Shown here: piece by piece, positions 1 through 64,000 of the stretch | How the letters are laid out: each line of letters starts with the position of its first letter | How positions within the stretch are numbered: the first letter of the stretch is position 1 | DNA from: a virus | Taxonomy: Duplodnaviria; Heunggongvirae; Uroviricota; Caudoviricetes | Virus record (IMG/VR): IMGVR_UViG_3300023371_000069 | DNA: 64,000 nt | Direction: 5' to 3' (one strand) | Made by a program: the position numbers and the translations under genes | The notes under the pieces: generated by a model | What the model saw: the letters and a program-made list of their open reading frames with translations, nothing else | Databases searched by the model: none | What the model was told of the DNA's origin: nothing

Positions 1-1793
1 TATACAGAACCCTCTTTAGTTATTGACGCTGCAGTTTGATATAAGTCTTTAATATCAGTAGCAGACAATACAGAAGCATAAATTCTAAAATCTGACATTT
101 TACCTTCCATCATTGTATCATCAGTTCTACTATCTTTACCAATATTAAAATCTCTTGTAAAACTTGAAGCAATATTAGTAAGAGCACCCGTATGAGTTTT
201 TACTAAAGTTGCATTTTTATATATTTTAATACCAGTAGCAATATCTGTTGTAACAGTCCACATAGCCCATTCGTTATTAGTAATTGTACCTACTGATAAA
301 TCTGGACTACCATTCCAATATACTCGGAAAGATGTTACATTTTGTTCAATATTAAAATTACTACCACTATAACCGCCAAAGTAAATACTTCTACTTGATG
401 TATTTGATTCTTTTACCCAAAAATTAATAGTACACTTATCACTCAATACTGCTTTCATTAAATCTTTAATTGGTAAATTAATGCCTGTGGTTGAACCATC
501 AAACACAGAGCTTGCCGCATAGCGTGGAGTATCAGAGCTAAAAGTAATATTACCAACTGTTGTGCCATTACGACCATATCCACTACAATCATCAGCAGCA
601 TTAAAAAATGTTTCACTTAATGCTGGGCAATAAGGGGTAGCAATCGAACCTTTTTCTAATTTTGGTAAAGCTATATCACATTTACCACCTGCCGCAAGTC
701 TAAATAGCAAGGTTTTATTTGTAGTTGTTCCGCTTGCTGCAAAAGTCCAAGTTACTGTATATTTTTTCCATTGAGGAGTTAATGATAGAGGACAATTGCC
801 ATCACTGCCGCTTTTATTATGTCCTTCAGATGATTTAATATTAGAAACTTGAACCACGCCAGATGTATTATTATAAAAGTACATAGTTAAAGTACTTGAA
901 GTAGATGATTTAGCAAAGAAACTTGCTGTATATACTTCATTTATAGAAACAGAGTGTCCTCCCCAAGAAGCAAAATCTTTATATCCAGTGCCTGCACTAT
1001 TATCTGCACTACAGACAGGAAATCCATAGACCTTATCAAAAGAGGTTTGTCTATTTCCAATCGTATAAGAATTAGTTAATAAATTATTCGCATTTCCGCC
1101 ATCTAATTTATAATGTAAAACTAAACCTTGACTTAATAATTTCACTTCTCTTTTGGATAAACATTCATCATATACTCGCACATCATTAATTTTACAGGCG
1201 GGTCTATATGACCCATTATTTGAATGCCCGACAGACCAATCAAATATATTAAATTTATTTGCAGCAGATACATTCTCGCAAGTAAATTCCTTTTCGCAAA
1301 TACCATCTACAAATAAACGATAAGTTTTAGTAGATTTCTTATAGGTTAAACATAAGTGATGCCAAGCTCCATAGATGTTTGTAGTTCCATAATATGAATA
1401 ATATGTTCTTCCAGTAGAAGAAGAAGTATTACAACTCATATAACAAGTTGTATTACCACTATATTTTAAAGTAATTCCTGAACCACTACCTTTATCACTA
1501 TTATGAGAATGATTATGATTCGTTAGAATTCCATTTGCAGAAGTAGCATTACCAGGAGTGGTTGGATAACACCAACATGCCATAGTAAAATCTTTATTTA
1601 AATCAATTGTGGAATCACTAGTAATATGAGAAACTGTATTAATAGCTGTTCGTTGATAACAGCGCATATCTGTTTTTCCACCACTGGTGGCAGCTGCAAC
1701 ACCGCCACCAGTAGTATTTAAACTAAATTTTATTGGAGAAGAACCATAGTTTTCTAAATTACCATGTAATGGTAACCATATTAATAAACTCAT
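1..1793 (-). CDS. LamG/ConA-like multidomain tail/receptor-binding protein, 3'-truncated by the window edge (>597 aa, no in-frame TAG)
   Basis: ATG at 1793 after the SD GGAGG. The frame is open to position 1 with no stop of any kind. Reads MSLLIWLPLHGNLENYG...WHHLCLTY...INDVRVYDECLS...SQGLVLHYKLDG...KLEKGSIATPY...DCSGYGRNG...SDFRIYASVLS. Missing from the ORF track. Paralog of 4452-6869. Confidence 0.85.
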   Translation of the reverse strand, partial: MSLLIWLPLHGNLENYGSSPIKFSLNTTGGGVAAATSGGKTDMRCYQRTAINTVSHITSDSTIDLNKDFTMACWCYPTTPGNATSANGILTNHNHSHNSDKGSGSGITLKYSGNTTCYMSCNTSSSTGRTYYSYYGTTNIYGAWHHLCLTYKKSTKTYRLFVDGICEKEFTCENVSAANKFNIFDWSVGHSNNGSYRPACKINDVRVYDECLSKREVKLLSQGLVLHYKLDGGNANNLLTNSYTIGNRQTSFDKVYGFPVCSADNSAGTGYKDFASWGGHSVSINEVYTASFFAKSSTSSTLTMYFYNNTSGVVQVSNIKSSEGHNKSGSDGNCPLSLTPQWKKYTVTWTFAASGTTTNKTLLFRLAAGGKCDIALPKLEKGSIATPYCPALSETFFNAADDCSGYGRNGTTVGNITFSSDTPRYAASSVFDGSTTGINLPIKDLMKAVLSDKCTINFWVKESNTSSRSIYFGGYSGSNFNIEQNVTSFRVYWNGSPDLSVGTITNNEWAMWTVTTDIATGIKIYKNATLVKTHTGALTNIASSFTRDFNIGKDSRTDDTMMEGKMSDFRIYASVLSATDIKDLYQTAASITKEGSV

Positions 1794-1808
1794 ATATTAA
1801 TCTCCTCC

Positions 1809-4061
1809 TTAAATAAATATAAAATCTAAACTTTCATCGGTACTATTATACACAAATTTTACCTTAGAGTCAACTGTAATCGCTCCGTTGATAGATGTAT
1901 CACCTTGCACATGGAAAGCTCCTGTGGGGGCAGCAGTTGAATTAATAGCAACCTTAGTAGCATTTGCATAATGATTGCCGCCAGAAGTCATTCTGACTGA
2001 ACCGTTGTAAGCCTCAGTATAAACCAAACGTCCACTCACTAAGTTGGTATTACCAGTACCACCTTTTGAAGGTTCAAGACAGGTAATTGCGGTCGCGACA
2101 CCAGAAGCAGCAATATAAACGGGAACACTAGCATTACCTGCGGCTGTATCAGCGGTATGTACCACCAATTCACCACTAGTTTCAGGATGCGTAACATCAT
2201 AATTGGTTGTACCATTATAGTAACGCCAAACTGCTCTATGTGTTCTATCAGCTGGTGTTAAATATAGAGTACTTCTAATACCAGAAGCACTACCTAAAGT
2301 AATACCTGCATATCCGTTAGCTGCAGGTGCAACAACAATACCTTCATCATCACCAGAGCCATAAGGTCTACCACTAACGATAAGACCTCCGTTTAGGGTA
2401 GTAACTTTTGATACAGTTAAAGTATTTGATAATGAAGCAGCTCCAGTTACAGATAAAGTATTACTTAAAGTTGTGGCGCCAGTAATGGCTAAAGTACTTA
2501 ATCCTTTAATAGAGCCAGTAACTTGTAAATTACCACCGATATTCACATCAGAAGCAAAAGAAGAAGCTGTGCCTACGTCTAAGCCACTAGGGAATTTAGA
2601 TTTACTATTTAAATATAAAACAATCTAATTTGTGGTGGAAGAAGTAGTTGGATTAATAACTAATGCATTATCATTAGAAGATAATACGACATGATTTTCA
2701 CTTGGTGTACCAAACACTAATTGAGTTGTATTACCAGTACTAGAACTAGCGTGAGAGCCTGTTAAATAAACATGACCTTTTGCATTTAGAATTCCTTTTA
2801 CAGTGGTGCCAGTTGCATTAACCTATAACCAAGTATTTTCTTCTTCCCAACCAGTACCAACATACCAATAATTTAAAGTTCCTCCTGCGCCATAGGCACC
2901 CATTTCTGCTTTTACGCTTGCAGTATCACTAGATGTATTTTTCTATTTCCAATCAATATATCGTGCCCATCCACCGCTTTTTGTAACTTCAGTAGTAATA
3001 CTTCCACTAGTATTCATTGTTAATTTATTTTCACTGGTTTGAATAACTAGAGGGCCAGACATGGTATCGCCTGTTTTTAAAACATATTTACCATTATAAT
3101 GACCATCAAGATAATTAGTAAAATTATCTTCATCAAGAATAACTCTCCAATCTTGCCAAGTACCATTATTTTTACCACGAACCGCAAGTTGACCAGTGCG
3201 ATAGTCTTGATAAATTTGAGTAATCCAAGAGTCGTTATATTTATTTACAATAGCTACACCATCACTAATACCAAGAATACCAGAAGTATCATTAACATAC
3301 CAAATACCAGTATTAGTGGCACTGCCAATCGCAATTCCTGTTGTAGCTGTTACATTAGTGCCAGCCATACGATAAGTAGTAGGCTATGGAATTCCATCAG
3401 TAGTAAAATAAACTGGTCTATCAGTACTACCACCTGATTTGGTTAAACGATTAGCTTTATCAGCAACACCAATTAGATTACCTGTAACATCACCAGTTAC
3501 ATTACCAACAACATTGCCAGTTAAATTTCCAATAAAACCGCCAGTAGAAGTTACAGTTCCAGACACAGATAGTGAGCCAGAAGCGTTACCATTTACAATA
3601 TATAAGTTAGCCCAACGCAAACTAGAAGTACCAAGGCTCTTTTTGTTAGTCTCACTTGGAACAACATTACCGCCAGAAGTAATAGTACTGGCAGTTGTTA
3701 AGCCATTTAGTTTACTTGTTGTGCCATTTAAATAATAAGATGTTGAGCCTAAATAAATATCACTACCAAACAAAGATTTTTTAGCTACATAAATACCGCC
3801 AGTTACTTGAATTGCTCCAGAACTTGCGGCTGTCGCTTCTGCACTGCCAGTAACAATAACTGCTGTTGATGCTCTTAGGTTTGCACCATATATATTTAAC
3901 CAAGCGTTATCTGCTGTACCTAAATTATAGGTTAAGGTTTCTCCTGGTATAATAACATCATAAGCAATTGCACCTTTATTTAGAAGTACATCTTCATTAT
4001 ATGTAGATACTCCAAGAAAACGAGAAGGCCCATTAACAATTAAATCTCTTAATTGTGCCAC
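1809..4061 (-). CDS. Tail fibre-like protein (750 aa with TAG=Gln)
   Basis: Joins ORFs 3384..4061, 2943..3368 and 1809..2546 through TAGs at 3384, 2943, 2823 and 2625. GTG start, TAA stop. Gly/Thr/Ser-rich fibre repeats (GNLTGNVVGNVTG, TLSVTGAASLSNTL) and a knob-like segment QIYQDYRTGQLAVRGKNNGTWQDW. Confidence 0.85.
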
Positions 4062-4096
4062 AATTTTTCACTCCTTTTCTTCAAAATCTATATATC

Positions 4097-4134
4097 AAAA
4101 AAAAATAGGGGTGAGGATAAATCCTCACCCCTAT
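4097..4134 (-). terminator. Intrinsic terminator
   Basis: 13-bp perfect stem ataggggtgagga/tcctcacccctat with a 4-nt loop, followed on the minus strand by a 9-T tract. Lies just after the stop at 4141. Confidence 0.85.
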
Positions 4135-4140
4135 GAATTA

Positions 4141-4362
4141 TTAGAGTGCAATTCCGTTGATGCCCTCTAAGGCTTTATCCTTGAAATTATCAAAGTCTAA
4201 TTCAACAACTTCTTTGTTACCATTATAACCATCCAAGTCAATAATAGTCATGTTGAAATATACCTCAGCACCAGAATAACTTGCGCTCATATTTGCGACT
4301 ACAACATCGTCAACTACGCTAGCGCCATTAAAGTTGACATTCATATTGTCCATTCTTAACAT
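4141..4362 (-). CDS. Small acidic hypothetical protein (73 aa, TAG-free)
   Basis: ATG with the SD AAGGAG, TAA stop, flanked by intergenic spacers. Function unknown. Confidence 0.75.
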   Translation of the reverse strand: MLRMDNMNVNFNGASVVDDVVVANMSASYSGAEVYFNMTIIDLDGYNGNKEVVELDFDNFKDKALEGINGIAL

Positions 4363-4451
4363 AATTGTAATCTCCTTTTCAATTCAATTTTGAGATTTAT
4401 TCTCAATAATAATGATGTTTATTTCATGAACTTTAATCTTATTAGTCCAAG

Positions 4452-6869
4452 TTAAAATTCATAATAGTTTTGAGTTTCAATAGAGTCGATTAAAAAGCTT
4501 GTTCTTTTATCTAACTTTACATACACATCTAAAGACCCTTTAATAGTTTTTTTACCAAATCCAGGAATGCCTCCATTATAAGCGGTCCAGCATCCCACTG
4601 CATTCCACCAATTTCCAGTAGAGGTTGAAATTGCCCAATGAGTATTACCCGAGCATTTTACTAATCCTCCACTCATATTAGAAATGTTTTTAAATCCTGT
4701 TACAGAAGTTGTATTGTTTGGATTATTTGTTTGAATCCATCTATATACAGTACCTGCATCATCATCAGGTTGCAAAACTAAAAATTCAAATGCACCATCA
4801 GCTCCTCTTAACTATTCAGTTAAATAAAGCCTACTATATAAGTCTTCTTCTGTATGATTGGCGGCATTAGATGGTGTAAAATACTTAGTACCAGCTCTAT
4901 TATTATGATGTAAAATTTGTACCCACAAATCACCATCATATCTCATTATCTTATTAATATTATACTCAATAAAATTCTCAAAGTCAACTACTCCTTCTTT
5001 AAAGACTGAGTTGTCGCCCTCTTCAGTGAACTCATAAGCATAAACATTACCACCATTATCTACAGTGGCACCATTTAAATATAATTCTTTAATCTATAGT
5101 TCATCTAGTGCTGTAGCATAAATTCTAACATCACTAGTATATAATTTACTATTACCATATGTAGTACCATTATAATTACCAACCAATAAATTACCAGTAC
5201 CACCGGATAAAGTACCTGCGGCCGCAGTAGATGTTAAAGGTATTCCATCAACATATCTACGAATAGTTGTTCCATCAAATGTAGATGTAATCATATGCCA
5301 TTTCCCATCAATAGTAGTACCATTTGTTGTTACGCACTAGCGAGTTCCACTAATAACATATCCAGCGCGGAATTTACCAGTCGTTCCCTCCAATGAAAAT
5401 TCATAATTAGCACTACCAAAGCTTAATGGAATATGATAATTACTATATCCTGCGTTACTACCTTTAACCCAGCAACTCATAGTTATACTATCTTTTGGAA
5501 ATATCATAGTATCACTTGCAATATAATTACTACGACCATCTGTGATGTATGCAGAATATTTATTGCGACTAGAATCTGGCATCATCGATACTGCTCCTAC
5601 TACACGACCGTGATGTCCAAAACCCGAACAGTCATAGACCTTAGAAGCTTCTCTACTACCAGAAACATAATCTGTTGCATGGTCATTAATTTCTAACTAA
5701 ATATTTCTTACATAAGCAGTTCCTTCAATACCATAATGACCATACATATATACTGCTCCCACATTAGAACTATCACCGTCTTGTCCAAGAGTCCAAGTGT
5801 ATGAATATTTTTTCCAAGTTGTAGTTAAGCTCTACTAATGTTGTCCATCATGGAAGTTATTTGAAGTTGCTCCATTTTTTCTATAATATAAACCAAACTG
5901 TACTGTTTTACCTTTTATATCACTTTTAGCTTCAAAAGAAATAGTATATTTATTACCTTTACCAATCGCCTACGCTAAATTAACAGTACCCCATGAAGAA
6001 ATTCCTAACCAACGGCCTTTATAATTATATGCTGAATTTAAATTTGGAAACACCATTGTAGGCACGTCATCTATAACATTCCAATAGGCATGATAACCAA
6101 TTGTTGGTGAATCAACACCACTGTTATACCCTGCAGTAAATCCAGATACATTAATAGCATTTGGATGTAAAGAAGAGTCCCATCCAGCACTTACTCTACT
6201 ACCAGGGGTTGGATACAATAAATAATTAGTTGTGCTTTGTAAAGTACTATCTCGTAAAGGATAATGAAGCATTAGACCTCTACTTAATTCATCAATTTCT
6301 TTTAGACAAAGTGGATGGTCATATAATCTAAAATCATTCATTTTTGCTGTTCCACTAATACTAATGGTACCAGGGCGTAATGTAAAATTATAATCAGCGC
6401 TATTGTATTGATGTTTTAAAGCTCCATTTACAAATACTTTTACCTATACACCGAAATCTCCATTATTAACATTAATAACATAATGATTCCAGGTTCCAAG
6501 CTCCCATACTCCAGAAGTAGAACGAGTATCATAAATCCAAATCATTTGAGGTTTGTTATTATTGCAATGTAATTTAATAGCATAATTGGAAGTATAATCC
6601 ATTTTTGCCATATTAAAAATATCATCAATACCTGTGTTAGTAATAGGAAATTTAATATTATAGCTATCTCCATTGGCAATATTCCACCAGAAACTACAAC
6701 AAAAACCATCTGTTGAATTTAATTCTGCGGCAGTTCCTTGAATGGTGCCACTAGCGCAATAGCCCAACTTACCTTGAGTGTAAGAAACATTTGAGCTTTT
6801 AAAACGAATAGTATTTAATCCTTGGTTATTAATATGATTATTTAATGGTAACCATACTTGTAAACTCAT
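4452..6869 (-). CDS. LamG/ConA-like multidomain tail protein with a C-terminal fibrinogen-like domain (805 aa with TAG=Gln)
   Basis: Joins five ORF-track fragments through TAGs at 6444, 5970, 5835, 5832, 5697, 5337, 5094 and 4812, with no TAA/TGA before 4452. Motifs MSLQVWLPL, MNDFRLYDHPL, GLMLHYPL, VRNI(Q)LE..HATDY, SDVRIYATAL. The C-terminal domain (RWIQTNNP...WWNAVG.WT...GIPG) call is tentative. Confidence 0.85.
4959..4987 (-). promoter_or_regulatory. Sigma-A/70-type promoter consensus inside a coding sequence
   Basis: TTGACT (4987-4982), 17-nt spacer, TATAAT (4964-4959). The spacer contains AATTTT, as in the two intergenic promoters. Confidence 0.5.
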
Positions 6870-6881
6870 ATTGCCACCACC

Positions 6882-7766
6882 TTATGCGAATACAAAATTA
6901 AAACATTCTTTTGTATCATCATATTGAATTTTACCAGCTTTTTTAAATTGAATAGCTCCTCCGTCAACACGCATATTCATTGTGGCGGTAATACCACCAA
7001 TAACTTCTAATGAACCGACAGATTGGTCACTAGAAGAATTATAATATGCATCAATACCACCAACAATCTAAAATCCACCATTAAATTTTGCAGTACCATT
7101 AATAGTAAGACCATCATTGAAAGTTTTATGGCCTCCAATGGTTTGAATATCATTAGTAATAATACCAGAAGCAGTAGTTGAAGCAGAAGGAATAACTGCA
7201 TCAAAATTTGTTCCATTTAATGCAAATCTAAATGTGGGACCTGCAGTTGTACCTGCAATCCAAGAAACTGCGGGAGCCGCAAATGCGGGAGTTCCATTAC
7301 CACCGACTAAGATAGCAGATTTTGCGCCTTTTGCCGTTACTTTGAAAGCATTAGTTCCATTACCATATAAAATACCACCAGCTGTTGCAGTAGTAATACC
7401 GGTACCACCAACATTGACAGGCAATGTTCCAAATTGAGGTGTTAAATTTGTTCCAGTAGAATAAAAAGCACCTTTTGCACTTGCAACACTAGCAATACCA
7501 TTTAAAGTAGTATTCTGAATTAAAACTGCATTTGCGGGAGTATTCTTTGATAAATCAACACCAGTACCACCGTGGTGATAACCTAACATCTATGGAATAA
7601 TATTCAAAAAGTTAACGCCATCATCAAATAATAAATAAGCAGAATAATCTTCATTAGTTGCAAGATAAAGGGTACCAGCTTCGTGTTTCAAATGATTTGC
7701 ATTTGAATTATCAAACTTACCTGAAGCATATTGACCCTACTTAAACTGTAAAGCTAAATCAGCCAC
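6882..7766 (-). CDS. Short tail fibre-like/adaptor protein (294 aa with TAG=Gln)
   Basis: GTG at 7766 after the SD AAGGAGG, TAGs at 7737, 7590 and 7068, TAA at 6882. Contains TLPVNVGGTGITTAT-type fibre motifs. The C-terminus KIQYDDTKECFNFVFA resembles that of 1809-4061. Confidence 0.8.
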
Positions 7767-7845
7767 GAAACTGCCTCCTTTCCCTCTAATTTGTTCTATT
7801 AATACTGAGATTTAAAATAATCTATTTTTCCCTTTTGGGCCAAAT

Positions 7846-7877
7846 AAAAAAAAGGGAGAGATATAAAATCTCTCCCT
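7846..7877 (-). terminator. Intrinsic terminator
   Basis: Stem agggagagat/atctctccct with a 5-nt loop and a minus-strand T tract, directly after the TGA at 7885. Confidence 0.8.
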
Positions 7878-7884
7878 AAAACTA

Positions 7885-8472
7885 TCAATATAACTCTTCC
7901 CAGAAGCTACCTAAAGCTTCACTAAATTCATCCAACTTTTGGATAATTTCATCATATACAGTAGGAGCTAAATCATAATCATGATTAATTTTTTGAACAT
8001 CCATACCATATAATACTTTACTCTTTGTTGGACGAGTGTTTAAGTTATAAATAAATTGCTGTCCTACTTCATCAACCTTGTAGAATCGAATTGAATATTG
8101 GACTGTACCTGCGACCGCAGTTGCACCGCCATCAATACACCAAGGAATCAACATTTTTTCCTCGTCAGCATAAGAAGTAACATCATAAAAAGGTACTGCA
8201 TAAATGCGAGCCTTATTATCTGCGGTTACATATTGAACGATGCATACTGTTTGTGACAAGTCCATATAATCAAAGAAACGGTCTACTTTAAAATAGACCG
8301 TTTCAGATTTATGGTCATGTTCAACACTCAGATACTCTGGCGTTTCAATTTGACGAGTTTTTAAGTCAATATTGTAGACTTTTTCAGACGAAGGTAAAAT
8401 AGCAATTGTTGGCCGATTGTTTGATTGAATATAAGCAAGATACTTATAATATTCTTCGGTTGAAATAATCAT
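7885..8472 (-). CDS. BppU-like (baseplate upper) N-terminal-domain protein (195 aa)
   Basis: Intact ORF with SD. The motif IDLKTRQI...DHKSETVYFKVDRFFDYMDL...VQY resembles BppU-type domains and is shared with 8494-10425. Confidence 0.6.
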   Translation of the reverse strand: MIISTEEYYKYLAYIQSNNRPTIAILPSSEKVYNIDLKTRQIETPEYLSVEHDHKSETVYFKVDRFFDYMDLSQTVCIVQYVTADNKARIYAVPFYDVTSYADEEKMLIPWCIDGGATAVAGTVQYSIRFYKVDEVGQQFIYNLNTRPTKSKVLYGMDVQKINHDYDLAPTVYDEIIQKLDEFSEALGSFWEELY

Positions 8473-8493
8473 TTTACCTCTCCTTTCAAGTTA

Positions 8494-10425
8494 TTAGAAA
8501 CTTACAACAAAGTTACCAGAGTGAGCATCTTCTCTTGCGGAGTAGGCACCATTTAATTCATTAGTTACATAGCAATGGATGAACATAACGTCACCATGAA
8601 TGTTACTACCATCAATCAATAGCTTATTGCCATCAAAGCTAACACCAGGAGTGTCCTGAGTCAATAGCTTATCTTCATCGTACCACTCATAGATTAGTCT
8701 ATCAGAGTGTAAAGCTACAGGCTCATCAAAAGCCTCATGCTCAATCACAATTTCAACTAAGCGGTTGGGGAATGCTTGAGCCTCAAGCTGCTTAGAATAT
8801 TCAGAAGAAGCAGGATATTTCAAGACTGGAGCTTCTGGAGCTCTAGTCACACGAGCAACATTACTCTCAATAGCAATATCATCGCGGTTCAACATAGAAG
8901 TAACATAAACCTTATACCAGCCGGGTTCAGCAGTCTCTAAAGTCAAATCATCAGTGACTTTACCAATCTTACCCTCGGTATTATTATCATAAGTGTGAGA
9001 AATAACATCAACCATGCCATCTTCTTTGTCATCGTTAACATTCTTCTTCCACAAATAAGTCATAGACTGATAAGCTGCAGCAGGCGCACCATCATTCTTA
9101 ACTTCAACATTCAATGTTAAGCCATCATTTTCATCTAGTAAAATACCATTTGCAGGCAATCCTAAAGCTTTTTCATCAGCGTCTTTATCACCAGAAACGA
9201 ATTCCAAAACCTCGGGACCAGGAATAGTAACACTCAAAGACTTAGAAGCAGAAGGGAATCCTAGCTTATGTTTAGCAATTAGCTTGTAAGTACCAGTTAC
9301 AACACCAGGAGCATCAGCAGCAGGACTAATGCTTTCAGTAATTCTATAAATGGCATAACGCTCATAAATAGCGATATTCTCTTCCTTAGTGGTTTCGAAC
9401 TGATTATGAGGCAATTCCTCATATCCATAAGGAGTAGCACTTGCGTTTTGTACATAGTAAACCTTATACTCAACTGGAGCATCATCTTCAGTTTCCTTGA
9501 AAGCTGTAGTTTCAGCACCTTGAACATTGATACCAGCAACGACAATATTGCCAGTTAAGTTACTGTACTCCCAATCATAAGACAAATGTCCCTGACCTTC
9601 AACCCAAGCTTGACCAGCCAAAGTTACAGCGTTATTCTTATCCAAATGAATAACATTGTTTTCAAAACCAATAGAATAGCCAGGAGCATCGAAGGAAGGT
9701 GGGTCTACAGTATCACTATCAGAAGTATGCTCACTATTTTCAATTGCTAGCTTAAATAAAGAAGCAGCATCATCATATTCAACATAATCAACTACGGGCT
9801 TTAATGCCTGCTTAATAGTGATAGTTGCAGGAACAGAGTTCCAGCTATAAACAACCTTGTCGCCATCTCTCTTTAAGAAACGTAAAGAGAATTCAACAGG
9901 ACCTTCTTGTGCGGTAACTGCACCAGTTAAAGGCCATACCAAAATCAACTTACCTAAATGATGCTCGCTCTCATAATCCATATAAGGAATAGGAGTTGCG
10001 CCCTGCTCACCATTTTTCAGCTTCCACTGAATATAAGGCTCAGTCATCATGAAGTCCATAGAATCGAAGAAGCGGTCAATGCGTAAGAACAAAGTCTCGG
10101 CAATTACGTCACCTTGAACGCCAGCGCCGTATTTCTTGAAACCATCAGGAATAGTAATAATTCTAGTATTAGCATTTACCTCTAAACAAGGTTCATCTAA
10201 AGGCAACATTAAATATTTAATTGGGTTATCAGCATTATCGACCAAGTCTCCCAAACGGGTAAAATACTTCTCCAAAGAAGAGAAACGATCGAATTGATTT
10301 AATTCGTCTTTTTCAGCTTGCTGCAGAGGAGTCTTCAATTTTCCCTGGCTATCCAGCTCTAACAGTAGCTTTCCAGCATCTGCAAAAAGGAATGAATAAT
10401 CTGCATTTTTAATAGAAGTAATCAT
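8494..10425 (-). CDS. BppU-like domain plus Ig-like beta-sandwich domains, baseplate/fibre carrier (643 aa)
   Basis: Intact ORF ending TAA-TAA. Contains VNANTRII...GDVIAETLFLRIDRFFDSMDF...YIQW, then YLW/YEW...G.Y.V.V patterns typical of Ig-like folds. Confidence 0.6.
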   Translation of the reverse strand: MITSIKNADYSFLFADAGKLLLELDSQGKLKTPLQQAEKDELNQFDRFSSLEKYFTRLGDLVDNADNPIKYLMLPLDEPCLEVNANTRIITIPDGFKKYGAGVQGDVIAETLFLRIDRFFDSMDFMMTEPYIQWKLKNGEQGATPIPYMDYESEHHLGKLILVWPLTGAVTAQEGPVEFSLRFLKRDGDKVVYSWNSVPATITIKQALKPVVDYVEYDDAASLFKLAIENSEHTSDSDTVDPPSFDAPGYSIGFENNVIHLDKNNAVTLAGQAWVEGQGHLSYDWEYSNLTGNIVVAGINVQGAETTAFKETEDDAPVEYKVYYVQNASATPYGYEELPHNQFETTKEENIAIYERYAIYRITESISPAADAPGVVTGTYKLIAKHKLGFPSASKSLSVTIPGPEVLEFVSGDKDADEKALGLPANGILLDENDGLTLNVEVKNDGAPAAAYQSMTYLWKKNVNDDKEDGMVDVISHTYDNNTEGKIGKVTDDLTLETAEPGWYKVYVTSMLNRDDIAIESNVARVTRAPEAPVLKYPASSEYSKQLEAQAFPNRLVEIVIEHEAFDEPVALHSDRLIYEWYDEDKLLTQDTPGVSFDGNKLLIDGSNIHGDVMFIHCYVTNELNGAYSAREDAHSGNFVVSF

Positions 10426-10455
10426 TTCTAAATATCATCCTTTCTTTAAATTTGC

Positions 10456-10479
10456 GAGGGAGAGATTACTCTCTCCCTC
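10456..10479. other. Intergenic stem-loop without a minus-strand U-tract
   Basis: gagggagag/ctctccctc inverted repeat between two co-oriented genes. Its stem resembles the terminators but no T tract follows. Confidence 0.6.
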
Positions 10480-10511
10480 TATTATTTTGATAATTTAATT
10501 AAATAATTAAA

Positions 10512-10721
10512 TTATTTCTGTCCAGCAACTTCTTTCCAAAGAGGAAGGTCAGCTTCTGGAATTACTACGGTATCATGGTAAGTCTTGCCATCGCAAGTCA
10601 AACGCTTACCCTGGTCTGCAGTTAGACGATATTTTCTAATATAATAAACATCTTCTAAATGCACAGGAGAACAAATAGTACCATTAGTACCTAAGTAAGT
10701 ATATAAAACTTGTTTAGTCAT
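10512..10721 (-). CDS. Small protein (69 aa), possible chaperone of the upstream giant protein
   Basis: ATG with the SD GGAGG 16 nt after the giant gene's stop, TAA stop. Function inferred from position only. Confidence 0.65.
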   Translation of the reverse strand: MTKQVLYTYLGTNGTICSPVHLEDVYYIRKYRLTADQGKRLTCDGKTYHDTVVIPEADLPLWKEVAGQK

Positions 10722-10737
10722 TTTTTATCCTCCTTTA

Positions 10738-13700
10738 TTATTTTCCGACAATAGAGATATTATCAATACTGTCAACGGTTACGAATGGTTGACCATTAGC
10801 TCCACCAACAATCCAATCATTCCAAGTGGTTTCCATACCAGATGGACAATAAATAGTTACGACAGAAGGTCTAGAGCCTTGACCATTTTCGATACAAGCG
10901 ACATCTCTCTTGTTCTTTAACCATTTTTCTTGAGTTAACTGAGAAGGAGAATTTTCTGCACCAATAGTTAAGGTTTTCAATGCAATACCCCAAGAAATTG
11001 CTCCACCTAAAATATCTCTTAGCATTGGATTCAATACGCAATCAACAGGTTCAGCTAAGTTACCAGTAGCAGAGAAAGCGTAAGTTTGAATCAATACTAA
11101 TGGGTCGCAGAATGTAAAGTTACTAAAGTAAGGACAGCTTTCAAAAGCGCCATTATTAATAACTCTCAACTTCTTCATTGCGGGGAAGTCAACATATTTC
11201 AAAGCTTTCATACGAGCAAAGAAATTGTTGTAAATAATACGAACTTCACAAGTAGCTGCACTATCAAAGAAGATATGAGTAATATACTCATCTTCAGTGA
11301 ATCCACGATATTCATAGATTGGTTGTCCAGCGGTTACACCATCAATGCCAGAAGGAGTTCGAGTTGGTAAAGTAATCTTACCTTTCAAGAAGCCATTCTT
11401 ATATTCAGGCTTCAAAGATAAAATGTATCCATTAGAATAATCATAAGTTCCGCCTTCACCATATGCGTCAGTATAACTAGAACCTACAGTGTAATTAAAG
11501 TATTTCACTGGGTCAGTTACATTTGCAAAAACACTTTCCTTCTTATATACCGCATAGAATGTATAATCTCTGGTTGCAGGATACATAGAAACATTGATTA
11601 AAGGAAGTTCTTCATCAGGAACATTTTCACCGTAAATAACTTTAGCCTTTTCAATGTCATTAGTCCAGCCCTTAAATGCATTACGCATATACAAATCATC
11701 GGCAGTTAGGTTTACAGGTGCGGGAACATTATCATTCATATAAGAACCCTTATCACTGTAAGCAACCTTAGCTACTTGTCTATATGTTGGGTCGAAGTAA
11801 TCTAAGAAGACTGCTTCGTATTCATGCTCAGTTAAAATAGCATAGAAAGGATAGTCAAACTTATCAGCTGCGAACAGCTTAGATTTTGCAGCCATCCAAG
11901 CTACATTATGAGCAGCAATCTTTTCTGCGTCAGTCATATCATCGTTGATATCACCATAAATAATTTTACTCTTGTCTGCGGCATTGGAAGAAGTAGACCA
12001 ACCATAGAAATCCCAGTGGGCTCTTTCTACTTTATACAAGCTATATGGGTTAGTAAACCACAAAGTGGAATCCCCAGCCATAGCTTCTTGACTAATCTTC
12101 TGAACACTAGGTCCATATCCATCAGAACTTAAGTAATCAACGAATCCTTCTGCACCAGTATCTTTATCTACTAAAACGAATTTAGCAGAGTATGCAGGAG
12201 TAACGTTAGCAAAGAAGAATGTTAAGTTAGGATAATACATCTGTAAAGTATCCTGAATAGAACTTTCTTCAATAGGAGTAGTATTATTGATATAAATTAC
12301 ACCAGTAATATTAGGTCTATTTAGACCACTAGCATCCTTGAAGCGAGGATTACTATACAAATTGGTTAACATAGTAATTGCATCATCGGCAACATTAGTA
12401 ATGTCTGCTGCAAATTCGCCAGCCTCAGTGCGGCCGCCATGTCCATCGTCACGATACAAGCCACCACTCAATACATCAATATTGAACTGCTTTTCATTAT
12501 AGACATAACCATCAGGATTATACAGAGTAAATCCATAGTGACCATTATCAATGTAATACTTCTTAGAAGCATCAAATACGTCACCTTCAGTTAAATGAGT
12601 ATAAGGACACCATTCAACATCAGTCATGGTTACATTGGCATTACCAGCATTATTATTTAAAGTATACAATTGCTTTAGAATGATGTAACTATTATAACCT
12701 AATTTACCGCCAATAAATTTAACTGTATTCATCTTGGAACTACCCTCGAAGAAACCTTCTAAGTATAATCCAGGATTTGCTTCTAATTCATCGGTAGTAA
12801 CATTTAAAGTGGGAATTTCATATGCATGGTCTTCATCATGGCCAATTAATTCAGTTAACAAGTTAGCTTGAGTTAAGGCCAAAGAACCAACGGATGCAGG
12901 CAAATACAAAGTATTTAACGCAACACCATCTGCAAATGTAACAGAAGTTAAGTTACTTGCACCAGTAGCTCTGAAGTTTTCCATCTTTTCAGAAGAGCTA
13001 AAATCAAGAGCAGTTTCATTTACTAGACCAATATTACAGAAGTTAACTTCTTTTAATAGAGGTAGTGAAGTAGGTACTGTAATACCATTTAACTTCTTAT
13101 TATACCAACCAATTTCAGTCTTAGTACTTGCATTACTATCTTTATAGTCAATGGTAGTACCATCATGACCAAGCTTCAAGCGAGTTAGCTTATCAGCCTT
13201 ACCCTCAAGTTTAAACTCAGTCCAATACATCTTACTTAAGTCACCGAAATCAGACATTTGGTTAGTACCATAAATATATAACAACTGTTCAGGATAGTTG
13301 TCACTATTTTTAATACCATTTTCCAATTCATTTAATACGAATTGCATCTTATGGATACCATCATATTTCTTAGAAGGATAGTTCATACTGTCATCACCAG
13401 CAGTAACATATGCGCTTCGAATTGGAGTAGGTTCAATCCAATATTCAGAGTCAAACTCGTGAGTCTTGGTTCCAAAAGGTACATTGTTTACCCAATATGG
13501 GTCATCAACGCTATTGGTCCATTTATCAGAGTGAACATCAGTAATATCAGAGTCAAGGTCACTTCTGTTGTTAGCAGAAATACGACCCCATAGACGGTTC
13601 GCACCACCACGAGCATAGTTACCTTGGGTCAACCAAGAGTCAATGTACTCAAGACGATTTCCAACGAACTGCTGACGAGATTGAGAACGGTCACCTTGTA

Positions 13701-16700
13701 AAGCATAGAAGTAAGTGCCGGTGTCTGGTTCAGCGAACGCACCACCAGAACCTTCGCCGCCCAAGTGAGCAACGCCCTCTTCTTTTGCTTTGGGGTTACA
13801 AATAGTAATATACTTAAAGTACATATCCAAATTAGTAGCTAATAATGGACGCTCGCCTTCACAAGCAATATTATTAGTTGCATCAGGATTAAAAGTATAC
13901 CACTTTTCAATATAATCAACAGACTGTAAAGGAGCTTTACTAGTTCCGTCTGCATTTAATAATTTAGCAAACTTAGGAGTATCATTACCTCTTAAGTTTC
14001 TATATTTAGGAACAATCCAAGTGTCTTTAAAGAACTTATAGAAGTTGTTCCACAAGATACTATCAGAAGTAGAGAAGTTACCTGCTTCAGTAGCATCAAC
14101 ATTGAATTCGAATGAAGGAATACCAGTATTGTTAATACCTAACTGAGTATCAATATCATAGAAGATTGGATACCAGATGTACTCTCCACCAGCTTCATGA
14201 GGACCCCAAGAGGCCATCATACAGTTCTTACCACGAGAGTCGTATAACTCCATAACTTCAGTCATTACGAAGTAAGTAGCAACGTACTCAGGGTCGAAGT
14301 GGTCTTCAAATTCATTAGTAAATTTAGCAGCACGATATTCTTTAGTATCGTGAGTATAAACCTTACCAGCATATTCTTTTGGAGCTGCTACATAATATAA
14401 TCCCTTAGCCCAATCCTCTTGAGAAGGAGTTTCGACCGCGCGGACTGCACCGGTTGGATGACCTGGGTTAATAACAACACCATTAGCAGCGTCGTTCATA
14501 TCATAGTCCATACCATGCCAAGTATAATACTGAGTATTAGCATCATAAGTAGCATTCTCAATATCTACTGGAGCAATCAGTAAGTCAAAACGAGAATTTA
14601 GAGTGTCTAGAGTATCATCTTTAAATTCGTAGTAAGTAGTACCACCAGCAAATTCTTCATTAGATAATGCATAAACATCATCAGTAGTGCTTACAGTGTT
14701 TCCACCAGCAGTTAATACATAGAACTTACCTTTTACATATACATACTCAGCAGGACATACATTAACTGGAATGTAGCGGTCTTCAATAACCTGCTCATAA
14801 TAAATCTTATTTGCATCAAAAGTGCTTGCATCAATTACATATTCACCATCAGCATTTAAGATGTAATATTTACCAGAAATATAAGTCTCTGCAGTTAAAG
14901 AGATAACATCATAGTTGACTTCACTCTTTACATAGTAGGTAGTGTTTTCATCAAAGTCGGCATTACTAATAGCGTAAGAATCACCATCAACTACATAGTA
15001 AACACCAGGCTCATATGCGGTATCACCGACAGGAACTTTAGAGTAAGTACCTTGAGAAACAACTGCATCAAGATTAGTACTCCACAACCATTTACATACT
15101 TTTTCCCAGTTAGTATGAGTAGATAGCAATGCCTTAGCACCGGCCTCTAAATCGCCCTTAGGAATTGTACCAGTTCCTAACTCTTCAGCAACTTCATCAA
15201 GTTCACCTTGAGTAGCTTGCTTAAAGTTGTAAAGAATATCAATATAATCATCCTTGCTGTGATAGCGATATTCAAAGCTATTAGCCACAACAGGAGCTTC
15301 ATTAGCATTGTAACCACCATTAGATACAGTGGAATTAGTAGGAGGTGTGAAACTTAATTCAACACGGCTCCATGGGTCACGATAAGAGCAATAACCACGA
15401 GCATTGTTAGAGAACTCCCAACATTCTGCTACGTCTCGTACTGCCTTATATTCCATTTTACCTTCATCATTTAAACCCTTAGGGAATAACTTATTAGTAA
15501 CTTTCTTACTAGGTTTAAATCCTAAGACCTGAGTAGAGCTCTTATCCAATAGCATACGATAAAAACCGATGAAAGTGTACTTAGCATTATCACCAGAACC
15601 AGTCTTTTGGAAAGCCATAACTGGGAAGCCCAATAGAGAAGTACGATAATCGCCCCATTGAATACCCTTAATTACAGAGCTATCAACAACAGGTTCCAAT
15701 TTATTGGTATTATTTAATAAAGCTAAATAGTCTTGTAAAGGATGCTTAGTATAACCATTACCAACCATAGATGCGAAACCTGCATTATAAGAACCAGAAG
15801 ATTCCATATAGTCAACTTTCATAGTCCATCTATCAGTTCCGTTAGTATAGTTATTCATATACCAACCATCAGCACAACGACACTCTTCATGTCCAAGATA
15901 TTTACTATCTTGTGCTAACTTAGCTTTATCAGAAACGAAAACTTCAGCATAAGGTCCACGGTTTAAGAAGATATTTAAAGAATCTTCTTCCATATATAAA
16001 CCGCTCTCAGCATTTAATTTTTCAAGCTCTTCTGGTTTTAATTCAGCCTTCTCCTTATCGGTAAAGTCTGCGATTGGTTTCCAGTTAAATTCTCCTTCTA
16101 CCTTAGTCTTAATCTTGTAATTACGACGAGGATAGAACTCAGAAGAAGTACCCTGAACAGCAAATTCAACCTTATCTCCAGAAGTCATAGTGGAAATCCA
16201 AGATGGGCAATGATGCTTGTAGTACAAGCGAACGCCTTCTTTAATTTTATCACTATCAGTTTCGCCTTCTGCGATTAAGCCATCGGCACGAGCCAAAGTC
16301 TCTAATTCACCATTAGCATATGCTCTTTCCAAATTGGTATTAACAAATTCAACACTAATGTATTTAGTATCGTCTTTACTATATGGTAAAGTAGCATTAC
16401 CAGTATCGTAAATGATATAAGGCATCAAAGGTTCATTAGGATGAGCTTCATTATATCTTAGCATAGCTTCATAAGAGAACTGGAACTCTTTCAAGTTATT
16501 ATTCTCCTCAGCCAATGCATAAGCATTACTTTGGTCAAAGATTTTTACGTTCTTGCGGTCAACAGAGAAATTTTGTACAATCTGATTAACATTTAAATCA
16601 GAATTATAAATTCTCAATTTATATAAATCAATGTCACAATTACTAGAATCAAAAACAAAGTTTCCACTATTAATTGTAAAGGCGTCAGGGTCAGTAGACT

Positions 16701-18789
16701 TAATAACACCAGTAATAACACCATTGATATAGATATATAAATATTTTAAGCTATCTTGATATACAAAACTTAAATTAATTAACTCATCTTCAACGAAGTT
16801 TACGTTAACAGTATTTTCACCGTTTGAGAAGAAAGCGTCCTGAGTGCCTACGCAGAAACCAGTAGCTTTAACATTGGTTGCATCATAATCATATAGACCT
16901 GCGGCAACATTAGTAATGTTAATATTCTTTTCAACAGTTTGGAATTTTAAATTATCATAAGTGTCTGGGTCTAAAGTTGCTTGTAAGTAAGCATCATAGT
17001 TAGAATAGCCAGTATCTTTTTGAGCTTTAAAAGCTTCATACCAAACACCGTCACCTTGATAACGAGTAATATTGGTAATTAAATTATCATATTTTTGAAC
17101 ATTGCGAATGCGGAATTGCATTTCAACAGTGTGAGACTCTTGTCCACTAACACCGGCAGCAAATACCATCTGCTGGAATGGAATAGTTAATCTAGCACCA
17201 TTACTAATTCTTAAACAAGACTGGTTAATGCTTGAATCCATCATCCAACCGTTATTATACCAGTTAAAGTTTTCGAAAATGGCGTTTTTCTTTTCACCAT
17301 TCAAAGTGTAGCTCCACAACTGTCTCTTAGCTGCGGACTCAGAATTAGAACGTCCAGTAGCAGAGAAGTCTAATAACAATCCTGCTTGCTCAACAGTCAT
17401 ATCACGATTAGGGTCTTTAACAACCTTAAACTCAATTTCTCTCTTTACAAATTTTTCATCAGTCTCGCCGCAAGAAATTTGATAGCTATTTAAAGCATTC
17501 ATTTCTGCATCAGCGATTTCCCAATAATCAAATTTAGAGAAATCCTTAACTTCACGAGGAGAGCTTTCTAATTCAATATTATTTTTATACAAATGCACTT
17601 TAGTAGAGTTGGTATTTGCGGGGTCCCATACTAAGAATGGGATTTGAATAGTATCGTAATTATAATATTCAGCCTTATAATCACCCAACCAAATTACTGG
17701 TTTAGCATTTGCGTTACTTGTTTCAATAACTGCGATTTCGTACTGTAGTGGAGCAACTCCTAAGCCTCTCTTAGGATTACTGGAAGTACCAGTGTTCTGC
17801 CACAGCTCAATACGAACAGTGTGATATCCGTGAGTTGCTTTGTCTGTACCTACTGTAAATGTCTGAGTACTATTAGCTACGTTAGCCTCGATAACACGAG
17901 TTTCAGCAGGAGTATTCATATCATCATAGTAGAAATCTAAGACCTTAGATAAAGAACCAACAACTCCGCACTTAATTTGGAATCCAGAAGTAGGATATCT
18001 AGTAGCTGGGTTATAACCGGAAACTTGAGATAACTTTAATGCAGAAGTTGATAAGTCAACAGTTCTAGTACGGCTCTTTTCGTCATGATTTGCACCTTGA
18101 ACATAAACAGACAACACACTAGAAGAGGACTCTCTTAATAGAGAACCAATTTCAATATAGTCATCAATAATACCGGGAACGCCCTCATAGTCAGATTCAC
18201 CAGTCTTATAAGTACGAGTTTGAGTAGTATAGTTATCAATAACCTCGTCGGAAATACGAGTACCCAAAGAATATACAACATTCAATGTAGTATCTACAGG
18301 AGTCACACCATCTGCCTCTAAAGCAGACTCTGCATGGATATGGAAATAAGCCTCTTGACCATTAATGAAGTTAGTATTGTCAAGAGTTAAAGTGATTGAT
18401 GGACGAGTAGTAGTAGAAACACCGGGACCACCGCCTGTGCCGCTAATAGAAAGCAATTCACAAGTATAGTTTTCTTCACCAATTAATTCAACTTTATAGA
18501 AACCGCCATCGGAATTTAAGATTAGGTCGCCTTTCTTAGGGTCGCCTTTAACAGCGCTCTTAGGAAGTGTTGCATAGCCCGTATCTTCATTTACTTCTGG
18601 TTTCTCAACTTCACCATAGTAAATTGCGGCGCCCGCAGAACCCATAATAGTTCTTTGGCCCTGGCTATCGACATAAATCTTACCTGAGTCAGTAGCAAAA
18701 TAAATCCATCCATCTTTTACTTCAGCACGCTGAATCTTACTGTCATAACCACGGACGGGAATAAATTTTACGCCATAATTTTCACTCAT
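10738..18789 (-). CDS. Giant multidomain virion-associated protein (2683 aa): fibre-type N-terminus, LamG-like domain, CotH-like kinase domain, leucine-rich repeats including BspA-like
   Basis: Single ORF with no in-frame TAG. LamG-like LYKLRIYNSDL. CotH-like VQGTSSEFYPRRNYKIK, WTMKVDYMESSG.YN, FIGFY, YDSRGKN, WYPIFYDIDTQLG. LRR-like LPLLKEVNF...LNTLYLP and INNGAFESC...IQTYAFS. Confidence 0.8.
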   Translation of the reverse strand: MSENYGVKFIPVRGYDSKIQRAEVKDGWIYFATDSGKIYVDSQGQRTIMGSAGAAIYYGEVEKPEVNEDTGYATLPKSAVKGDPKKGDLILNSDGGFYKVELIGEENYTCELLSISGTGGGPGVSTTTRPSITLTLDNTNFINGQEAYFHIHAESALEADGVTPVDTTLNVVYSLGTRISDEVIDNYTTQTRTYKTGESDYEGVPGIIDDYIEIGSLLRESSSSVLSVYVQGANHDEKSRTRTVDLSTSALKLSQVSGYNPATRYPTSGFQIKCGVVGSLSKVLDFYYDDMNTPAETRVIEANVANSTQTFTVGTDKATHGYHTVRIELWQNTGTSSNPKRGLGVAPLQYEIAVIETSNANAKPVIWLGDYKAEYYNYDTIQIPFLVWDPANTNSTKVHLYKNNIELESSPREVKDFSKFDYWEIADAEMNALNSYQISCGETDEKFVKREIEFKVVKDPNRDMTVEQAGLLLDFSATGRSNSESAAKRQLWSYTLNGEKKNAIFENFNWYNNGWMMDSSINQSCLRISNGARLTIPFQQMVFAAGVSGQESHTVEMQFRIRNVQKYDNLITNITRYQGDGVWYEAFKAQKDTGYSNYDAYLQATLDPDTYDNLKFQTVEKNINITNVAAGLYDYDATNVKATGFCVGTQDAFFSNGENTVNVNFVEDELINLSFVYQDSLKYLYIYINGVITGVIKSTDPDAFTINSGNFVFDSSNCDIDLYKLRIYNSDLNVNQIVQNFSVDRKNVKIFDQSNAYALAEENNNLKEFQFSYEAMLRYNEAHPNEPLMPYIIYDTGNATLPYSKDDTKYISVEFVNTNLERAYANGELETLARADGLIAEGETDSDKIKEGVRLYYKHHCPSWISTMTSGDKVEFAVQGTSSEFYPRRNYKIKTKVEGEFNWKPIADFTDKEKAELKPEELEKLNAESGLYMEEDSLNIFLNRGPYAEVFVSDKAKLAQDSKYLGHEECRCADGWYMNNYTNGTDRWTMKVDYMESSGSYNAGFASMVGNGYTKHPLQDYLALLNNTNKLEPVVDSSVIKGIQWGDYRTSLLGFPVMAFQKTGSGDNAKYTFIGFYRMLLDKSSTQVLGFKPSKKVTNKLFPKGLNDEGKMEYKAVRDVAECWEFSNNARGYCSYRDPWSRVELSFTPPTNSTVSNGGYNANEAPVVANSFEYRYHSKDDYIDILYNFKQATQGELDEVAEELGTGTIPKGDLEAGAKALLSTHTNWEKVCKWLWSTNLDAVVSQGTYSKVPVGDTAYEPGVYYVVDGDSYAISNADFDENTTYYVKSEVNYDVISLTAETYISGKYYILNADGEYVIDASTFDANKIYYEQVIEDRYIPVNVCPAEYVYVKGKFYVLTAGGNTVSTTDDVYALSNEEFAGGTTYYEFKDDTLDTLNSRFDLLIAPVDIENATYDANTQYYTWHGMDYDMNDAANGVVINPGHPTGAVRAVETPSQEDWAKGLYYVAAPKEYAGKVYTHDTKEYRAAKFTNEFEDHFDPEYVATYFVMTEVMELYDSRGKNCMMASWGPHEAGGEYIWYPIFYDIDTQLGINNTGIPSFEFNVDATEAGNFSTSDSILWNNFYKFFKDTWIVPKYRNLRGNDTPKFAKLLNADGTSKAPLQSVDYIEKWYTFNPDATNNIACEGERPLLATNLDMYFKYITICNPKAKEEGVAHLGGEGSGGAFAEPDTGTYFYALQGDRSQSRQQFVGNRLEYIDSWLTQGNYARGGANRLWGRISANNRSDLDSDITDVHSDKWTNSVDDPYWVNNVPFGTKTHEFDSEYWIEPTPIRSAYVTAGDDSMNYPSKKYDGIHKMQFVLNELENGIKNSDNYPEQLLYIYGTNQMSDFGDLSKMYWTEFKLEGKADKLTRLKLGHDGTTIDYKDSNASTKTEIGWYNKKLNGITVPTSLPLLKEVNFCNIGLVNETALDFSSSEKMENFRATGASNLTSVTFADGVALNTLYLPASVGSLALTQANLLTELIGHDEDHAYEIPTLNVTTDELEANPGLYLEGFFEGSSKMNTVKFIGGKLGYNSYIILKQLYTLNNNAGNANVTMTDVEWCPYTHLTEGDVFDASKKYYIDNGHYGFTLYNPDGYVYNEKQFNIDVLSGGLYRDDGHGGRTEAGEFAADITNVADDAITMLTNLYSNPRFKDASGLNRPNITGVIYINNTTPIEESSIQDTLQMYYPNLTFFFANVTPAYSAKFVLVDKDTGAEGFVDYLSSDGYGPSVQKISQEAMAGDSTLWFTNPYSLYKVERAHWDFYGWSTSSNAADKSKIIYGDINDDMTDAEKIAAHNVAWMAAKSKLFAADKFDYPFYAILTEHEYEAVFLDYFDPTYRQVAKVAYSDKGSYMNDNVPAPVNLTADDLYMRNAFKGWTNDIEKAKVIYGENVPDEELPLINVSMYPATRDYTFYAVYKKESVFANVTDPVKYFNYTVGSSYTDAYGEGGTYDYSNGYILSLKPEYKNGFLKGKITLPTRTPSGIDGVTAGQPIYEYRGFTEDEYITHIFFDSAATCEVRIIYNNFFARMKALKYVDFPAMKKLRVINNGAFESCPYFSNFTFCDPLVLIQTYAFSATGNLAEPVDCVLNPMLRDILGGAISWGIALKTLTIGAENSPSQLTQEKWLKNKRDVACIENGQGSRPSVVTIYCPSGMETTWNDWIVGGANGQPFVTVDSIDNISIVGK
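14630..15030 (-). repeat. Three degenerate ~35-40 aa Tyr-rich repeats within the giant protein
   Basis: AYEPGVYYVVDGDSYAISNADFDENTTYY / TYISGKYYILNADGEYVIDASTFDANKIYY / YVKGKFYVL...YALSNEEFAGGTTYY. Confidence 0.7.
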
Positions 18790-18819
18790 TTATTTAAACT
18801 CCTTTCTTTCCTTTATAAA

Positions 18820-18860
18820 CAAAAAAATAGGTGAGAAGAATAATCTTCTTCCCACCTATT
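18820..18860 (-). terminator. Intrinsic terminator
   Basis: The minus-strand RNA forms aataggtg-g-gaagaa/ttcttc-t-cacctatt, with a G-U pair that exists only on the minus strand, followed by a T tract. Confidence 0.8.
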
Positions 18861-18922
18861 AGATTATCCTCTATTTTTAATTAAAAATCGAAATAATCTT
18901 CTTAATACCTTTTGTCCTCAAA

Positions 18923-20644
18923 TTAGAAAGTGCCCCAAACCAGAGACATCTGAACGCTAGAGCCAGAGCTACTTACCTGCAAGTTACTATGAGTAGACTC
19001 AACATAGAAAGTAGCAGTTTGCTCACTCTTTTGATTCTTAGAGCCAGTTACTTGACCCTTAATAGAAACAGTAGCCTTAGTCTTAGCAGTGTCACTAGAT
19101 ACACTGGAAGTCATTCCAGTTAAACGAGCATTAGTATCATAGACTTTAACGGTCTTGGTATATACTTTCTGTACATGACCATAATTGTCTCTATCAATAC
19201 CATTTTCGCCCTTAGAGGCATCAATAATAACAATATCTTCTGACTTAGCAACATAATCGGTGCCAAGAGTAGGATTATTTAAAGTACCAGTGGTATCTCT
19301 AGCTGGGTCAGTAGTACTTACCGCATTATGATTAATAGTCAGTGACATTGCCTTAGAAGCAGTGTCTGAACTTGGACTTACAGTAATACAATTTCCACTT
19401 AATACAGAAATAGAGCCAGCATTAGTACCAGTAGTAGTGCCAGTTTTCTTTTCTAATAATTGAATACCACCACCATTTGCTGGAGTCAATAAACCAACAG
19501 AGTAAGTGGTATCTTCATTACCAGAAGGAACATAACCCCATTGTACAGTAGTTAAGAATCCATTGGTACCTTCAGTGCCTTCTGCAATCAATAAGTCACC
19601 AGGCTGTACTGTAATCTCTTCAGTACCAGTATCGGTTTTAACTGTTACATCAAAAGCTTGACCAACTTTATAAGTATAACCTTTCTTAATGGAACCAGTA
19701 GGAATGCTATTAACAACACCCTGATATTCCATTGCGTCAAAGTCTGCTCTTAAAGCATCAACTTCTGCTTTAGTATATACATCTAAAGTCGCAGTACCAT
19801 TGCTGAACTTAGCAGTAGAAGTGCCACTACCACCATATTTAATTGCAGGATTAAATGTGCTACTAGAACTTCTATTAGCAGTATCTTTAACTGTTACAGT
19901 AAATCCACCAGGCTTATTGGTCTCATCTTTGGGGTCCCAAGCATGAGCGGTTGCTGTATGAGTGTTACCATCTAATTTAGTGTCAGCAGCAGTGATTCCA
20001 ATTACGCCATTATCTTCGCTAACAGTAACATTGGTACCACCCTGAATAACAACTGCACTTTGCTGTACGCCAGCTTCATTAACTAACTTAATCTTTGCAG
20101 CATTATCTTGAGCCATATTTTCGCTGGCTAATTTAGTACCATATACTTCAATAGTACCATCTGTTGTACCTTCAACAATAGTAATACCATTTTTACCAGT
20201 TAAAGAGAAAGCGAAAGAAGGTTTTCTATTACCTTCACCAATTTCTGTTAAAGTAGTTGTTACAGTAACAGTTCCTGTCTGCTCTCCTGTGACTAGACCG
20301 CCATAAGTATAATTGGTATCTGTATTGGCATTAATTTGAACCCAATTTTGACCATTGGAAACAGCTAAAATAGAATCAGCTGTAATATAAACGAATTGAC
20401 CAGCATTTAAAGCAGTTGCAGTTGGTAAGACCTCCACGGTAGCGTAAGTAGTAATACCTTCATTAACAGCTTCGATGCTACCATCACTTAAACCAACATA
20501 TAATCTATGAGTATCATTGGTTAAGTAGAAAGTGCCGCTTTCGCCAGAACGGGCGGTTCTCTTAGCATCTAATGCGGTTTGTAAACCATGTAAAAACTTA
20601 ATCTGAGAATTATCAGCAATAGTGATAACATTAGTATCTGCCAT
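18923..20644 (-). CDS. Tail fibre/spike-like structural protein (573 aa, TAG-free)
   Basis: Intact Thr/Gly/Ser-rich ORF. The N-terminal motif IKFLHG...GTFYLTNDTHRLYVG is shared with neighbouring fibre genes. Confidence 0.7.
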   Translation of the reverse strand: MADTNVITIADNSQIKFLHGLQTALDAKRTARSGESGTFYLTNDTHRLYVGLSDGSIEAVNEGITTYATVEVLPTATALNAGQFVYITADSILAVSNGQNWVQINANTDTNYTYGGLVTGEQTGTVTVTTTLTEIGEGNRKPSFAFSLTGKNGITIVEGTTDGTIEVYGTKLASENMAQDNAAKIKLVNEAGVQQSAVVIQGGTNVTVSEDNGVIGITAADTKLDGNTHTATAHAWDPKDETNKPGGFTVTVKDTANRSSSSTFNPAIKYGGSGTSTAKFSNGTATLDVYTKAEVDALRADFDAMEYQGVVNSIPTGSIKKGYTYKVGQAFDVTVKTDTGTEEITVQPGDLLIAEGTEGTNGFLTTVQWGYVPSGNEDTTYSVGLLTPANGGGIQLLEKKTGTTTGTNAGSISVLSGNCITVSPSSDTASKAMSLTINHNAVSTTDPARDTTGTLNNPTLGTDYVAKSEDIVIIDASKGENGIDRDNYGHVQKVYTKTVKVYDTNARLTGMTSSVSSDTAKTKATVSIKGQVTGSKNQKSEQTATFYVESTHSNLQVSSSGSSVQMSLVWGTF

Positions 20645-20661
20645 TATAGTTTTCCCCTTTC

Positions 20662-22179
20662 TTAAGCATTAATTTTAATTTCACCCCAAGTAATAGCTTC
20701 TTGAATTTCTTTTACCTGAGTGTGAAGTGTCTTTTGATTTTGTTGTAATTCTTCAAGGTTACCAACTGTAGCTTGGAAAATTTCAGTAGTAACATATTTA
20801 GTTAAATCAATTGCATTTACCTTAGTTTTTAAATCACTAACATCTTTTTGCAATAAAGTAATAGCATTACCCTACGTTGCTACCGTACCTTCTAAGGTTA
20901 AAATTTTTCCTGCATTAGTTGAAATATTATCAGTGTTAGTTTGAACAGCAACACTTAAATTATTTACTTTAGTAATCAAACCAGGAGTAACAATACCATC
21001 AATCTCTGTATCATTCAATACATTTTCAATGGTAATAATTTTATTACCTTGAGTTTGAATATTAGCAGTATTACCTTGAATAATTTGAATATGTTCATCT
21101 GTGAAATCATTAGAAGATAATCCTTTACCCTCTTCTTTATTTACCTTCGCGTCCAAAAGTGATTGTAAATTTTGAACTTGTGCAACAGTAATTCCTTGCA
21201 ATAAAAGCTTACCAGCTTCAACTGCAAAATTTGTAGAATCAACAGATGTAATATAATTCTTTTGCGCGCCTTCCTAAATGCCTTCTAATTTAGCTTTCTC
21301 TTCATCAGAAATTAAAGAATAGCCTTCTTCAGCATCAACTTTCTTATTAAGTTCGGTTTGTAGCGCATTTTTAGTAACATAATTACTTAAATCAACTTCC
21401 CAAGAACCAACTTTTTCAGCATAACGAACTTCTGTACCAGTTTCATCCTCATAGATAATAACCATGTATTCATCATACTTGTCAGCTTCATCCTCAGGAG
21501 AAGTTAATACCATATAAATATATTGGTCAGCATCTGCGGCATTAACATTAATATCATCCACAGAATTAACGATAATTCGCTTTAAATGACCAGCATCCGC
21601 AATCTTCTCATCAACTTCAGTTTTAGTATAAGTATTCTTTTGTAAATCGCTTACAGAAGTTTGTAAAGAAGATAACTAACTGCCTAAACCTTCAATGGTA
21701 GTTGGGTTTGGTTGATACCAAGCTAATACCATTTGTCCATTTTCGCTGGCGACTTTTGGCTCTAAACCACTAATCCAAGGATTCTCATCGTCAACGACTT
21801 GAAGGACATATTCAGCTTCAGTAGTTTCAGTTGCGGCAACATATTTATAATATTGCACACCCCAGTTCTTTAAGGCAATAATTTCATTGCTAATAACAAT
21901 AGAAGAATTATCTCCTTTTAAAGATGGAATATCAACAGATGCTCCAATCTCTTGGAGTTCACCTGCGGTATTTAGAATGATATACGCAGTAGCGGTGCCT
22001 GCGGCCTCGTCTACTAAACCTAGAATCTGACCTACATATGCGACAGGGTCGGTTTGCGCATATAATTCCATTGCATCATAAGAGTACCAAATTTCACTTT
22101 TATCAAGAGGAATTGGATTACCTCTCGCAACATTCATAGGAAGGCCCATGAAGTTGCCGTCTTTTTTAATTACAGCCAT
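20662..22179 (-). CDS. Tail fibre-associated coiled-coil protein (505 aa with TAG=Gln)
   Basis: Joins four ORF fragments through TAGs at 21676, 21274 and 20872, TAA at 20662. Phage fibre-type motifs YTKTEVDEKI, KVNKEEGKGLSSNDFT, KLEGI(Q)EGAQKN. Confidence 0.8.
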
Positions 22180-22193
22180 ATCTCAGGTCCTCC

Positions 22194-23675
22194 TTATCCA
22201 ATTGTAACACTATGCACTTCTGTACTTGCAATAGAAGCAGGTGCATAAATCCAAATATTATAATCGACTGCAGTATATCCATTTGCACCTTCAACCTCAA
22301 CAGTTGCGGTTTGTTTTACATAATCTGCAGTAGCATCTGCATTCATACTTGAAGTAATAATTGCAGATGTAACGCTCTTACCACCGCTCACAGGAAGCGC
22401 AATAATATAACGCTTCATACCAGCTAAATCACTTGCGGCCCAAGTAATAGTTCTATTAGAAGCGCCGTTGCCTTTTCCAGCTAAATTGTCTCGGATAAAA
22501 GCAGAAGTTAATTCACTTCCAGTAGAATCTCCACCAGCGAAACATTGTCTATATCCAGTAATGGATTTAGAAGTTTTAGAACTGGTGGTTCCAGCTTTAA
22601 TTTGTCCATCAGCATATTCCTTGCCTAAATTGGTAGAAGGAATAATACCATCTGAATAAGTAGCTGTTGCAGTCATTTTATAATTCATATTATCAATAAC
22701 TTGAATTTCTTCCATTGTACCACTTTGAGTAGTACGAGTGGTTGTTCCATCACTAACATTCCATCCAGTAGCAGTAACACCAGTGCTTGTATTATAAGTA
22801 TAAGAGCCGCTATTGAAACTTAATGCATATTCTGGAGTTACTTTAGTTCCAACTTCATAAGAAGCATCACTAGAAGGTTTAGTGAAAGCAATAGAGGGTT
22901 TTGTCGTAGTAGGATTTTGTTCTTCTGCAAAAATACTTGCTAAGAAATCCTTAATATTCATTCCTGCGGCATCCACTACTTTACTACCAGTAGAAGGAAT
23001 AGTGACTGTACCAACTGGAGTTGTAAATGTGAAATCAGAATCAAAATACACATTTTCAGCATTATAGTTTCCATCCATGGCTGCCCATGTAGAACCATTA
23101 TATACATAAGAAGTATATTGCCATTTATCATTGATAATAATATCTTTAATAATGATAATATCACCAGCACATGGCAACCATCCTTGTGTGGTTTGGTCAA
23201 TTAACTCTTGATGCATGACTTCACTATCTTCATTTTCAATAGTGATAATAGTTGCTTCTGAACTGTCAATAGATACCCAAGTGCCGTCACTACGTAAAAA
23301 CTTATTGGTTTCTCCATATCCAGGAGCAGGAACAAGTCCAGCTGTACCTGCGGCATCTTTACTAGCACCGATAAAAACAGAAATAGCTTGTTCTAATGTA
23401 GAATCAACCCATTTACCAGAAGCAGTATCATATACTAAAATAGACTTATCAGCTAAATCTGTACTTAAAGCAATATCAGTTAATTCACTTAAACTAATTT
23501 TACCTGCGGCTCCCCCTCCGCCCGCAATTAGCTTTTCACCCAAATATAAAACCGCATTAGTTGAATCTGCTTCGGAAATAAAATACAGAGTATCAACATT
23601 TGGTTTCTCTGGACTGGCTAAAAGCATTTCATAGGCTTTTGGAGTACCACGCATAAATTTTACATAATTTGCCAA
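22194..23675 (-). CDS. Tail-associated structural protein (493 aa, TAG-free)
   Basis: TTG start with SD, TAA stop. N-terminal YVKFMRGT...TLYFISE motif and a Thr/Ser-rich beta C-terminus. Confidence 0.7.
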   Translation of the reverse strand: MANYVKFMRGTPKAYEMLLASPEKPNVDTLYFISEADSTNAVLYLGEKLIAGGGGAAGKISLSELTDIALSTDLADKSILVYDTASGKWVDSTLEQAISVFIGASKDAAGTAGLVPAPGYGETNKFLRSDGTWVSIDSSEATIITIENEDSEVMHQELIDQTTQGWLPCAGDIIIIKDIIINDKWQYTSYVYNGSTWAAMDGNYNAENVYFDSDFTFTTPVGTVTIPSTGSKVVDAAGMNIKDFLASIFAEEQNPTTTKPSIAFTKPSSDASYEVGTKVTPEYALSFNSGSYTYNTSTGVTATGWNVSDGTTTRTTQSGTMEEIQVIDNMNYKMTATATYSDGIIPSTNLGKEYADGQIKAGTTSSKTSKSITGYRQCFAGGDSTGSELTSAFIRDNLAGKGNGASNRTITWAASDLAGMKRYIIALPVSGGKSVTSAIITSSMNADATADYVKQTATVEVEGANGYTAVDYNIWIYAPASIASTEVHSVTIG

Positions 23676-23740
23676 AATATTCTCTCCTTTCTTAAAAGTA
23701 TATTATATCTTAATTTCTTAAAAGAAAGAAATTACGCATA

Positions 23741-24928
23741 TTAGCTTCTCTTTGGAGGCTCATAATCGGTAAACTTACCATCTAAATAATCTTCAATAGC
23801 AATAATACGAGAATAGAAGTTACGCATTTCATTATCTAAATCAGTATTATTAGAAGATAATTTTTCAAGTACTGCAGAAAGAGCTCCTGATAAAGATTGA
23901 TAATTTTGAGTTGTTCCTGTAAAAGCCTTAACCCAAGCATTAAAAGAATCTTCTTTTGCGGCTTGGTCTCCTCTACCAAACTCAGCATCAGTACCAACCA
24001 TTTCATTTGCTCTTTGTACATCTTTTATAGCATCTTCTAAATCTTCAGTTAAAGTCTCAATATCTCCTGCCATATTTTCAAGGTCGCCTTGAATTTCAGC
24101 AACAGTATTTTCTAATACTTCAATACGAGAATCAACTTCACTAATTGGTAATTGATAATAAATTTTTTCTAATGTAGTTAAATGACCCGCTTTATCGTAA
24201 ACCGTATGATAAGTTGAAATAAAATCACCAGGTTGCAATACAATTTCAACTTCATATTGAGTACCATCTTTACTACCTTCGTATAAAAATGGAGTAAAGT
24301 CAGGCTCTTCGTTGTCATTGAAGTTTGTTTTATGCTAAAAAGTTAATTTATTTTTTGCGTCATTTAATAATAGTTCAATTAAACCATCTGTGTTCGCAAA
24401 ATGGAATTTCTTTTCAGCTGTTAGAACTAAGTCATTACCAGATTGATTAATTTGAATCAATTGCTCTGGCATTTTAAAATAGGTTGGCTCTATATGGTCC
24501 TCACCTACGAAATGTCCTGCCTAATCAAAGGCAGGACAAGCAATCTTAAAGCATTCTCCACTCTCAAGGGTTTCAATTGTTGCGCCTTGAGGTGGAACTG
24601 TTATTTCAAAAATTGGGAGAGTATAGGTGTTTTCCAAGCTTGGTTTATTATGAAAAATTGAAAAACCAACATAAGTTGTTTTTTCATCCCCCTAAGAATC
24701 AATTGGCGCAAATTTAATCCAATGATTTGCTGCATTAAATCTAAATGTGGCAAAATCTTCATTGGGTTGAATATATGCCTTCATAGTCGAATCAATTGTC
24801 ATTTGATTTTCATATGGAGGGGAAGTGTTAAAAATATTATCAATTGAGAAATGTTTATTCTCAAGAGTGAAATTTAAGAAGAACTATTGAAAATCTTGCC
24901 ATCGCATCTAACCATAAAAGCTGCTCAT
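23741..24928 (-). CDS. Hypothetical tail-region protein (395 aa with TAG=Gln)
   Basis: The ATG at 24928 overlaps the upstream TGA (ATGA). MSSFYG(Q)MRW start, TAGs at 24908, 24884, 24692, 24521 and 24335, in frame with ORF 23741..24238. Confidence 0.8.
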
Positions 24929-25260
24929 TCGATAGTACCTCCTTCATATATAATATCAATAATAATTCCATTATCTTCATTTACTAATGCTAGTGTATCA
25001 TCACTAAACATAATGCTTGTAATATAACCATAACCAGTAACATCTATCTCGTAGATGCCAGTTTTTCCAATTTGAATTGGATTATCACAACGATTCAAAA
25101 AAAATGTAGTCCCTGGAGAAGCTTGTAAACCCAAATGAGTAATGGAACCCTTACTGGTTTGATTAAAAATTTCACCATTGGTTAATTGTACTGCATTTAG
25201 AGTTTTCGGATAATTCTTATCAGAATTACCATAATAACGATATTGATATATCTTTTTCAT
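24925..25260 (-). CDS. Small tail-region protein (111 aa)
   Basis: MKKIYQYRYYG start after the SD GAGGAG, TGA stop. Confidence 0.7.
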   Translation of the reverse strand: MKKIYQYRYYGNSDKNYPKTLNAVQLTNGEIFNQTSKGSITHLGLQASPGTTFFLNRCDNPIQIGKTGIYEIDVTGYGYITSIMFSDDTLALVNEDNGIIIDIIYEGGTIE

Positions 25261-25275
25261 CAAACCTCTCCTCTC

Positions 25276-27918
25276 TTAAAAGAATAGTGTCTATGCAGCT
25301 TTCGTTGTAGTTAACTACATAGTTCCGTTATGTGCTAAAGGAATTGTAAGTTTACTTACAATGTATTCTCCATCAATTTTAGTTTTTTCATCAGATACTT
25401 TAATACGAGTGTTTGGTTGTAAATAATATACTGGAATTGTTGTAATAGTTGCACTTTCTGTACAATAACCATGATTGTAAAGAAGTTCATCTAAGCGCTC
25501 TTTTGCGGATTTACCTTGCGCACTAATACTAAACATTTTATCCATTTCAAATTCTGGAATTTGAATATATTTATAACCACTCATTTTTTCGTCATCAGTA
25601 ATATCTGGTGCGAAAATAACTGGTGGAGTTTCCCTAAAATAAATGGATTTTACGGTATTTTCATTAATAGCTTTCGTCCGTGCTCCAATAGCTCGTACGC
25701 TATATTGGCTTAGCTCTCCTGCGGTATCTAAAAAGTCAAACCAATAATTTAAATTGCCAGGATTCTCAAAAACATTTTTATGCCAATGTAGACGAGATTT
25801 ATCATAATATGCAATTATTACATAATCATCAAAACTATTAATAACAGAAAAATAACTATCATCTTCTTTAAAGTAAAGGATATCACTAACTTTAATAGCA
25901 ATTGGTTCACCGGTTTTCTCATCTAAAAGTTCATCAATTAAATTTTTTGGAACTCTAAATCTATCTAAAATATCAATAGTAATCTAACTGTCAGATAAGG
26001 GGAATTGAGTAGTAAATAAATTTACATCTAATTCTATTAATTCTTGAGCTTGATAATAATTTAAAATATCTTCATTATAAGAATCTAAGCTTTCCTATTT
26101 TTGTTCGATAAGATATTCTTTTTGAGATTTTAATGCTTTTTTATCAGTGCGAGATTGTTGCTCTGATAAAATTGATAAAACAATACTATCAATTGAACTC
26201 TGAGTTGTAGCAGTATTTAATTGATTATTCAACTCAATAATTCTATTCTCAATATCTTTAATTTCTTTATCTAATTGAGTCACTTCATTCGTTAATGCCG
26301 CAACTTCTTCTGTATAATCCGCAATTTTATTTCGTAATTCAGGATTATATAGCTAACGCCAGCAAACTTGAATATCAGTATAATATTGTTCATAGCCTGT
26401 GCGGCCAGAGGGATAGAGCGTTGGATTAGCTTCGCGCACACGAATTTCAAAATCACTTAAAGTATTATATCTAAAATAATCTTTTGCCATTTGGAACAAT
26501 ACTTCTCGCCAATCGGTTACATAAACATAATTCTTAGCTCTACTTATATTTGGGTGAATAGAATAAGTAATTGAAGTAGGATTATTATTTAAATTAGTTC
26601 CATATTTTAAATTATATTCATCCACTTCATTCTTATCAAAATCAGTTAAAGAAATAGTTGTATAAGCAGTTGGTTTTTCATCAATGGCATATCTTAAATG
26701 AATGGGAATCTGCGCGCCGCTAATGCCTGTGCGCTCACCCCAAATTGAAAAATCATTTCTTAAATTCAAAAGATTAGGATTATTATTAAAACCAGTGATT
26801 AATTCGCTGCCACTAAAAGTATATGCGGCTGCATCACTCCATAACAAACCTTCTGTGATTCCCTCTTCTCCATCACCACTTGGAGACCATAGAGTCTGAG
26901 TATAAGATTGTTTCTTCTGGAATATAAAACGTCCATCAACATCATAAAAATATTCAAATTCAACAAGCATATTTTTAATTTTATCAAGAACTGAAGTAAT
27001 TGATTCACCTACGTTTGCAATCAAGTCTCCAGCATATGTTAATTCAGTTGTTCGATAACCTGCGGTATCTCCGTATTGAAGCTTAGTTAATTTATAACCA
27101 ACTTTATCATCATCATAATATACAATAGGGTCACTTGTATGAATACCATCAATTAATTGTTCAAAATGTGTATCGGGAATATCTTTTAAATATACTCGTC
27201 TATCTACATTTCCGACATCATTTTTATTAGCATATAAATACATATCACTATCTAAAAAAGCAATATTTGTATATGTATTACTTTCAGCTTTACGATACAT
27301 AACTAAAGGCATATTTTCATATCGATATTCTAAAAGCTCTAAGCCTAAAGTATCCAAATCTTTAATAATAATATTATGATAAGGCTCTCCGCCATATGCA
27401 TGAACCATATTACGGATAATTTCAGGAATAGGAATTTGTCTAATAGTCCAAGTTCCTTCATTATCTTCTTCTTCAATTGTACCAAAATCTGTTTGTACTC
27501 CAATAGTACCACTTACTTCTCCATTCAAAAGACACATCTTATCTTTTCCTTGAATAGTAATAGTAAAGTTATTGGTAGTTCTAGATGTATTAAAAGATGT
27601 TATGATATAAATTCCCTGGTTAAACCAAATAATCTTGGGAAAATTATCATTTATATCATTTTGTAAACCAACTTCTAACTTAAATTTTGTATTCATTCCC
27701 CATAAATAATCTGAATAATCAAAATTCTCTGCTACAATTGATAAAGAACAAGAACGACGAACCGCAGAAGCTCCATCTAAGTTGATGGAGCCCTGGGTTA
27801 CACGACCTTCAATGCTTTCAATGGGGGACTCCTCTACTGTTAATGCAGTAACTTTTGCATAGACAATTTTATTTTTTGTTTTGTCTAATTCTTTCAAAAA
27901 TTCTTTATCATAAAGCAT
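25276..27918 (-). CDS. Putative baseplate hub/Tal-like tail tip protein (880 aa with TAG=Gln)
   Basis: MLYDKEFL start overlapping the upstream gene. TAGs at 26353, 26095, 25984, 25315 and 25291, TAA at 25276. Motifs VRRSCSLSIV, IQGKDKMCLLNG, FEYFYDVDGRFIFQKK, YYLQPNTRIKV. Function inferred from motifs and position. Confidence 0.7.
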
Positions 27919-30868
27919 AATAAGTCTCACCATCCATTTGCAACTTATTTAGAATATATTCTAACTGATTTAAATACTAATGATAACTTTGTTCCATATT
28001 CATACGAGCGCGTTCGACATCAGCACTAAATCTACTATATCCAGCTTTTAACATACTCTTATATTGACGTTGCTGATTTTGCCAAGTATTATATCTATCA
28101 ACCAATTCACTATATTGAATATTATCTTCAGCTTCATAATGAATTGTATTTAAATTATAACAAATTTCACATACAACTCCTGAGCCAATATATAAACTTT
28201 CTACTTTATCCAAATCAAAATAAAGTTCATATCGTCCAGTAGTAATAGGAGCATTACCTCCGCTACCGCCCTTTAAACTTAAATCCACAAACTCTTCTTG
28301 AGCAGGGTCAATACCATTATTGGGTTTTGCATTTAATTTAATGAGATAACTTGGCTCTGGTAATAAGATATTATTTGAAGGACGTCCACTATATTGATTC
28401 GTAGGTTCCCAAGTGCCATCACTTTCTTCGAAAACTTTATAAATATAAGTATCATCCCATTGACGAACCTCATAATCACATTTTGAAGTTTCATAATATT
28501 TATTTTCTTTTTTATAAACGAAAGTAATCTCTCTGGGTTCAGCTTTTAAGTAATAAAATTTACCAAGAGTACAACGAGGAATTTCATCTTCGCCATAAAC
28601 CTTTTGTAAATCTGTAGCCAAGTCTCTATATCCAATGCCATTTAAAATAGTTGGAACATAATTAATTTTAAAACTATCTATACGGTAAGAAGTTTGCGGA
28701 TGACCGATAATTTGGTCTACTACTGTTTCTCTTGTAACACTTGCAATCAAAGAGAAAGCAATATCTGATGTATCATAATATCCATAAAGAATTTTACTAC
28801 CAACATCTGGCGCACCTTCTTGATAAGTTACTGAAACAATTGGGTTATTTTTTAATGCTTCTCTGTCAAACAAATATTGTCCAGTAGAGTTACCAACATC
28901 AATAACTTGTGATGTACCATTTACATAAGTAATTCTCAATGCCAAATAACTCCATTGGTCTATTACTGCAAAGTAATAAGCACCACCCTCAATAATAATT
29001 TGTCTATTATGAATGTCAGCAAAAGTATTATTGCAATCAAGCATTTTAAATTTCAATTCCTAATAACTAGTATCGAGAGCATGAATAAATTTATATTTTT
29101 CCAAATTTTCATAATTACATTCCGCAATTTCATATGCAGTACATTGGAAAGTATGTAATAATCGTCCAAGCTAATCATTTGGAGTTAATGATGTATTCAT
29201 TAAACGAACAATAAAATTACCTTCACTTGGAGAACGGAATAGCTTTGGTTGTCCATTTGTTAACCAATCCAACACTTCCATTTTAAATTCACGCTCTTTG
29301 CGGAAGTTGCTAGCGGTTAATGCTGTGGGAGAACCACTTAACTCTTTTTCTTGGGTCTTACGAACTTCATACTCCGTCATACCAGTTCGGCTGACCCACC
29401 AATCCGCATTATCATTACCATATGGCGGATGTGTACTGTACTGACGAGCTTTTGGATTCTCTTTGGAATACTCCATAAATAAAGCATTTTCATCGCTAAT
29501 CATTGTAATTAAACCAGAAATTGGGAATTCTTTATATTCAACATTTCCGTTACGGAAAATAAAAGGATATTTACCTCCAATAGTATCCATTTTAGTTTCA
29601 AGCACAGTTGATTTAAAAGAACTAATTTTTGGATTATATCTAATTCTCAATTGGCGTTTTCCATCATAAAGAAAAGCATCTTCAAAATCTACTGGCAATC
29701 CGCTTTGAGTTGGAGACCCATCAATTTCTTGTAAATAATTCCAATTTAAGTTAGTATTTTCAATAGGGTCTTTTGCTTCTGCGTTCCAATTCTAACGGTT
29801 AATGTCATCATTGCGCTCATCAAATTCACTAGCATAATATTTACATTCTAATCGATTAGAATAAACACCTTTAGAATTATAGGCTTGTACAGCATATTTA
29901 TATGAATATCCTTGTTGCACCGTAAAATCTTTCCACAGTGTCATTAAAGGATAGTTATTAATCAAAGTGAAACGATAAATTTCATTCCAGCTACCAAATC
30001 CATCTTCACTGGATGCTCTAACTAAAATAAAATTACCAGTAATTGCTTTAATATTTGCATCAATATCTTTTGGCATAATATGAACATGAATATAAGCATC
30101 ATCACTATATAATGTTGCAATAAATTCTGTGTTTCTAGAAACTAAATCTAAAGTTTCAACTGCCATTATTCCATAAGCTGGAGTTTCCATCACTAAACCA
30201 TTAATAGTAGTGATTTTATAACATATAGAATATTGACGCTCATTAATTAAAGTTTTATAAGATGTCCAAGTGTCAAAAGATTTTCCTCGTTCAACATCTG
30301 TGCTACTATTATGAATCATAACTCCGCTTGTGTCATGCAAAATACCAGTTTCACAATCATAAATATTAAATTCATATGAGTATACTTTTTCAGTAACATC
30401 AGTAGTTGAAAATGTACCTGTATAAACATATTGAGCAGCATTTGTTCCACTTGCTAAATCGGCAATACCTATAACAGGAATTGCAGTAAATTTTACAATA
30501 GTCACATCTGAAAAATATCCAATAGTATCATCAGAATCTATGAAAGCGATTTGAGCTTTATAAAACTATCCTGCAACAGGATTAAAAGTAGTTTTAGGAA
30601 TTTCAAATTCTGCGGCAGGTGTTCCAGTAGGTTCATAATGAGTTAAAACGTTTCCTTTATAACAATCTAATAAAACTTTTCCTGTTGATACCGTTTTCAA
30701 AATCAAAGCGATATTATTTTTTGATTTTAAATCTACCCAACTTACTGCCTTATTTAATTGAAATGGAATAGTAAGTGTTACAGTTGTTTCTGATGTACTT
30801 TCATCGGGAACCAACTGCGCAGGAACTGCGGCATCCACATAAGGAGGGTATAACTTAGTAGTTGACAT
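27908..30868 (-). CDS. Putative distal-tail (Dit-like)/baseplate protein with an FN3-like segment (986 aa with TAG=Gln)
   Basis: Joins four ORF fragments through TAGs at 30566, 29792, 29171, 29060 and 27977, TGA at 27908. Motifs YKYAVQAYNSKG, RYNPKISSFK...KEFPISGLI, PND(Q)LGRLLHTFQCTAYE. Confidence 0.7.
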
Positions 30869-30896
30869 CATTAATCTCCTTTCTCTCTGCAATAAG

Positions 30897-30926
30897 TTAG
30901 GCCAGGTAAGAATTTACCTGGCCTAA
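30897..30926. other. 13-bp perfect intergenic stem-loop (possible weak terminator or processing site)
   Basis: ttaggccaggtaa-gaat-ttacctggcctaa with no clear T tract. Confidence 0.6.
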
Positions 30927-30932
30927 TATTTA

Positions 30933-31301
30933 TTAGTCAATCATAAACATTAAAGCTTCCATTTGAGCAGTGGTTAGATTAATATCTTCGGGGAAAGAAT
31001 CAATGCTTACCTTACGAATATCAACTTCCTGCTCAATATTAAACAGGTCCATCAACTCTGCGTTAGCAGCTTCAATCTTATCTTCTGGTACAATAAACTG
31101 ATTGGATTCTTCATCCATAGTACCATAATTCTTAACAATCTCAATACGAGAATTATCAATATCTTGTGCTAAAGACATTAAAGTAGCTTTATTCTTCTGA
31201 ATGAAAAAATTTACTTTAACGGGTAGATACTGAGTGCCATCCTGGAAGGCGTCACTCATAGCTTTAGCGATATTGTAAATTTCAAAGTTTGTCATAGTCA
31301 T
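30933..31301 (-). CDS. Small acidic protein (122 aa), paralog of 31316-31684
   Basis: Intact ORF with a TAA stop. Aligns end to end with the neighbouring gene. Confidence 0.8.
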   Translation of the reverse strand: MTMTNFEIYNIAKAMSDAFQDGTQYLPVKVNFFIQKNKATLMSLAQDIDNSRIEIVKNYGTMDEESNQFIVPEDKIEAANAELMDLFNIEQEVDIRKVSIDSFPEDINLTTAQMEALMFMID

Positions 31302-31315
31302 AACCTTTTTCTCCT

Positions 31316-31684
31316 TTATTTATTTTCATCAATCATAATCCATAATAATTTCATATGCTTTGGATTAAGATTGATATTATCAAACCATGAAAGAGGAATT
31401 AAAAAAAAATTAATTTCCTATTCCATTTTTAAAACTTCTTCTAATTCCTTATTAGCTTCATTTACTAATTCTGGAGGAATTTGAATAGTATCTTTTGATT
31501 CATCAATTAAACCATATTTACGAATAATACTATTTCTAGTATTTTCAATATGATGTAATGATATTTCAATTAATGATAAATTTTTATAAATATAAAACAA
31601 AATTTTTGCTGGTAATAATTCATCAAATTCTTGAAAATTTTGTTTATATAATTCATTAAAATTTAAAATTTCTAAATTTGTCAT
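31316..31684 (-). CDS. Small protein (122 aa with TAG=Gln), paralog of 30933-31301
   Basis: Reading through the TAG at 31418 gives 122 aa, the same length as the paralog. ME(TAG)EI aligns with IEQEV. Confidence 0.8.
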
Positions 31685-31693
31685 AAATCCTCC

Positions 31694-34600
31694 TTATGCT
31701 GGTGTAAATACAACTGCAGACTCTTGACCTTCTTCTCCATATCCATTATAAATCATTTTTACATAACCAATTCTATAACCTACATCTTCAGTAGTATTTC
31801 CACTAGCAGAGCATGAGCCATAATAAGTAGCTCCATCAATTTCGATTGAGCAACTACCGCTAACACTTACTGGTATTTTTTTTGTCCATAAAGACATATA
31901 GCGCACTGAATCATAAGTTTTCTTTTCCATTGCTTTTCCATTATGACTTAATCCATTAGAACTAAAATTCCAATCTCCTGCAGTAATGCCTCCAGTAGTG
32001 AAGTCCATACCTGCAATTGTGCCAGAAGTAATATCAACATCATAAATATTAGCACTGCCGATAGACATCCAACTTAAAACACCACCATTAGCATTCAAAC
32101 GATTAAACGTAGCAGTACCACTTGCATCAATACTCCAACCATAAATACTACCGCCCTTTAAACTACCATCCCAACCAATTTGGAAATTATAATCTCCAAT
32201 TTCTCCTAGCTAAATTGGATATGTATCATGTAATGAATTAATTAATAATTCTTTACCCGCATTATTGGCATTGTATGCAGTAATACGACCATCATTTAAA
32301 TCAATTTCCATGCCAGTGCCATAAGTTTTATTTGCGGTTCCACCTTCTTGAAAATCAGTTAAACCTTCATACCAAATCCACTAGTCTTCTCCGATACAGT
32401 ACCAATCTCCCTGCTTTTCATATACAACCACTCTTTTTCCACTTGAAGAATAACCGATAATAGAATAATCCATACCAGGACCGCTTCTAATATTCCAGCC
32501 GCCGTCCATCTTAGCTGTCCGCTAAGTGGTGACTTGAGTAGTAGTTTCTAACCAATTTGCAGAATGTAAATAAAATTCATCTGGAGAAATTTTAATTAAA
32601 TCTAAATCAATTATACCATCACTGTCTGGAGTAGTTAAATGAACTACAAATTGCGGAGTCTAACTATCTAATAATAAATAAGAACCTGCAGTGGGGTCTG
32701 TGCTAGATTCACCTCGAATAATAAAATCATAAGCATCAATATAGCCACCCTACAAATCCAATCTAATACCAGAACCATAAGAACCAGTTTTAATAGAATA
32801 ATCAGGTAGCCAATGTTCAACTTCAAGTACTTCAATAGCATACCACTCTACTCCATCAACTGCTCTAGTTGCCTAAATATTAACACCTGCAACATGAGAA
32901 TCTTTGGTAAAACCAACTTTAATAGAATTATAATCAGAATCGCTATAAATAATTTGGTTTAAATAAGTTATACCAGTACCAATACCTTCATCATTTACCT
33001 CAATCGATTCAAAAGATAATGCTGGTATCCATTGCTCAGTGTTAATTTTATACCACATTATTCCATCAATTTTTTTACTTTCATATAAAGTAATAGAAGT
33101 ATGTTCTTCAGTCGTAACATTTTCACTTTTTTTATTAAAATTTGGTGCAGTATAAATAATATGTCCTTTTTCAGCTTTACCGACCTGTATATCAAAACTC
33201 ATACTATAATCTTGATTATAACACTTTGTTATAGTAATATATTCTCGAATTTTATAATTATCAGTTTGCAGGAAAAATTCATCCTTATTAATATTTACTA
33301 TTGATTGATAATTACCTCTAATATCAAATAAAAAATTATTTCCATCAGTATCAATTTTCATACCTGGATAATAATATTGTTTACCATTATCATCAGTTAG
33401 CCTATCTCCAAGAGCATATCTTGAATATGTATGAGATTGAATATAAAAATCCTATTGTCCAGCATAAATTAAATTACATCCATCATTATCTTTAATAATA
33501 AAAAATGGGTCAGCATTTTTACCAGAATCAATAAATACATTTTTTGAAGCAATGCTTAAATTTGCTGCATTAATGTGTCCATTTGTTAAATCAAGTAAAA
33601 AGCCTGAACCTTGACCGCTTGCAATACCATCCTCTTTACTAAAAGCAGTATAAGTAAAATCATTAGATTTTAAATAATAACCTTTAGAAAGGTTTCTTCC
33701 ATAAGGTTCAAGCCAATTCGTTTTTTGTGTACCAGTACCAATAAAACCAGTTTTTTGAATATATTCAACTTCATAAGTCTTATCAATAAAAGTTTCAGCA
33801 TTTTCTTCTGTCCAAGTATTTAAATATGCTAATTTCTTAGTACGATAATCCTCAATATCTAAACAAATATTATCATAATCTTTTTGAGTAATGCTCTTTT
33901 TTATCTAAAAACGATTATAAGCATCACTTCTTAAAATTGAACATTCAGAATTTAATAATTCTTTAGCCTCATCTATATCTTCAATTTTAATAGTTGAACC
34001 AGTTTCATCAGTTAAATTAACTAAAAGAATTGTTCCATCTTTATCTCGCTGGAACTTTTCAATTGAATATTGTAAATATGGATAATCTTCAAAGTCAAAT
34101 CCAGTGCCATCACCAATATTTAAAATACGTTTACCCTATTCGCTAATAATATAGAAATAAGGAGATTTAACATCTAAACGAATATGACTTTGATTTGTAA
34201 CCTCAACTTCAGTTAAAGTAACATCACTAGCTTCTTCTGAATCTCCAAGAACTTTATGACCTTGAGCCTCAAACTCTTGTAAAGCTTTAGAAAGAGTACC
34301 ATATCTACTCTTATAATTAAATTTTCTACCTTCAGCATCAGTTTTTAATTCACCATCATAAGTTTCTGCTAAAATATATTCATCTAATTCATTTAAAATA
34401 GCATTATATTGTTCTATGGTTAATTCATAATCTTTGTCATTAATAGAGAAACCTCTTCCAATACTAGCAGTTTTTAATGTAGTCATTGCATAGTATTTTT
34501 TCTCTTGCTCTTTAGCATAAAGCTCATCAAATAACTTTTGATATTCTTCTTGAGTTATCTCTCCGTTATCTTTAGCTTTTTTGGCAATGGCTCGACCCTC

Positions 34601-37600
34601 AATATACATATTTGCTTGATGAGCAGCATCATACTTAATCTTTTCAAGCAATGCTTCTTGAACATCCAAATCCATTATATCTCTATCAATAATATATTTT
34701 GTAGTTGCTACTAATGCTTGAGTATTTTCATCAACTTTATATACTTTTGCGGCAAGGATTTCCTTATAATGATTGACAACCTCATTTGCCCAATCATCAT
34801 TATCATACTCTAGGCCGCCTCGCATTTCAAGCCAACCATCATCAAAGTCAAGTTTCATACCATAAGGTTTATCTTCATTTGCTGTATAAGAAGCGCTTTG
34901 AATAATACCTTCATTACCATTAAATAAAATTCTACCTCTACCAGATTTACCAATAAAACCTGTACCATCGACATTAAAACCAAAACTTTGAGCGCCATCA
35001 TTAAAACCATAAATACCTAAACCAGATTTATTACCAGCATTTACGATTCCGGCACTGCCTTCGATATCTCCCATGAGTACACCTTCAAAAGTATTATCAC
35101 GAGTTTTTCGACCAGCACCTACTAATGATGATAATATTGTACCATTTTTTTTGTCAATTGTCAAGCTTCCATCCCAAGAGTTCAGCATTGGAGACGGATA
35201 GCGATTTTGTAAGATAAAAATAGGTTGAACCCAAATTAAAGAATATTTAGTATCATAAGTAGCAGTTTCAAGGTCTTTTAACCAACACTCAACTGCGCAC
35301 CAACAATCCATATTGCCCATGTACATATTTGATGCATTTAAACCATTTTTCTCATTTAAAGTGGGCATATAACTACGACAAATATTATAATCAGCATGGA
35401 TATTTTTATCTAGTTTTACAACCTTACCATCTTTATCTTTTTTATAATAAACAATTCGCCACAGGATATCATATTTTGGCTTATCAGATTCCACACCTGC
35501 ACGAATAATCTTCTTGTCTGCAAGGTTTTCATTTGTATTACAAGTAAAAATCTTATATGGGTCTTTATAATAAGAAGGATTACTTCCCATACTATCATAA
35601 ACAATAGTTGTTGCACCTTCAATATAGTAATTACCAGCACTGTATGGAATTGGATAATAAGAAGTTAAAGTTGCATTTCTACTTGCTGTTTTATTAGCGT
35701 TTTCCTTATTTTCTTGTTCATCCTCTTCTGTATTTACAGTGTATTCGATAGGGCAATCAACAGTTGCTTTTAAAACACCATAAATTAAACTATTATTATC
35801 CTATGGCTAAGTTGTTAATTGAATATTCGCTCCAACGATATTATCATCGGCATCAGATAATGTAGCAAAATCATAGGAGTGTGGTCCTTCCCAACCTAAC
35901 TTAAAGTTAGATGCTCCATCTTTTACTGTCGATAATAAATTTGTAGTCATAGGAATAGTATTATTTTTATAATCATATAAAACAATATTTAATGGCAAAT
36001 ATCCAGAAGCATAAGTTGCAATTTGAGTTGTAGAAGGAGTAATTGCCAATGTATAATCAGTACCACTGGTTCCAAGAGACGTAAATGCCAAAACAATACT
36101 TGTCTCAAATGTATATTCATCCTTTACTACCTTACAGAAAATTTCATTGCGGCTTGAGGTAGATAAATAATAATCTTTAATCTTATAAGTGAATGTTAAA
36201 TCACTTGCTTTTGCAGTAACTTTTTCTCCAGATTCAACCTCTTCTGTTTCTGGGTCATCTGTAATTTGCACTGTTTCTACACCAATTGTTTTATAATAAC
36301 AAGTATAACCATTTCTACTATAATCAGGTTTTTCTCCGTCTGAAATATTTAAATCAGAATAAAAACCTAAAGTTTCAGTTAAATGCTTATCATCGCAAGT
36401 TAACATAGTAGCAGTATTTGGAATATACCAATATACTTGTGTATTAGCTAAAGCTTCATCTCCTGCAAGAATACCTTCATAATGCACAGATAATTCTCGC
36501 ACCTTACTTGCGTCGGCCGCATTTACCAAGAAATTACTTAAACCATAACTCTGGTAAGTATCTTGTGAATTCGTGCCGTGAGTAATAACAATAGCATCAT
36601 TCTTATCTGCTGTGGTTGGGTCAACTACATCATCTAAATTAGTAAATTCTACTTCATTACTTTCATACATTTCGTGATTATAGAATAAAACAATTTTATA
36701 TTTTTCATTTACTCTCTGTCCATCCATCATGCGAATTGCAGAGACATTGGTTCCTTGAACCTTATCAGAAAAATAGTATTGTCCATCTCTTAAAACAAAA
36801 TCATCATAAATTGGTAATCCAAAGTTATATACTAATTCATCAGACTCATCAATACCGAAATCAGCTTTTGTCGTTAAACGTTTCCATTCAGTTGGATATA
36901 ATCTATCATCACTTGTGTATCCAGGCTCATATCTATACCAATAGATTGCATAACGATTATCATAGTTAGATAAATCTTTTTTATTATAATCTAAATATAC
37001 GCGGCCATTATTATAAGGTCTCATGTCTACCATAATAGCATTATTGTCATCAACAATTGCCCACATTTTATTTAAATTCTCATTAATTTGAACAATTATT
37101 TTATCAGCCTTAGTTTTATAAGTATCATAAATACCTTGATAACCACTATAATTTGCATCAATTGTAGTTTGAGCATTTGTAAAAAAGTTAGTTATCATTG
37201 GAATTAAAGAAGACTTAAAACTATTTTGAATATTTAAATATAAATCAGATTTATTCCAAGCTTGTAAATGCTCTCCCATTTTCTCTCTAAGGATAGCATC
37301 AGTTTCTTGCTCTGCAGGAAGTTTCTTTAAATTTTCCTAATGTAAATAATTATATTCTAGAAGTTCTGTATAAACACCATACATTTCTTCTCTCATTGCA
37401 TCAGTAAAATCATACCAAGCAAGAATGTTATTTCTTTCCGTACCGTGGATTTGTCCTGCGGCATCCTTGGTAGGAGTTAATAGTAATGCATTTAAAGCCG
37501 TAGTGATATCTGCGATAGAGTTCGTGCGGTCGCGCATTTGACGGAGCACCGCAGTTAAATCTTTGGTAACTAAATCAAAAGTTTTAGTCATTAAAGGCTT

Positions 37601-39337
37601 AACTTCAGCCAAATCTGCAGATAATTTTAAACTCTTAGCATCAGAAGGAACGCCTTCTTTGCCGGCTTGTGCGGTTAAACGAGCATCTGTTTCGCTTTCT
37701 TCCATATATTTAAACTCATCATATGGAGCGACTTTTTGTATCATTACATCTTGCTATTTCTTCTAAAGAACATAGGTTTTTTGAACTCTATAATTTCTTA
37801 ATTCAGCACGCTTATTGTTATATAAATCATTAACTTTTGCTATTTCTTTATTATATCTCTAATTTGCTTCATCGCCTTCGCCAAAAGCACCAGCTTCGAA
37901 TTGTAATCTTAAACCCTCCAATTCTGCACTACGCTGGCTCTCAATAGCTTGCTCAAGCTCTTCATTAGAATAATTAGTATTAAGATAAGTCCGTTTAACT
38001 CGCTCATAATTATCAATATCTGATTTACGAGCTATGAACTCATTAAAACCAATTTCTTCATTGTCATATTGAATTTGTAATTGGAGTTTTAAATTACTAA
38101 CCTCATTTGCTAAAATGATTAAAGCATCGTCAATAGTGATTTTTAAATCATCAAAAGAAATTTCATATCCATCATCATCTAATACAGAGACTAGGATAAC
38201 ATTATCCTTATCATCCTTAGCAAATTCTAAAATAGCTCGTTTCTTTTCATCAAGAACATCTTGAGTTACTTTATTCTAATTTTTATCAAGCTTATTGGTA
38301 TAAACAACATTTCCATCCTTATATTCAAAATCAACAATGCCATCGCTGTATCCCAAATATTGATTGTTTTCATCTTTGTTATACCACAAAAATCCTAATC
38401 CTTTTTCATTATCTGCTTTAGTAACAATTAATCTATAAGTAGAAGAATTGGTTGTAAAAGCTTGAATTGTATTATCTTGAACAATAGTCAAATCGCTACC
38501 AAATCCAATTTTAATATCTCTCAATAAAATATTTTCTCTTGGAATTTTTTTATAATCAATATTAACTGTTTGTCTTTGATTTGAATCATAATAAGAAAAA
38601 TCTCCTCGTTGATAAAACCATAAACTTAATTTTTCAACGGCACCAAGCTGACTTAAATCATATTTTCTACTCTGGGGAGAATATAGTGTAAAAGCATATG
38701 GATTACCAAACATTTCAGAACTATCCATATACACAGAGCGAACAATATATTTTTCACTACTTGGATTTAATTTTACATATACATCTAGGCGCAATCCAAA
38801 AGAGCCTGAACGCATATCATAGTTATCTAATAAAGTTTTAAAATTAGCAGATAAACTAATAGTATTATAAATGCCACTGGCTTGTAAATCTTTATAAGAT
38901 TGGTCTAAAGCCAAATCCGCACTCCAAATCGGAATTTCTGATACTGTACCATTTGAAATTAAACCATATTGAGCATTAGCTTTGGCTTCACTAATCATAT
39001 TTCCAGTAACATCAATAACCGTATCTAGAGGAGAAACATAAGTAATGGGAGTAATAGCATCATCTACTACATATTTACCTACGATAAATTTCTTTTGAGT
39101 ATAATCTCCATTTAAAATAGAAACTCTGACACTCTCACCTTTTTTATATTCTTCTGACTCACTAAATGCTTCATATCTAGTTTCACCATTGTTTGGAGAA
39201 ACCCAATAGTGACCATTTTTAGCATCTCTATCATCAGTAATAATACAAACATCGGTTTTATCATAATTCATATTTTGCAAGCGCTAATCTAAAATAATAT
39301 CTAGTGCTTGAAATAGATTATCAACTTCAATTGCCAT
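31694..39337 (-). CDS. Large central tail fibre/tail tip protein with tandem SH3b-like domains (2547 aa with TAG=Gln)
   Basis: One frame from the ATG at 39337 to the TAA at 31694, containing 17 TAGs and no TAA/TGA (checked codon by codon in the gaps between ORF fragments). Motifs GVLMGD...GIYGFNDG...FGFNVDGTGFIG and GWNIRSGPGMDYSIIG...GDWYCIGED(Q)WIW. Confidence 0.8.
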
Positions 39338-39370
39338 AAATACTCAAACTCTCCTTTCTCTCCTTAATCT

Positions 39371-39399
39371 ATTATACTATAAAATTTGTGAAAAGTCAA
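39371..39399 (-). promoter_or_regulatory. Sigma-A/70-type promoter
   Basis: TTGACT, 17-nt spacer, TATAAT. Intergenic, between a terminator and the SD of the 2547-aa gene. Confidence 0.75.
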
Positions 39400-39419
39400 T
39401 TTTTTTAATTAGACCAAAT

Positions 39420-39455
39420 AAAGAAAAGGGTAGGTTATATTTCTATAACCTACCC
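39420..39455 (-). terminator. Intrinsic terminator after the tape measure gene
   Basis: 12-bp perfect stem gggtaggttata/tataacctaccc with a GAAA tetraloop on the minus strand and a T-rich tail. Confidence 0.85.
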
Positions 39456-39461
39456 AAAAAT

Positions 39462-42400
39462 TTATTTACGATTAGCATATTGAGATGCTCTATTGATAAG
39501 AGTATTAAATGCTTCTTCGATTTCGTTTCTATCTTGTACTCCTGGGAAACTAGCTTCAATATGTACTTGTTGTTCAAGGACATCTCCACCGCCCATATTT
39601 CCAAGAGACGGACTAGATAAAGCTCCACCAAGCTGAGAATTCATACTATACAAATCAATAGCAGAAACAATCTTATCAAGAATATCCATTGCTTGCAAGA
39701 AGTTTTCAGTATCATTTGCATTTAGCACCAATTCTTTTTGGTGTAACATTGCTAACTTACCATAAGAACCTTCCCAGTCTCCAGTGTAGCCACCAGTAGC
39801 AAAGCCCTCTAGGTCAGTTTTCTTAATCCAACCTGTAATGCCAGAAGCACTATAGTTAGGACCTGAAGGGTCTCCAATAAGAACTTTTTCTCCATTAATT
39901 TTCTTAACTTTGAAATTGTTGCCCTTAACTGGATTCCAAATACCTTCTCCAGTAGCCCATCTGCTTGCGCTCTTCTTAACGGTAACTGTAGAACCAACCT
40001 TTAATTCAGGAACAGTGGCCTCCTCAGGTTCAGGCTCTGGTTCAGGAACTGGTTCTTCTGGCTCGGGTTCAGGGTCTGGAGTAATCGCAGGAGTAACTTC
40101 AGGAGTATTTTCATTGGTATAATCTTCATTAATTACACCCATCATTTCTTCATACTTCTTAATAACTTCATCAATTTGATTTTGAATGCCAATATAAGCT
40201 TCACTTAACTTACCCGCAGCTTCAACTTCAGACATCATTGCACCAACAACGCCGCTCTCGCCATCTTCACCAATTAGAGTATTTTTCAAATTCTCACTCT
40301 TGGTATTGATTTCTTCAACCTTTTTACTTACGTCATCAAGACCAGATTCCTCAAGAACGGTTCCACAAACTTCAGCCCAGGTCTTCATGCTTTCAGCAGC
40401 TCCGGCAAAGTAATCATCAGTTGCGACTTTCCAATCTTCAGTCTTATACATCATATCACTAAAGTCAGTACTCCAAGCATCTTTGATAACATTACTATCA
40501 GTAGTTAATGCTACTTGATATAAGCTTGAATATTGCTTTAATTTCTCATAATAATAATCCTGAATTTCAGCCTTGCGTCTTTGATATTCTTCTTCAGACT
40601 CAATTTCACCATTCATCCACATTTCTGTTAATTCAGTAATAGCATCTTGAGCTTCTTGCATGGTTTCAGCATACTTTTGACTATAATCATTAGCACCTTC
40701 TAATCCAAGATTATAAAGAGCATTTTGCTTATCTGCCAATTCTTGTTCGGCCTCACCGACCGCAGACTGGTCCGCAGTATAAACATAACCAAAATTGCCT
40801 TCACTATCGCGCTGTAAGCGAACAGTAGATTTAGCACTTTGAGCTTCCTCTAATGCAATTTCAGCCAAAAGTAAATCATACTTGGCCTACTGGATATCTA
40901 ACTCATATTGACTTAACTCAGTTTGATTTTGCATCTATTCTGTTTCATTAATGAAATTAGCCAACTTTCGCTTTGCTACAGAGTTAGTAGTTTTATCAAT
41001 TTCTTGTTGAGCTTGACGCATCAATTTATTAGTTTCATAAATTTGATTTGTAGTTGTTAGATATTCTTCTTGTAGACTACTGCGGCGCTCCATAGAAGTT
41101 AATAACTCATCAAATGAAGTTCCGCCCGTTAAAGACTCTTCCATGGTCTTAGCTAATCCAGCTAATTCATTTTCAATAACTGCCTTCATTGCTTCAGCCC
41201 ACTCTTCAGTCTTACTTAACATATTTTCTTGAGCTTCATTAGCTGCCTCTTGGGCCGCAATCCAATTCTTTTTATAAGTTTCATACTCATTAGAACCTTC
41301 AATTGCTGTTGCCATTTTAGCAGCCCAATCTTCAGCTTCGGCATTAGACTTTTCATAAAGTTTTTGTTGGACTTGCATTTCATTGCGAAGATTTGCGGCT
41401 TTGGATTGTAAAACTTTACCCTTGGTTGCATAATCTTCTTGCTTACCAACTAATTCAAGAATATTAGAATAATGGTCGAGAACAGAATTTAACTCTTCCA
41501 TTTCATCTGTATACAAAGAAATTTCTTCAAGAGCCATATCCATTACTTCACCATAATACTCTTGCATAGCTTTCTTTTGTTCTTCTAATGCCTATAAGTT
41601 TTCAATGGTTGCACTTTGAGCTTCACGCAAACCTTCCTTATATGCATCCATAGAAATTTCACCAGCATAATAAGCCCTAGTTAATTCATTAACATATTCT
41701 TCTTGATGCTTTAAATTATCAGTATAAATATCGGCTTGTCCAGCTAAATATCCAAAAGCTTCTGCAGTTTTATAAATATTACCTTCAGCTTTGCCCATAT
41801 AATATTCTAATAATTCAAGTTCAGAATCATTAATTTCAATTTCATATTCAAGTTTATAATTTAATTGTTCATAATTGTTATCTTGCCATTCGTAAATTTT
41901 ATCTTGAATATCATTGTCTAAATCTTCAATTAATTCACGAGTTTCATCATATTGGTCAATTGCTTCTTTTACTTTATCAATACGCTCTTGAATTTTATCA
42001 ATTTTTTCTTGTTCATCTTCATCAGCATTACCATCAGCATTGGCCGCTTCTATAGCAGCATCAATTTCATTATATAAATCAGTTAAAACTTCATCATATC
42101 TAGTGAAATTGCCTTCTGCGTCAAAATCTGCGTCTGTAATTGTAACTCCTGCTTCTGCACTAATAGTATCTTTCAAAGCTTTTTTATCAATATCAAGATT
42201 ATCTTGTGCTTCTTTTCGTTTTTTCTTTAATGCATCAATTTCTTCTTCTAAAGCATCATTAACTTTTTTCATTTGCTTTAAACGTGCAGGACCCCATAGA
42301 CGGTCAGCAGCCTTAGAAGCATCATCCATTTTATCTGCAATGTCATCAAGTTTATCGTCAATTTCTTTATATCGGTCAACAACATCAGTTTTCTTTACTT

Positions 42401-45400
42401 TGTCGGCTTTCTTTGGCTTGGAGCCGCCACCGCCTCCTCCGCCACCGCCTTTATTGGCTTTAGCATCAGCGACACCACCACCGCCGCCTTTATATTTAGA
42501 ACTACCGATTTTTGGAACATATACATATTGTTCACCACTAATATCCATGTCAGATGTAATTGGCACATATTCAATGCTTCCATCAACACCTGCAACTTGA
42601 ATATAACCCTATTGGCTTTGACGGGCAAAAGAACTAACTGCTACTTGTTCATATTCAATAATTGGTTCATAACCAATACCTGATAAAATGTCATTCATTT
42701 GTTCTACAGTTACTGCGCCAGAATCCAATAATCCCTATAAACCAGCTGCAAATCCAGTGGAATCTAAAGTTGCTCCAACTTCAATATCATCCAAATTAAC
42801 ATTGGCTAAAAAATTATTAACTTCTGTCATAACTTGACCCTAAGCAGATTCATCAAGTACAACCTTCATAACAATTTCTTCTGTTATTTTTGCTCTTAAA
42901 GCTTCATAAGCTCCATCAACTTCATTATAAACGTCTTGAATTAAATTCCAATTATCTTGAGCAAAATTATCTGGTAATAAAGCAAATTCTTCATCAGATA
43001 AGTCCATCATATCTTGTAACATAGAATTTACTTTTGGCATAACTTTATTAATATCTTTTAAACTAGCTTCATTATCTGATAAAACTTTGTCCCAATCTTC
43101 ATAACTTTCAACCAACTCAGTGCATCCTTTTTCCATCCGATACTGAGCTAAAGCAAATTTTTGAGCTTCTTGTCGATTTTCTTCTAAGAATTTACCAGAT
43201 TCAATTAATGCATCAACATAATTATTAAGTTCTTCAGTGTCGAAACCCTCAGCTTCAACTTCTTTTTCAAAAGCACCCTAGGCAGCTTTATCATATGCTT
43301 CTACAGAAATCTTACCATCTTGCAACATCTAATCTAATTCATCTAAAGATGTAGCCGTAGATGCAATAGCCTCTTTACTTTGTTCAATTTCTGTATTATT
43401 AGCATCCAGCTATTGTGTTAAATATTCTTCTGCAGCTGCTGCTCCGCCAAGAGACGTTGTTTGTTCATTCACAGCAGTTGTCAATGCTTTAACATCTAAA
43501 GTGCCAGCCTACATATCATCACGCCATTGTTGAACTTGAGCGGGGTCATAGCCAGTCTACTCTAAGAAATTTAATTGAGCATTAGCTACATCAGTATTCT
43601 AAACAAATTGTCCATTTCCAGTGTAAACATGACCACCCATTGTAGTACTATCCATCTTACCCAAAGAGCTAATATCATGATTTAATACATTTTCAATTTC
43701 TGCATTATCTTCAGTTTTTGCAGTAATTGTATTTTCAAAACCTTCCAACTACTATTCATTAACAGCAGCATAGAAAGCTTCTGCATCACCAATTAATTTA
43801 TAAGTACCATCAGCCATTCGCATGAAATAATCTTCCATACCTGGACCCAATTCTTTAAATTGCTCAGCTGTAATAGTATCACCAGATTTTAATGAATCAA
43901 CAATCTCAGATAATGTTTTATATTTATTTGCAGCATTTTCGAAGCCCATAGCTCCTTCGTTCATTACATTAATTAAATTATTTAATTCATCAGCAGTATA
44001 ATGAGTAGCAACACCCGCGGCATCCAATGCGTCTTGTAAAGTCTCTGGGGTAGCAGTGCTCCAGTCTATAGTTCCAAGAGCATTTGCAAATTCGTCAGAA
44101 TATTCACCAGCATCAGTAAACATCTTAGCCAATACATCCATACCAGCCTATCCACTAGTTGCATATGCAGTTTCAAAAGCATTTGCTAAATTTTCTGACT
44201 GTCCAAGAGTTAGATTATCTAACTCTCCATTATCAAACATGGTTTGCATCTAATCAGAAACGGAGTCAACATAATTTCCCATTAAAGATTGCCATTCACC
44301 AGCAAAGCTCTCTGTAGCAGAAGCAAATGATTCTCCAAAAGCTGCCGCACTTTCAAAGCCCATCGCTTGAGCTTCTTCATCAGTAACCATAGCAGCAACT
44401 TCATCTGCACTCATACCCTACTAACCAATAGTTAATTTTTCTGTATCTCCAGTAATAGCAGTACTAATAACACCTTTATTTTCATCAGCTCGTGCCATTA
44501 CTTGATTCATAGTATCTACAAGATTTAATGCATTTTCTTCCATACCCTCTTGCGCGTACATTTCACGCATTTGAGCTTCTACTTGCTCTGGAGTTAACTC
44601 AATTGGATTTCCGTCAGCATCCAAGAACTCTTGCTTACCATCTAACCAAGTACCTATACCATTATTGGTATAGCCCATCATTTCAGCATAAGCATCATAC
44701 ATTTGGTCTTGAGTCATTCCGTCAAGCTTATCTTGAGCTTCTGATTCCTCAGTCCCTTGAGTATTTAATGCAGCTTCTAATAACTCATCTTGATATTCAC
44801 TGTCCTAAAATGCAGTTTCATCACTCAAATTTTGCGCCAACTATGCTTTTGTAGCAGCTTCATTGGCCGCTGCGTTTGCTAAAATTGCTGCATTTGCTTC
44901 AGATAGGGCCGCGGAATTTTCCATTAATGCATTTATAAAATCTTGCTAATAAGTTGTTAATGCATCTGGGTCCCATCCCATTGTTGCTGCAATATTTTTT
45001 TCACCTTCAGCGAAATAAGCATCAGAACCACCTTCTGCATTTCTGGCCGCAGCTAATACAGTTTCAATATTAGTATCAGAGATTAAATAATTCTAATAAT
45101 CAGACCCATAATACATGGAATCCTTATTAGCTTCTTTTCGAATATTAGAAATAGTAACATCGTCTTCTTTTTCATTCTCATATTTCTAAGCGCCTGTTAA
45201 TGCACTAGAAGTTTTTTCAACTCTTTCACGATGTTCATCTTTCTTTGTCTAAAGAGCATTTTCATCAATTTGAATTAAACCATTTTCATCCACATGGAAC
45301 TAATCACTTGTTAATTCATAAGTATCAATTAATTCTCTTGCCGCAGCATTAGCCTCCATGAGAGCTTCCGTATATTCCTCGGTACCCTTAGCTAATCCTT

Positions 45401-48400
45401 CTAACGATTCTTTTGCACTATCATATCTATTGATAGTAGCTAACAATTCTTCATAAGCACTTTTTGCATTTTGTGCCGCTTGTGCAGTTTTTTCAGTGGC
45501 TTCTTGTGCACTCTTCAGCTATCCTTCTGGAGAATTTGCTGCTATCGCAGAACCTAAAGCAATAAAAATTGCAATCAATGCTGTTACTGCTAAAATAATC
45601 CAACCAATTGAACCTAACGCAGCGGTCATACCCGCACTCGCAGTTGCACCTGCTGTTGCTGCAGTAGTACCAAACATTGTCATTAAAGTTGATGCAACTG
45701 GTAAAATACCGATTACAACACTGATTACTGCACTAATTTTATCCCAAGCTGTTGCATCAGGATTATTAAAAACATCAATAGCTCCCTATACTGAACTGAT
45801 TGCAGAGCCTAGTCCCATAATTAAATCAGTAGTATTAGTAATCTAATCGGCCCAATCTGTTAAACCGCTCTTATTAAAAGATTCATTTAAACCTTCTTCA
45901 CTACCGCCAACATTTAAATTAGCGTTTTCGCTATCCATTTGTTTCTAAGCAGCTTGCTTAGAACGAAGATAATCTTCTCCTCCACGAGTTTTTGCATCTG
46001 CGCTTGTTTCTCCACCATAAGGCGTTCCTGCTGCATCCACTGTCAACATTTGAGCCTAATCTTCAAGAACTGAAGTAATACCGCCTTCCTCTTCACTAGA
46101 TAGCTATCCTAAAATTTCTTCAAGACGTTCAGCACTAGCAGTAGTACTATTTAATTCTTGTGTCATATTTTCTAAATCTGCAATTCTACCATCTAATACA
46201 CTATCAGATTTACCCAAAGCAGCTAATGCAGCCTATAATTCTTTAGCTTCAGCAGCTGTCGCAGCAAGCTTTTGTTTTAATGTATCCTATACTTTACCTA
46301 ATCCAGTATCGGCAGTTTTATAAACTTCATTACCATTATCGTCTTTAGTTTTTACTGAAAGTTTAGAAGCAGTTTCTCTTAAATCTTTGGCACGGACTTC
46401 CGTCATAGCACCTTTATCCACTGCTTTTCCAATATTTTCAATTTTTTCGCTAGCCTATCTTTCAGCATCTCTCATTGCTTCATCTAGCTCAGACTTCATA
46501 GCTTCACCATATGCCTAAGCAGCTTCTTCTCCAGCAGCTTTAACTTTATCAAAAATAGCTTTCGCCATTTCATCTCTACTGTCGGCCGCCTCTCTTAATC
46601 CAGCTAAAAATTCTCCTCGAACAGCATCAGCTGTTACTGTTTCACCAGAATCTACTACCCTCTACCGAGCCTAAGCATATTGCTAATTAATATAATCTCC
46701 CTACTCACCAAATCGATGATGTTTTGTCTTTCTGTGATTTGCTCCATAATCTATTACATCGTCAAAGGCTTGAGATATTGCGTCATTTCGTTTTTGATTT
46801 TCTTCACCCTAATGTTTCTTCTAAAAATCTTCCTTGGCCTTATCTCTAGCCTCAATTTTCTCATAGGCTTTTGCTAAATCTCGAGCGTCTTCAACTTCTT
46901 CCCTTGCTGCATCCGCTGCTTTACCAGCAGCAATTGCTCTCTTATCCATTGCTCGTACTAAATCCATTTGAACTTGAAGCTATTTAAGCTCTTCTTCAGT
47001 TACGCGACCAGCAGCTGCACGTAGCTATTCTTGCATACGAATTTCTCTATCAAGAGAAGCATTTTCTGCATCGCCTTCACGACCACGCATATTAGATTTT
47101 AAGTTACGAATACCCTCAAGAGCATCTTCTTTAGTCTTTTCATGTTCTTTTTTACCCGCTGGAGTAAATTGCTTAATACTATAAGCAGCATTTCTTAAAC
47201 CCTAAGCAATTTCTTTATGGAAAACTTTTGTGGCAATAGCTCCAATAGTTGCTAGAACGCCACCTAAACCTCCAAAAGCATCAACTAAACTACCTACTCC
47301 ATCAATAACATGGCTTAAACCATCTAAAAAACCAATGAAAAAATCGTCATCTAAAATTTTAGTATATAAATTTTCTGCTGCTGCTGTTACTCTGTCTCGA
47401 GCAGCCTCCCAGCTTTCAGCATAAATCTCAGCTTGTTTATTAAGTTCTCCATCCGCTGCGCCAGCAGTTGCAAGATTTTCTTCCATAAAATCCCAATTAT
47501 CCATCAAAGTAACCATTTGGTTATATTGACGAACACCAGCAACAGTTTGAGCCAATGCCAACTATTGGTCTTTATTTAAAGTTACCCATTTTGCGGCCAT
47601 TTCTTCAAGAATACTATCCATATTCTTCAATTCGCCAGTTTGGTCAAAAATACTAATACCGACTTTTTGCAAAGCTTCAGAGTATTTATTTAAAGTAGTA
47701 CCATCTTCAAGGGTGTCTCCTTGCTTTAAACCTTGAATACGTGCAAAGATTGTTTTTAATGCTGTACCAACAACTTCTTCACTTTCACGAGATGTTGCAG
47801 TAATTGTTGCCAAAGCAGATGCAGCATATTCATAACTCAAACCAATAGTATCTGCAATACCGGCAAATTTCTCTAATCCACCAGCAATTTCATCAGTGCT
47901 AGACGCAGTTGCAGCACCTAATTTTGTTAATACATCGGCATAATGTTCATAAGCAACATCGCCTTCTTTGTTAAAATTATTCCAAATAGCAGTTAATTGA
48001 TTAGAAACAACATCTGCGCTTTGTCCAGTTACATTTGCCATTTTTGCAGTAACAGCAGCTTTTTGCATAGCTTCAGATTGAGTATCACCCTATTGGAAAT
48101 AGATTAAAGAAGCTTTAGCATATTCATTAGTTGTTGTACTTAATGCCCGCGCTGCCTTATTTGCCTTAGCTGCAAATGCATCCATTTCAGCAACACTAGC
48201 ACCAGTAACAATGCGAATATCATTTAAAGATTTATTTAAATCTTGAGCATATCCATAAGCAGACTATACGGTTCCCATAAAACCATGTAAAATACTAGAA
48301 GATAACTGCCATCTTGCAGTATTTGCTAATGTAGTACCAAGCTCTCTAACCCTTTGACTGCATCTAATTAAAGGAGCTTCTGCCTATAAAACAGACTAAG

Positions 48401-48737
48401 CTAAATTCGTAAATGCTTGACGACCGGCCGGACCAAGAGCATTTAATTGATTAGCATATTGCTGAAGAGAAACTCCGCCTTTTTTTAAGGAATCAGAAAA
48501 TTGACCTAAATCTAATTTTCCTGTTTTTAAATTTGTAGCCGCTTCTAGTTTAGCCTATAACTCTCCTGCTGCGGTCATAGCTCTTTGAATTTCAGGTGTA
48601 ATTTGTGAAATTCCACTATTTTTCAATGCAGAACCAGTAGCCAATCCATTAAGCTCTTTTTGCAAATTTTTAATTGCGGCAATAGCCTCATTCGTATTCG
48701 CAGTAAAAGCTAAACTAACATTAAGATTTTTTGCCAT
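39462..48737 (-). CDS. Tape measure protein (3091 aa with TAG=Gln)
   Basis: All nine ORF-track fragments share one frame, with about 50 TAGs and no TAA/TGA in the gaps. TMP motifs LNDIRIVTG, ASLIYFQ(Q)G, DQ(Q)LALAQTVAGVRQY, a hydrophobic stretch near 45540-45700, and the C-terminal GFATGGYTG...LAMLHQKELVLN. Confidence 0.92.
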
Positions 48738-48780
48738 ACAAATTTTTATCTCCTTTCTCTCCTAATTTTTTATTTTGCAA

Positions 48781-48823
48781 AATAAAAAATCGGGGATGAG
48801 AATAATCAAATTCTCATCCCCGA
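48781..48823 (-). terminator. Intrinsic terminator
   Basis: 14-bp perfect stem tcggggatgagaat/attctcatccccga with a minus-strand T tract. Confidence 0.85.
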
Positions 48824-48869
48824 CTATTCCTATTAAAATTTAAAAATCTAAATAATAAGAATAATTTAA

Positions 48870-49409
48870 TTAGCCCAATTTAGTTAGGACTTCACGCAAT
48901 AAAGCCATATTCTCTGGGTCCCCAATCTTCTTTTGGATTTCAGTAGCATCAAAATTTAAATTATCATAATCAGCTTTTAATGTATCTAAAATTCCCATTA
49001 CAGAATTATTATATTGATAAATATTATTAATAGTAGACCAAACATTTTCTTGAATTTCTTGCCAATCTTTTTCACGAATAACATCAACAATATCTGTAAA
49101 AATACCAGTGCTTACTAAAATATCATATAATTTAAATGGGTCTTCTTTCATTTTTTCAGTGAAACTTAAATTAGTATAAGCATAAGTAATTTCTAATACC
49201 ATATTAAATTTTACTCTCATTGGATTGTAAAATCCATTATCATCAATAGACTTATTAATAATGTTTGATACTAATTCAAGCTTTTCCTTAAAAGGTAAAT
49301 AATGTTTTACTTCATAATAAACTTCTTCTCCTGCTAAATTATAATAAAAGACACTTGTTGCCCCTCCGTCTACTTTAGCTTGAAGTTTTGAAAATGGTAC
49401 TTTAGCCAT
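48870..49409 (-). CDS. Hypothetical protein upstream of the tape measure gene, possible tail assembly chaperone (179 aa, TAG-free)
   Basis: Strong SD AAGGAGGAG and TAA stop. Function inferred from position only. Confidence 0.65.
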   Translation of the reverse strand: MAKVPFSKLQAKVDGGATSVFYYNLAGEEVYYEVKHYLPFKEKLELVSNIINKSIDDNGFYNPMRVKFNMVLEITYAYTNLSFTEKMKEDPFKLYDILVSTGIFTDIVDVIREKDWQEIQENVWSTINNIYQYNNSVMGILDTLKADYDNLNFDATEIQKKIGDPENMALLREVLTKLG

Positions 49410-49444
49410 AGCTAAACTCCTCCTTTATCTCATTTTACAATTAT

Positions 49445-49473
49445 ATTATACCAGAAAATTTCTGATTTGTCAA
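49445..49473 (-). promoter_or_regulatory. Perfect sigma-A/70 consensus promoter
   Basis: TTGACA (49473-49468), 17-nt spacer, TATAAT (49450-49445), 35 nt upstream of the ATG at 49409. Confidence 0.85.
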
Positions 49474-49476
49474 ATT

Positions 49477-50646
49477 TTATACATTAAACTTTATATTGAT
49501 TGGAGCTAAATTTAAGTTTTTACGCACAGTATTATAAGCTTCAGTCTCCATAAAAGATTCGCTTTTAGCAACATCATTGCTACTAGTAGTTTTTAAAGAC
49601 TTATACATTATATTAGCTAAAGACTTAGGTTTTAATCTTGGATTTTCATGCATTCTTTCCATTCTTTTAATAAGTCTATTAATTAAACTCTCAAGTCTTG
49701 TTAATGCTAATTCAAAGTTTTTACCTGAATCTGCTAATGTTGATTTAATCTAAATATTATAAATTACGGCTCCAGACTCATCAATAACAACAACGTCTCC
49801 TCCTGTCAACCAACTAGCTGAGTTTAATGATGCTAATAACCAAGGCTATACTACTTGTGGAGAACTAAAAATCCCTGAAAATCCACCGTGGTCATCTATT
49901 TTTAAATTTACAAGCTAATTACTATTAACAGCACTAGCAGACATTAAACCAAATAATTGTTTATTGTATTGAGCCACATGATTCATAAAAGCATCTAACT
50001 ATTTACCTTCGGCATTGCCCTAAGAAGCAAAAATAATTTCTCCATAACTACGTCCAGTAAAAGATTCATGTCTAGACTAATACAAAGGAGATTTTGAAGA
50101 AATTGTTTTATGTAATAATTGAGCATCTGTATTATTCATTTTATAGCCAGAAAGTTGATTACACATATCACTATAATGTCGTCTAAAAAAATTCTAAATC
50201 TCTTGAGCGGCCGCATATGCAGCTAAATCTTTATCCAAAGAACCAACTGCCGTATTTAATTGAGTTTTAGTAACATTAATACCACCCTCAGTCATTACAC
50301 TTGCTTCTTCTATATTCTAGGACCAAGTCAATTCTTTTTCTCCAAATTTAGTAATAGCAATTAAGGTAACAGCATTATTACCAAAATATTTTTTTTGAAT
50401 CTATTCCCATCTTTCATATATCTTTTTTGCACTATAAGATGACTGACGTCTCATAGCATTTTTCCATACTCCTGGATGAGACTGACTCTCTCTTAATTCC
50501 ATAGTATACATTTGAGATATTTCATCTTTTAATATTACTAAATCGTGATAAAATTCTTGATTTTTTTCATTATACCATTCTTCAAATATTTGAATAAAAG
50601 TATCTTTATCCAATAAATGTCCACCAAAAATAATACCTTCAGCCAT
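49477..50646 (-). CDS. Hypothetical protein (389 aa with TAG=Gln)
   Basis: ATG at 50646 with the SD AAGGAGG. Nine TAGs (50401, 50317, 50194, 50077, 50020, 49999, 49915, 49846, 49750), in frame with ORF 49477..49662, TAA stop. Confidence 0.8.
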
Positions 50647-50673
50647 TCTATTCCTCCTTTTACTACAAATGAC

Positions 50674-50710
50674 AAAAAGGGGAGAGATTAATTTCTTAAT
50701 CTCTCCCCTT
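50674..50710 (-). terminator. Intrinsic terminator after the tail tube gene
   Basis: 15-bp perfect stem aaggggagagattaa/ttaatctctcccctt with a GAAA loop on the minus strand and a T tract. Confidence 0.9.
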
Positions 50711-50729
50711 AAATTTATTTAATTGTCAA

Positions 50730-51734
50730 TTATTCCTCAGTTGCAAAACCTGCAAAGGGACGAGTACCAGCTACCATGCCATTGAAGTCAATAGTATCAG
50801 TAGAATGAGTGCTTACACGGTCGATAGCGCTATCGGTATCAGCAGATTCAATAATCTGAATAGCTGCCAGAACCTTCTTAGTGCGGTCGAAACGAGTATA
50901 ATCTGGGAATGCATCCATAGTGAAAGTGAAAGTGGATGGGTCGCCAGAAGATGCCATAGTGAAAGTAAAGTTAGACTGAATCTTGCAGTTAGGAATTACG
51001 AACTCTGCAGGCATATCAACACCCTCAGTATTACGGAACAGAGTAGAAGCCTCTAGGTAATAGTTACCACCGAACTTGTCGGGAGTGATATCAATCTGCT
51101 GTGCCATAGACTTACGAGCAACATAGTAGTCAACCAATACAACACAACCAGCATAGAAAGGACTCAAATCGTTAGCACGAGCCTGCTGATTAACCTCACT
51201 ACGAGCTTCATCAGTCCAAGTTTCAGTTAACTTAATTACATTGCCTTCAACAGAACTAGGAATGAAAGGCTCAGTAACGATTTCACCATTCTGCATTAAC
51301 ATAACATAAATGAAATCTTCACCATAGCCACTCTTACCCAACTCAGGTACATAAGGAGCTTCCTGTAGAGTAATAGTTACTTCACCATCGCCAACAACAA
51401 CAGCATCAGTCTGCTCAGTAGTATGAACCATAATGGGCTTAGCATCACTAGCCTCAATCAAACCTGCGCCAGATAGAATCATGAAGCCAGCGGGAGAGAT
51501 TAGAGCATCTTCCATAGTGAAAGTAATGGTACGCTCACCTTCCCAAGCCATCAAACGAGAGTTACCACGGCCGCCCTGTGCATAAACGGTAGTAGCAGCA
51601 CCCTCCATGCTAGAAGTCTTCAGAGTATCAAAATAGATAACAGGTTCGTTCTTATAGAAAATCTTGTTACCAACCTTCTGGTTAGCCTTTGCCTTTAAGA
51701 CAACATCACAAATTTCGCGAACGCCAAATTTCAT
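50730..51734 (-). CDS. Major tail (tube) protein (334 aa, TAG-free)
   Basis: The true start is the ATG at 51734 (MKFGVREICDV) after the SD AAGGAGG. Tube-type motifs VYAQGGRGN.RL..WEGER and FTFTMASSGDPSTFTFTMDA. Position fits. Confidence 0.8.
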   Translation of the reverse strand: MKFGVREICDVVLKAKANQKVGNKIFYKNEPVIYFDTLKTSSMEGAATTVYAQGGRGNSRLMAWEGERTITFTMEDALISPAGFMILSGAGLIEASDAKPIMVHTTEQTDAVVVGDGEVTITLQEAPYVPELGKSGYGEDFIYVMLMQNGEIVTEPFIPSSVEGNVIKLTETWTDEARSEVNQQARANDLSPFYAGCVVLVDYYVARKSMAQQIDITPDKFGGNYYLEASTLFRNTEGVDMPAEFVIPNCKIQSNFTFTMASSGDPSTFTFTMDAFPDYTRFDRTKKVLAAIQIIESADTDSAIDRVSTHSTDTIDFNGMVAGTRPFAGFATEE

Positions 51735-51760
51735 GGTTTGTATCCTCCTTAAAATTTTAG

Positions 51761-52483
51761 TTAGTGAATATTTTTCATCCAATTGTCAGGTTGATTGTCG
51801 GGTTTGCCTCCAGCCAAACGACAACGGACGTCCATATCCCAATTAATATATAGCATATATCTTTCAACTAAGTCATATAATTGGAACATGGTTAAATCCA
51901 TTAGCTCCTACATAGGAATATGTAATCCCACTGTAAGTATTGAAAGATACTGGCTAAATATACTGATATTACTTTGACCCTTTTCAGCAGCAACCTTAGC
52001 TCGTCCTCGCATAAGTTTTTCTGCTATCTCTCGAGCTTTAGCATTTGCTGGATTAAAACTCTACTAATCCATAGGGCCAGTTTTCAGACAACAGATATTT
52101 GTCAACGCTGCTTGTAATGACTCAAAATTCTTTTCATCAATTTGAATTGTCATTCCATCTCCACTAAGTAGCACAGAGCGTGGAGTCATCATTACTTTAT
52201 ATTTTGGAAATATTAAAGTAAAGACTTGCTGCACCGCAAACTTTTTATCTGCCGCTTCTTTTTCTGACATTATCGTCATAAATATTTGAAAATTATTTGT
52301 ATCTCTTAAAAGAGATTCGTCCTTGATAAACATGGATTTATTTAAGCACAAACACTAAATACCTGTAAAAAAATCTGCTTCCCCTATAAATGCAATCTCT
52401 TTGATGCGAGGTTGATGAATAACTAACTAACATTCAGGAACGGGATAATCCGTTCCGCACATTAAAGATAATCGAGTATCCAT
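51761..52483 (-). CDS. Conserved-type tail-region protein, chaperone-like (240 aa with TAG=Gln)
   Basis: The ATG overlaps the upstream TGA. TAGs at 52427, 52355, 52064, 52061 and 51908, TAA at 51761. C-terminus LTMFQLYDLVERY...RLAGGKPD...WMKNIH. Confidence 0.75.
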
Positions 52484-53067
52484 CAATTATTAAACATTGC
52501 ATCAAAGTTTTTGATGAAGTCTTCTTCATCATTAGGATTAGGCATTTTCTTTTTATCCTCTTCTCCATGGATAGCTTGATACATTAAACACAATCCACCA
52601 AATTCATCCGTAAGAATCATTTGATTTGCGCCTAAAAATTCCAACTCACCAATTCCAGTTAAATGTTTTCCATTGAACATAGAATCAATCTCTGCCGCAA
52701 TCTTATAAGGACGCAACTCAAAGTCTTTCATTTTCCATTGGTCAAAATGACAAATAATGTCAAACTCAATAATATTATCTCTAAACTCGGGATTCTTACG
52801 ATTACCAGTAAAATTATCAAAACTAACAATAATATAATTCAATACTGAACCATCAACAGTTAGCTTAGGTACAATCTTAATCTATTCACCAAATAAACCA
52901 AGAGTTTCATCCTCGGTTAAATTAGGCTTATTCATACAATCACGAGTTGTGTAGTATAACATTTTTTTCAGACGCTCATTTTTCATAATCATCTGAACAA
53001 TCAAATTCATATCTTTTTCAGTAGACAAAAAACTTGATTTAGGATAAGAATAAACTTCTCTTTTCAT
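52483..53067 (-). CDS. Putative tail terminator/completion protein (194 aa with TAG=Gln)
   Basis: Joins 52882..53067 and 52483..52842 through the TAG at 52882. Motifs FDIICH.DQW and RPYKIAAEIDSMFN. Position fits. Confidence 0.65.
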
Positions 53068-53094
53068 ATCTATATCTCCTTTATCACTTAATTA

Positions 53095-54312
53095 TTAAAA
53101 TAAAGACTCAACAACAATTGTTTTACTATAATCTCCATATAGTAATTCAAATTGTCCACTATAAGAACTAACCCATCGAACAGATACTCGTCTTGGGTCA
53201 GTTGGGTCAGGAATTAATTCAACAGGATATTTCTTGTCGACATACCATTCATCAGCTTTTGTACCATTAAATTCATAATCATACAATTTCTTAACCTTAA
53301 TAAATGTTTCTCCAATAATATCCATTTCATCAACAGTTCCTTCATTTGGGTCTTTAATTGGTTCAATTAAACCACCAACGATACCAGCATCTACATCATC
53401 CTCAGTTTCATTAGCATAATACTCTACTGCGATAACTTCCAAGATTCCAGGAGTCGAAATCCAATCAGAAGCTTCAACACGCCAACAAGTATCATCGCCT
53501 TGAAGATAAAACTTACTATATCGTTTAAAATAATTCATTGTGTATTCATTTTTTGGCATTAAAATACTCAATGAGTGATTAGGAGTGTCAACACTAATTC
53601 CATGTTTTTGAATGAAGTTAATTTTAGTTTCCACTGGACCGCGCACGGCCGCATATGTGGTATGAATACCATCTTCATCCTCCCAAGCAATCTAATAAGA
53701 GCACTTGCGAATATCACCACGGAAATAAGCTAATTCAGTTAAATCTTGTAAATAAACTAACCAGTGAGTTTTTGTACCTAACCACTCAAACACATCGCCG
53801 CATTTGAAATTATATTCAAAACCCACAGAAATGATTTTATCATCATAGTCTTGTTTTAGTTTATTTGGATTAATAAGTGCGCGAACTGGCTTGCGGTTCT
53901 CCGCATCCACTCGCACGACCTCAGCAGCCTGATAAGAATTCCAAACTGCATGGTCTAAAGAACGACGCTTGTCTTTAATCATACGTTCTTGCTGTCTGTT
54001 ACCGCCCGCCTGACGAAAACGAGTAGCTTGTTCCCAAATACCAGTAATTTTGGGGTCTAGTTGCGTCAATACGATACCAGCCTCATCAATTTTATCTTGT
54101 GACAACAAATTCTCAATCTTTTGGATTGTTACAGTATCTAAATCAATGTTCATATTTTTAATTACTTTCATCAATTCTTCTACACGATTTTGCTATTCAA
54201 GTTGTTCGGCAGTAGAACCAGCTGGGTCAAACGGTCTTTTATCGTAAACTCCTAATCGACCTTTCATTAATCTAAAAGGGACACGGCTACTTAAATCATA
54301 ACCTGATGCCAT
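53095..54312 (-). CDS. Putative head-closure/head-tail joining protein (405 aa with TAG=Gln)
   Basis: ATG at 54312, TAGs at 54193 and 53692, TAA at 53095. Function inferred from position. Confidence 0.65.
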
Positions 54313-54604
54313 GGCTTAACTCCTACAAAAGACTAATGCTTTCAAACACAGTCTTGCGGTATAGTTCAAAATTCGTCTCTTGAGCTTTCAGTCCCTCTAA
54401 TTTACATAGCAGCTGTAAAAATTGCGGGTTCATGAATACTTCATTCATGCCCGCAATTTCTAAAATAACTGTATCTAATTGTTTAGGCCAATCTTCTTCA
54501 TGCTCGCGCATTGGAATTAATTTCCAAAGTTGGTTGGTTAAACGACGAACATTTACATCAATGCTTCTATCATCAAAATCAAATCCATATTTAGTCAAGA
54601 GCAC
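54296..54604 (-). CDS. Small hypothetical protein (102 aa if TAG is read through, 93 aa if not)
   Basis: GTG start overlapping the upstream stop. TAG at 54323 is followed by TGA at 54296. Confidence 0.65.
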
Positions 54605-55169
54605 TAACCTCCATTAAGCTAGACCAGTTGCTCTTATAACCGCCTTCCGCAGGTTTTCTGCGTTTATATAAGCGTTGCATATGGAACGAATCTCTGCGAG
54701 CCTCAGTCAATAAAGACAATAGCTTAGATAAGTGGTTCGCTTGAGAAGTCATTTTAAAATCAGAGCCACTATATTTCATTCGAGTATTTTCGATAGAAGC
54801 AACCTGGCGCTGAACCCAACCTTGCTTCATTAAAAGCGCCAGGATGTTGATTTCTTCTTGAGTAAGCTCAACATTAAATCGAGACTTATCAACTAAAACA
54901 TTTGGAGTCTACAATGTGTCACTTGGTAACTCTCCCCAAACAGTTCCCAATACAAAATCATCGGGAGTTAATTCATCCGCTCCCATAGTTCTAACTTCAA
55001 TCGTATAATTGTATAAATCTTGACGAGGAAATTCAAAACCAGGAATTGCATTAATTAAAAGATTTTGCAAATCTTTTAAAGTATCTTCGGGAGTTAATTC
55101 CAAGTATAAATCATCGGTAACTTGTCCAAGAAAGCGATTATAAACAGCCGAAAATTGTGTCTCAGCCAT
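54591..55169 (-). CDS. Putative head-tail adaptor (192 aa with TAG=Gln)
   Basis: Joins 54909..55169 and 54591..54830 through the TAG at 54909. Contains FNVELTQEEINILALLMKQGW. Located after the capsid genes. Confidence 0.65.
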
Positions 55170-55188
55170 ATAATTGCCTCCTTATTTA

Positions 55189-55809
55189 TTATTCAGCAGA
55201 TTCAGCAGGAGCCTCAACTGCAGGTTTAGTAACAATATTATATTTAGGTGCGGCCGCAGGAGCAGTTACAGTAGGTGCTGTACGACGTCCGGCAGGAGCT
55301 GCAGCAGGCTGTACTCTACGCTCGCCACCATTATTAGTTTTCAAGATTGTCTTCTGGTCATCTTCTTTATCTTCCTCATTGTGCTTCAATGCGGCTTCCA
55401 CATCAAAACCAGTCTTTTCCTTCAAAGCCTTACGCTTTGGGATATCAACCATAGGAATAGAAATACTCAACTTCTTAATTAAATCAATAACTCCAATGGG
55501 AGCAAAGTCAAGTGCATCCAAGAAAGCATCCAAGGAACCACTAGTAATCAACTTGGCAACATCAGCTTCACTCATATGATATTCAGGTTCAGTCTTAATA
55601 CGAGCAGCTTGAATTCCTTCAAGGTCCAAAATCTGCAAGAATTGACTTAACATAGTAACTCCACCAGGCTGGAAAGTTAATTCTTCTAACTCTTCAGAAC
55701 TAATTGGAATAATCTGACCAGGCTTGAATTCTCTACGAATTCCCTTGTCTGGAATCTTATAAACAACGGTGCTTGCACCACGGTTTTTTACTCTATACAT
55801 TGTACTCAT
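55189..55809 (-). CDS. Hypothetical head-region protein (206 aa, TAG-free)
   Basis: The true start is MSTMYRVKN at 55809 after the SD AAGGAG, because the ORF-track start lies inside a terminator hairpin. Ala/Pro-rich tail. Confidence 0.75.
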   Translation of the reverse strand: MSTMYRVKNRGASTVVYKIPDKGIRREFKPGQIIPISSEELEELTFQPGGVTMLSQFLQILDLEGIQAARIKTEPEYHMSEADVAKLITSGSLDAFLDALDFAPIGVIDLIKKLSISIPMVDIPKRKALKEKTGFDVEAALKHNEEDKEDDQKTILKTNNGGERRVQPAAAPAGRRTAPTVTAPAAAPKYNIVTKPAVEAPAESAE

Positions 55810-55842
55810 TTTTATATCTCCTTTTTCTCTGTTTTTAAAATG

Positions 55843-55880
55843 AAAAAAAGGGGGAAGAGGGGATATCCCCACTTCCCCCT
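55843..55880 (-). terminator. Intrinsic terminator after the major capsid gene
   Basis: GC-rich stem agggggaag-a-gggg/cccc-a-cttccccct followed by a minus-strand 7-T tract. Confidence 0.85.
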
Positions 55881-55903
55881 CTTAGTTATATATTAATATT
55901 TAA

Positions 55904-57016
55904 TTAGGCATTAACGTCCTTAACGTTATAGGACATATCAACATAGTTAGAGCTGTCCCAAATAGAGTCAGCCAAATCATACTGACCTAGCAACTCAGTA
56001 TCAGCATAAGCGCAGATGTTATTAGCTAACATAGCAGTTACGCCAACCTTCTTGTAAACCTGAATCTCACGAGAACGGTCAGCATTTACATACTCGTCAA
56101 CGATTGTACCACCCTCGAAAGCAATCTTAACAGGCTTGCTATCAGCACCACTTGGGATGATATAGCAATAACCAGGATTGATTACCTTACGAGTATTGGT
56201 CTCGTCTTCCAAGCCCTGAGGTAGGATGATAACCTTACGTCCCTTGTACATAGCCAAGTGACCAGTATCCCACAACTCTTGCTTCATATTCTCAGTCCAA
56301 CGCCAACCCTGCTCAGGAACCATCTTAACTGCGAACTCATAAGTGCAGTAAATAGAAGGCTCACCATAAGCGGAAGCGATAACCAACAAGTTGTCGAAAG
56401 CCTTTTCATCGAAGCCAGTAGCAACAACAATATTTGCAGGAGGTAACTGGTTAACAGAAGCAGCTAGAGCATGTCCAACTTCCTTCATAATTAACTCATC
56501 CATACCTTCCATAACAATATTAGTTACTTCAGCGAAGTCCACACGACCGTCTAGGAACTCCTCGAATCCAATCTGAGCAGCTCCACCGATAGCAGAAGTA
56601 CGAACTTCGAAGCTCTCTTCTTCTGCAGGACCTAGCTTAAATACTTCGTAAATACCAGCCAATCCAACACGAGTGATGAACTGCTTAGCACGAGAACGAA
56701 CGTCTCTCTTACGACGGAAAATAGGCTTGTCGCCCTGAGCGAACTGCTTAGTCTCGGCGAACTGCATATAAGCCATTTCAACCTTCTTAGGCAGAACCTC
56801 GTCCAAAGTCTCTTCGATAACAGAGAAAATCAAATTCTTGTTATCACGATATAAAGAATAAGTACCAGCCAACTCATTGAACTCACGACGTAGAGTCTCG
56901 TTCAAAGCGGCATAACTAAAGTTTTCACCGTTAAAGCTATAAGACACAGAAGCAGAAGGGTCAGCCTTTGCAACAGTCTTAGCCAACTGTACTAAATTAT
57001 TTCTATCTAAAGCCAT
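55904..57016 (-). CDS. Major capsid protein (370 aa, TAG-free)
   Basis: Size, position after the protease/scaffold gene, a following terminator and codon bias typical of highly expressed genes. Confidence 0.8.
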   Translation of the reverse strand: MALDRNNLVQLAKTVAKADPSASVSYSFNGENFSYAALNETLRREFNELAGTYSLYRDNKNLIFSVIEETLDEVLPKKVEMAYMQFAETKQFAQGDKPIFRRKRDVRSRAKQFITRVGLAGIYEVFKLGPAEEESFEVRTSAIGGAAQIGFEEFLDGRVDFAEVTNIVMEGMDELIMKEVGHALAASVNQLPPANIVVATGFDEKAFDNLLVIASAYGEPSIYCTYEFAVKMVPEQGWRWTENMKQELWDTGHLAMYKGRKVIILPQGLEDETNTRKVINPGYCYIIPSGADSKPVKIAFEGGTIVDEYVNADRSREIQVYKKVGVTAMLANNICAYADTELLGQYDLADSIWDSSNYVDMSYNVKDVNA

Positions 57017-57033
57017 TACTCTTCTCTCCTTTC

Positions 57034-57918
57034 TTACGCAATACGTAGAATCTTAACGCCCTTTTGATGGTCGGGCATAGTATAAACCTTAACAACCTGC
57101 CATTTCATAGCCTGGCTGTTATCCTTAGCCAAGATACCCTTAGCATTAGGTGCCAAAATATCACCAACAGCCAATTCAGACTCAAGAATCATGTTAGTAG
57201 TATAATGGTCACCAACATTAGTCTTGAATACACGAGGTACCATAGTAGTGCCAGTAGGCATCATCTTCTCAGGATGCTTAACAGCACGCAGCTTCATAAA
57301 CAAACGACGACGATAATCTTCCTTAATTTCAGGATTGTTAATATCGTTCATCTCATATGGGTCATAAACAGTAGAAGCGACACCAAAATCGTCAACGCCA
57401 GGATAACTTACTTTACCAGTCTCTTCATCAACAACTGGCGCAACAACATTACCATTAGCGTCAAAAACAGGTCTTGCTTCAAAAGAGCCATTCTTATACA
57501 CTTCGCTAACACCCTGTAGCAAACGAGTAGGTCCATATAGCTCCTCAGCCATCTTGCTGTTATCGCCATCCAATGGACTATAAACACGGGCCTGATAGTT
57601 GCCCTTAATCATTGCGAATTCGCAATCCAACTGATGCTCACGATACAACTTAGTTTCGTTGTAAACCAGCATCCATTCACCAGTATCATGGTCATCAGAA
57701 CCAAAGTTTACAAGGCCAGCTGCATAGTCATACTTAACAAACTGTCCCTGCTCCAGAACCTCAATAGAGGGGTCTGCAGGTAACTGAGCATAAATCTGAG
57801 CAGTGCGCTGTGCAGACAAGTGGTTAGGCTCAACCTGGCCGTAGCCCAGTTCAACATATCCGCCATTCTTCACAGAAGCCTGACTAGTAATATGCTTACT
57901 TAAAAACTCTTTAAGCAT
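57034..57918 (-). CDS. Putative capsid decoration/minor head protein (294 aa, TAG-free)
   Basis: Between scaffold and major capsid genes. YGQVEPNHLSAQRTAQIYAQLPA start and KVYTMPD.QKGVK end. Confidence 0.6.
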   Translation of the reverse strand: MLKEFLSKHITSQASVKNGGYVELGYGQVEPNHLSAQRTAQIYAQLPADPSIEVLEQGQFVKYDYAAGLVNFGSDDHDTGEWMLVYNETKLYREHQLDCEFAMIKGNYQARVYSPLDGDNSKMAEELYGPTRLLQGVSEVYKNGSFEARPVFDANGNVVAPVVDEETGKVSYPGVDDFGVASTVYDPYEMNDINNPEIKEDYRRRLFMKLRAVKHPEKMMPTGTTMVPRVFKTNVGDHYTTNMILESELAVGDILAPNAKGILAKDNSQAMKWQVVKVYTMPDHQKGVKILRIA

Positions 57919-57945
57919 TTCTATATTTCCTCCTTTTAGTTTTTA

Positions 57946-59484
57946 TTACATTTCACTCGCAACAGAACGAATAGCTTTAATCCAAGCTGGAGCATCATCA
58001 TTCATGCCACCATTTAAACTAAAGGTCATTGGGTCTTTGCCATCGTTCTTATCATCATCAAGGTTGAAACTGACCTTGTTGCGAACACATAAAATAGAAA
58101 GCTCTGCTTCAATTTCTTTTGGAGAATATTTGTCAATATTTTCTACGACATCTTTCTTATCTTCATCAGAAAGCATATAGAAACTTGCAATCATCTTCTC
58201 TTTTTCTGCCTTCTCAATACCCTTCTTGAAAGTAGTCAACTCATTTAGCTGGCTCTGTAGAGTAGTGATAGTGGACTGTGCATTAGCATAATCAGTCTCT
58301 AAAGCAGAATATTTATTGCTTAGCTCTACATATTCTTGAATTTCCTCAAGATTGTATTTTTCCTTTTTGCCCTGCTTTTTCTTTTTCTCGTCCTCATCAT
58401 CGGAATCGTCGTCATCCTCGCACTCACACTCGGACTTCTTCTTTCCACACTTAGGGCATTTTTCCTCTTCGCCGCCCTCATCATCGTCGTCCTCGGGCTT
58501 CTTACCCTCGTCCTTCTTTGACTTAGCATATTCAGCAACTGCGGCTGCGTCGAACTGTGGCTCTTCAGCTGGAGTATAATCCTCCAATAACTGAGCCTCG
58601 GCCGCAAACACAACAGAGCCATCTTCGGCAACGGAGAAATCAAGACGATAGTACTTTTCATCGGCAGTTAGAACAGCAAATAGCTTCTGTCCCTCGTCTT
58701 CACAGACACTCTCAATGCCGTAAGTACCTTCTACATGGCTATAAAGAGCGGTCCACAAAGCGTCACCGATTTCAACAGCGTATCTAGTAAACACTTTTTC
58801 TCCTCCTTTATTTAGTAATTCTTTCAATTCGTTCATCATAGAGAATACTTGCTCTTTAAAACCATCAGCAAAAGCGAATTGAATTACAGGGGCACCAATA
58901 GTAGAACCTTCGAAGCAAGGTTCATTATTCACACCCAATGTACAAAGTTTTGAGATAATTGCTTCATTGATAATGAAAAATTTAGGTTCTCCATTACCAT
59001 CTTTTGACCAATGTGCATCAATTGTGTCTTCATCGAGTTCCATAGAATGATTATTACCCTGGGATAAAATTCTACGACACTCGGGATACTGACCAGTCCA
59101 TAGCCAGCCTTCAGTCATCATATATTCACGCTCATTCATTCCATCATCTAAAAACTTTTGAAACCAAACCTTAGCATTTAAATCAACAAATCCATAGGGT
59201 CTAGTTGTATCCTTAATTTCAAACTTACCATTTGAAATATCAATAATGCGGTTATGCTCCTCAAAGTCGCCCTTTTCTTCATTATAAAATCCGACAATAG
59301 GGCAGCCGGGGAGGGAGTTTGCCATTTGTTTAGCAGTCTCCTTGGTAATAATACTTCTATTACGATTTGGTTCATCACCAACATAACACACTTTAATTTG
59401 ACATTTAGAAATCAAAGGATTAAGAGGAGTGATATTGATAAATTCAACAGGTGTGTCCAATTTAATACTTGTATGCATTGGCAT
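57946..59484 (-). CDS. Prohead protease-scaffold fusion (512 aa, TAG-free)
   Basis: N-terminal protease-like part (VCYVGDEPNRN, HSMEL, LCTLG...EPCFEGS), then an acidic/coiled-coil scaffold-like region. Directly after the portal gene. Confidence 0.75.
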   Translation of the reverse strand: MPMHTSIKLDTPVEFINITPLNPLISKCQIKVCYVGDEPNRNRSIITKETAKQMANSLPGCPIVGFYNEEKGDFEEHNRIIDISNGKFEIKDTTRPYGFVDLNAKVWFQKFLDDGMNEREYMMTEGWLWTGQYPECRRILSQGNNHSMELDEDTIDAHWSKDGNGEPKFFIINEAIISKLCTLGVNNEPCFEGSTIGAPVIQFAFADGFKEQVFSMMNELKELLNKGGEKVFTRYAVEIGDALWTALYSHVEGTYGIESVCEDEGQKLFAVLTADEKYYRLDFSVAEDGSVVFAAEAQLLEDYTPAEEPQFDAAAVAEYAKSKKDEGKKPEDDDDEGGEEEKCPKCGKKKSECECEDDDDSDDEDEKKKKQGKKEKYNLEEIQEYVELSNKYSALETDYANAQSTITTLQSQLNELTTFKKGIEKAEKEKMIASFYMLSDEDKKDVVENIDKYSPKEIEAELSILCVRNKVSFNLDDDKNDGKDPMTFSLNGGMNDDAPAWIKAIRSVASEM

Positions 59485-59497
59485 TTTAATCTCCTCC

Positions 59498-61153
59498 TTA
59501 GCTCATAGATTCTTTATTTTGGATAGTCTTTTCAGATTTCTCGGAGTCTGGTTTTTCCGGACGGCCCGCAGATTTCTCAGAAGTCTATCCTCCTGTATTA
59601 GTTTGAGTTTTATTTGTTTGAGTCTAATTAGAATTGCCCCCACCTTTTAAATCTTCCATTTTCATAGTAGAAGACATTAGAGGAGGAATCATAATCTCAC
59701 TCAACTTCATAACTTCATTCTCAAAGTAAGCAGTATTTAAGATAAAGCTCTGGGAGTGACCCAACGCAATTTGGGGTAACATTTTTGAATATCCCATTTG
59801 GACTTGTTCTTTATACATCTTAGCTAACTCTTTATAATTATATTGTGTGGTTTCCAGCATATATAATCTGAAGTTATATTTCTTCTTTGCCCCACTCAAT
59901 GATTGAGTGATTCTATCAAAGAAAATCTCAAATTGTAATAATAATGTGCGTAAAGCAGCTTCATCATTTAAAATAGATTGAGTTAATGCCAAATTACCAT
60001 CGGTATTAAACATATTCTGAGAAATACCAAGAGCATTAAACACACTACGCTCCACTTTAGCTAAATCATCTTGTGAAGTAGTGGTATTTTTATCTGACAT
60101 ATCAATACTATCAATGTCTGCAAATGTGGTCAACACATCGACGCCGACCGCACGCTTTAACATTTGCACAGCATTATTATGAATATCTCTTGCTTCATCA
60201 ACGTCGAAAATCAAATCTCCATTTTTATCCATTGGTAACTTCTGGACTACAATTTTCAACAATTTCTGCATTTGCTTTCTACGGTCCAAATCTTGAGCCG
60301 CATCCAAATCCAGAATTGCAGGAATAGCGTTGATAAATAAAGGGATGTCGGCGGCACCATTGCCACCATTAGCGAAACTGAATTTCACAGTGTTCTGAGG
60401 TTCCAGCATCCACCAACCAGAATCGTCCACCCAACGGCTACCCAAGTAACCACCAACGGTTGGGTCTTGACCAAGAGACTTCTGTCTACTCAACTTTCCA
60501 CTCTTGTAAGCGACATAGCCTTTCTTAAACTCGTCAGGGAACATATTCAATACTTGCATACGGTAAGTGGTGTCTGGAAAAGCCTAATCAAAGAATTTCA
60601 TATTAAATTCAACAACAGGTAAATTACCTTGGTTGAAACGACTACGACAGTAATTAATGGGAAGTTCTTGAATGATTACTCCTTTTGGACTATGAACAAT
60701 ATAGCCATAATAAGCGCCATTCTTCACAACTCCAAGAGCAATATCACCGCAAACTTTAGCGATGTAAGAATTATCAAGATAATGGAGGACTTTATTCAAA
60801 TCAGTTAAAATCTTCTCATTTGTCTTAGCAGCCTCGTCAAATACTTCAGGTACAACATACCAGTCATATCTATACATGGTTGCCGCATAATTACAAACAC
60901 GTTGATAAATACCGCTAGCCTTATAGAAATAATTAGAAATCTCACGCAAACGGACAACATCGTTATCCATCAAAGCACGATAAATAATAGCCTTATTAAT
61001 AACGCCACGGGTAACACCTTGAATCGCGCCAAGATTTAAAACAGCATCATCCAAAGTTTTAGTATTGATTTTAATCTTACCATATTCGGTAATTCGATTA
61101 TCCATCATATTAAAACCTTTTGAACGGATTTCTTCTTGTCTACTCAACTCCAA
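59498..61153 (-). CDS. Portal protein (551 aa with TAG=Gln)
   Basis: TTG start with SD, TAGs at 60584, 59624 and 59585, TAA at 59498. Read-through yields a portal-type tail AGRPEKPDSEKSEKTIQNKESMS. Position after TerL. Confidence 0.8.
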
Positions 61154-61167
61154 AACTCCACCTCCTT

Positions 61168-61524
61168 TTAATATCCTGCTAAATTCATAATATAGTCATA
61201 GGAGATTAAATTTTCGTCAGTATATGGAATTTCAATCAACTTAAAATCATGTAAAGCACAAAAGCGTCGTTTTTGATTATCATTATACTATTGTTGGAAG
61301 AAACCTTTTTTACCACCGAATTTCGCACTAGGCTCATAATGTTGCTTACCTTGATACTCAATAATAAAATCAATTTTTCCATCATCATCAAAAACGACAA
61401 AATCAAATCTTAAAGGGCGACCATTTGGGCTCTTTAAGTCGGGGAAGATATACTCCATTTTAAAGGGGAGTTCAGCTTCCTTTAAGATTTCTTCAATCTT
61501 AATTTCTCCTCTCGAAGCTCTCAT
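61168..61524 (-). CDS. Small PD-(D/E)XK/Vsr-like endonuclease-domain protein (118 aa with TAG=Gln)
   Basis: LRFDF...IIEYQGKQHY...QQ(Q)YNDNQKRRFC...KLIEIPY. The second half of the motif appears only when the TAG at 61288 is read through. Confidence 0.75.
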
Positions 61525-61535
61525 AGTCAACCTCC

Positions 61536-63272
61536 TTAATTGAAGAATGCCCAATCAGCGGCATTAAACTTCTTTTTCTTTTTCTTTTTATCTTCTTCTT
61601 GCTTAATATAATAAAGACCATATTCAAAAGCGGAAAATTTATCTTTCCTAATTCCACGATTAGCTTGTTTTAAGATGATATTTACGCCTTCATTTTCTTC
61701 ACGCAAATTCATCATCTCTTCCTTTAATATGGAAGTTAAGGTAAATGGTTTTAAATATTCTGCCCTTTCCTCAGGCTTCATATTTTGTCCCATTTTAGTT
61801 GCCAATAATTTTTCCTTAGCTCCACGCTCGTCAATAAGGAATTTTACCTTACCGGCTTGTAGCTGAGTCTGCGCATTTGCGTGACACTCAGTATTAATAG
61901 GAGCATTTGCTTTTAGAATATACATAGCATCAAACTCAGTATTTGCAGTTCGATATTTTTTATAATAACCATCTTCATCATTCTCAACACCAAAGTCTGG
62001 GAAGAAGTCACCATTTTCATCTTCTTGAGATTTAATCATATAGTCAACTAATCCAATACCAAGACCATTACCGTCGATTACGATTGTGCGGGCTTTATAC
62101 TTATAATATAATTTCTTAATTCTAATTGCCTGGTCCTCAAAATGTTCATCCGCAAAAGTATAAATATTAACCAAAGACTTAATTGCGGGACCTTGTGCTT
62201 GAGGGGTTACCTTAAATACACAAACAACAGAGTCACATCCCTTACGACCTACGTCAACTGATAGGATATAGTAGGCGTTCGCCGCACTCCTGCCGGAATG
62301 CTCATATTCAGGTTTCTGTAACTTACGATTTCTATCAAAGAACTCACCATTAAAGAATGCATCTTCAACAGTACCAGACCAACGACTCTCATATTCACGA
62401 GCAAAAGAAGCTTCATTGAAAGTTCCGTCATTCTTTAAATCTTTAATAAAATTCGCATCAAGCAATTTGACCAAAACAGGAATTCGCCAAGTACCACCCA
62501 TGATAATTGCTTTTTCAGGCTCGGTTACCATACGAACAAGTAAGGTAATTAATTTATCATATGGGAAAGTATTTTTCCATCCTGCGGTTGTGACATAAAT
62601 CTGACTCTTATTCAGCGTCTCTTCTGGATGAACAGTTCCATCTAAACATCTACGAGAAACGTTAGTGGTAGGAATAATAACTTCAGAAAGGATGGTACCA
62701 TCAACGCCAACACATTCCTCAATTAGTCCTCCATGACGACGCTTACCACGCGAACTCTCACGAGCCGCAATATTATCGAAATAAGAACCATTTTTAAAGA
62801 CATATTTACAATAGTCTTTACCCTCTAGTGTTTTACCTCGACCCCAGTCAATTTCTCGACGGAACGCAGGTACTAGAGTACAAATTTCTTGAACCTTTTC
62901 TTTTACGATGCCAGCTGCCTACTCTTTACCACCAGATGTAACAAATAACTTTGCCCCTGGATATAAAACACAACGGCACATCAAAACCATAATAGAAAGG
63001 AAAGATTTAGAATACGCACGGGGGAATACCATGTAAACATATTTATATCGCATTGCCGCACGTAAGAAAACTCGTTGATAGAAATAAAATTTTAATTCCT
63101 TCTTAACTTCTGGATTACCACCATCTTGTAAGAAGTCAATAAACATATCTGGGTATTCTCGCCAGTAAGCTACATAGTCTCTGGCTACAGGAATTATGGC
63201 ACGCACTCTTTCTTCAGAAAGACCAACCTTTTTACGAGATTGTGATAAATTCAATAAATCCTGCAGTGCCAT
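61536..63272 (-). CDS. terL: Terminase large subunit (578 aa with TAG=Gln)
   Basis: Walker A-like PRAYSKS, TSGGKE(Q)AAGI, Walker B region RGKRRHGGLIEE, coupling motif YVTTAG, and nuclease motifs LSVDVG, IVIDGNG and KDKFSA. Single TAG at 62919, with the gap to 62531 translated stop-free. Confidence 0.92.
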
Positions 63273-63274
63273 AA

Positions 63275-64000
63275 TTATCCACCTAAAATTGATTTTAAGA
63301 AAGCTTCATCATCATCCGCAAGCTCATCTTCGAAATCATTAAAAGCAGTAAAGTCCTCATCATGTAAAACTTTCTCAGCATTATCTTCGAATAGAGAAGC
63401 TTCAAATGCATCTTCGTCCTCAGAACCATCATCGGACTCAAGTTTAGCTTCATTTTCCTTATCTTTTTCAATTTCACGAAGAGCGTGTTCAATCATAGAA
63501 CTCAAGTTAGTCTCTTCATTAATTAAATCGCGTGTATAACTCTGTAAATCTTGTAATGTTCTATCAACTTTATCATTTGGTTCATCAATATAATATCTAG
63601 GAATAAATCCCTCTCTCTCACAGAGAGCAACCAATTCACCAATACTATCAATAAATTCGCCAGACTCAGCTTTATTCTGAGCCGCAGTAAACTTACCAGA
63701 CTTCATTAAACTGTCATAAACTTTACTCATCTTCTGGAAGCCCTCAATATCGCCAATGTCGATTAATTGATTCGCCTTGAGAGATGTCTTACATACTAAT
63801 TTCAAAGTATCAATGTGTCCGGCGCCTTGAATATCATATGATTGCATCATTTCTTCATATAACTATTCAAGTCTAATCCACTCTTCTGGCTTATAGGTTT
63901 TACCCCATTTCAATCGAAGATATGTTCTATCTTCTTCAGTTAAATCATCCACAAAATCGTCTTGGCCTCCACTTTGCTCCGCAAAGTAGTCGTCTCCAGA
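63275..64000 (-). CDS. 5'-truncated gene upstream of terL, candidate terminase small subunit
   Basis: Open from the window edge through the TAG at 63863 (WIRLE(Q)LYEEMMQS) to the TAA at 63275, 2 nt before the terL ATG. Function inferred from position only. Confidence 0.55.

Follow-up and report, generated by a model that had tools for sequence, protein, structure and literature searches.

TAG as a probable glutamine codon in the morphogenesis module of a large gut siphovirus

Across the morphogenesis module of a large gut siphovirus, TAG very probably serves as an ordinary glutamine codon, read by a phage tRNA(CUA) that a host enzyme would charge. The window, i.e. the whole stretch of 64,000 nucleotides analysed here, is part of the genome of a large gut phage whose hosts are Gram-positive, and its parent contig of 105.8 kb represents ~56% of the genome (CheckV completeness). 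The phage is a siphovirus from animal faeces with a genome of ~190 kb and probably a host in the Bacillota. The same recoding has been described before in several groups of gut phages, as an earlier note on this sequence had judged, and the finding is therefore real and important for annotation, but not new in kind: annotation with table 11 breaks up the terminase large subunit (TerL), the portal and the 3115-aa tape measure, all of which are restored by table 15.

In-frame TAG and gene structure

With TAG read through, the real genes form 34 back-to-back open reading frames, all on the minus strand and covering 97.5% of the window DNA (Table 1). In-frame TAG occurs 127 times over 20 of these 34 genes, close to the manual count of about 125 in 20 genes given in the earlier note, and in-frame TAA and TGA do not occur at all (0 and 0). 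In the other two frames of the same genes there are hundreds of such codons (TAA 609 and 1275; TGA 301 and 1511), so that chance is excluded. The terminal stops of the 33 complete genes are all TAA (n = 28) or TGA (n = 5), as had been claimed, and the remaining gene runs off the window. Called under table 11, the 20 genes fall into 147 pieces, the biggest tape-measure piece being 474 of 3115 aa. The full-length TerL, portal, tape measure and tail genes that the note obtained by readthrough were each located and checked, and the contexts that it quoted (IYFQ-TAG-G, DQ-TAG-LALAQ, NI-TAG-LE and ME-TAG-EI) are all present. The nucleotide context 3' of TAG does not differ from that of CAA/CAG (p = 0.14) and the TAGs are scattered along the genes, giving no sign of programmed, context-dependent readthrough.

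Fragmentation under table 11 is the only observation in favour of assembly or sequencing errors, or of decaying pseudogenes, and the probability of this explanation is negligible, given that TAG is the sole stop triplet found in frame and that the same genes contain TAG, often at identical positions, in relatives recovered from many metagenomes. Of the 68 TAGs in the two giant genes, at least 44 lie in contigs assembled independently, run by run, from three faecal samples that are not marked as the source; there are 0 differences, and no variant in those contigs falls on a TAG. None of the runs listed for the tape-measure stretch is recorded as RNA. At the sites covered, the TAGs do not vanish on re-assembly, the outcome that had been named as one that would count against recoding.

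Table 1. Features of the window, with numbers of in-frame TAG codons
Feature	Position	Strand	Length (aa)	TAG	Remarks
phrog_3314-family gene	63275..64000	-		1	start outside window; opposite in relatives Q 32, TAG 20, K 9
Terminase large subunit (TerL)	61536..63272	-	578	1	TAG at codon 118; 51% identical to Enterococcus phage H1
HNH homing endonuclease	61168..61554	-	128	1	phrog_9084 and phrog_559; column Q 58, TAG 19
Portal	59498..61153	-	551	3	phrog_2739, E = 1e-81
Four head genes	55189..59484	-		0	include 512-aa and 227-aa proteins
Probable scaffold	57034..57918	-		0	assigned by position only
Major capsid protein	55904..57016	-		0	assigned by homology
Head-tail gene	54591..55169	-	192	1	
Head-tail gene	54296..54604	-	102	1	column TAG 31, Q 15
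405-aa gene	53095..54312	-	405	2	
Virion structural protein	52483..53067	-	194	1	phrog_6123; column N 45, Q 5
241-aa gene	51761..52486	-	241	5	one tandem TAG-TAG; Q or TAG dominant in 4/5 columns
Major tail (tube) protein	50730..51782	-	350	0	homologs annotated major tail/tail tube
389-aa gene	49477..50646	-	389	9	41% of its Gln-type codons
Tape measure	39462..48809	-	3115	51	phrog_4211
Tail protein	31694..39337	-	2547	17	
Paralog pair, two genes	30933..31684	-	122 each	1	TAG in upstream copy, 31316..31684
Tail gene	27908..30892	-	994	5	
Tail protein	25276..27933	-	885	5	phrog_32343 and phrog_1887
395-aa gene	23741..24928	-	395	5	
505-aa gene	20662..22179	-	505	3	
Block of four tail-end genes	7885..20644	-		0	includes the leucine-rich repeat protein below
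BspA-type leucine-rich repeat protein	10738..18789	-	2683	0	
294-aa gene	6882..7766	-	294	3	
Virion protein	4452..6869	-	805	8	phrog_26670; one tandem TAG-TAG
750-aa gene	1809..4061	-	750	4	

The identities of TerL, capsid and tube were taken from tblastn against annotated phages. A Pfam search with ten proteins returned a single LRR_5 match only, and a PDB sequence search with TerL returned no match.

The amino acid at TAG and its decoding

Residues opposite TAG were counted in alignment columns from 80 related phage loci. Glutamine is the commonest entry, accounting for 312 of the 1005 cells opposite window TAGs, against a background Q frequency of ~3-4%, and is followed by TAG itself (187), K (84), E (81) and N (74). 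Likelihoods computed from empirical substitution profiles put Q ahead of the next residue by >800 log units on raw counts and by 17 when each column is counted once. Conversely, of the 2171 in-frame TAGs of the relatives, 1101 face a Q in the window. The standard-code relative G002 alone also places Q first (-78.7 for Q vs -97.3 for S at sites outside the tape measure), with a Q share of 22% at aligned TAG sites vs 40% at CAA/CAG sites. Cultured standard-code phages carry Q at the conserved TAG sites of TerL, the HNH endonuclease and the portal: SGGKE-TAG-AAGIV in TerL aligns with SGGKEQAAGIA, in a column that over the related loci contains Q 62 times and TAG nine times, and portal TAG 190 faces Q in Enterococcus phage H1. 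The paralog argument of the earlier note was likewise borne out, KME-TAG-EIN aligning with NIEQEVD (BLASTP E = 4e-22) such that TAG lies opposite Q. Codon use agrees with these alignments, as TAG-bearing genes are nearly without CAG (the tape measure has CAA 122, CAG 9 and TAG 51) and TAG-free genes keep it, a loss that is expected if CAG mutated to TAG. The glutamine assignment originally proposed from a few contexts is accordingly supported by the columns, the likelihoods, the cultured-phage sites and the loss of CAG.

No tRNA of any kind was found in the window or in the ~56%-complete 105.8-kb contig with default ARAGORN and Rfam; the 177 hits returned by ARAGORN with introns and a lowered threshold were obviously spurious and were discarded. 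Similarly, none was found in the 176.6-kb record of a relative that contains TAG-recoded genes (G001, 92% complete). The ends of G001, however, map to either side of the tRNA array of G002, and the missing part of the window contig matches the place of the relatives' array of 30-40 tRNA genes. The TAG-recoded G006, a member of the window's own subclade with a 76% identical portal, has 39 tRNAs including tRNA(CUA), and tRNA(CUA) is also present in G004, G005 and G008, i.e. in every TAG-recoded relative whose array was read; none was found in G002. Searches of five genomes revealed neither an RF-1 domain nor a GlnRS/GluRS-type gene. Of the tRNA(CUA), GlnRS and RF2 that the earlier note had suggested seeking, only the tRNA was thus recovered, in the recoded relatives and not in the window's own contig.

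The four CUA tRNAs all belong to class I; they begin with U1, leave position 72 unpaired and have G73. U1 together with G73 recurs in just one of the other tRNA types compared, the tRNA-Gln of the same family, in which U1 forms a pair with A72. These acceptor-end features, read with established identity rules, point to glutamine identity. In overall sequence, a comparison that is uninformative, the CUA tRNAs are at least as near to tRNA-Met, Trp or Thr as to tRNA-Gln. ARAGORN labels any CUA anticodon 'Pyl', and pyrrolysine decoding involves a tRNA-Pyl of atypical fold as well as the genes pylS and pylBCD. This decoding was rejected on tRNA fold and alignment columns: the CUA tRNAs of the relatives are ordinary cloverleaves with general tRNA model scores of 44-52 bits, and Q is what the columns contain. 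In the proposed mechanism, a phage-encoded tRNA(CUA) located in a large tRNA array beyond the 105.8-kb fragment would read TAG; charging with glutamine by a host enzyme is suggested because no phage synthetase or release factor gene was found.

Two other accounts of a sense TAG appear improbable to a similar degree. Insertion of another residue, be it Ser, Lys, Asn, Glu, Leu or Ala, would find some agreement in the 51 tape-measure sites (of 127), which taken alone fit Q, S and K about equally but are poorly conserved and hence non-discriminating, in the second rank of S opposite TAG in G002 (12, vs 18 for Q) and in the failure of the CUA tRNAs to group with tRNA-Gln by overall sequence. Q nevertheless clearly wins over all sites and occupies the conserved sites of cultured phages, TAG goes up where CAG goes down, and the CUA tRNAs do not have the long variable arm found in tRNAs for Ser, Leu and Tyr and share the U1 and G73 of tRNA-Gln. 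Alternatively, the phage could lack a suppressor, with the host supplying TAG readthrough or itself using the code, as might be read from the lack of tRNAs in the 105.8-kb contig and in G001. Both records are incomplete, however, with the break in G001 coinciding exactly with the position of the tRNA array, and the consistent presence of tRNA(CUA) in recoded relatives, together with the occurrence of standard-code and TGA=Trp phages in the same family, argues for a phage-borne trait. To our knowledge, no bacterium reads TAG as Gln. Decoding as glutamine by a phage tRNA(CUA) is therefore the preferred reading.

Distribution of TAG among genes

TAG does not occur in the conserved genes of the leftward early block or in those for DNA polymerase and NrdD, which would thus be translatable by the unaided host. 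The sigma-factor gene, which heads the late block, contains 4 TAGs and the Holliday-junction resolvase 3, all of them opposite Q in G001; these late genes, along with those of the virion, would need the suppressor. The early/late split is not clean, as 4 TAGs lie in the guanylate kinase gene, within the replication region. Judged from gene content, this partition is in line with the published proposal that late-gene expression is delayed by recoding.

Within the virion genes, TAG behaves as a poor codon, in that the most abundant proteins (capsid, tube and probable scaffold) avoid it and use CAG. The tube gene contains CAA 1, CAG 11 and TAG 0, and its TAG share in relatives is 0.01-0.04. The four TAG-free head genes are CAG-rich, a pattern kept in ~50 recoded relatives for the capsid and scaffold-position genes (TAG share 0.01) and less strongly for the other two. 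A tentative extension is that TAG acts both as a timing lock and as a dosage dial, being read poorly and hence purged by selection from high-copy capsid, scaffold and tube genes and tolerated or favoured in those of the low-copy tape measure, tail tip, portal and terminase. The TAGs in the sigma-factor gene would then make late transcription itself suppressor-dependent, creating a feed-forward switch.

The TAG-free tail-end block contains 115 CAA/CAG codons and 0 TAG, for which P is ~3e-9 at the window's mean TAG share, and an ortholog in G001 contains 15 TAGs. The best matches of the block are TAG-free relatives. A search for a close donor of the 2683-aa gene gave only two loci, at 40-46% identity, and recent transfer is thus not demonstrated. 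Together, the replacement of CAG by TAG, the exemption of highly expressed genes and the one TAG-free tail cassette add gene-by-gene detail to the published model of late-gene regulation.

Related phages and known recoded groups

Gut phages using table 15 include crAss-like, Lak and 'gemstone' clades (Borges et al., bioRxiv 10.1101/2021.08.26.457843), and TAG recoding has been proven by proteomics in crAss-like phages (Peters et al., PMC9523058). The window phage resembles them in its in-frame TAGs in structural and late genes, TAG-free replication genes, tRNA(CUA) in relatives, animal-gut origin and clade of mixed codes, but it is a siphovirus of a different lineage with a tape measure of 3115 aa. 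It is neither a Lak nor a crAss-like phage. Some Lak and Agate phages have RF2, whereas no RF2 gene was found in the five genomes searched. Within the Agate clade, the standard code occurs alongside TAG and TGA recoding (Borges et al., bioRxiv 10.1101/2021.08.26.457843), and the window phage recalls this clade in its large genome, Firmicutes-type relatives, mixed codes and livestock-gut origin, a resemblance that is no more than a lead.

The phage is a distant relative of phAss-1, of the proposed genus Phassvirus (Babkin et al. 2023, PMC10607447; GenBank OQ749652). phAss-1 is a siphovirus of the human gut that likewise reads TAG as Gln, in its TerL, portal, tape measure (~3150 aa) and tail genes, and has suppressor tRNAs, no synthetase of its own and predicted Clostridia hosts. 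Its genome, however, is 136 kb vs ~190 kb for the window's clade, and its portal and TerL are 37% and 45% identical in amino acids to those of the window, whereas nucleotide identity among Phassvirus members is 83-86% (Babkin et al. 2023, PMC10607447); membership was therefore rejected. The closest cultured relatives, the Enterococcus phage H1/EF1 group and Geobacillus virus E3, share gene order with the window and are 50-51% identical in TerL, 40% in capsid and 42% in tube, but have no in-frame TAG and carry Q at the window's conserved TAG sites. Hosts of the cultured relatives are Enterococcus, Geobacillus, Bacillus and Lactococcus.

The surrounding family, with portals at least 52% identical, mixes standard-code, TAG=Gln and TGA=Trp lineages, and at least five code changes are required on its tree. 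The window's subclade is TAG-poor and adjoins standard-code relatives, one of which carries tRNA(UUA). An exact 37-mer of the phage matched only a 4-kb metagenome contig and nothing in viral_contigs, a set that may lack records of the window's own genome, and exact-protein matches to the window phage were found in 21 contigs. This family forms a compact natural series of codes, well suited to work on the onset and spread of a code change.

In-frame TAG codons and the amino acid read at them

The window corresponds to the reverse strand of positions 25160-89159 of a viral contig of 105,768 bp (GC 35%), and all of its convincing genes lie on the minus strand (table). When only TAA and TGA were taken as stops, 34 successive ORFs, separated by small gaps or overlaps, covered 97.5% of the window, with 127 in-frame TAGs distributed over 20 of them, close to the approximately 125 TAGs in 20 genes counted in the earlier note. 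No in-frame TAA or TGA occurred, against 609 and 1275 TAA and 301 and 1511 TGA in the other two frames of the same genes, and gene ends were TAA (n=28) or TGA (n=5), as that note had also stated. Under the standard code (table 11), the 20 TAG-bearing genes were split into 147 pieces. The base following TAG was nothing special, TAG positions along the genes were without bias and four TAG-TAG pairs were present, and for these reasons the pattern fits ordinary decoding of TAG rather than context-dependent read-through.

The TAGs were retained on re-assembly. The tape-measure stretch was present whole in six faecal-metagenome runs and partly in others, and run-by-run contigs from three samples not flagged as source spanned at least 44 of the 68 TAGs of two giant genes with zero differences to the window. 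Variant letters were reported at only three positions, in one diverged contig, and none fell on a TAG.

Principal genes of the window
Feature	Position (nt)	Strand	Remark
Terminase large subunit (TerL)	61536-63272	-	51% identity to Enterococcus phage H1 terminase
HNH endonuclease	61168-61554	-	PHROGs
Portal	59498-61153	-	PHROGs
Major capsid protein	55904-57016	-	
Tail tube protein	50730-51782	-	
Tape measure	39462-48809	-	3115 aa
Large tail proteins	downstream of tape measure	-	include a 2683-aa protein with BspA-type leucine-rich repeat

Among cultured phages, the nearest relatives are large siphoviruses infecting Enterococcus, Geobacillus, Bacillus, Brevibacillus and Lactococcus. The HNH gene, of the homing endonuclease type, is placed between the terminase and portal genes, and the terminase region of Enterococcus phage EF1 is interrupted by an HNH gene. 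Of the recoded phages described so far, phAss-1 comes closest: its portal is 37% and its TerL 45% identical to those of the window (PMC10607447).

To identify the amino acid, 80 related loci were retrieved via the portal protein (52-76% identity) and every window protein was aligned to them with each TAG entered as X. The residues opposite window TAGs were most often Q (312), followed by TAG itself (187), K (84), E (81) and N (74). With substitution profiles estimated from these alignments, Q scored best, leading by more than 800 log units, and still by 17 once each of the 22 columns was given a single count. In the converse test, 1101 of the relatives' 2171 in-frame TAGs inside the alignments stood opposite a window Q. 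Against the complete genome of a standard-code relative, G002, 83 TAG sites were aligned and Q was again the commonest residue (18, on a Q background of 3.9%), leading over all sites and clearly so outside the tape measure; within the tape measure Q, S and K were tied, because its TAG sites are hardly conserved. Conserved sites carry Q in cultured standard-code phages, for example SGGKE-TAG-AAGIV in TerL versus SGGKEQAAGIA in phage H1 and SGGKEQAANIA in Geobacillus phage E3, QQ-TAG-YND versus RQQYND in the HNH protein and FFD-TAG-AF versus YFEQ-F in the portal. Further, CAG was nearly absent from TAG-bearing genes (CAA 122, CAG 9 and TAG 51 in the tape measure) and retained in TAG-free genes, the expected outcome of a C-to-T change from CAG to TAG. 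TAG recoding in the window is thus confirmed and its interpretation as Gln, as first proposed from the sequence alone, is supported; every TAG context quoted for that proposal was located in the window, including the paralog pair at 30933-31684, in which TAG is aligned opposite Q.

Decoding apparatus in the phage family

The earlier note had proposed a search of the rest of the genome for a tRNA with a CUA anticodon, and for a GlnRS or RF2. No tRNA was found in the window or in the 105,768-bp contig, which is only 56% complete (CheckV), nor in G001, a relative of 176.6 kb and 92% completeness with which the contig is collinear over G001 positions 12.2-105.5 kb. As the ends of G001 map to approximately 123.5 kb and 153.5 kb of G002, on either side of its tRNA array (136.6-152 kb), the missing tRNAs are best explained by an assembly gap at the array. 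Such a tRNA was present in relatives: G006, a TAG-recoded phage that falls in one subclade with the window (76% portal identity), has an array of 39 tRNAs, one of which is tRNA(CUA), and tRNA(CUA) also occurs in the TAG-recoded genomes G004, G005 and G008. The complete standard-code genome G002 has no tRNA(CUA). Neither a release-factor domain nor a GlnRS/GluRS-type gene was found in the five family genomes searched, three of which are at least 92% complete.

Each of the four CUA tRNAs, 72-75 nt in length, lacks a long variable arm and has U1 and G73, with position 72 unpaired. In a comparison of tRNA types, U1 and G73 were shared only by the family's own tRNA-Gln, in which U1 pairs with A72. 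GlnRS identifies tRNA-Gln by a weak 1-72 pair together with G73 and U35, and U1-A72 is the corresponding feature for the GatCAB amidotransferase. Given these identity rules, the acceptor-end features make it plausible that host enzymes charge the CUA tRNAs with Gln. Other RNAs encoded in the relatives' tRNA arrays are ROOL RNA (323 bits), RAGATH-33 RNA and tmRNA (L136:8460-9085 in G006, L125:8255-8367 in G005 and L137:2177-2466 in G008).

Uneven use of TAG across genes

TAG makes up 16% of the window's Gln-type codons (CAA, CAG and TAG), with a very uneven spread. The capsid, tube and probable scaffold genes of the window (50730-51782, 55904-57918) have no TAG, and in approximately 50 TAG-recoded relatives the TAG share in these three genes is 0.01-0.04 versus 0.3-0.5 in their neighbours. 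CAG accounts for 55-72% of CAA+CAG in these genes, in recoded and standard-code relatives alike, and for 10-18% in other late genes of recoded phages. TAG thus behaves as a codon that is disfavoured where expression is highest.

A further run without TAG, at 7885-20644, is specific to the window's phage and comprises four consecutive tail-end genes, among them that of the 2683-aa leucine-rich-repeat protein; together they contain 115 CAA/CAG codons but not one TAG (P ~3e-9). In G001, the nearest large relative, 15 TAGs occur in the ortholog of the 2683-aa gene, and the window copy is nearer to TAG-free versions (G002, 42%; locus L143, 46%) than to that of G001 (29%). The block has kept CAG and has a GC3 above that of its neighbours, and no close donor was found. 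The likeliest reading is that it is probably a host-recognition cassette exchanged from a standard-code lineage.

Elsewhere on the contig, the DNA polymerase and anaerobic ribonucleotide reductase have no TAG, the Holliday-junction resolvase has three and the guanylate kinase four. A sigma-factor gene (phrog_5767; G000:C1:23555-24625, L140:3555-4625), just upstream of the window and at the head of the rightward late block, has four in-frame TAGs and its G001 ortholog three; suppression of TAG may be needed for late transcription. The conserved genes of the leftward, presumably early, block are without TAG. In two of its small conserved ORFs, G000:C1:7864-8166 (-) and 3475-3687 (+) (L139), TAG falls precisely at the end of G001 homology, in one case as a TAG-TAG pair, suggesting that TAG may still be a true stop there.

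Code variation among relatives

Per-locus counts placed most relatives as TAG-recoded, with a TAG share of 0.1-0.34, and several as standard code. Three head-gene loci (L071, L072 and L053) have in-frame TGA in place of TAG, opposite a window W in 19 of 29 cases, an alignment pattern by which TGA is read as Trp in these loci. In the portal tree, the window and two TAG-recoded loci form a trio that is sister to a standard-code pair including G002 and G003 (support 100/98), and the well-supported branches require at least five code-state changes. This is therefore one phage family with three codes: standard, TAG=Gln and TGA=Trp. A similar code mixture inside clades has been described by Borges et al. 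(10.1101/2021.08.26.457843). The TAG-to-Gln code itself is already known. The patterns of TAG use by gene and the mixture of codes in the family add useful detail but no new principle, and the chief practical consequence is correct annotation.

The complete relative G003, whose head locus is without in-frame TAG, carries a UUA-anticodon tRNA of the ochre-suppressor type (L122; G003:C1 ~123975-124047). It lies directly after tRNA-Val(UAC), in the array slot occupied by tRNA(CUA) in G004 and G005, and may represent a stage preceding or succeeding a code change.

Follow-up and report, generated by a model that had tools for sequence, protein, structure and literature searches.

Absence of TAG codons from a five-gene block of a recoded gut phage probably reflects codon-usage selection on a conserved distal-tail core

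The 64,000-nt window analysed here (the whole stretch of DNA examined) belongs to a tailed phage, IMG/VR record IMGVR_UViG_3300023371_000069, in which TAG appears within many tail genes but is missing from a block of five consecutive ones. Why should this block be TAG-free? An earlier reading, made from the sequence only, offered two answers: acquisition from a phage using the standard code, or selection for translation without the suppressor tRNA, either because the products are in high demand or because they are independent of the code switch. Comparison with related sequences shows that TAG is read as Gln in the window's clade: Gln was 9.7-fold enriched opposite TAG, and of 22 conserved TAG columns 16 had a Gln majority. 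Under this assignment the portal, terminase and tail genes were whole, and the tape measure gene was read through its TAGs. No tRNA was found in the 105.8-kb contig of this phage; in a relative, G002, a tRNA(CTA) lies inside an array of 40 tRNAs. Over the first 20 kb of the contig, a GC-rich stretch, no codon reassignment opened long ORFs and there was no Rfam match. TAG positions were mostly lineage-specific and lay at variable sites.

All five ORFs (195, 643, 69, 2683 and 573 codons, minus strand, positions 7885-20644) were found where first described, and none contained an in-frame TAG. TAG made up 0 of their 118 Gln-type codons (70 CAA and 48 CAG), as against 119 of 539 in the other tail genes (Fisher P = 7.6e-12). 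The longest run of Gln-type codons without a TAG in the late operon was 126, while the maximum in 20,000 shuffles was 79. Out-of-frame TAG trinucleotides occurred at 16-17 per 1000 codons in the block and 20-21 in the flanks; the depletion is frame-specific. The three TAGs originally counted in each flanking gene (294 and 505 aa) were confirmed, and the tape measure, credited with about 50 TAGs in 3091 aa, has 51 in 3115 aa. Since this equally long gene tolerates so many, length alone does not drive TAG content. The ∼65 TAGs once expected in the block proved an overestimate, because the block is poorer in Gln codons; the expectation is ∼33 at the tape-measure TAG/Gln ratio and ∼26 at the mean tail-flank ratio. 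An assembly chimera was ruled out, the identical 2683-aa protein being found with identical neighbours on 21 contigs from several samples. The block was also examined as a possible standard-code early module, but it is part of the late tail operon, whose strand it shares, and its orthologues in relatives bear TAGs.

The block and the genes used for comparison are shown in Table 1. PHROG and Pfam searches returned almost nothing for the block proteins: phrog_14959 (function unknown), LRR_5 and a sub-threshold CotH match. The giant protein, with 693 homologues, has a C-terminus with BspA-type LRR (PF13306, LRR_5, E = 9e-7) and a very conserved central domain whose CotH-like match (E = 0.0019) fell short of the curated cut-off. 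Neither the giant protein nor a profile of its central domain matched any sequence in the PDB, and the AF2 model of residues 1250-1850 was poor (mean pLDDT 50, and <50 in the conserved CotH-like part). For the 643-aa protein (AF2 mean pLDDT 75), the Foldseek matches were Ig and FN3 domain arrays, and a BppU_N lead in Atlas was weak. The 573-aa protein had no match in Pfam or PHROG, and its Atlas leads (fibre, Mtd_N) were weak; within the block it diverges most, with 53% identity to the closest relatives, compared with 86-94% for its neighbours. No convincing sigma-70-type promoter was seen in the intergenic regions of the block (87 matches versus 64 ± 8 in shuffles, a modest excess), and the gap between the 505-aa gene and the block showed neither a terminator nor a promoter.

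Table 1. Position of the TAG-free block, its neighbours and the comparison genes in the window
Feature	Coordinates	Strand	Remarks
Upstream flank gene, 505 aa, 3 TAGs	20662..22179	-	17 bp from block
573-aa gene, fibre-like, first of the TAG-free block	18923..20644	-	0 TAG, 12 CAA, 9 CAG
Intrinsic-terminator-like hairpin (15-bp stem, then T run) between 573-aa and giant genes	18826..18860	-	
Giant distal-tail protein P0001, 2683 aa	10738..18789	-	0 TAG, 41 CAA, 26 CAG
69-aa gene	10512..10721	-	Kept in 11/12 lineages
Hairpin GGGAGAGA...TCTCTCCC, without T run, between 69-aa and 643-aa genes	10456..10479	-	
643-aa protein: N-terminal alpha/beta domain, then tandem Ig-like domains	8494..10425	-	0 TAG, 8 CAA, 10 CAG
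195-aa gene, last of the block	7885..8472	-	0 TAG/9 Gln codons; 39-96% identity across 12/12 lineages
Strong intrinsic-terminator-like hairpin with T8 run, downstream edge of the block	7853..7877	-	
Downstream flank gene, 294 aa, 3 TAGs, first of the variable fibre cassettes	6882..7766	-	
Tape measure gene, 3115 aa, 51 TAGs	39462..48809	-	Comparison gene
Other TAG-free, strongly codon-biased virion genes (region)	50730..59484	-	Reference for 'optimal' codons: 50730-51782, 55189-55872, 55904-57016, 57034-57918, 57946-59484

A recent import from a standard-code phage, in which TAG had not yet accumulated, would agree with the GC3 and CAG share of the block, both above those of the flanks, with the existence of relatives that use the standard code or lack TAG (L030, L004), and with the unusual divergence of the 573-aa gene among close relatives. 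However, the block was present and syntenic, with the same gene order, in all 12 related lineages fetched. Its genes were the best conserved of the distal tail, more so than the flanks, and block and flanks have diverged together, the identity of the block to the relatives running parallel to that of the flanks; variation between relatives is concentrated in the TAG-rich fibre genes downstream. Gene trees, a comparison that had been proposed at the outset, were congruent: those of the giant, 195-aa and 643-aa genes agreed with those of the flank 112-aa and 493-aa genes. The window's clade was nested among code-15 lineages with TAG-bearing blocks, which include its nearest outgroups, and the standard-code lineage was distant. 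The four-fold-site GC of the block was equal to or lower than that of the flanks in 10 of the 12 lineages, and the step in codon bias between block and flanks was found in every lineage, the standard-code one included. No near-identical DNA for the block or for the head/tail region was found in the phage collection. Given the synteny, the congruent trees and the four-fold-site GC, horizontal acquisition is already largely refuted, and we regard it as highly improbable.

The number of TAGs in the giant-gene orthologues ranged from 0 to 25 (1, 3, 7, 11, 13, 18, 19, 24 and 25 in nine code-15 relatives, in every case below the flank rate), and that in whole-block orthologues reached 37. Being independent of the code switch, the second form of selection first put forward, therefore cannot be a conserved property of the block. 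The few TAGs of the closest relatives were singletons, the window and the remaining close relatives having CAG or CAA at those positions; judging from these sequences, they look like recent CAG-to-TAG changes.

For nearly every amino acid, the block departed from the codon choice of the tail flanks and took on that of the capsid genes. The values for flank, block and capsid were, respectively, 0.19, 0.58 and 0.56 for TTC, 0.23, 0.55 and 0.72 for AAG, 0.58, 0.76 and 0.82 for ACT, 0.39, 0.62 and 0.64 for CCT, and 0.09, 0.00 and 0.03 for ATA. All 12 lineages showed a stronger preference for T over A at four-fold sites in the block than in the flanks, and 11 of the 12 a stronger one for C or G at two-fold sites; the standard-code L030 was among them. 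These preferences match those of capsid and tail-tube genes, and the block avoids ATA, CGA, GGA and TCA. The GC and codon comparison originally called for thus yielded specific codon preferences, shared with capsid genes, and not a GC shift. The Fop, calculated without Gln codons, was 0.47 for the block and 0.29-0.32 for the flanks, and was higher in the block in all 12 lineages. Leu codons in the block kept their T-first bias (TTG/(TTG+CTG) = 0.87), while TAG/(TAG+CAG) was 0/48; the avoidance is therefore specific to TAG.

The TAG fraction of the block was below that of the flanks in each of the 10 code-15 lineages, and across lineages it dropped as the codon bias of the block rose (Spearman -0.85). 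In a binomial model covering 144 genes from 10 lineages, with lineage intercepts, Fop gave a chi2 of 158, and an 'island' term added after it a chi2 of only 1.4 (P = 0.24), these P values being optimistic because orthologues across lineages are not statistically independent. The 'high demand' form of selection was thus supported, both by the bias resembling that of capsid and tail-tube genes and by a TAG fraction that tracks it. Among the window's own non-block late genes, codon bias was a weak predictor of TAG fraction (Spearman -0.17, n.s.), and within the genome the genes seem to fall into two classes more than along a gradient. A logistic extrapolation from these genes, using a capsid-referenced CAI, predicted 21.6 TAGs for the block and 10.3 for the capsid genes, not zero, so that the within-genome relation is no simple gradient; the cross-lineage Fop model performed far better. 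The sequence-only reading would have been abandoned had the TAG fraction been fully explained by a bias shared with capsid genes and had orthologues carried TAGs at normal rates. The outcome goes largely against it: the bias is indeed common to capsid genes and the orthologues do carry TAG, the one departure being their rate, which at 0.05-0.7 times that of the flanks is not fully normal. Three metatranscriptome runs contained only 6-8% of the sampled words, in Logan contigs that were short and of low depth. Their fragments covered the block more than the flanks, although the runs had been picked with a block gene and such contigs cannot rank expression.

With lineage and Fop taken into account, ∼4.5 TAGs would be expected in the window's block, and the probability of finding none was 0.01 (a post-hoc figure). 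This slight deficit could indicate that the block, capsid and tube genes are TAG-free in order to be translated before, or without, the suppressor tRNA, the tape measure and fibres being made later. Borges et al. (bioRxiv 10.1101/2021.08.26.457843) proposed recoding as a late-gene timer, and the terminator-like hairpins at 18860-18826 and 7877-7853 hint that transcription is punctuated. The codon usage of the block is also close to that of the TAG-free, standard-code replication-side genes, a similarity that fits either timing or a tRNA-pool explanation as well. However, the orthologous blocks of seven other code-15 lineages hold 11-37 TAGs, and any role in suppressor independence is therefore not conserved. 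The giant gene of the closest relatives already has 1 and 3 TAGs, and the block sits in the middle of the late operon, immediately behind a TAG-containing gene and without a recognisable promoter. Such a timing role is unlikely.

TAG was densest in the tape measure and accessory tail genes, was absent from capsid, tube and block genes, and was favoured 3:1 among the Gln NAG codons of the flanks. This distribution would be expected if TAGs were positively selected as translational attenuators in low-copy proteins, the block being needed in more copies. Yet the T-first bias of Leu codons (0.91-0.94) is at least as strong as the flanks' preference for TAG (0.74), so that mutation pressure alone would suffice, and the predominance of lineage-specific TAGs at variable sites is what drift, and not the maintenance of attenuators, would produce. 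We consider this explanation quite unlikely. It is doubtful that the code switch stages virion assembly in this clade, with a TAG-free capsid, tube and distal-tail core and a TAG-gated tape measure, fibres and lysis, or that TAG number sets stoichiometry.

Our preferred reading, to which we assign a probability of roughly two in three, is that the five genes form a conserved distal tail/baseplate core on which codon-usage selection acts more strongly than on the tail genes around it, and that their lack of TAG results from this ordinary selection on conserved, strongly codon-biased genes and not from import of standard-code DNA. With TAG encoding Gln, CAG and TAG are a single synonymous C/T change apart, and AT-biased mutation would keep making TAG, from CAG and through non-synonymous changes at unconstrained sites. 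TAG would be a poor codon, since its decoding depends on a suppressor tRNA of the phage that probably competes with release factor 1; it is predicted to be costly to translate, and the bias of the block is predicted to reflect higher expression or copy number. Selection would then remove TAG in proportion to the constraint on the codons and protein sequence of each gene, and the balance would leave 0-3 TAGs in the block in the window's clade and 11-37 in more AT-pressed relatives. The window's block is best read as the extreme end of a continuum in which TAG is purged in proportion to codon-usage selection.

In the passages covered of Borges et al. (bioRxiv 10.1101/2021.08.26.457843) and Peters et al. 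(2022, PMC9523058), code-15 gut phages have TAG among the sense codons of their late structural genes but keep their early and replication genes compatible with the standard code, and recoded stops are said to be enriched or depleted by selection in particular gene families. Quick changes of code between close relatives, described there, are also seen here in the sister lineages L028 and L004 (35-52% and about 0% TAG, respectively). Those passages put the weight on lysis and structural genes, where enrichment would act as a timer, whereas here the depletion affects a distal-tail core and not an early module; they give no account of a late-operon depletion that tracks codon optimisation, as found here. 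A further comparison is phAss-1, of the proposed Phassvirus group. This large gut phage is of siphovirus type, its tape measure is ∼3100 aa long, many of its characteristic late genes use TAG for Gln, and tRNA-Sup(CTA) is found in its large tRNA arrays (Babkin et al. 2023, PMC10607447); that paper contains no analysis of per-gene TAG distribution. One of the window's virion proteins shares 51% identity with a phAss-1 protein, but the two phages are distant relatives with no nucleotide-level similarity, and the genome of the window's phage is larger (∼190 kb, as implied by CheckV completeness).

Under classical translational selection, highly expressed genes avoid rare or costly codons. UAG as a stop is avoided in highly expressed bacterial genes (PMC8954436). 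The block resembles such genes in its C-ending two-fold codons, its T over A at four-fold sites and its exclusion of the least favoured codon; it differs in that the disfavoured codon is a reassigned stop, whose cost probably includes release factor competition and dependence on a phage tRNA. The TAG-free block reveals no new mechanism. A reassigned stop would be a synonymous codon like any other, though a strongly disfavoured one, whose density reads out the strength of selection for efficient translation on each late gene, and TAG-free blocks in recoded phages should not be called 'foreign' on that ground. Gene callers, and work on the spread of code changes within a genome, could use codon bias calculated without Gln as a simple covariate. 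For this large family of uncultured gut phages, the five-gene block represents a section of the tail that is conserved and probably abundant.

The window corresponds to positions 25160-89159, minus strand, of a 105,768-bp IMG/VR phage contig (completeness 56%, CheckV) on which no tRNA was found. Its long genes all lie on the minus strand and are intact only with TAG as a sense codon. They are arranged as in large siphovirus-type late operons, with terminase and portal, a cluster of strongly biased virion genes, the tape measure gene (3115 aa) and a long series of baseplate/fibre genes. One virion protein is 51% identical to a protein of phAss-1, a described gut phage with TAG-to-Gln recoding and a tape measure protein of ∼3100 aa (PMC10607447). 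The residues opposite TAG were inspected in an alignment of the giant 2683-aa distal-tail protein from 12 lineages. Gln was enriched 9.7-fold opposite TAG and was the majority residue in 16 of the 22 conserved TAG columns; the window had CAG or CAA at 29 of 96 TAG-bearing columns. TAG is read as Gln in these phages.

The sequence-only reading had described five consecutive tail genes devoid of in-frame TAG, and this was borne out (see the table). The Gln codons of this block comprise 70 CAA and 48 CAG, while TAG makes up 119 of the 539 Gln-type codons in the remaining tail genes (Fisher P = 7.6e-12). No TAG interrupts a stretch of 126 successive Gln-type codons, whereas such runs never exceeded 79 in 20,000 shuffles, and the depletion is limited to the reading frame. 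The block is no chimera: 21 contigs, drawn from several samples, carry the giant protein with the same neighbours. The ∼65 TAGs originally expected in it should be ∼26-33 once Gln content is allowed for. The depletion is real and highly significant, but its explanation is ordinary. The 493-aa gene just upstream also lacks TAG (0 of 11 Gln codons), which is probably due to chance (P about 0.07-0.09), given that it uses CAA only and has flank-type codon usage.

Features of the TAG-free block and its surroundings, and TAG counts of the giant gene in related loci
Feature	Position	In-frame TAGs	Remarks
573-aa gene	18923-20644 (-)	0	block
Giant gene, 2683 aa	10738-18789 (-)	0	block
Giant central domain	13200-14400		residues ∼1480-1830
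69-aa gene	10512-10721 (-)	0	block
643-aa gene	8494-10425 (-)	0	block
195-aa gene	7885-8472 (-)	0	block
493-aa gene	22194-23675		upstream of block
Hairpin	7853-7877		T8 follows; terminator-like; at block's end
Hairpin	10456-10479		without T run; between 69-aa and 643-aa genes
L019 giant gene		1	
L020 giant gene		3	
L021 giant gene		18	
L022 giant gene		13	
L026 giant gene		25	
L027 giant gene		11	
L028 giant gene	L028:10001-17530	24	
L029 giant gene		19	
L003 giant gene		7	
L030 giant gene		0	flanks also TAG-free, hence a standard-code relative
L004 giant gene	L004:3790-11478	0	

The protein collection contained 693 homologues of the giant protein. Eleven related loci, with identities from 86% down to 40%, were compared with the window, and all showed the same gene order (535-730 aa, giant gene, ∼70 aa, ∼650 aa, ∼200 aa). 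Over the whole block, the TAG fraction ranged from 0 to 0.35 and was lower than that of the flanks in 10 of 10 code-15 lineages. The proposal that the block had been acquired from a standard-code phage did not hold. Its identity to each relative runs parallel to that of the flanks, and its genes are the most widely conserved of the distal tail, while the TAG-rich genes downstream (294, 805, 73, 750 and 808 aa) have orthologues in the closest relatives only. Phylogenies of three block proteins (giant, 195 aa and 643 aa) were congruent with those of two flank proteins: the window forms a clade with L019 and L020, to which L021 and L022 are nearest, followed by L026 and L027, the standard-code L030 being distant. 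Further, in 10 of 12 lineages GC at four-fold sites was no higher in the block than in its flanks. The 573-aa gene shows 53% identity to its L019 and L020 orthologues, versus 86-94% for its neighbours; it may have been exchanged, or be evolving much faster than the other block genes.

For nearly every amino acid, codon use in the block shifts from the tail-flank pattern towards that seen in the capsid and tail-tube genes, which are TAG-free. At four-fold sites T is favoured over A in 12 of 12 lineages, including the standard-code one; two-fold pyrimidine-ending codons are C-richer and purine-ending ones G-richer, each in 11 of 12, and both shifts also occur in the standard-code lineage. As most lineages are far past synonymous saturation, this bias must be maintained rather than inherited. 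A preferred-codon index excluding Gln (Fop), defined by the capsid genes of the window against its non-island tail genes, reached 0.47 in the block, as against 0.29-0.32 in its flanks. In a binomial model with lineage intercepts (144 genes, 10 code-15 lineages), Fop accounted for the TAG fraction (chi2 = 158), and adding an island term brought no gain (chi2 = 1.4, P = 0.24). Islands with a higher Fop had a lower TAG fraction when lineages were compared (rho = -0.85). A natural control is provided by L021, whose block no longer shows the bias (Fop 0.29) and contains 26 TAGs. The codon bias may reflect high expression or copy number.

A clade-specific timing role for the TAG-free block retains some probability, because the codon bias of the window alone looks like two classes rather than a gradient, the lineage-plus-Fop model still predicts ∼4.5 TAGs for its block (P = 0.01, post hoc), codon usage is also similar in the TAG-free replication-side genes, and terminator-like hairpins occur both beside and within the block. 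The hairpins at 7853-7877 and 10456-10479 have common arms, GGGAGAGA / TCTCTCCC.

In the flanks, TAG represents 74% of G-ending Gln codons, near the preference of Leu codons for T in first position (0.91-0.94); mutation pressure therefore suffices for its accumulation there. Leu codons of the block retain this preference (0.84-0.87), yet TAG is 0 of 48, indicating that TAG itself is selected against. A steady C-to-T input would create TAGs that purging then removes. The TAGs of L019 and L020 fit this: they are few singletons, at sites where other close relatives show CAG or CAA. About three quarters of the relatives' TAGs fall in variable columns, so stronger protein constraint on the block also lowers TAG gain. 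Standard Gln codon frequencies match between flanks (3.05%) and block (2.8%), the flank TAGs being extra Gln on top, which suggests that many stem from non-synonymous changes at sites free of constraint.

The giant protein ends in a BspA-type LRR. Its central domain is very strongly conserved, with dozens of invariant residues among 18 homologues at 50-90% identity; its sole match, to CotH kinase, was sub-threshold (E = 0.0019, 18 bits; cut-off 23.8), and an AF2 model from 18 sequences folded poorly. In the 643-aa protein, tandem Ig-like domains follow an N-terminal alpha/beta domain; the other block proteins had no assignable family. Past the end of the window, the first 20 kb of contig G000 (positions 1-20000, L023) have 43-53% GC, versus 35% elsewhere on the contig, negative AT skew and only short ORFs on both strands. 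Many dispersed 50-140-nt repeats are common to the equivalent region of the relative G001; no tRNA or Rfam family was found in these 20 kb. Another contig, G002, carries a 40-tRNA array (L015-L016, ∼98-115 kb) with one anticodon-CTA tRNA and two anticodon-TCA tRNAs, possibly opal suppressors; its visible distal-tail genes are nearly TAG-free.

Uneven recoding among gene families of code-15 phages has been published (bioRxiv 10.1101/2021.08.26.457843); the parts of such accounts consulted do not describe TAG depletion inside a late operon. Although L028 and L004 come out as sisters in the block-protein trees (giant, 195 aa and 643 aa), their TAG use differs completely: it is 35% in the L028 block and 52% in its flanks, as against ∼0% in L004, indicating that TAG usage turns over rapidly in this phage group.

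Follow-up and report, generated by a model that had tools for sequence, protein, structure and literature searches.

The window analysed here is a stretch of 64,000 nucleotides from a phage record of 105.8 kb that is about 56% complete. The source phage is large, was sampled from gut or rumen and reads TAG as glutamine, with a bacterium of Clostridia type as its probable host. The window contains an uninterrupted open reading frame of 2,683 aa, whose product, P0001, has a predicted mass of 300 kDa. The frame starts with ATG, preceded by an AAAGGAG ribosome-binding site, and ends with TAA TAA. Its translation is the same under the TAG=Gln code because it has no in-frame TAG. The gene lies in an island of TAG-free genes. 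The gene and its immediate surroundings are as follows.

18923..20644, minus strand: upstream syntenic gene of a 573-aa fibre-like protein (P0221), 24% Ser+Thr (synteny)
18826..18860, minus strand: terminator-like element between the 573-aa gene and P0001, a 15-pair hairpin with a T-run behind it
10738..18789, minus strand: whole gene of P0001, a giant tail-module protein (ORF; PHROG 14959, E 4e-45)
7885..10425, minus strand: downstream syntenic genes of 643 aa (P0222) and 195 aa, which adjoin the P0001 homologue in relatives

An earlier sequence-only reading had placed the gene in the tail region, and the gene order bears this out: terminase, portal, structural proteins, tape measure and tail proteins are followed by P0001 and then by LamG/CBM virion proteins. 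P0001 is thus encoded downstream of the tape-measure gene, among virion proteins with lectin domains. The block around it is syntenic in relatives, one of which has an adjoining Gp34-type long-tail-fibre gene. The N-terminus of P0001 opens with a tail-fibre-like motif that is also borne by the 573-aa protein, a candidate partner or substrate of P0001. Neither the 573-aa nor the 643-aa flanking protein matches a Pfam, PHROG or NCBIfam family, and NCBIfam has no family for any part of P0001. From this position, and from mass spectrometry of hankyphage particles, the product of the gene is likely to be a component of the virion or tail.

Domain layout of P0001

The following parts can be distinguished, all on the minus strand.

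17383..18789: N-terminal region, aa 1-469, moderately conserved, presumed tail/baseplate anchor (sequence, conservation profile)
16555..17382: lectin-like (ConA/LamG-type) beta-jelly-roll, aa ~470-745 (AF2 model, pLDDT 88.9)
16102..16197: first strands of the CotH N-lobe, aa 865-896, with QGTSS (879-883) and K892/K894/K896 (alignment, invariance)
16108-16158: motif VQGTSSEFYPRRNYKIK, aa 878-894 (translation)
15838..16101: insertion 1 in the N-lobe, aa ~897-984, variable (alignment, conservation profile)
15292..15837: remaining CotH N-lobe, aa ~985-1166, with WTMKVDYMESS, FIGFY and invariant K991, D993 and E996 (alignment)
15784-15828: motif WTMKVDYMESSGSYN, aa 988-1002 (translation)
15559-15573: motif FIGFY, aa 1073-1077 (translation)
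14350..15291: insertion 2 between the lobes, aa ~1167-1480 (alignment, model, conservation profile)
13690..14349: CotH C-lobe, aa ~1481-1700 (Pfam, hhalign, 5JDA match, conservation)
14224-14244: motif YDSRGKN, aa 1516-1522 (translation), aligned as the catalytic loop with D1517 and N1522
14137-14175: motif WYPIFYDIDTQLG, aa 1539-1551 (translation)
14137-14160: metal-binding YDID with D1545 and D1547 (alignment)
12040..13689: conserved middle region, aa 1701-2250 (sequence, conservation profile)
10741..12039: variable C-terminal tip, aa 2251-2683, presumed receptor-binding end (conservation profile)
11056-11241: BspA-type LRR_5, aa 2517-2578 (Pfam, above cut-off)

The LamG domain named in the sequence-only reading corresponds to a LamG/ConA-like jelly roll in a high-confidence model. 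Pfam does not detect it: Laminin_G_3 is found in aa 440-860 of none of 29 family members, and an hhalign comparison of this segment with the window's own LamG domain was negative. The segment does align to gp353 of phage G, at the Laminin_G_3 domain of that protein. In a Foldseek search the jelly roll matched the lectin-like receptor-binding fragments of clostridial neurotoxins (E 1e-9), a resemblance of fold only. The LRR domain claimed in the same reading is present at the tip as BspA-type LRR_5; the middle region also looks LRR-like by eye, and its position matches that of the LRR domains of gp353.

The kinase core is split by two lineage-specific insertions of about 90 and 315 aa. Neither cellular CotH nor gp353 of phage G has the first. 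In the model the second begins with a helical hairpin, after which comes a beta-rich module with YY-containing repeats; this insertion is modelled confidently yet poorly conserved (0.11-0.33 identity).

The CotH fold and its active site

The following observations make us nearly certain that residues ~865-1700 of P0001 have a CotH fold with an intact set of motifs. The five kinase motifs that had been reported in this one reading frame are all there, in the order given and at most a few bases away from the positions given. The CotH-type atypical kinase fold proposed from them agrees with the Pfam and hhalign profiles, with the structural match to 5JDA and with the collinearity of gp353. Pfam CotH (PF08757) matches aa 1486-1597, covering HMM positions 156-253 only, with scores of 17.4 bits (E 0.0033) and 19.6 bits (E 2e-5) that lie below the cut-off of 23.8 bits. 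A relative of 59% identity reaches 28.3 bits, above the cut-off, and several fragments that are 58-71% identical to P0001 carry a precomputed PF08757 assignment. Alignment of the region to a CotH alignment with hhalign gives a probability of 96% and an E-value of 2e-9. When the bridge of phage G is left out and the comparison is with seven cellular CotH domains, the match is weak (E 0.0067 for the C-lobe and 0.059 for the N-lobe), and the register of the N-lobe is doubtful. The pairing of WTMKVDY with the cellular strand DRYSFKI in the E-INS-i alignment is probably wrong, so no single beta3-lysine is named here.

The comparison of a predicted structure with B. cereus CotH, suggested along with the profile search in the sequence-only reading, supports the fold as well. 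When the AlphaFold model was compared with the PDB by VIA-align, B. cereus CotH (5jda_A) came first, with a Z-score of 10.8 and an rmsd of 4.7 over 278 of 359 residues. It is the sole match above Z 5 among 48,161 chains; the runner-up has Z 4.0, and the matches below it are nearly all other atypical kinases, Fam20-type secretory kinases (Z 3.3-3.8) among them. Foldseek, run with the whole 801-aa model against the PDB, returned nothing at E <= 0.001 and missed 5jda_A, so the exhaustive VIA-align comparison was needed to find the match. A CotH match was likewise absent when PDB sequences were searched by phmmer and hmmsearch with the P0001 domain and its 41-sequence profile, or with phage G gp353 and a canonical clostridial CotH. 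In BFVD and the ESM-Atlas the closest models belong to phage proteins, some of which are named or Pfam-annotated as CotH. In a plasmid collection there is a single weak match, on a 175-kb Phocaeicola record.

The candidate catalytic Asp/Asn residues had been described as looking intact, and they prove to be more than that: D1517, N1522, D1545 and D1547 are invariant in all 115 homologues, as are QGTSS, K892/894/896, K991, D993 and E996. Conservation along P0001 peaks at residues 1501-1600 (0.85 and 0.81 identity) and is lowest in the BspA-LRR tip (0.05-0.3). No part of P0001 is more strongly constrained than the catalytic region. D1517 and D1545 align with conserved Asp positions of cellular CotH and gp353, and QGTSS 879-883 with NYKIK aligns with the I+.+G.SS of cellular CotH and the QGTSS of gp353. 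Mutation of either D228 or D251 abolishes the activity of B. subtilis CotH (PMC7821199); judged by alignment and spacing, D1517 and D1545 are the equivalents of these two residues. As read from the sequence, the domain retains the full catalytic signature, namely the QGTSS loop with its lysines, D-x4-N and the metal-binding D-x-D. The model is least confident at the active-site loops (pLDDT below 50 at model residues 39-51, 135-158 and 708-735), and the invariance of the active site could alternatively reflect the needs of binding or folding.

Relatives among phage proteins and cellular kinases

P0001 shares with the CotH of B. subtilis and B. cereus (5JDA) the same atypical kinase fold, a comparable spacing of the catalytic and metal-binding aspartates and an N-lobe motif, RG.SS-type in Bacillus and QGTSS in P0001. 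Both proteins appear to be built into the structure to which they belong. The differences are considerable: 1) identity over the aligned residues is only ~9%; 2) the catalytic loop is D-x4-N (DSRGKN) in P0001, whereas cellular CotH has the D...NYYLY form; 3) the two insertions have no counterpart in Bacillus CotH; 4) Bacillus CotH is a stand-alone enzyme of ~360 aa, whereas the domain of P0001 is embedded in a tail protein of 2,683 aa; 5) no substrate with SKR repeats like those of CotB/CotG is evident for P0001. Fam20C and FAM20B, kinases of the secretory pathway with a related atypical fold, match weakly in structure and not in sequence. Their substrates are extracellular or secretory, and FAM20B acts on a sugar. 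They serve as an analogy for a possible mechanism and do not imply that the domain belongs to their family.

Among phages, gp353 of phage G (AEO93612.1), uncharacterised as well, has the same order of Laminin_G_3, CotH and LRR. Its BLAST segments are collinear with P0001, with 36% identity over the catalytic region. It is shorter, lacks both insertions and scores 60.4 bits with Pfam CotH. Whereas gp353 adjoins the metallophosphoesterase gp352, no PF00149 match at E <= 1 occurs anywhere in the 105.8-kb record, itself ~56% complete. A second relative, which combines LamG with a CotH-type core, is the 2,245-aa 'tail fibre' of the Hankyphage (Bacteroides phage p00, BK010646.1 31489-38226). This DGR target corresponds to class f1 in Wu et al. 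2018 and to PC_00012 in Roux et al. It has QGTSS, D..AKN and YD.D as in P0001, and the motifs D..[GA]KN and [YW]D.D are common to the Hankyphage protein, NatCom_3357 and gp353. It shares ~33% identity with P0001, and this only within a stretch of some 100 aa. Hankyphage infects Bacteroides, whereas the host of the phage studied here probably belongs to the Clostridia. The tips differ as well: that of the Hankyphage protein is a DGR-mutagenised C-type lectin with a reverse transcriptase encoded next to it, whereas that of P0001 consists of BspA-type LRRs. Because of this tip, and because the record, incomplete as it is, has no DGR reverse transcriptase, P0001 is assigned to an LRR-tipped and not a DGR subclass. 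Mass spectrometry of precipitated hankyphage particles detected both large distal tail proteins, the S6 labels leaving the CotH-bearing one unmarked (PMC12135933).

Phage proteins called 'CotH kinase' or 'Spore coat protein-like' in BFVD/UniProt, for instance from the uncultured crAss-like phage cr124_1 and Myoviridae sp. ctrCp2, are structural neighbours of the P0001 model with 13-26% identity; these are automatic or curator names only. PHROG 14959 matches P0001 through the C-lobe. With a jelly roll directly upstream of the CotH core, a length above 1,500 aa and a place in the tail module, P0001 falls within the giant LamG-CotH class. The sequence-only reading knew of no characterised example of such a virion-borne kinase. 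This holds; the class itself had already been noticed, since giant phage proteins with CotH and LamG, targets of the Hankyphage DGR, are mentioned as unstudied in PMC5758913, bioRxiv 10.1101/2020.04.01.020958 and PMC8008677. P0001 thus belongs to a large, previously recognised class of phage tail proteins and does not define a new one.

Possible roles of the kinase domain

By combining these results we arrive, with moderate confidence, at an overall reading in which P0001 is a giant receptor-binding tail fibre that carries an active phosphotransferase. From the N-terminus, an anchor would be followed by the lectin-like jelly roll, the CotH-fold kinase, the LRR-like middle and the variable BspA-LRR tip, which would recognise the host. 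We lean slightly towards a CotH domain that is catalytically active, as a Mg/Mn-dependent phosphotransferase, rather than a dead scaffold. A tentative extension, and the mechanism that we favour, is that P0001 acts on virion proteins at assembly. As with the spore-coat CotH, the enzyme would be a building block of the structure that it modifies: phosphorylation would take place inside the infected cell during tail assembly, where ATP is available, and the phosphate might be placed on P0001 itself or on neighbouring Ser/Thr-rich fibre proteins. It is also possible, though doubtful, that CotH cores of this type are active phosphotransferases carried on the virion, which modify their own fibre proteins or the host envelope in a step obligatory for tail maturation or adsorption. 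In the lineage of P0001, the variable beta-repeat insert of ~315 aa would then dock the domain to its substrate or to the wall.

Secretion is common among cellular CotH proteins. In Mucor all 17 are associated with a signal peptide (PMC9973265). The domain might work outside the cell, phosphorylating the receptor at adsorption, for example as a glycan or teichoic-acid kinase like the related secretory kinases FAM20B and POMK, while the adjacent jelly roll presents the sugar. This is essentially the idea of the sequence-only reading. The domain does lie between lectin-like and LRR adhesin modules, where tailspikes hold their enzymes; the order of jelly roll and CotH is kept in phage G, Hankyphage and the P0001 family; and the Fam20-type structural neighbours would fit such an activity. 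Action at adsorption is disfavoured because ATP is low outside the cell, where a tail fibre works, and no source of it is evident there. We know of no CotH with glycan-kinase activity. We regard this role as rather unlikely, although the sequence data themselves do not separate it from action at assembly.

That fibres function extracellularly would also suit a pseudo-kinase, which would lack catalysis and serve the fibre as a rigid core for structure or ligand binding, and Mucorales CotH proteins do serve as ligands of GRP78 on host cells (PMC9973265). The large insertions that divide the core and the sub-threshold Pfam score point the same way. The catalytic segment is, however, the best-conserved part of P0001, and D-x4-N and D-x-D are unchanged both in the 115 homologues and in lineages of only ~30-36% identity. 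Dead kinases usually lose these residues. A scaffold is thus improbable. Very improbable is a non-structural kinase with a role in host takeover or sporulation signalling inside the infected cell: ATP is available there, and Roux et al. speculate that the DGR-target class manipulates host signalling such as dormancy or sporulation, but the gene lies amid a tail-fibre module in a conserved structural block, the 300-kDa product has lectin-like and LRR modules and a variable tip as in receptor-binding proteins, and the hankyphage distal tail proteins were detected in particle preparations.

The locus mainly confirms the class of giant CotH tail proteins, which extends to phage G, hankyphage and crAss-like phages, and adds to it a kinase core split by lineage-specific inserts and the position in a TAG-free gene island. 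The P0001 family alone comprises at least 618 clusters at 90% identity. The host range of phages is decided by their receptor-binding proteins, and in these widespread giant fibres of gut and rumen phages the best-conserved part is a kinase-type active site, not the binding surface. To our knowledge no tail-borne kinase has been characterised. If virion-borne CotH cores do modify fibre proteins or the host envelope in an obligatory step, this would be the first case in which host recognition by a phage involves phosphorylation by an enzyme.

Gene and domain layout of the giant protein

P0001, the giant tail-module protein, is encoded on the minus strand at positions 10738-18789 of the window by a single ORF of 2,683 codons that starts behind a good ribosome-binding site and ends in two TAA stop codons. 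The five CotH-like motifs quoted by the sequence-only reading are all found in its translation, in the right order and where they had been placed. The ribosome-binding site is immediately preceded by a strong terminator-like hairpin (18826-18860, minus strand; 15 pairs, then a T-run), and no convincing sigma-70-type promoter was seen after the hairpin. The source IMG/VR record is 105.8 kb long and is estimated to be 56% complete; contigs carrying members of the family span 175-406 kb.

Regions of P0001
aa 1-469: N-terminal region, moderately conserved
aa ~470-745: lectin-like jelly roll (predicted model, pLDDT 88.9)
aa ~865-1700: CotH domain, with two inserts relative to gp353 of Bacillus phage G and to cellular CotH
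aa 1701-2250: middle region, conserved
aa 2251-2683: C-terminal tip, variable, containing a BspA LRR

The first 469 residues probably serve as the anchor of the protein, and the middle region looks LRR-like by eye. The jelly roll is missed by both Pfam and hhalign. At E 1e-9, its model resembles the receptor-binding fragments of clostridial neurotoxins, which are lectin-like; the resemblance is one of fold only. Downstream of the giant gene are two more lectin-domain 'virion structural' proteins (3-1793 and 4452-6869; PHROG 26670). One of them matches Pfam Toxin_R_bind_N, the jelly roll of the clostridial neurotoxin binding domain, which is the fold that the model of P0001 aa 440-860 resembles.

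Phage proteins of giant size that combine CotH and LamG motifs appear in three papers, as DGR targets and unstudied (Wu et al. 2018; Roux et al.; Benler et al. 2021). Some phage proteins already carry the CotH name in UniProt/BFVD, and PHROG 14959 gathers the family of P0001 under 'unknown function'. The locus adds one more member to this known, uncharacterised class, in an LRR-tipped, DGR-free subclass, and its kinase core carries lineage-specific inserts: one of ~90 aa after the first N-lobe strands, and one of ~315 aa between the lobes, in which a helical hairpin precedes a beta-rich module containing YY-type repeats.

The CotH fold and its active site

The region at aa ~865-1700 carries the CotH fold, the spore-coat kinase fold claimed for it from the motifs. 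Modelled with AlphaFold2, aa 840-1640 gave a mean pLDDT of 75.6 and a pTM of 0.74. Foldseek of this model against the PDB gave no match. Exhaustive VIA-align placed B. cereus CotH (5jda_A) at the top with a Z of 10.8 and 278/359 residues aligned, the runner-up having a Z of 4.0; nearly all of the lower rows are other atypical kinases, namely CtkA, HipA, Fam20C and PI4KII. Among viral models, gp353 and phage proteins that already bear the CotH name are some of the closest; in the ESM-Atlas the nearest cluster is a viral one, and 22% of its members carry PF08757.

Comparison of profiles points to the same fold. When a 41-sequence family alignment was compared by hhalign with four clostridial CotH domains plus gp353, the C-lobe matched with 96% probability (E 2e-9); local hhalign without the gp353 bridge was weak. 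In Pfam, gp353 scores well above the CotH cut-off (60.4 bits, HMM 2-277); it has Laminin_G_3 ahead of the domain and LRRs after it, and is 36% identical to the catalytic segment of P0001 (E 4e-15 by tblastn in the phage collection, E 4e-20 pairwise). The pairwise BLAST segments are collinear from the lectin region through the QGTSS and WT[ML]K strands to the C-lobe. The sole report of Pfam for the whole protein is the BspA-type LRR_5 (aa 2517-2578, 29.3 bits, cut-off 27.7). A sub-threshold match to PF08757 was obtained over the C-lobe: P0001 itself does not reach the curated cut-off of 23.8 bits, either as a sub-region (aa 1486-1597 against HMM 156-253; 17.4 bits, E 0.0033) or in a six-frame genome search (19.6 bits, E 2e-5). 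A 59%-identical relative from a MAG scores 28.3 bits, and several close fragments have precomputed PF08757 assignments.

In B. subtilis CotH, mutation of D228 or D251 abolishes activity (PMC7821199). By alignment and spacing, D1517 (YDSRGKN) and D1545 (FYDID) are the likely counterparts of these residues. The candidate catalytic Asp and Asn residues had been described as apparently intact, and they are indeed invariant in 115/115 full-length homologues, whose identity to P0001 across the domain is 42-87%: D1517, N1522, D1545 and D1547, as well as QGTSS 879-883, K892/K894/K896, K991, D993 and E996. The D..[GA]KN and [YW]D.D motifs are common to the homologues in Hankyphage (a Bacteroides phage), NatCom_3357 and gp353. 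Of all parts of the AlphaFold2 model, the active-site loops have the lowest confidence. Conservation is highest at aa 1501-1600 (0.85 and 0.81 identity; next-best window 0.70) and falls off in the inserts (0.11-0.33) and the C-terminal tip (0.05-0.3). This pattern is consistent with a working catalytic or nucleotide-binding site combined with a fast-evolving recognition tip, and disfavours a dead scaffold.

Gene order, relatives and recoding

The genes are transcribed from high to low coordinates, in the following order.

61.5 kb: terminase-like gene
59.6 kb: portal gene
50.7 kb: virion structural protein gene
39.4 kb: tape-measure-like gene
25-28 kb: tail protein gene
after the tail protein gene, ahead of the giant gene: 493-aa, 505-aa and 573-aa genes
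after the giant gene: a short ORF (70-73 aa in relatives), then 643-aa and 195-aa genes
end of the order, after the 195-aa gene: LamG/CBM 'virion structural' protein genes

Homologues with 40-42% identity are flanked by the same gene block, and in one of these relatives a long-tail-fibre gene of the Gp34 type is found immediately downstream. The Hankyphage homologue is a DGR target named as the tail fibre of that phage (PMC12135933). Mass spectrometry of PEG-precipitated Hankyphage particles detected both of the large distal tail proteins of this phage, the table labels not telling the CotH-bearing row apart (PMC12135933). From the gene order, the syntenic block and the Hankyphage evidence we infer, with good support, that P0001 is a virion component.

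Relatives come from gut and rumen samples, in MAG bins named Clostridium, Clostridia, Ruminococcus and Tenericutes. P0186, a fragment of the family that was submitted as a protein of a Methanobrevibacter sp. MAG, lies on a 138-kb contig, which probably belongs to a phage and was binned into the archaeal MAG in error. OY726001.1 (174,859 bp, from Phocaeicola massiliensis), an unannotated and non-mobilisable plasmid entry, has a gp353-related CotH-type segment at 8532-9527. Judging by its length and the presence of this gene, the entry may be a large phage or a phage-plasmid that was catalogued as a plasmid.

When TAG is read as Gln, neighbouring fragments fuse into long ORFs and the giant ORF is unchanged. 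Over 1-30892 the short table-11 ORFs merge into long tail genes, which confirms stop-codon recoding in the window.

ORFs fused under TAG=Gln
1809-4061: 750 aa
4452-6869: 805 aa, LamG and CBM_4_9
20662-22179: 505 aa
23741-24928: 395 aa
25276-27933: 885 aa
27908-30892: 994 aa

Within this recoded module, 7885-20644 is a TAG-free island. Its genes (195-aa, 643-aa, 2,683-aa and 573-aa) use TAG at 0/115 Gln-type codons, with 40% CAG and a GC3 of 0.27, against 33/191, 8% CAG and a GC3 of 0.175 in the flanking tail genes (P about 3e-10). A homologue in a related phage does have TAG. This pattern suggests that the block was gained recently from a phage with the standard code, or that it has to be expressed without suppression.

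Proposed place and time of kinase action

P0001 is a tail-module protein with a kinase fold and a strictly conserved catalytic signature, and its CotH domain is probably catalytically active. The kinase might work inside the infected cell during tail assembly, a time of action preferred because ATP is available there. Its substrates could be P0001 itself or fibre proteins encoded nearby that are rich in Ser and Thr, such as P0221, the fibre-like 573-aa protein, in which these two residues together make up 24%. CotH offers a parallel, as it belongs to the coat that it phosphorylates.

The main alternative is that the kinase acts on the host envelope at adsorption. The lectin-kinase-adhesin order of the domains agrees with this, and many cellular CotH and Fam20 relatives likewise function outside the cytoplasm, but the supply of ATP outside the cell presents a difficulty. 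The sequence data do not separate action at assembly from action on the envelope. A role of the domain in binding only is less likely, given the invariance of its residues in the 115 homologues.

In phage G, a cultured jumbo phage, kinase and phosphoesterase are paired: gp353 directly follows gp352, a protein with a metallophosphoesterase annotation (locus L002, JN638751.1 259582-268352). In contrast, no metallophosphoesterase partner for P0001 was found in the 105.8-kb record, itself ~56% complete. As phage G is available in culture, the gp352/gp353 pair is open to experiment.
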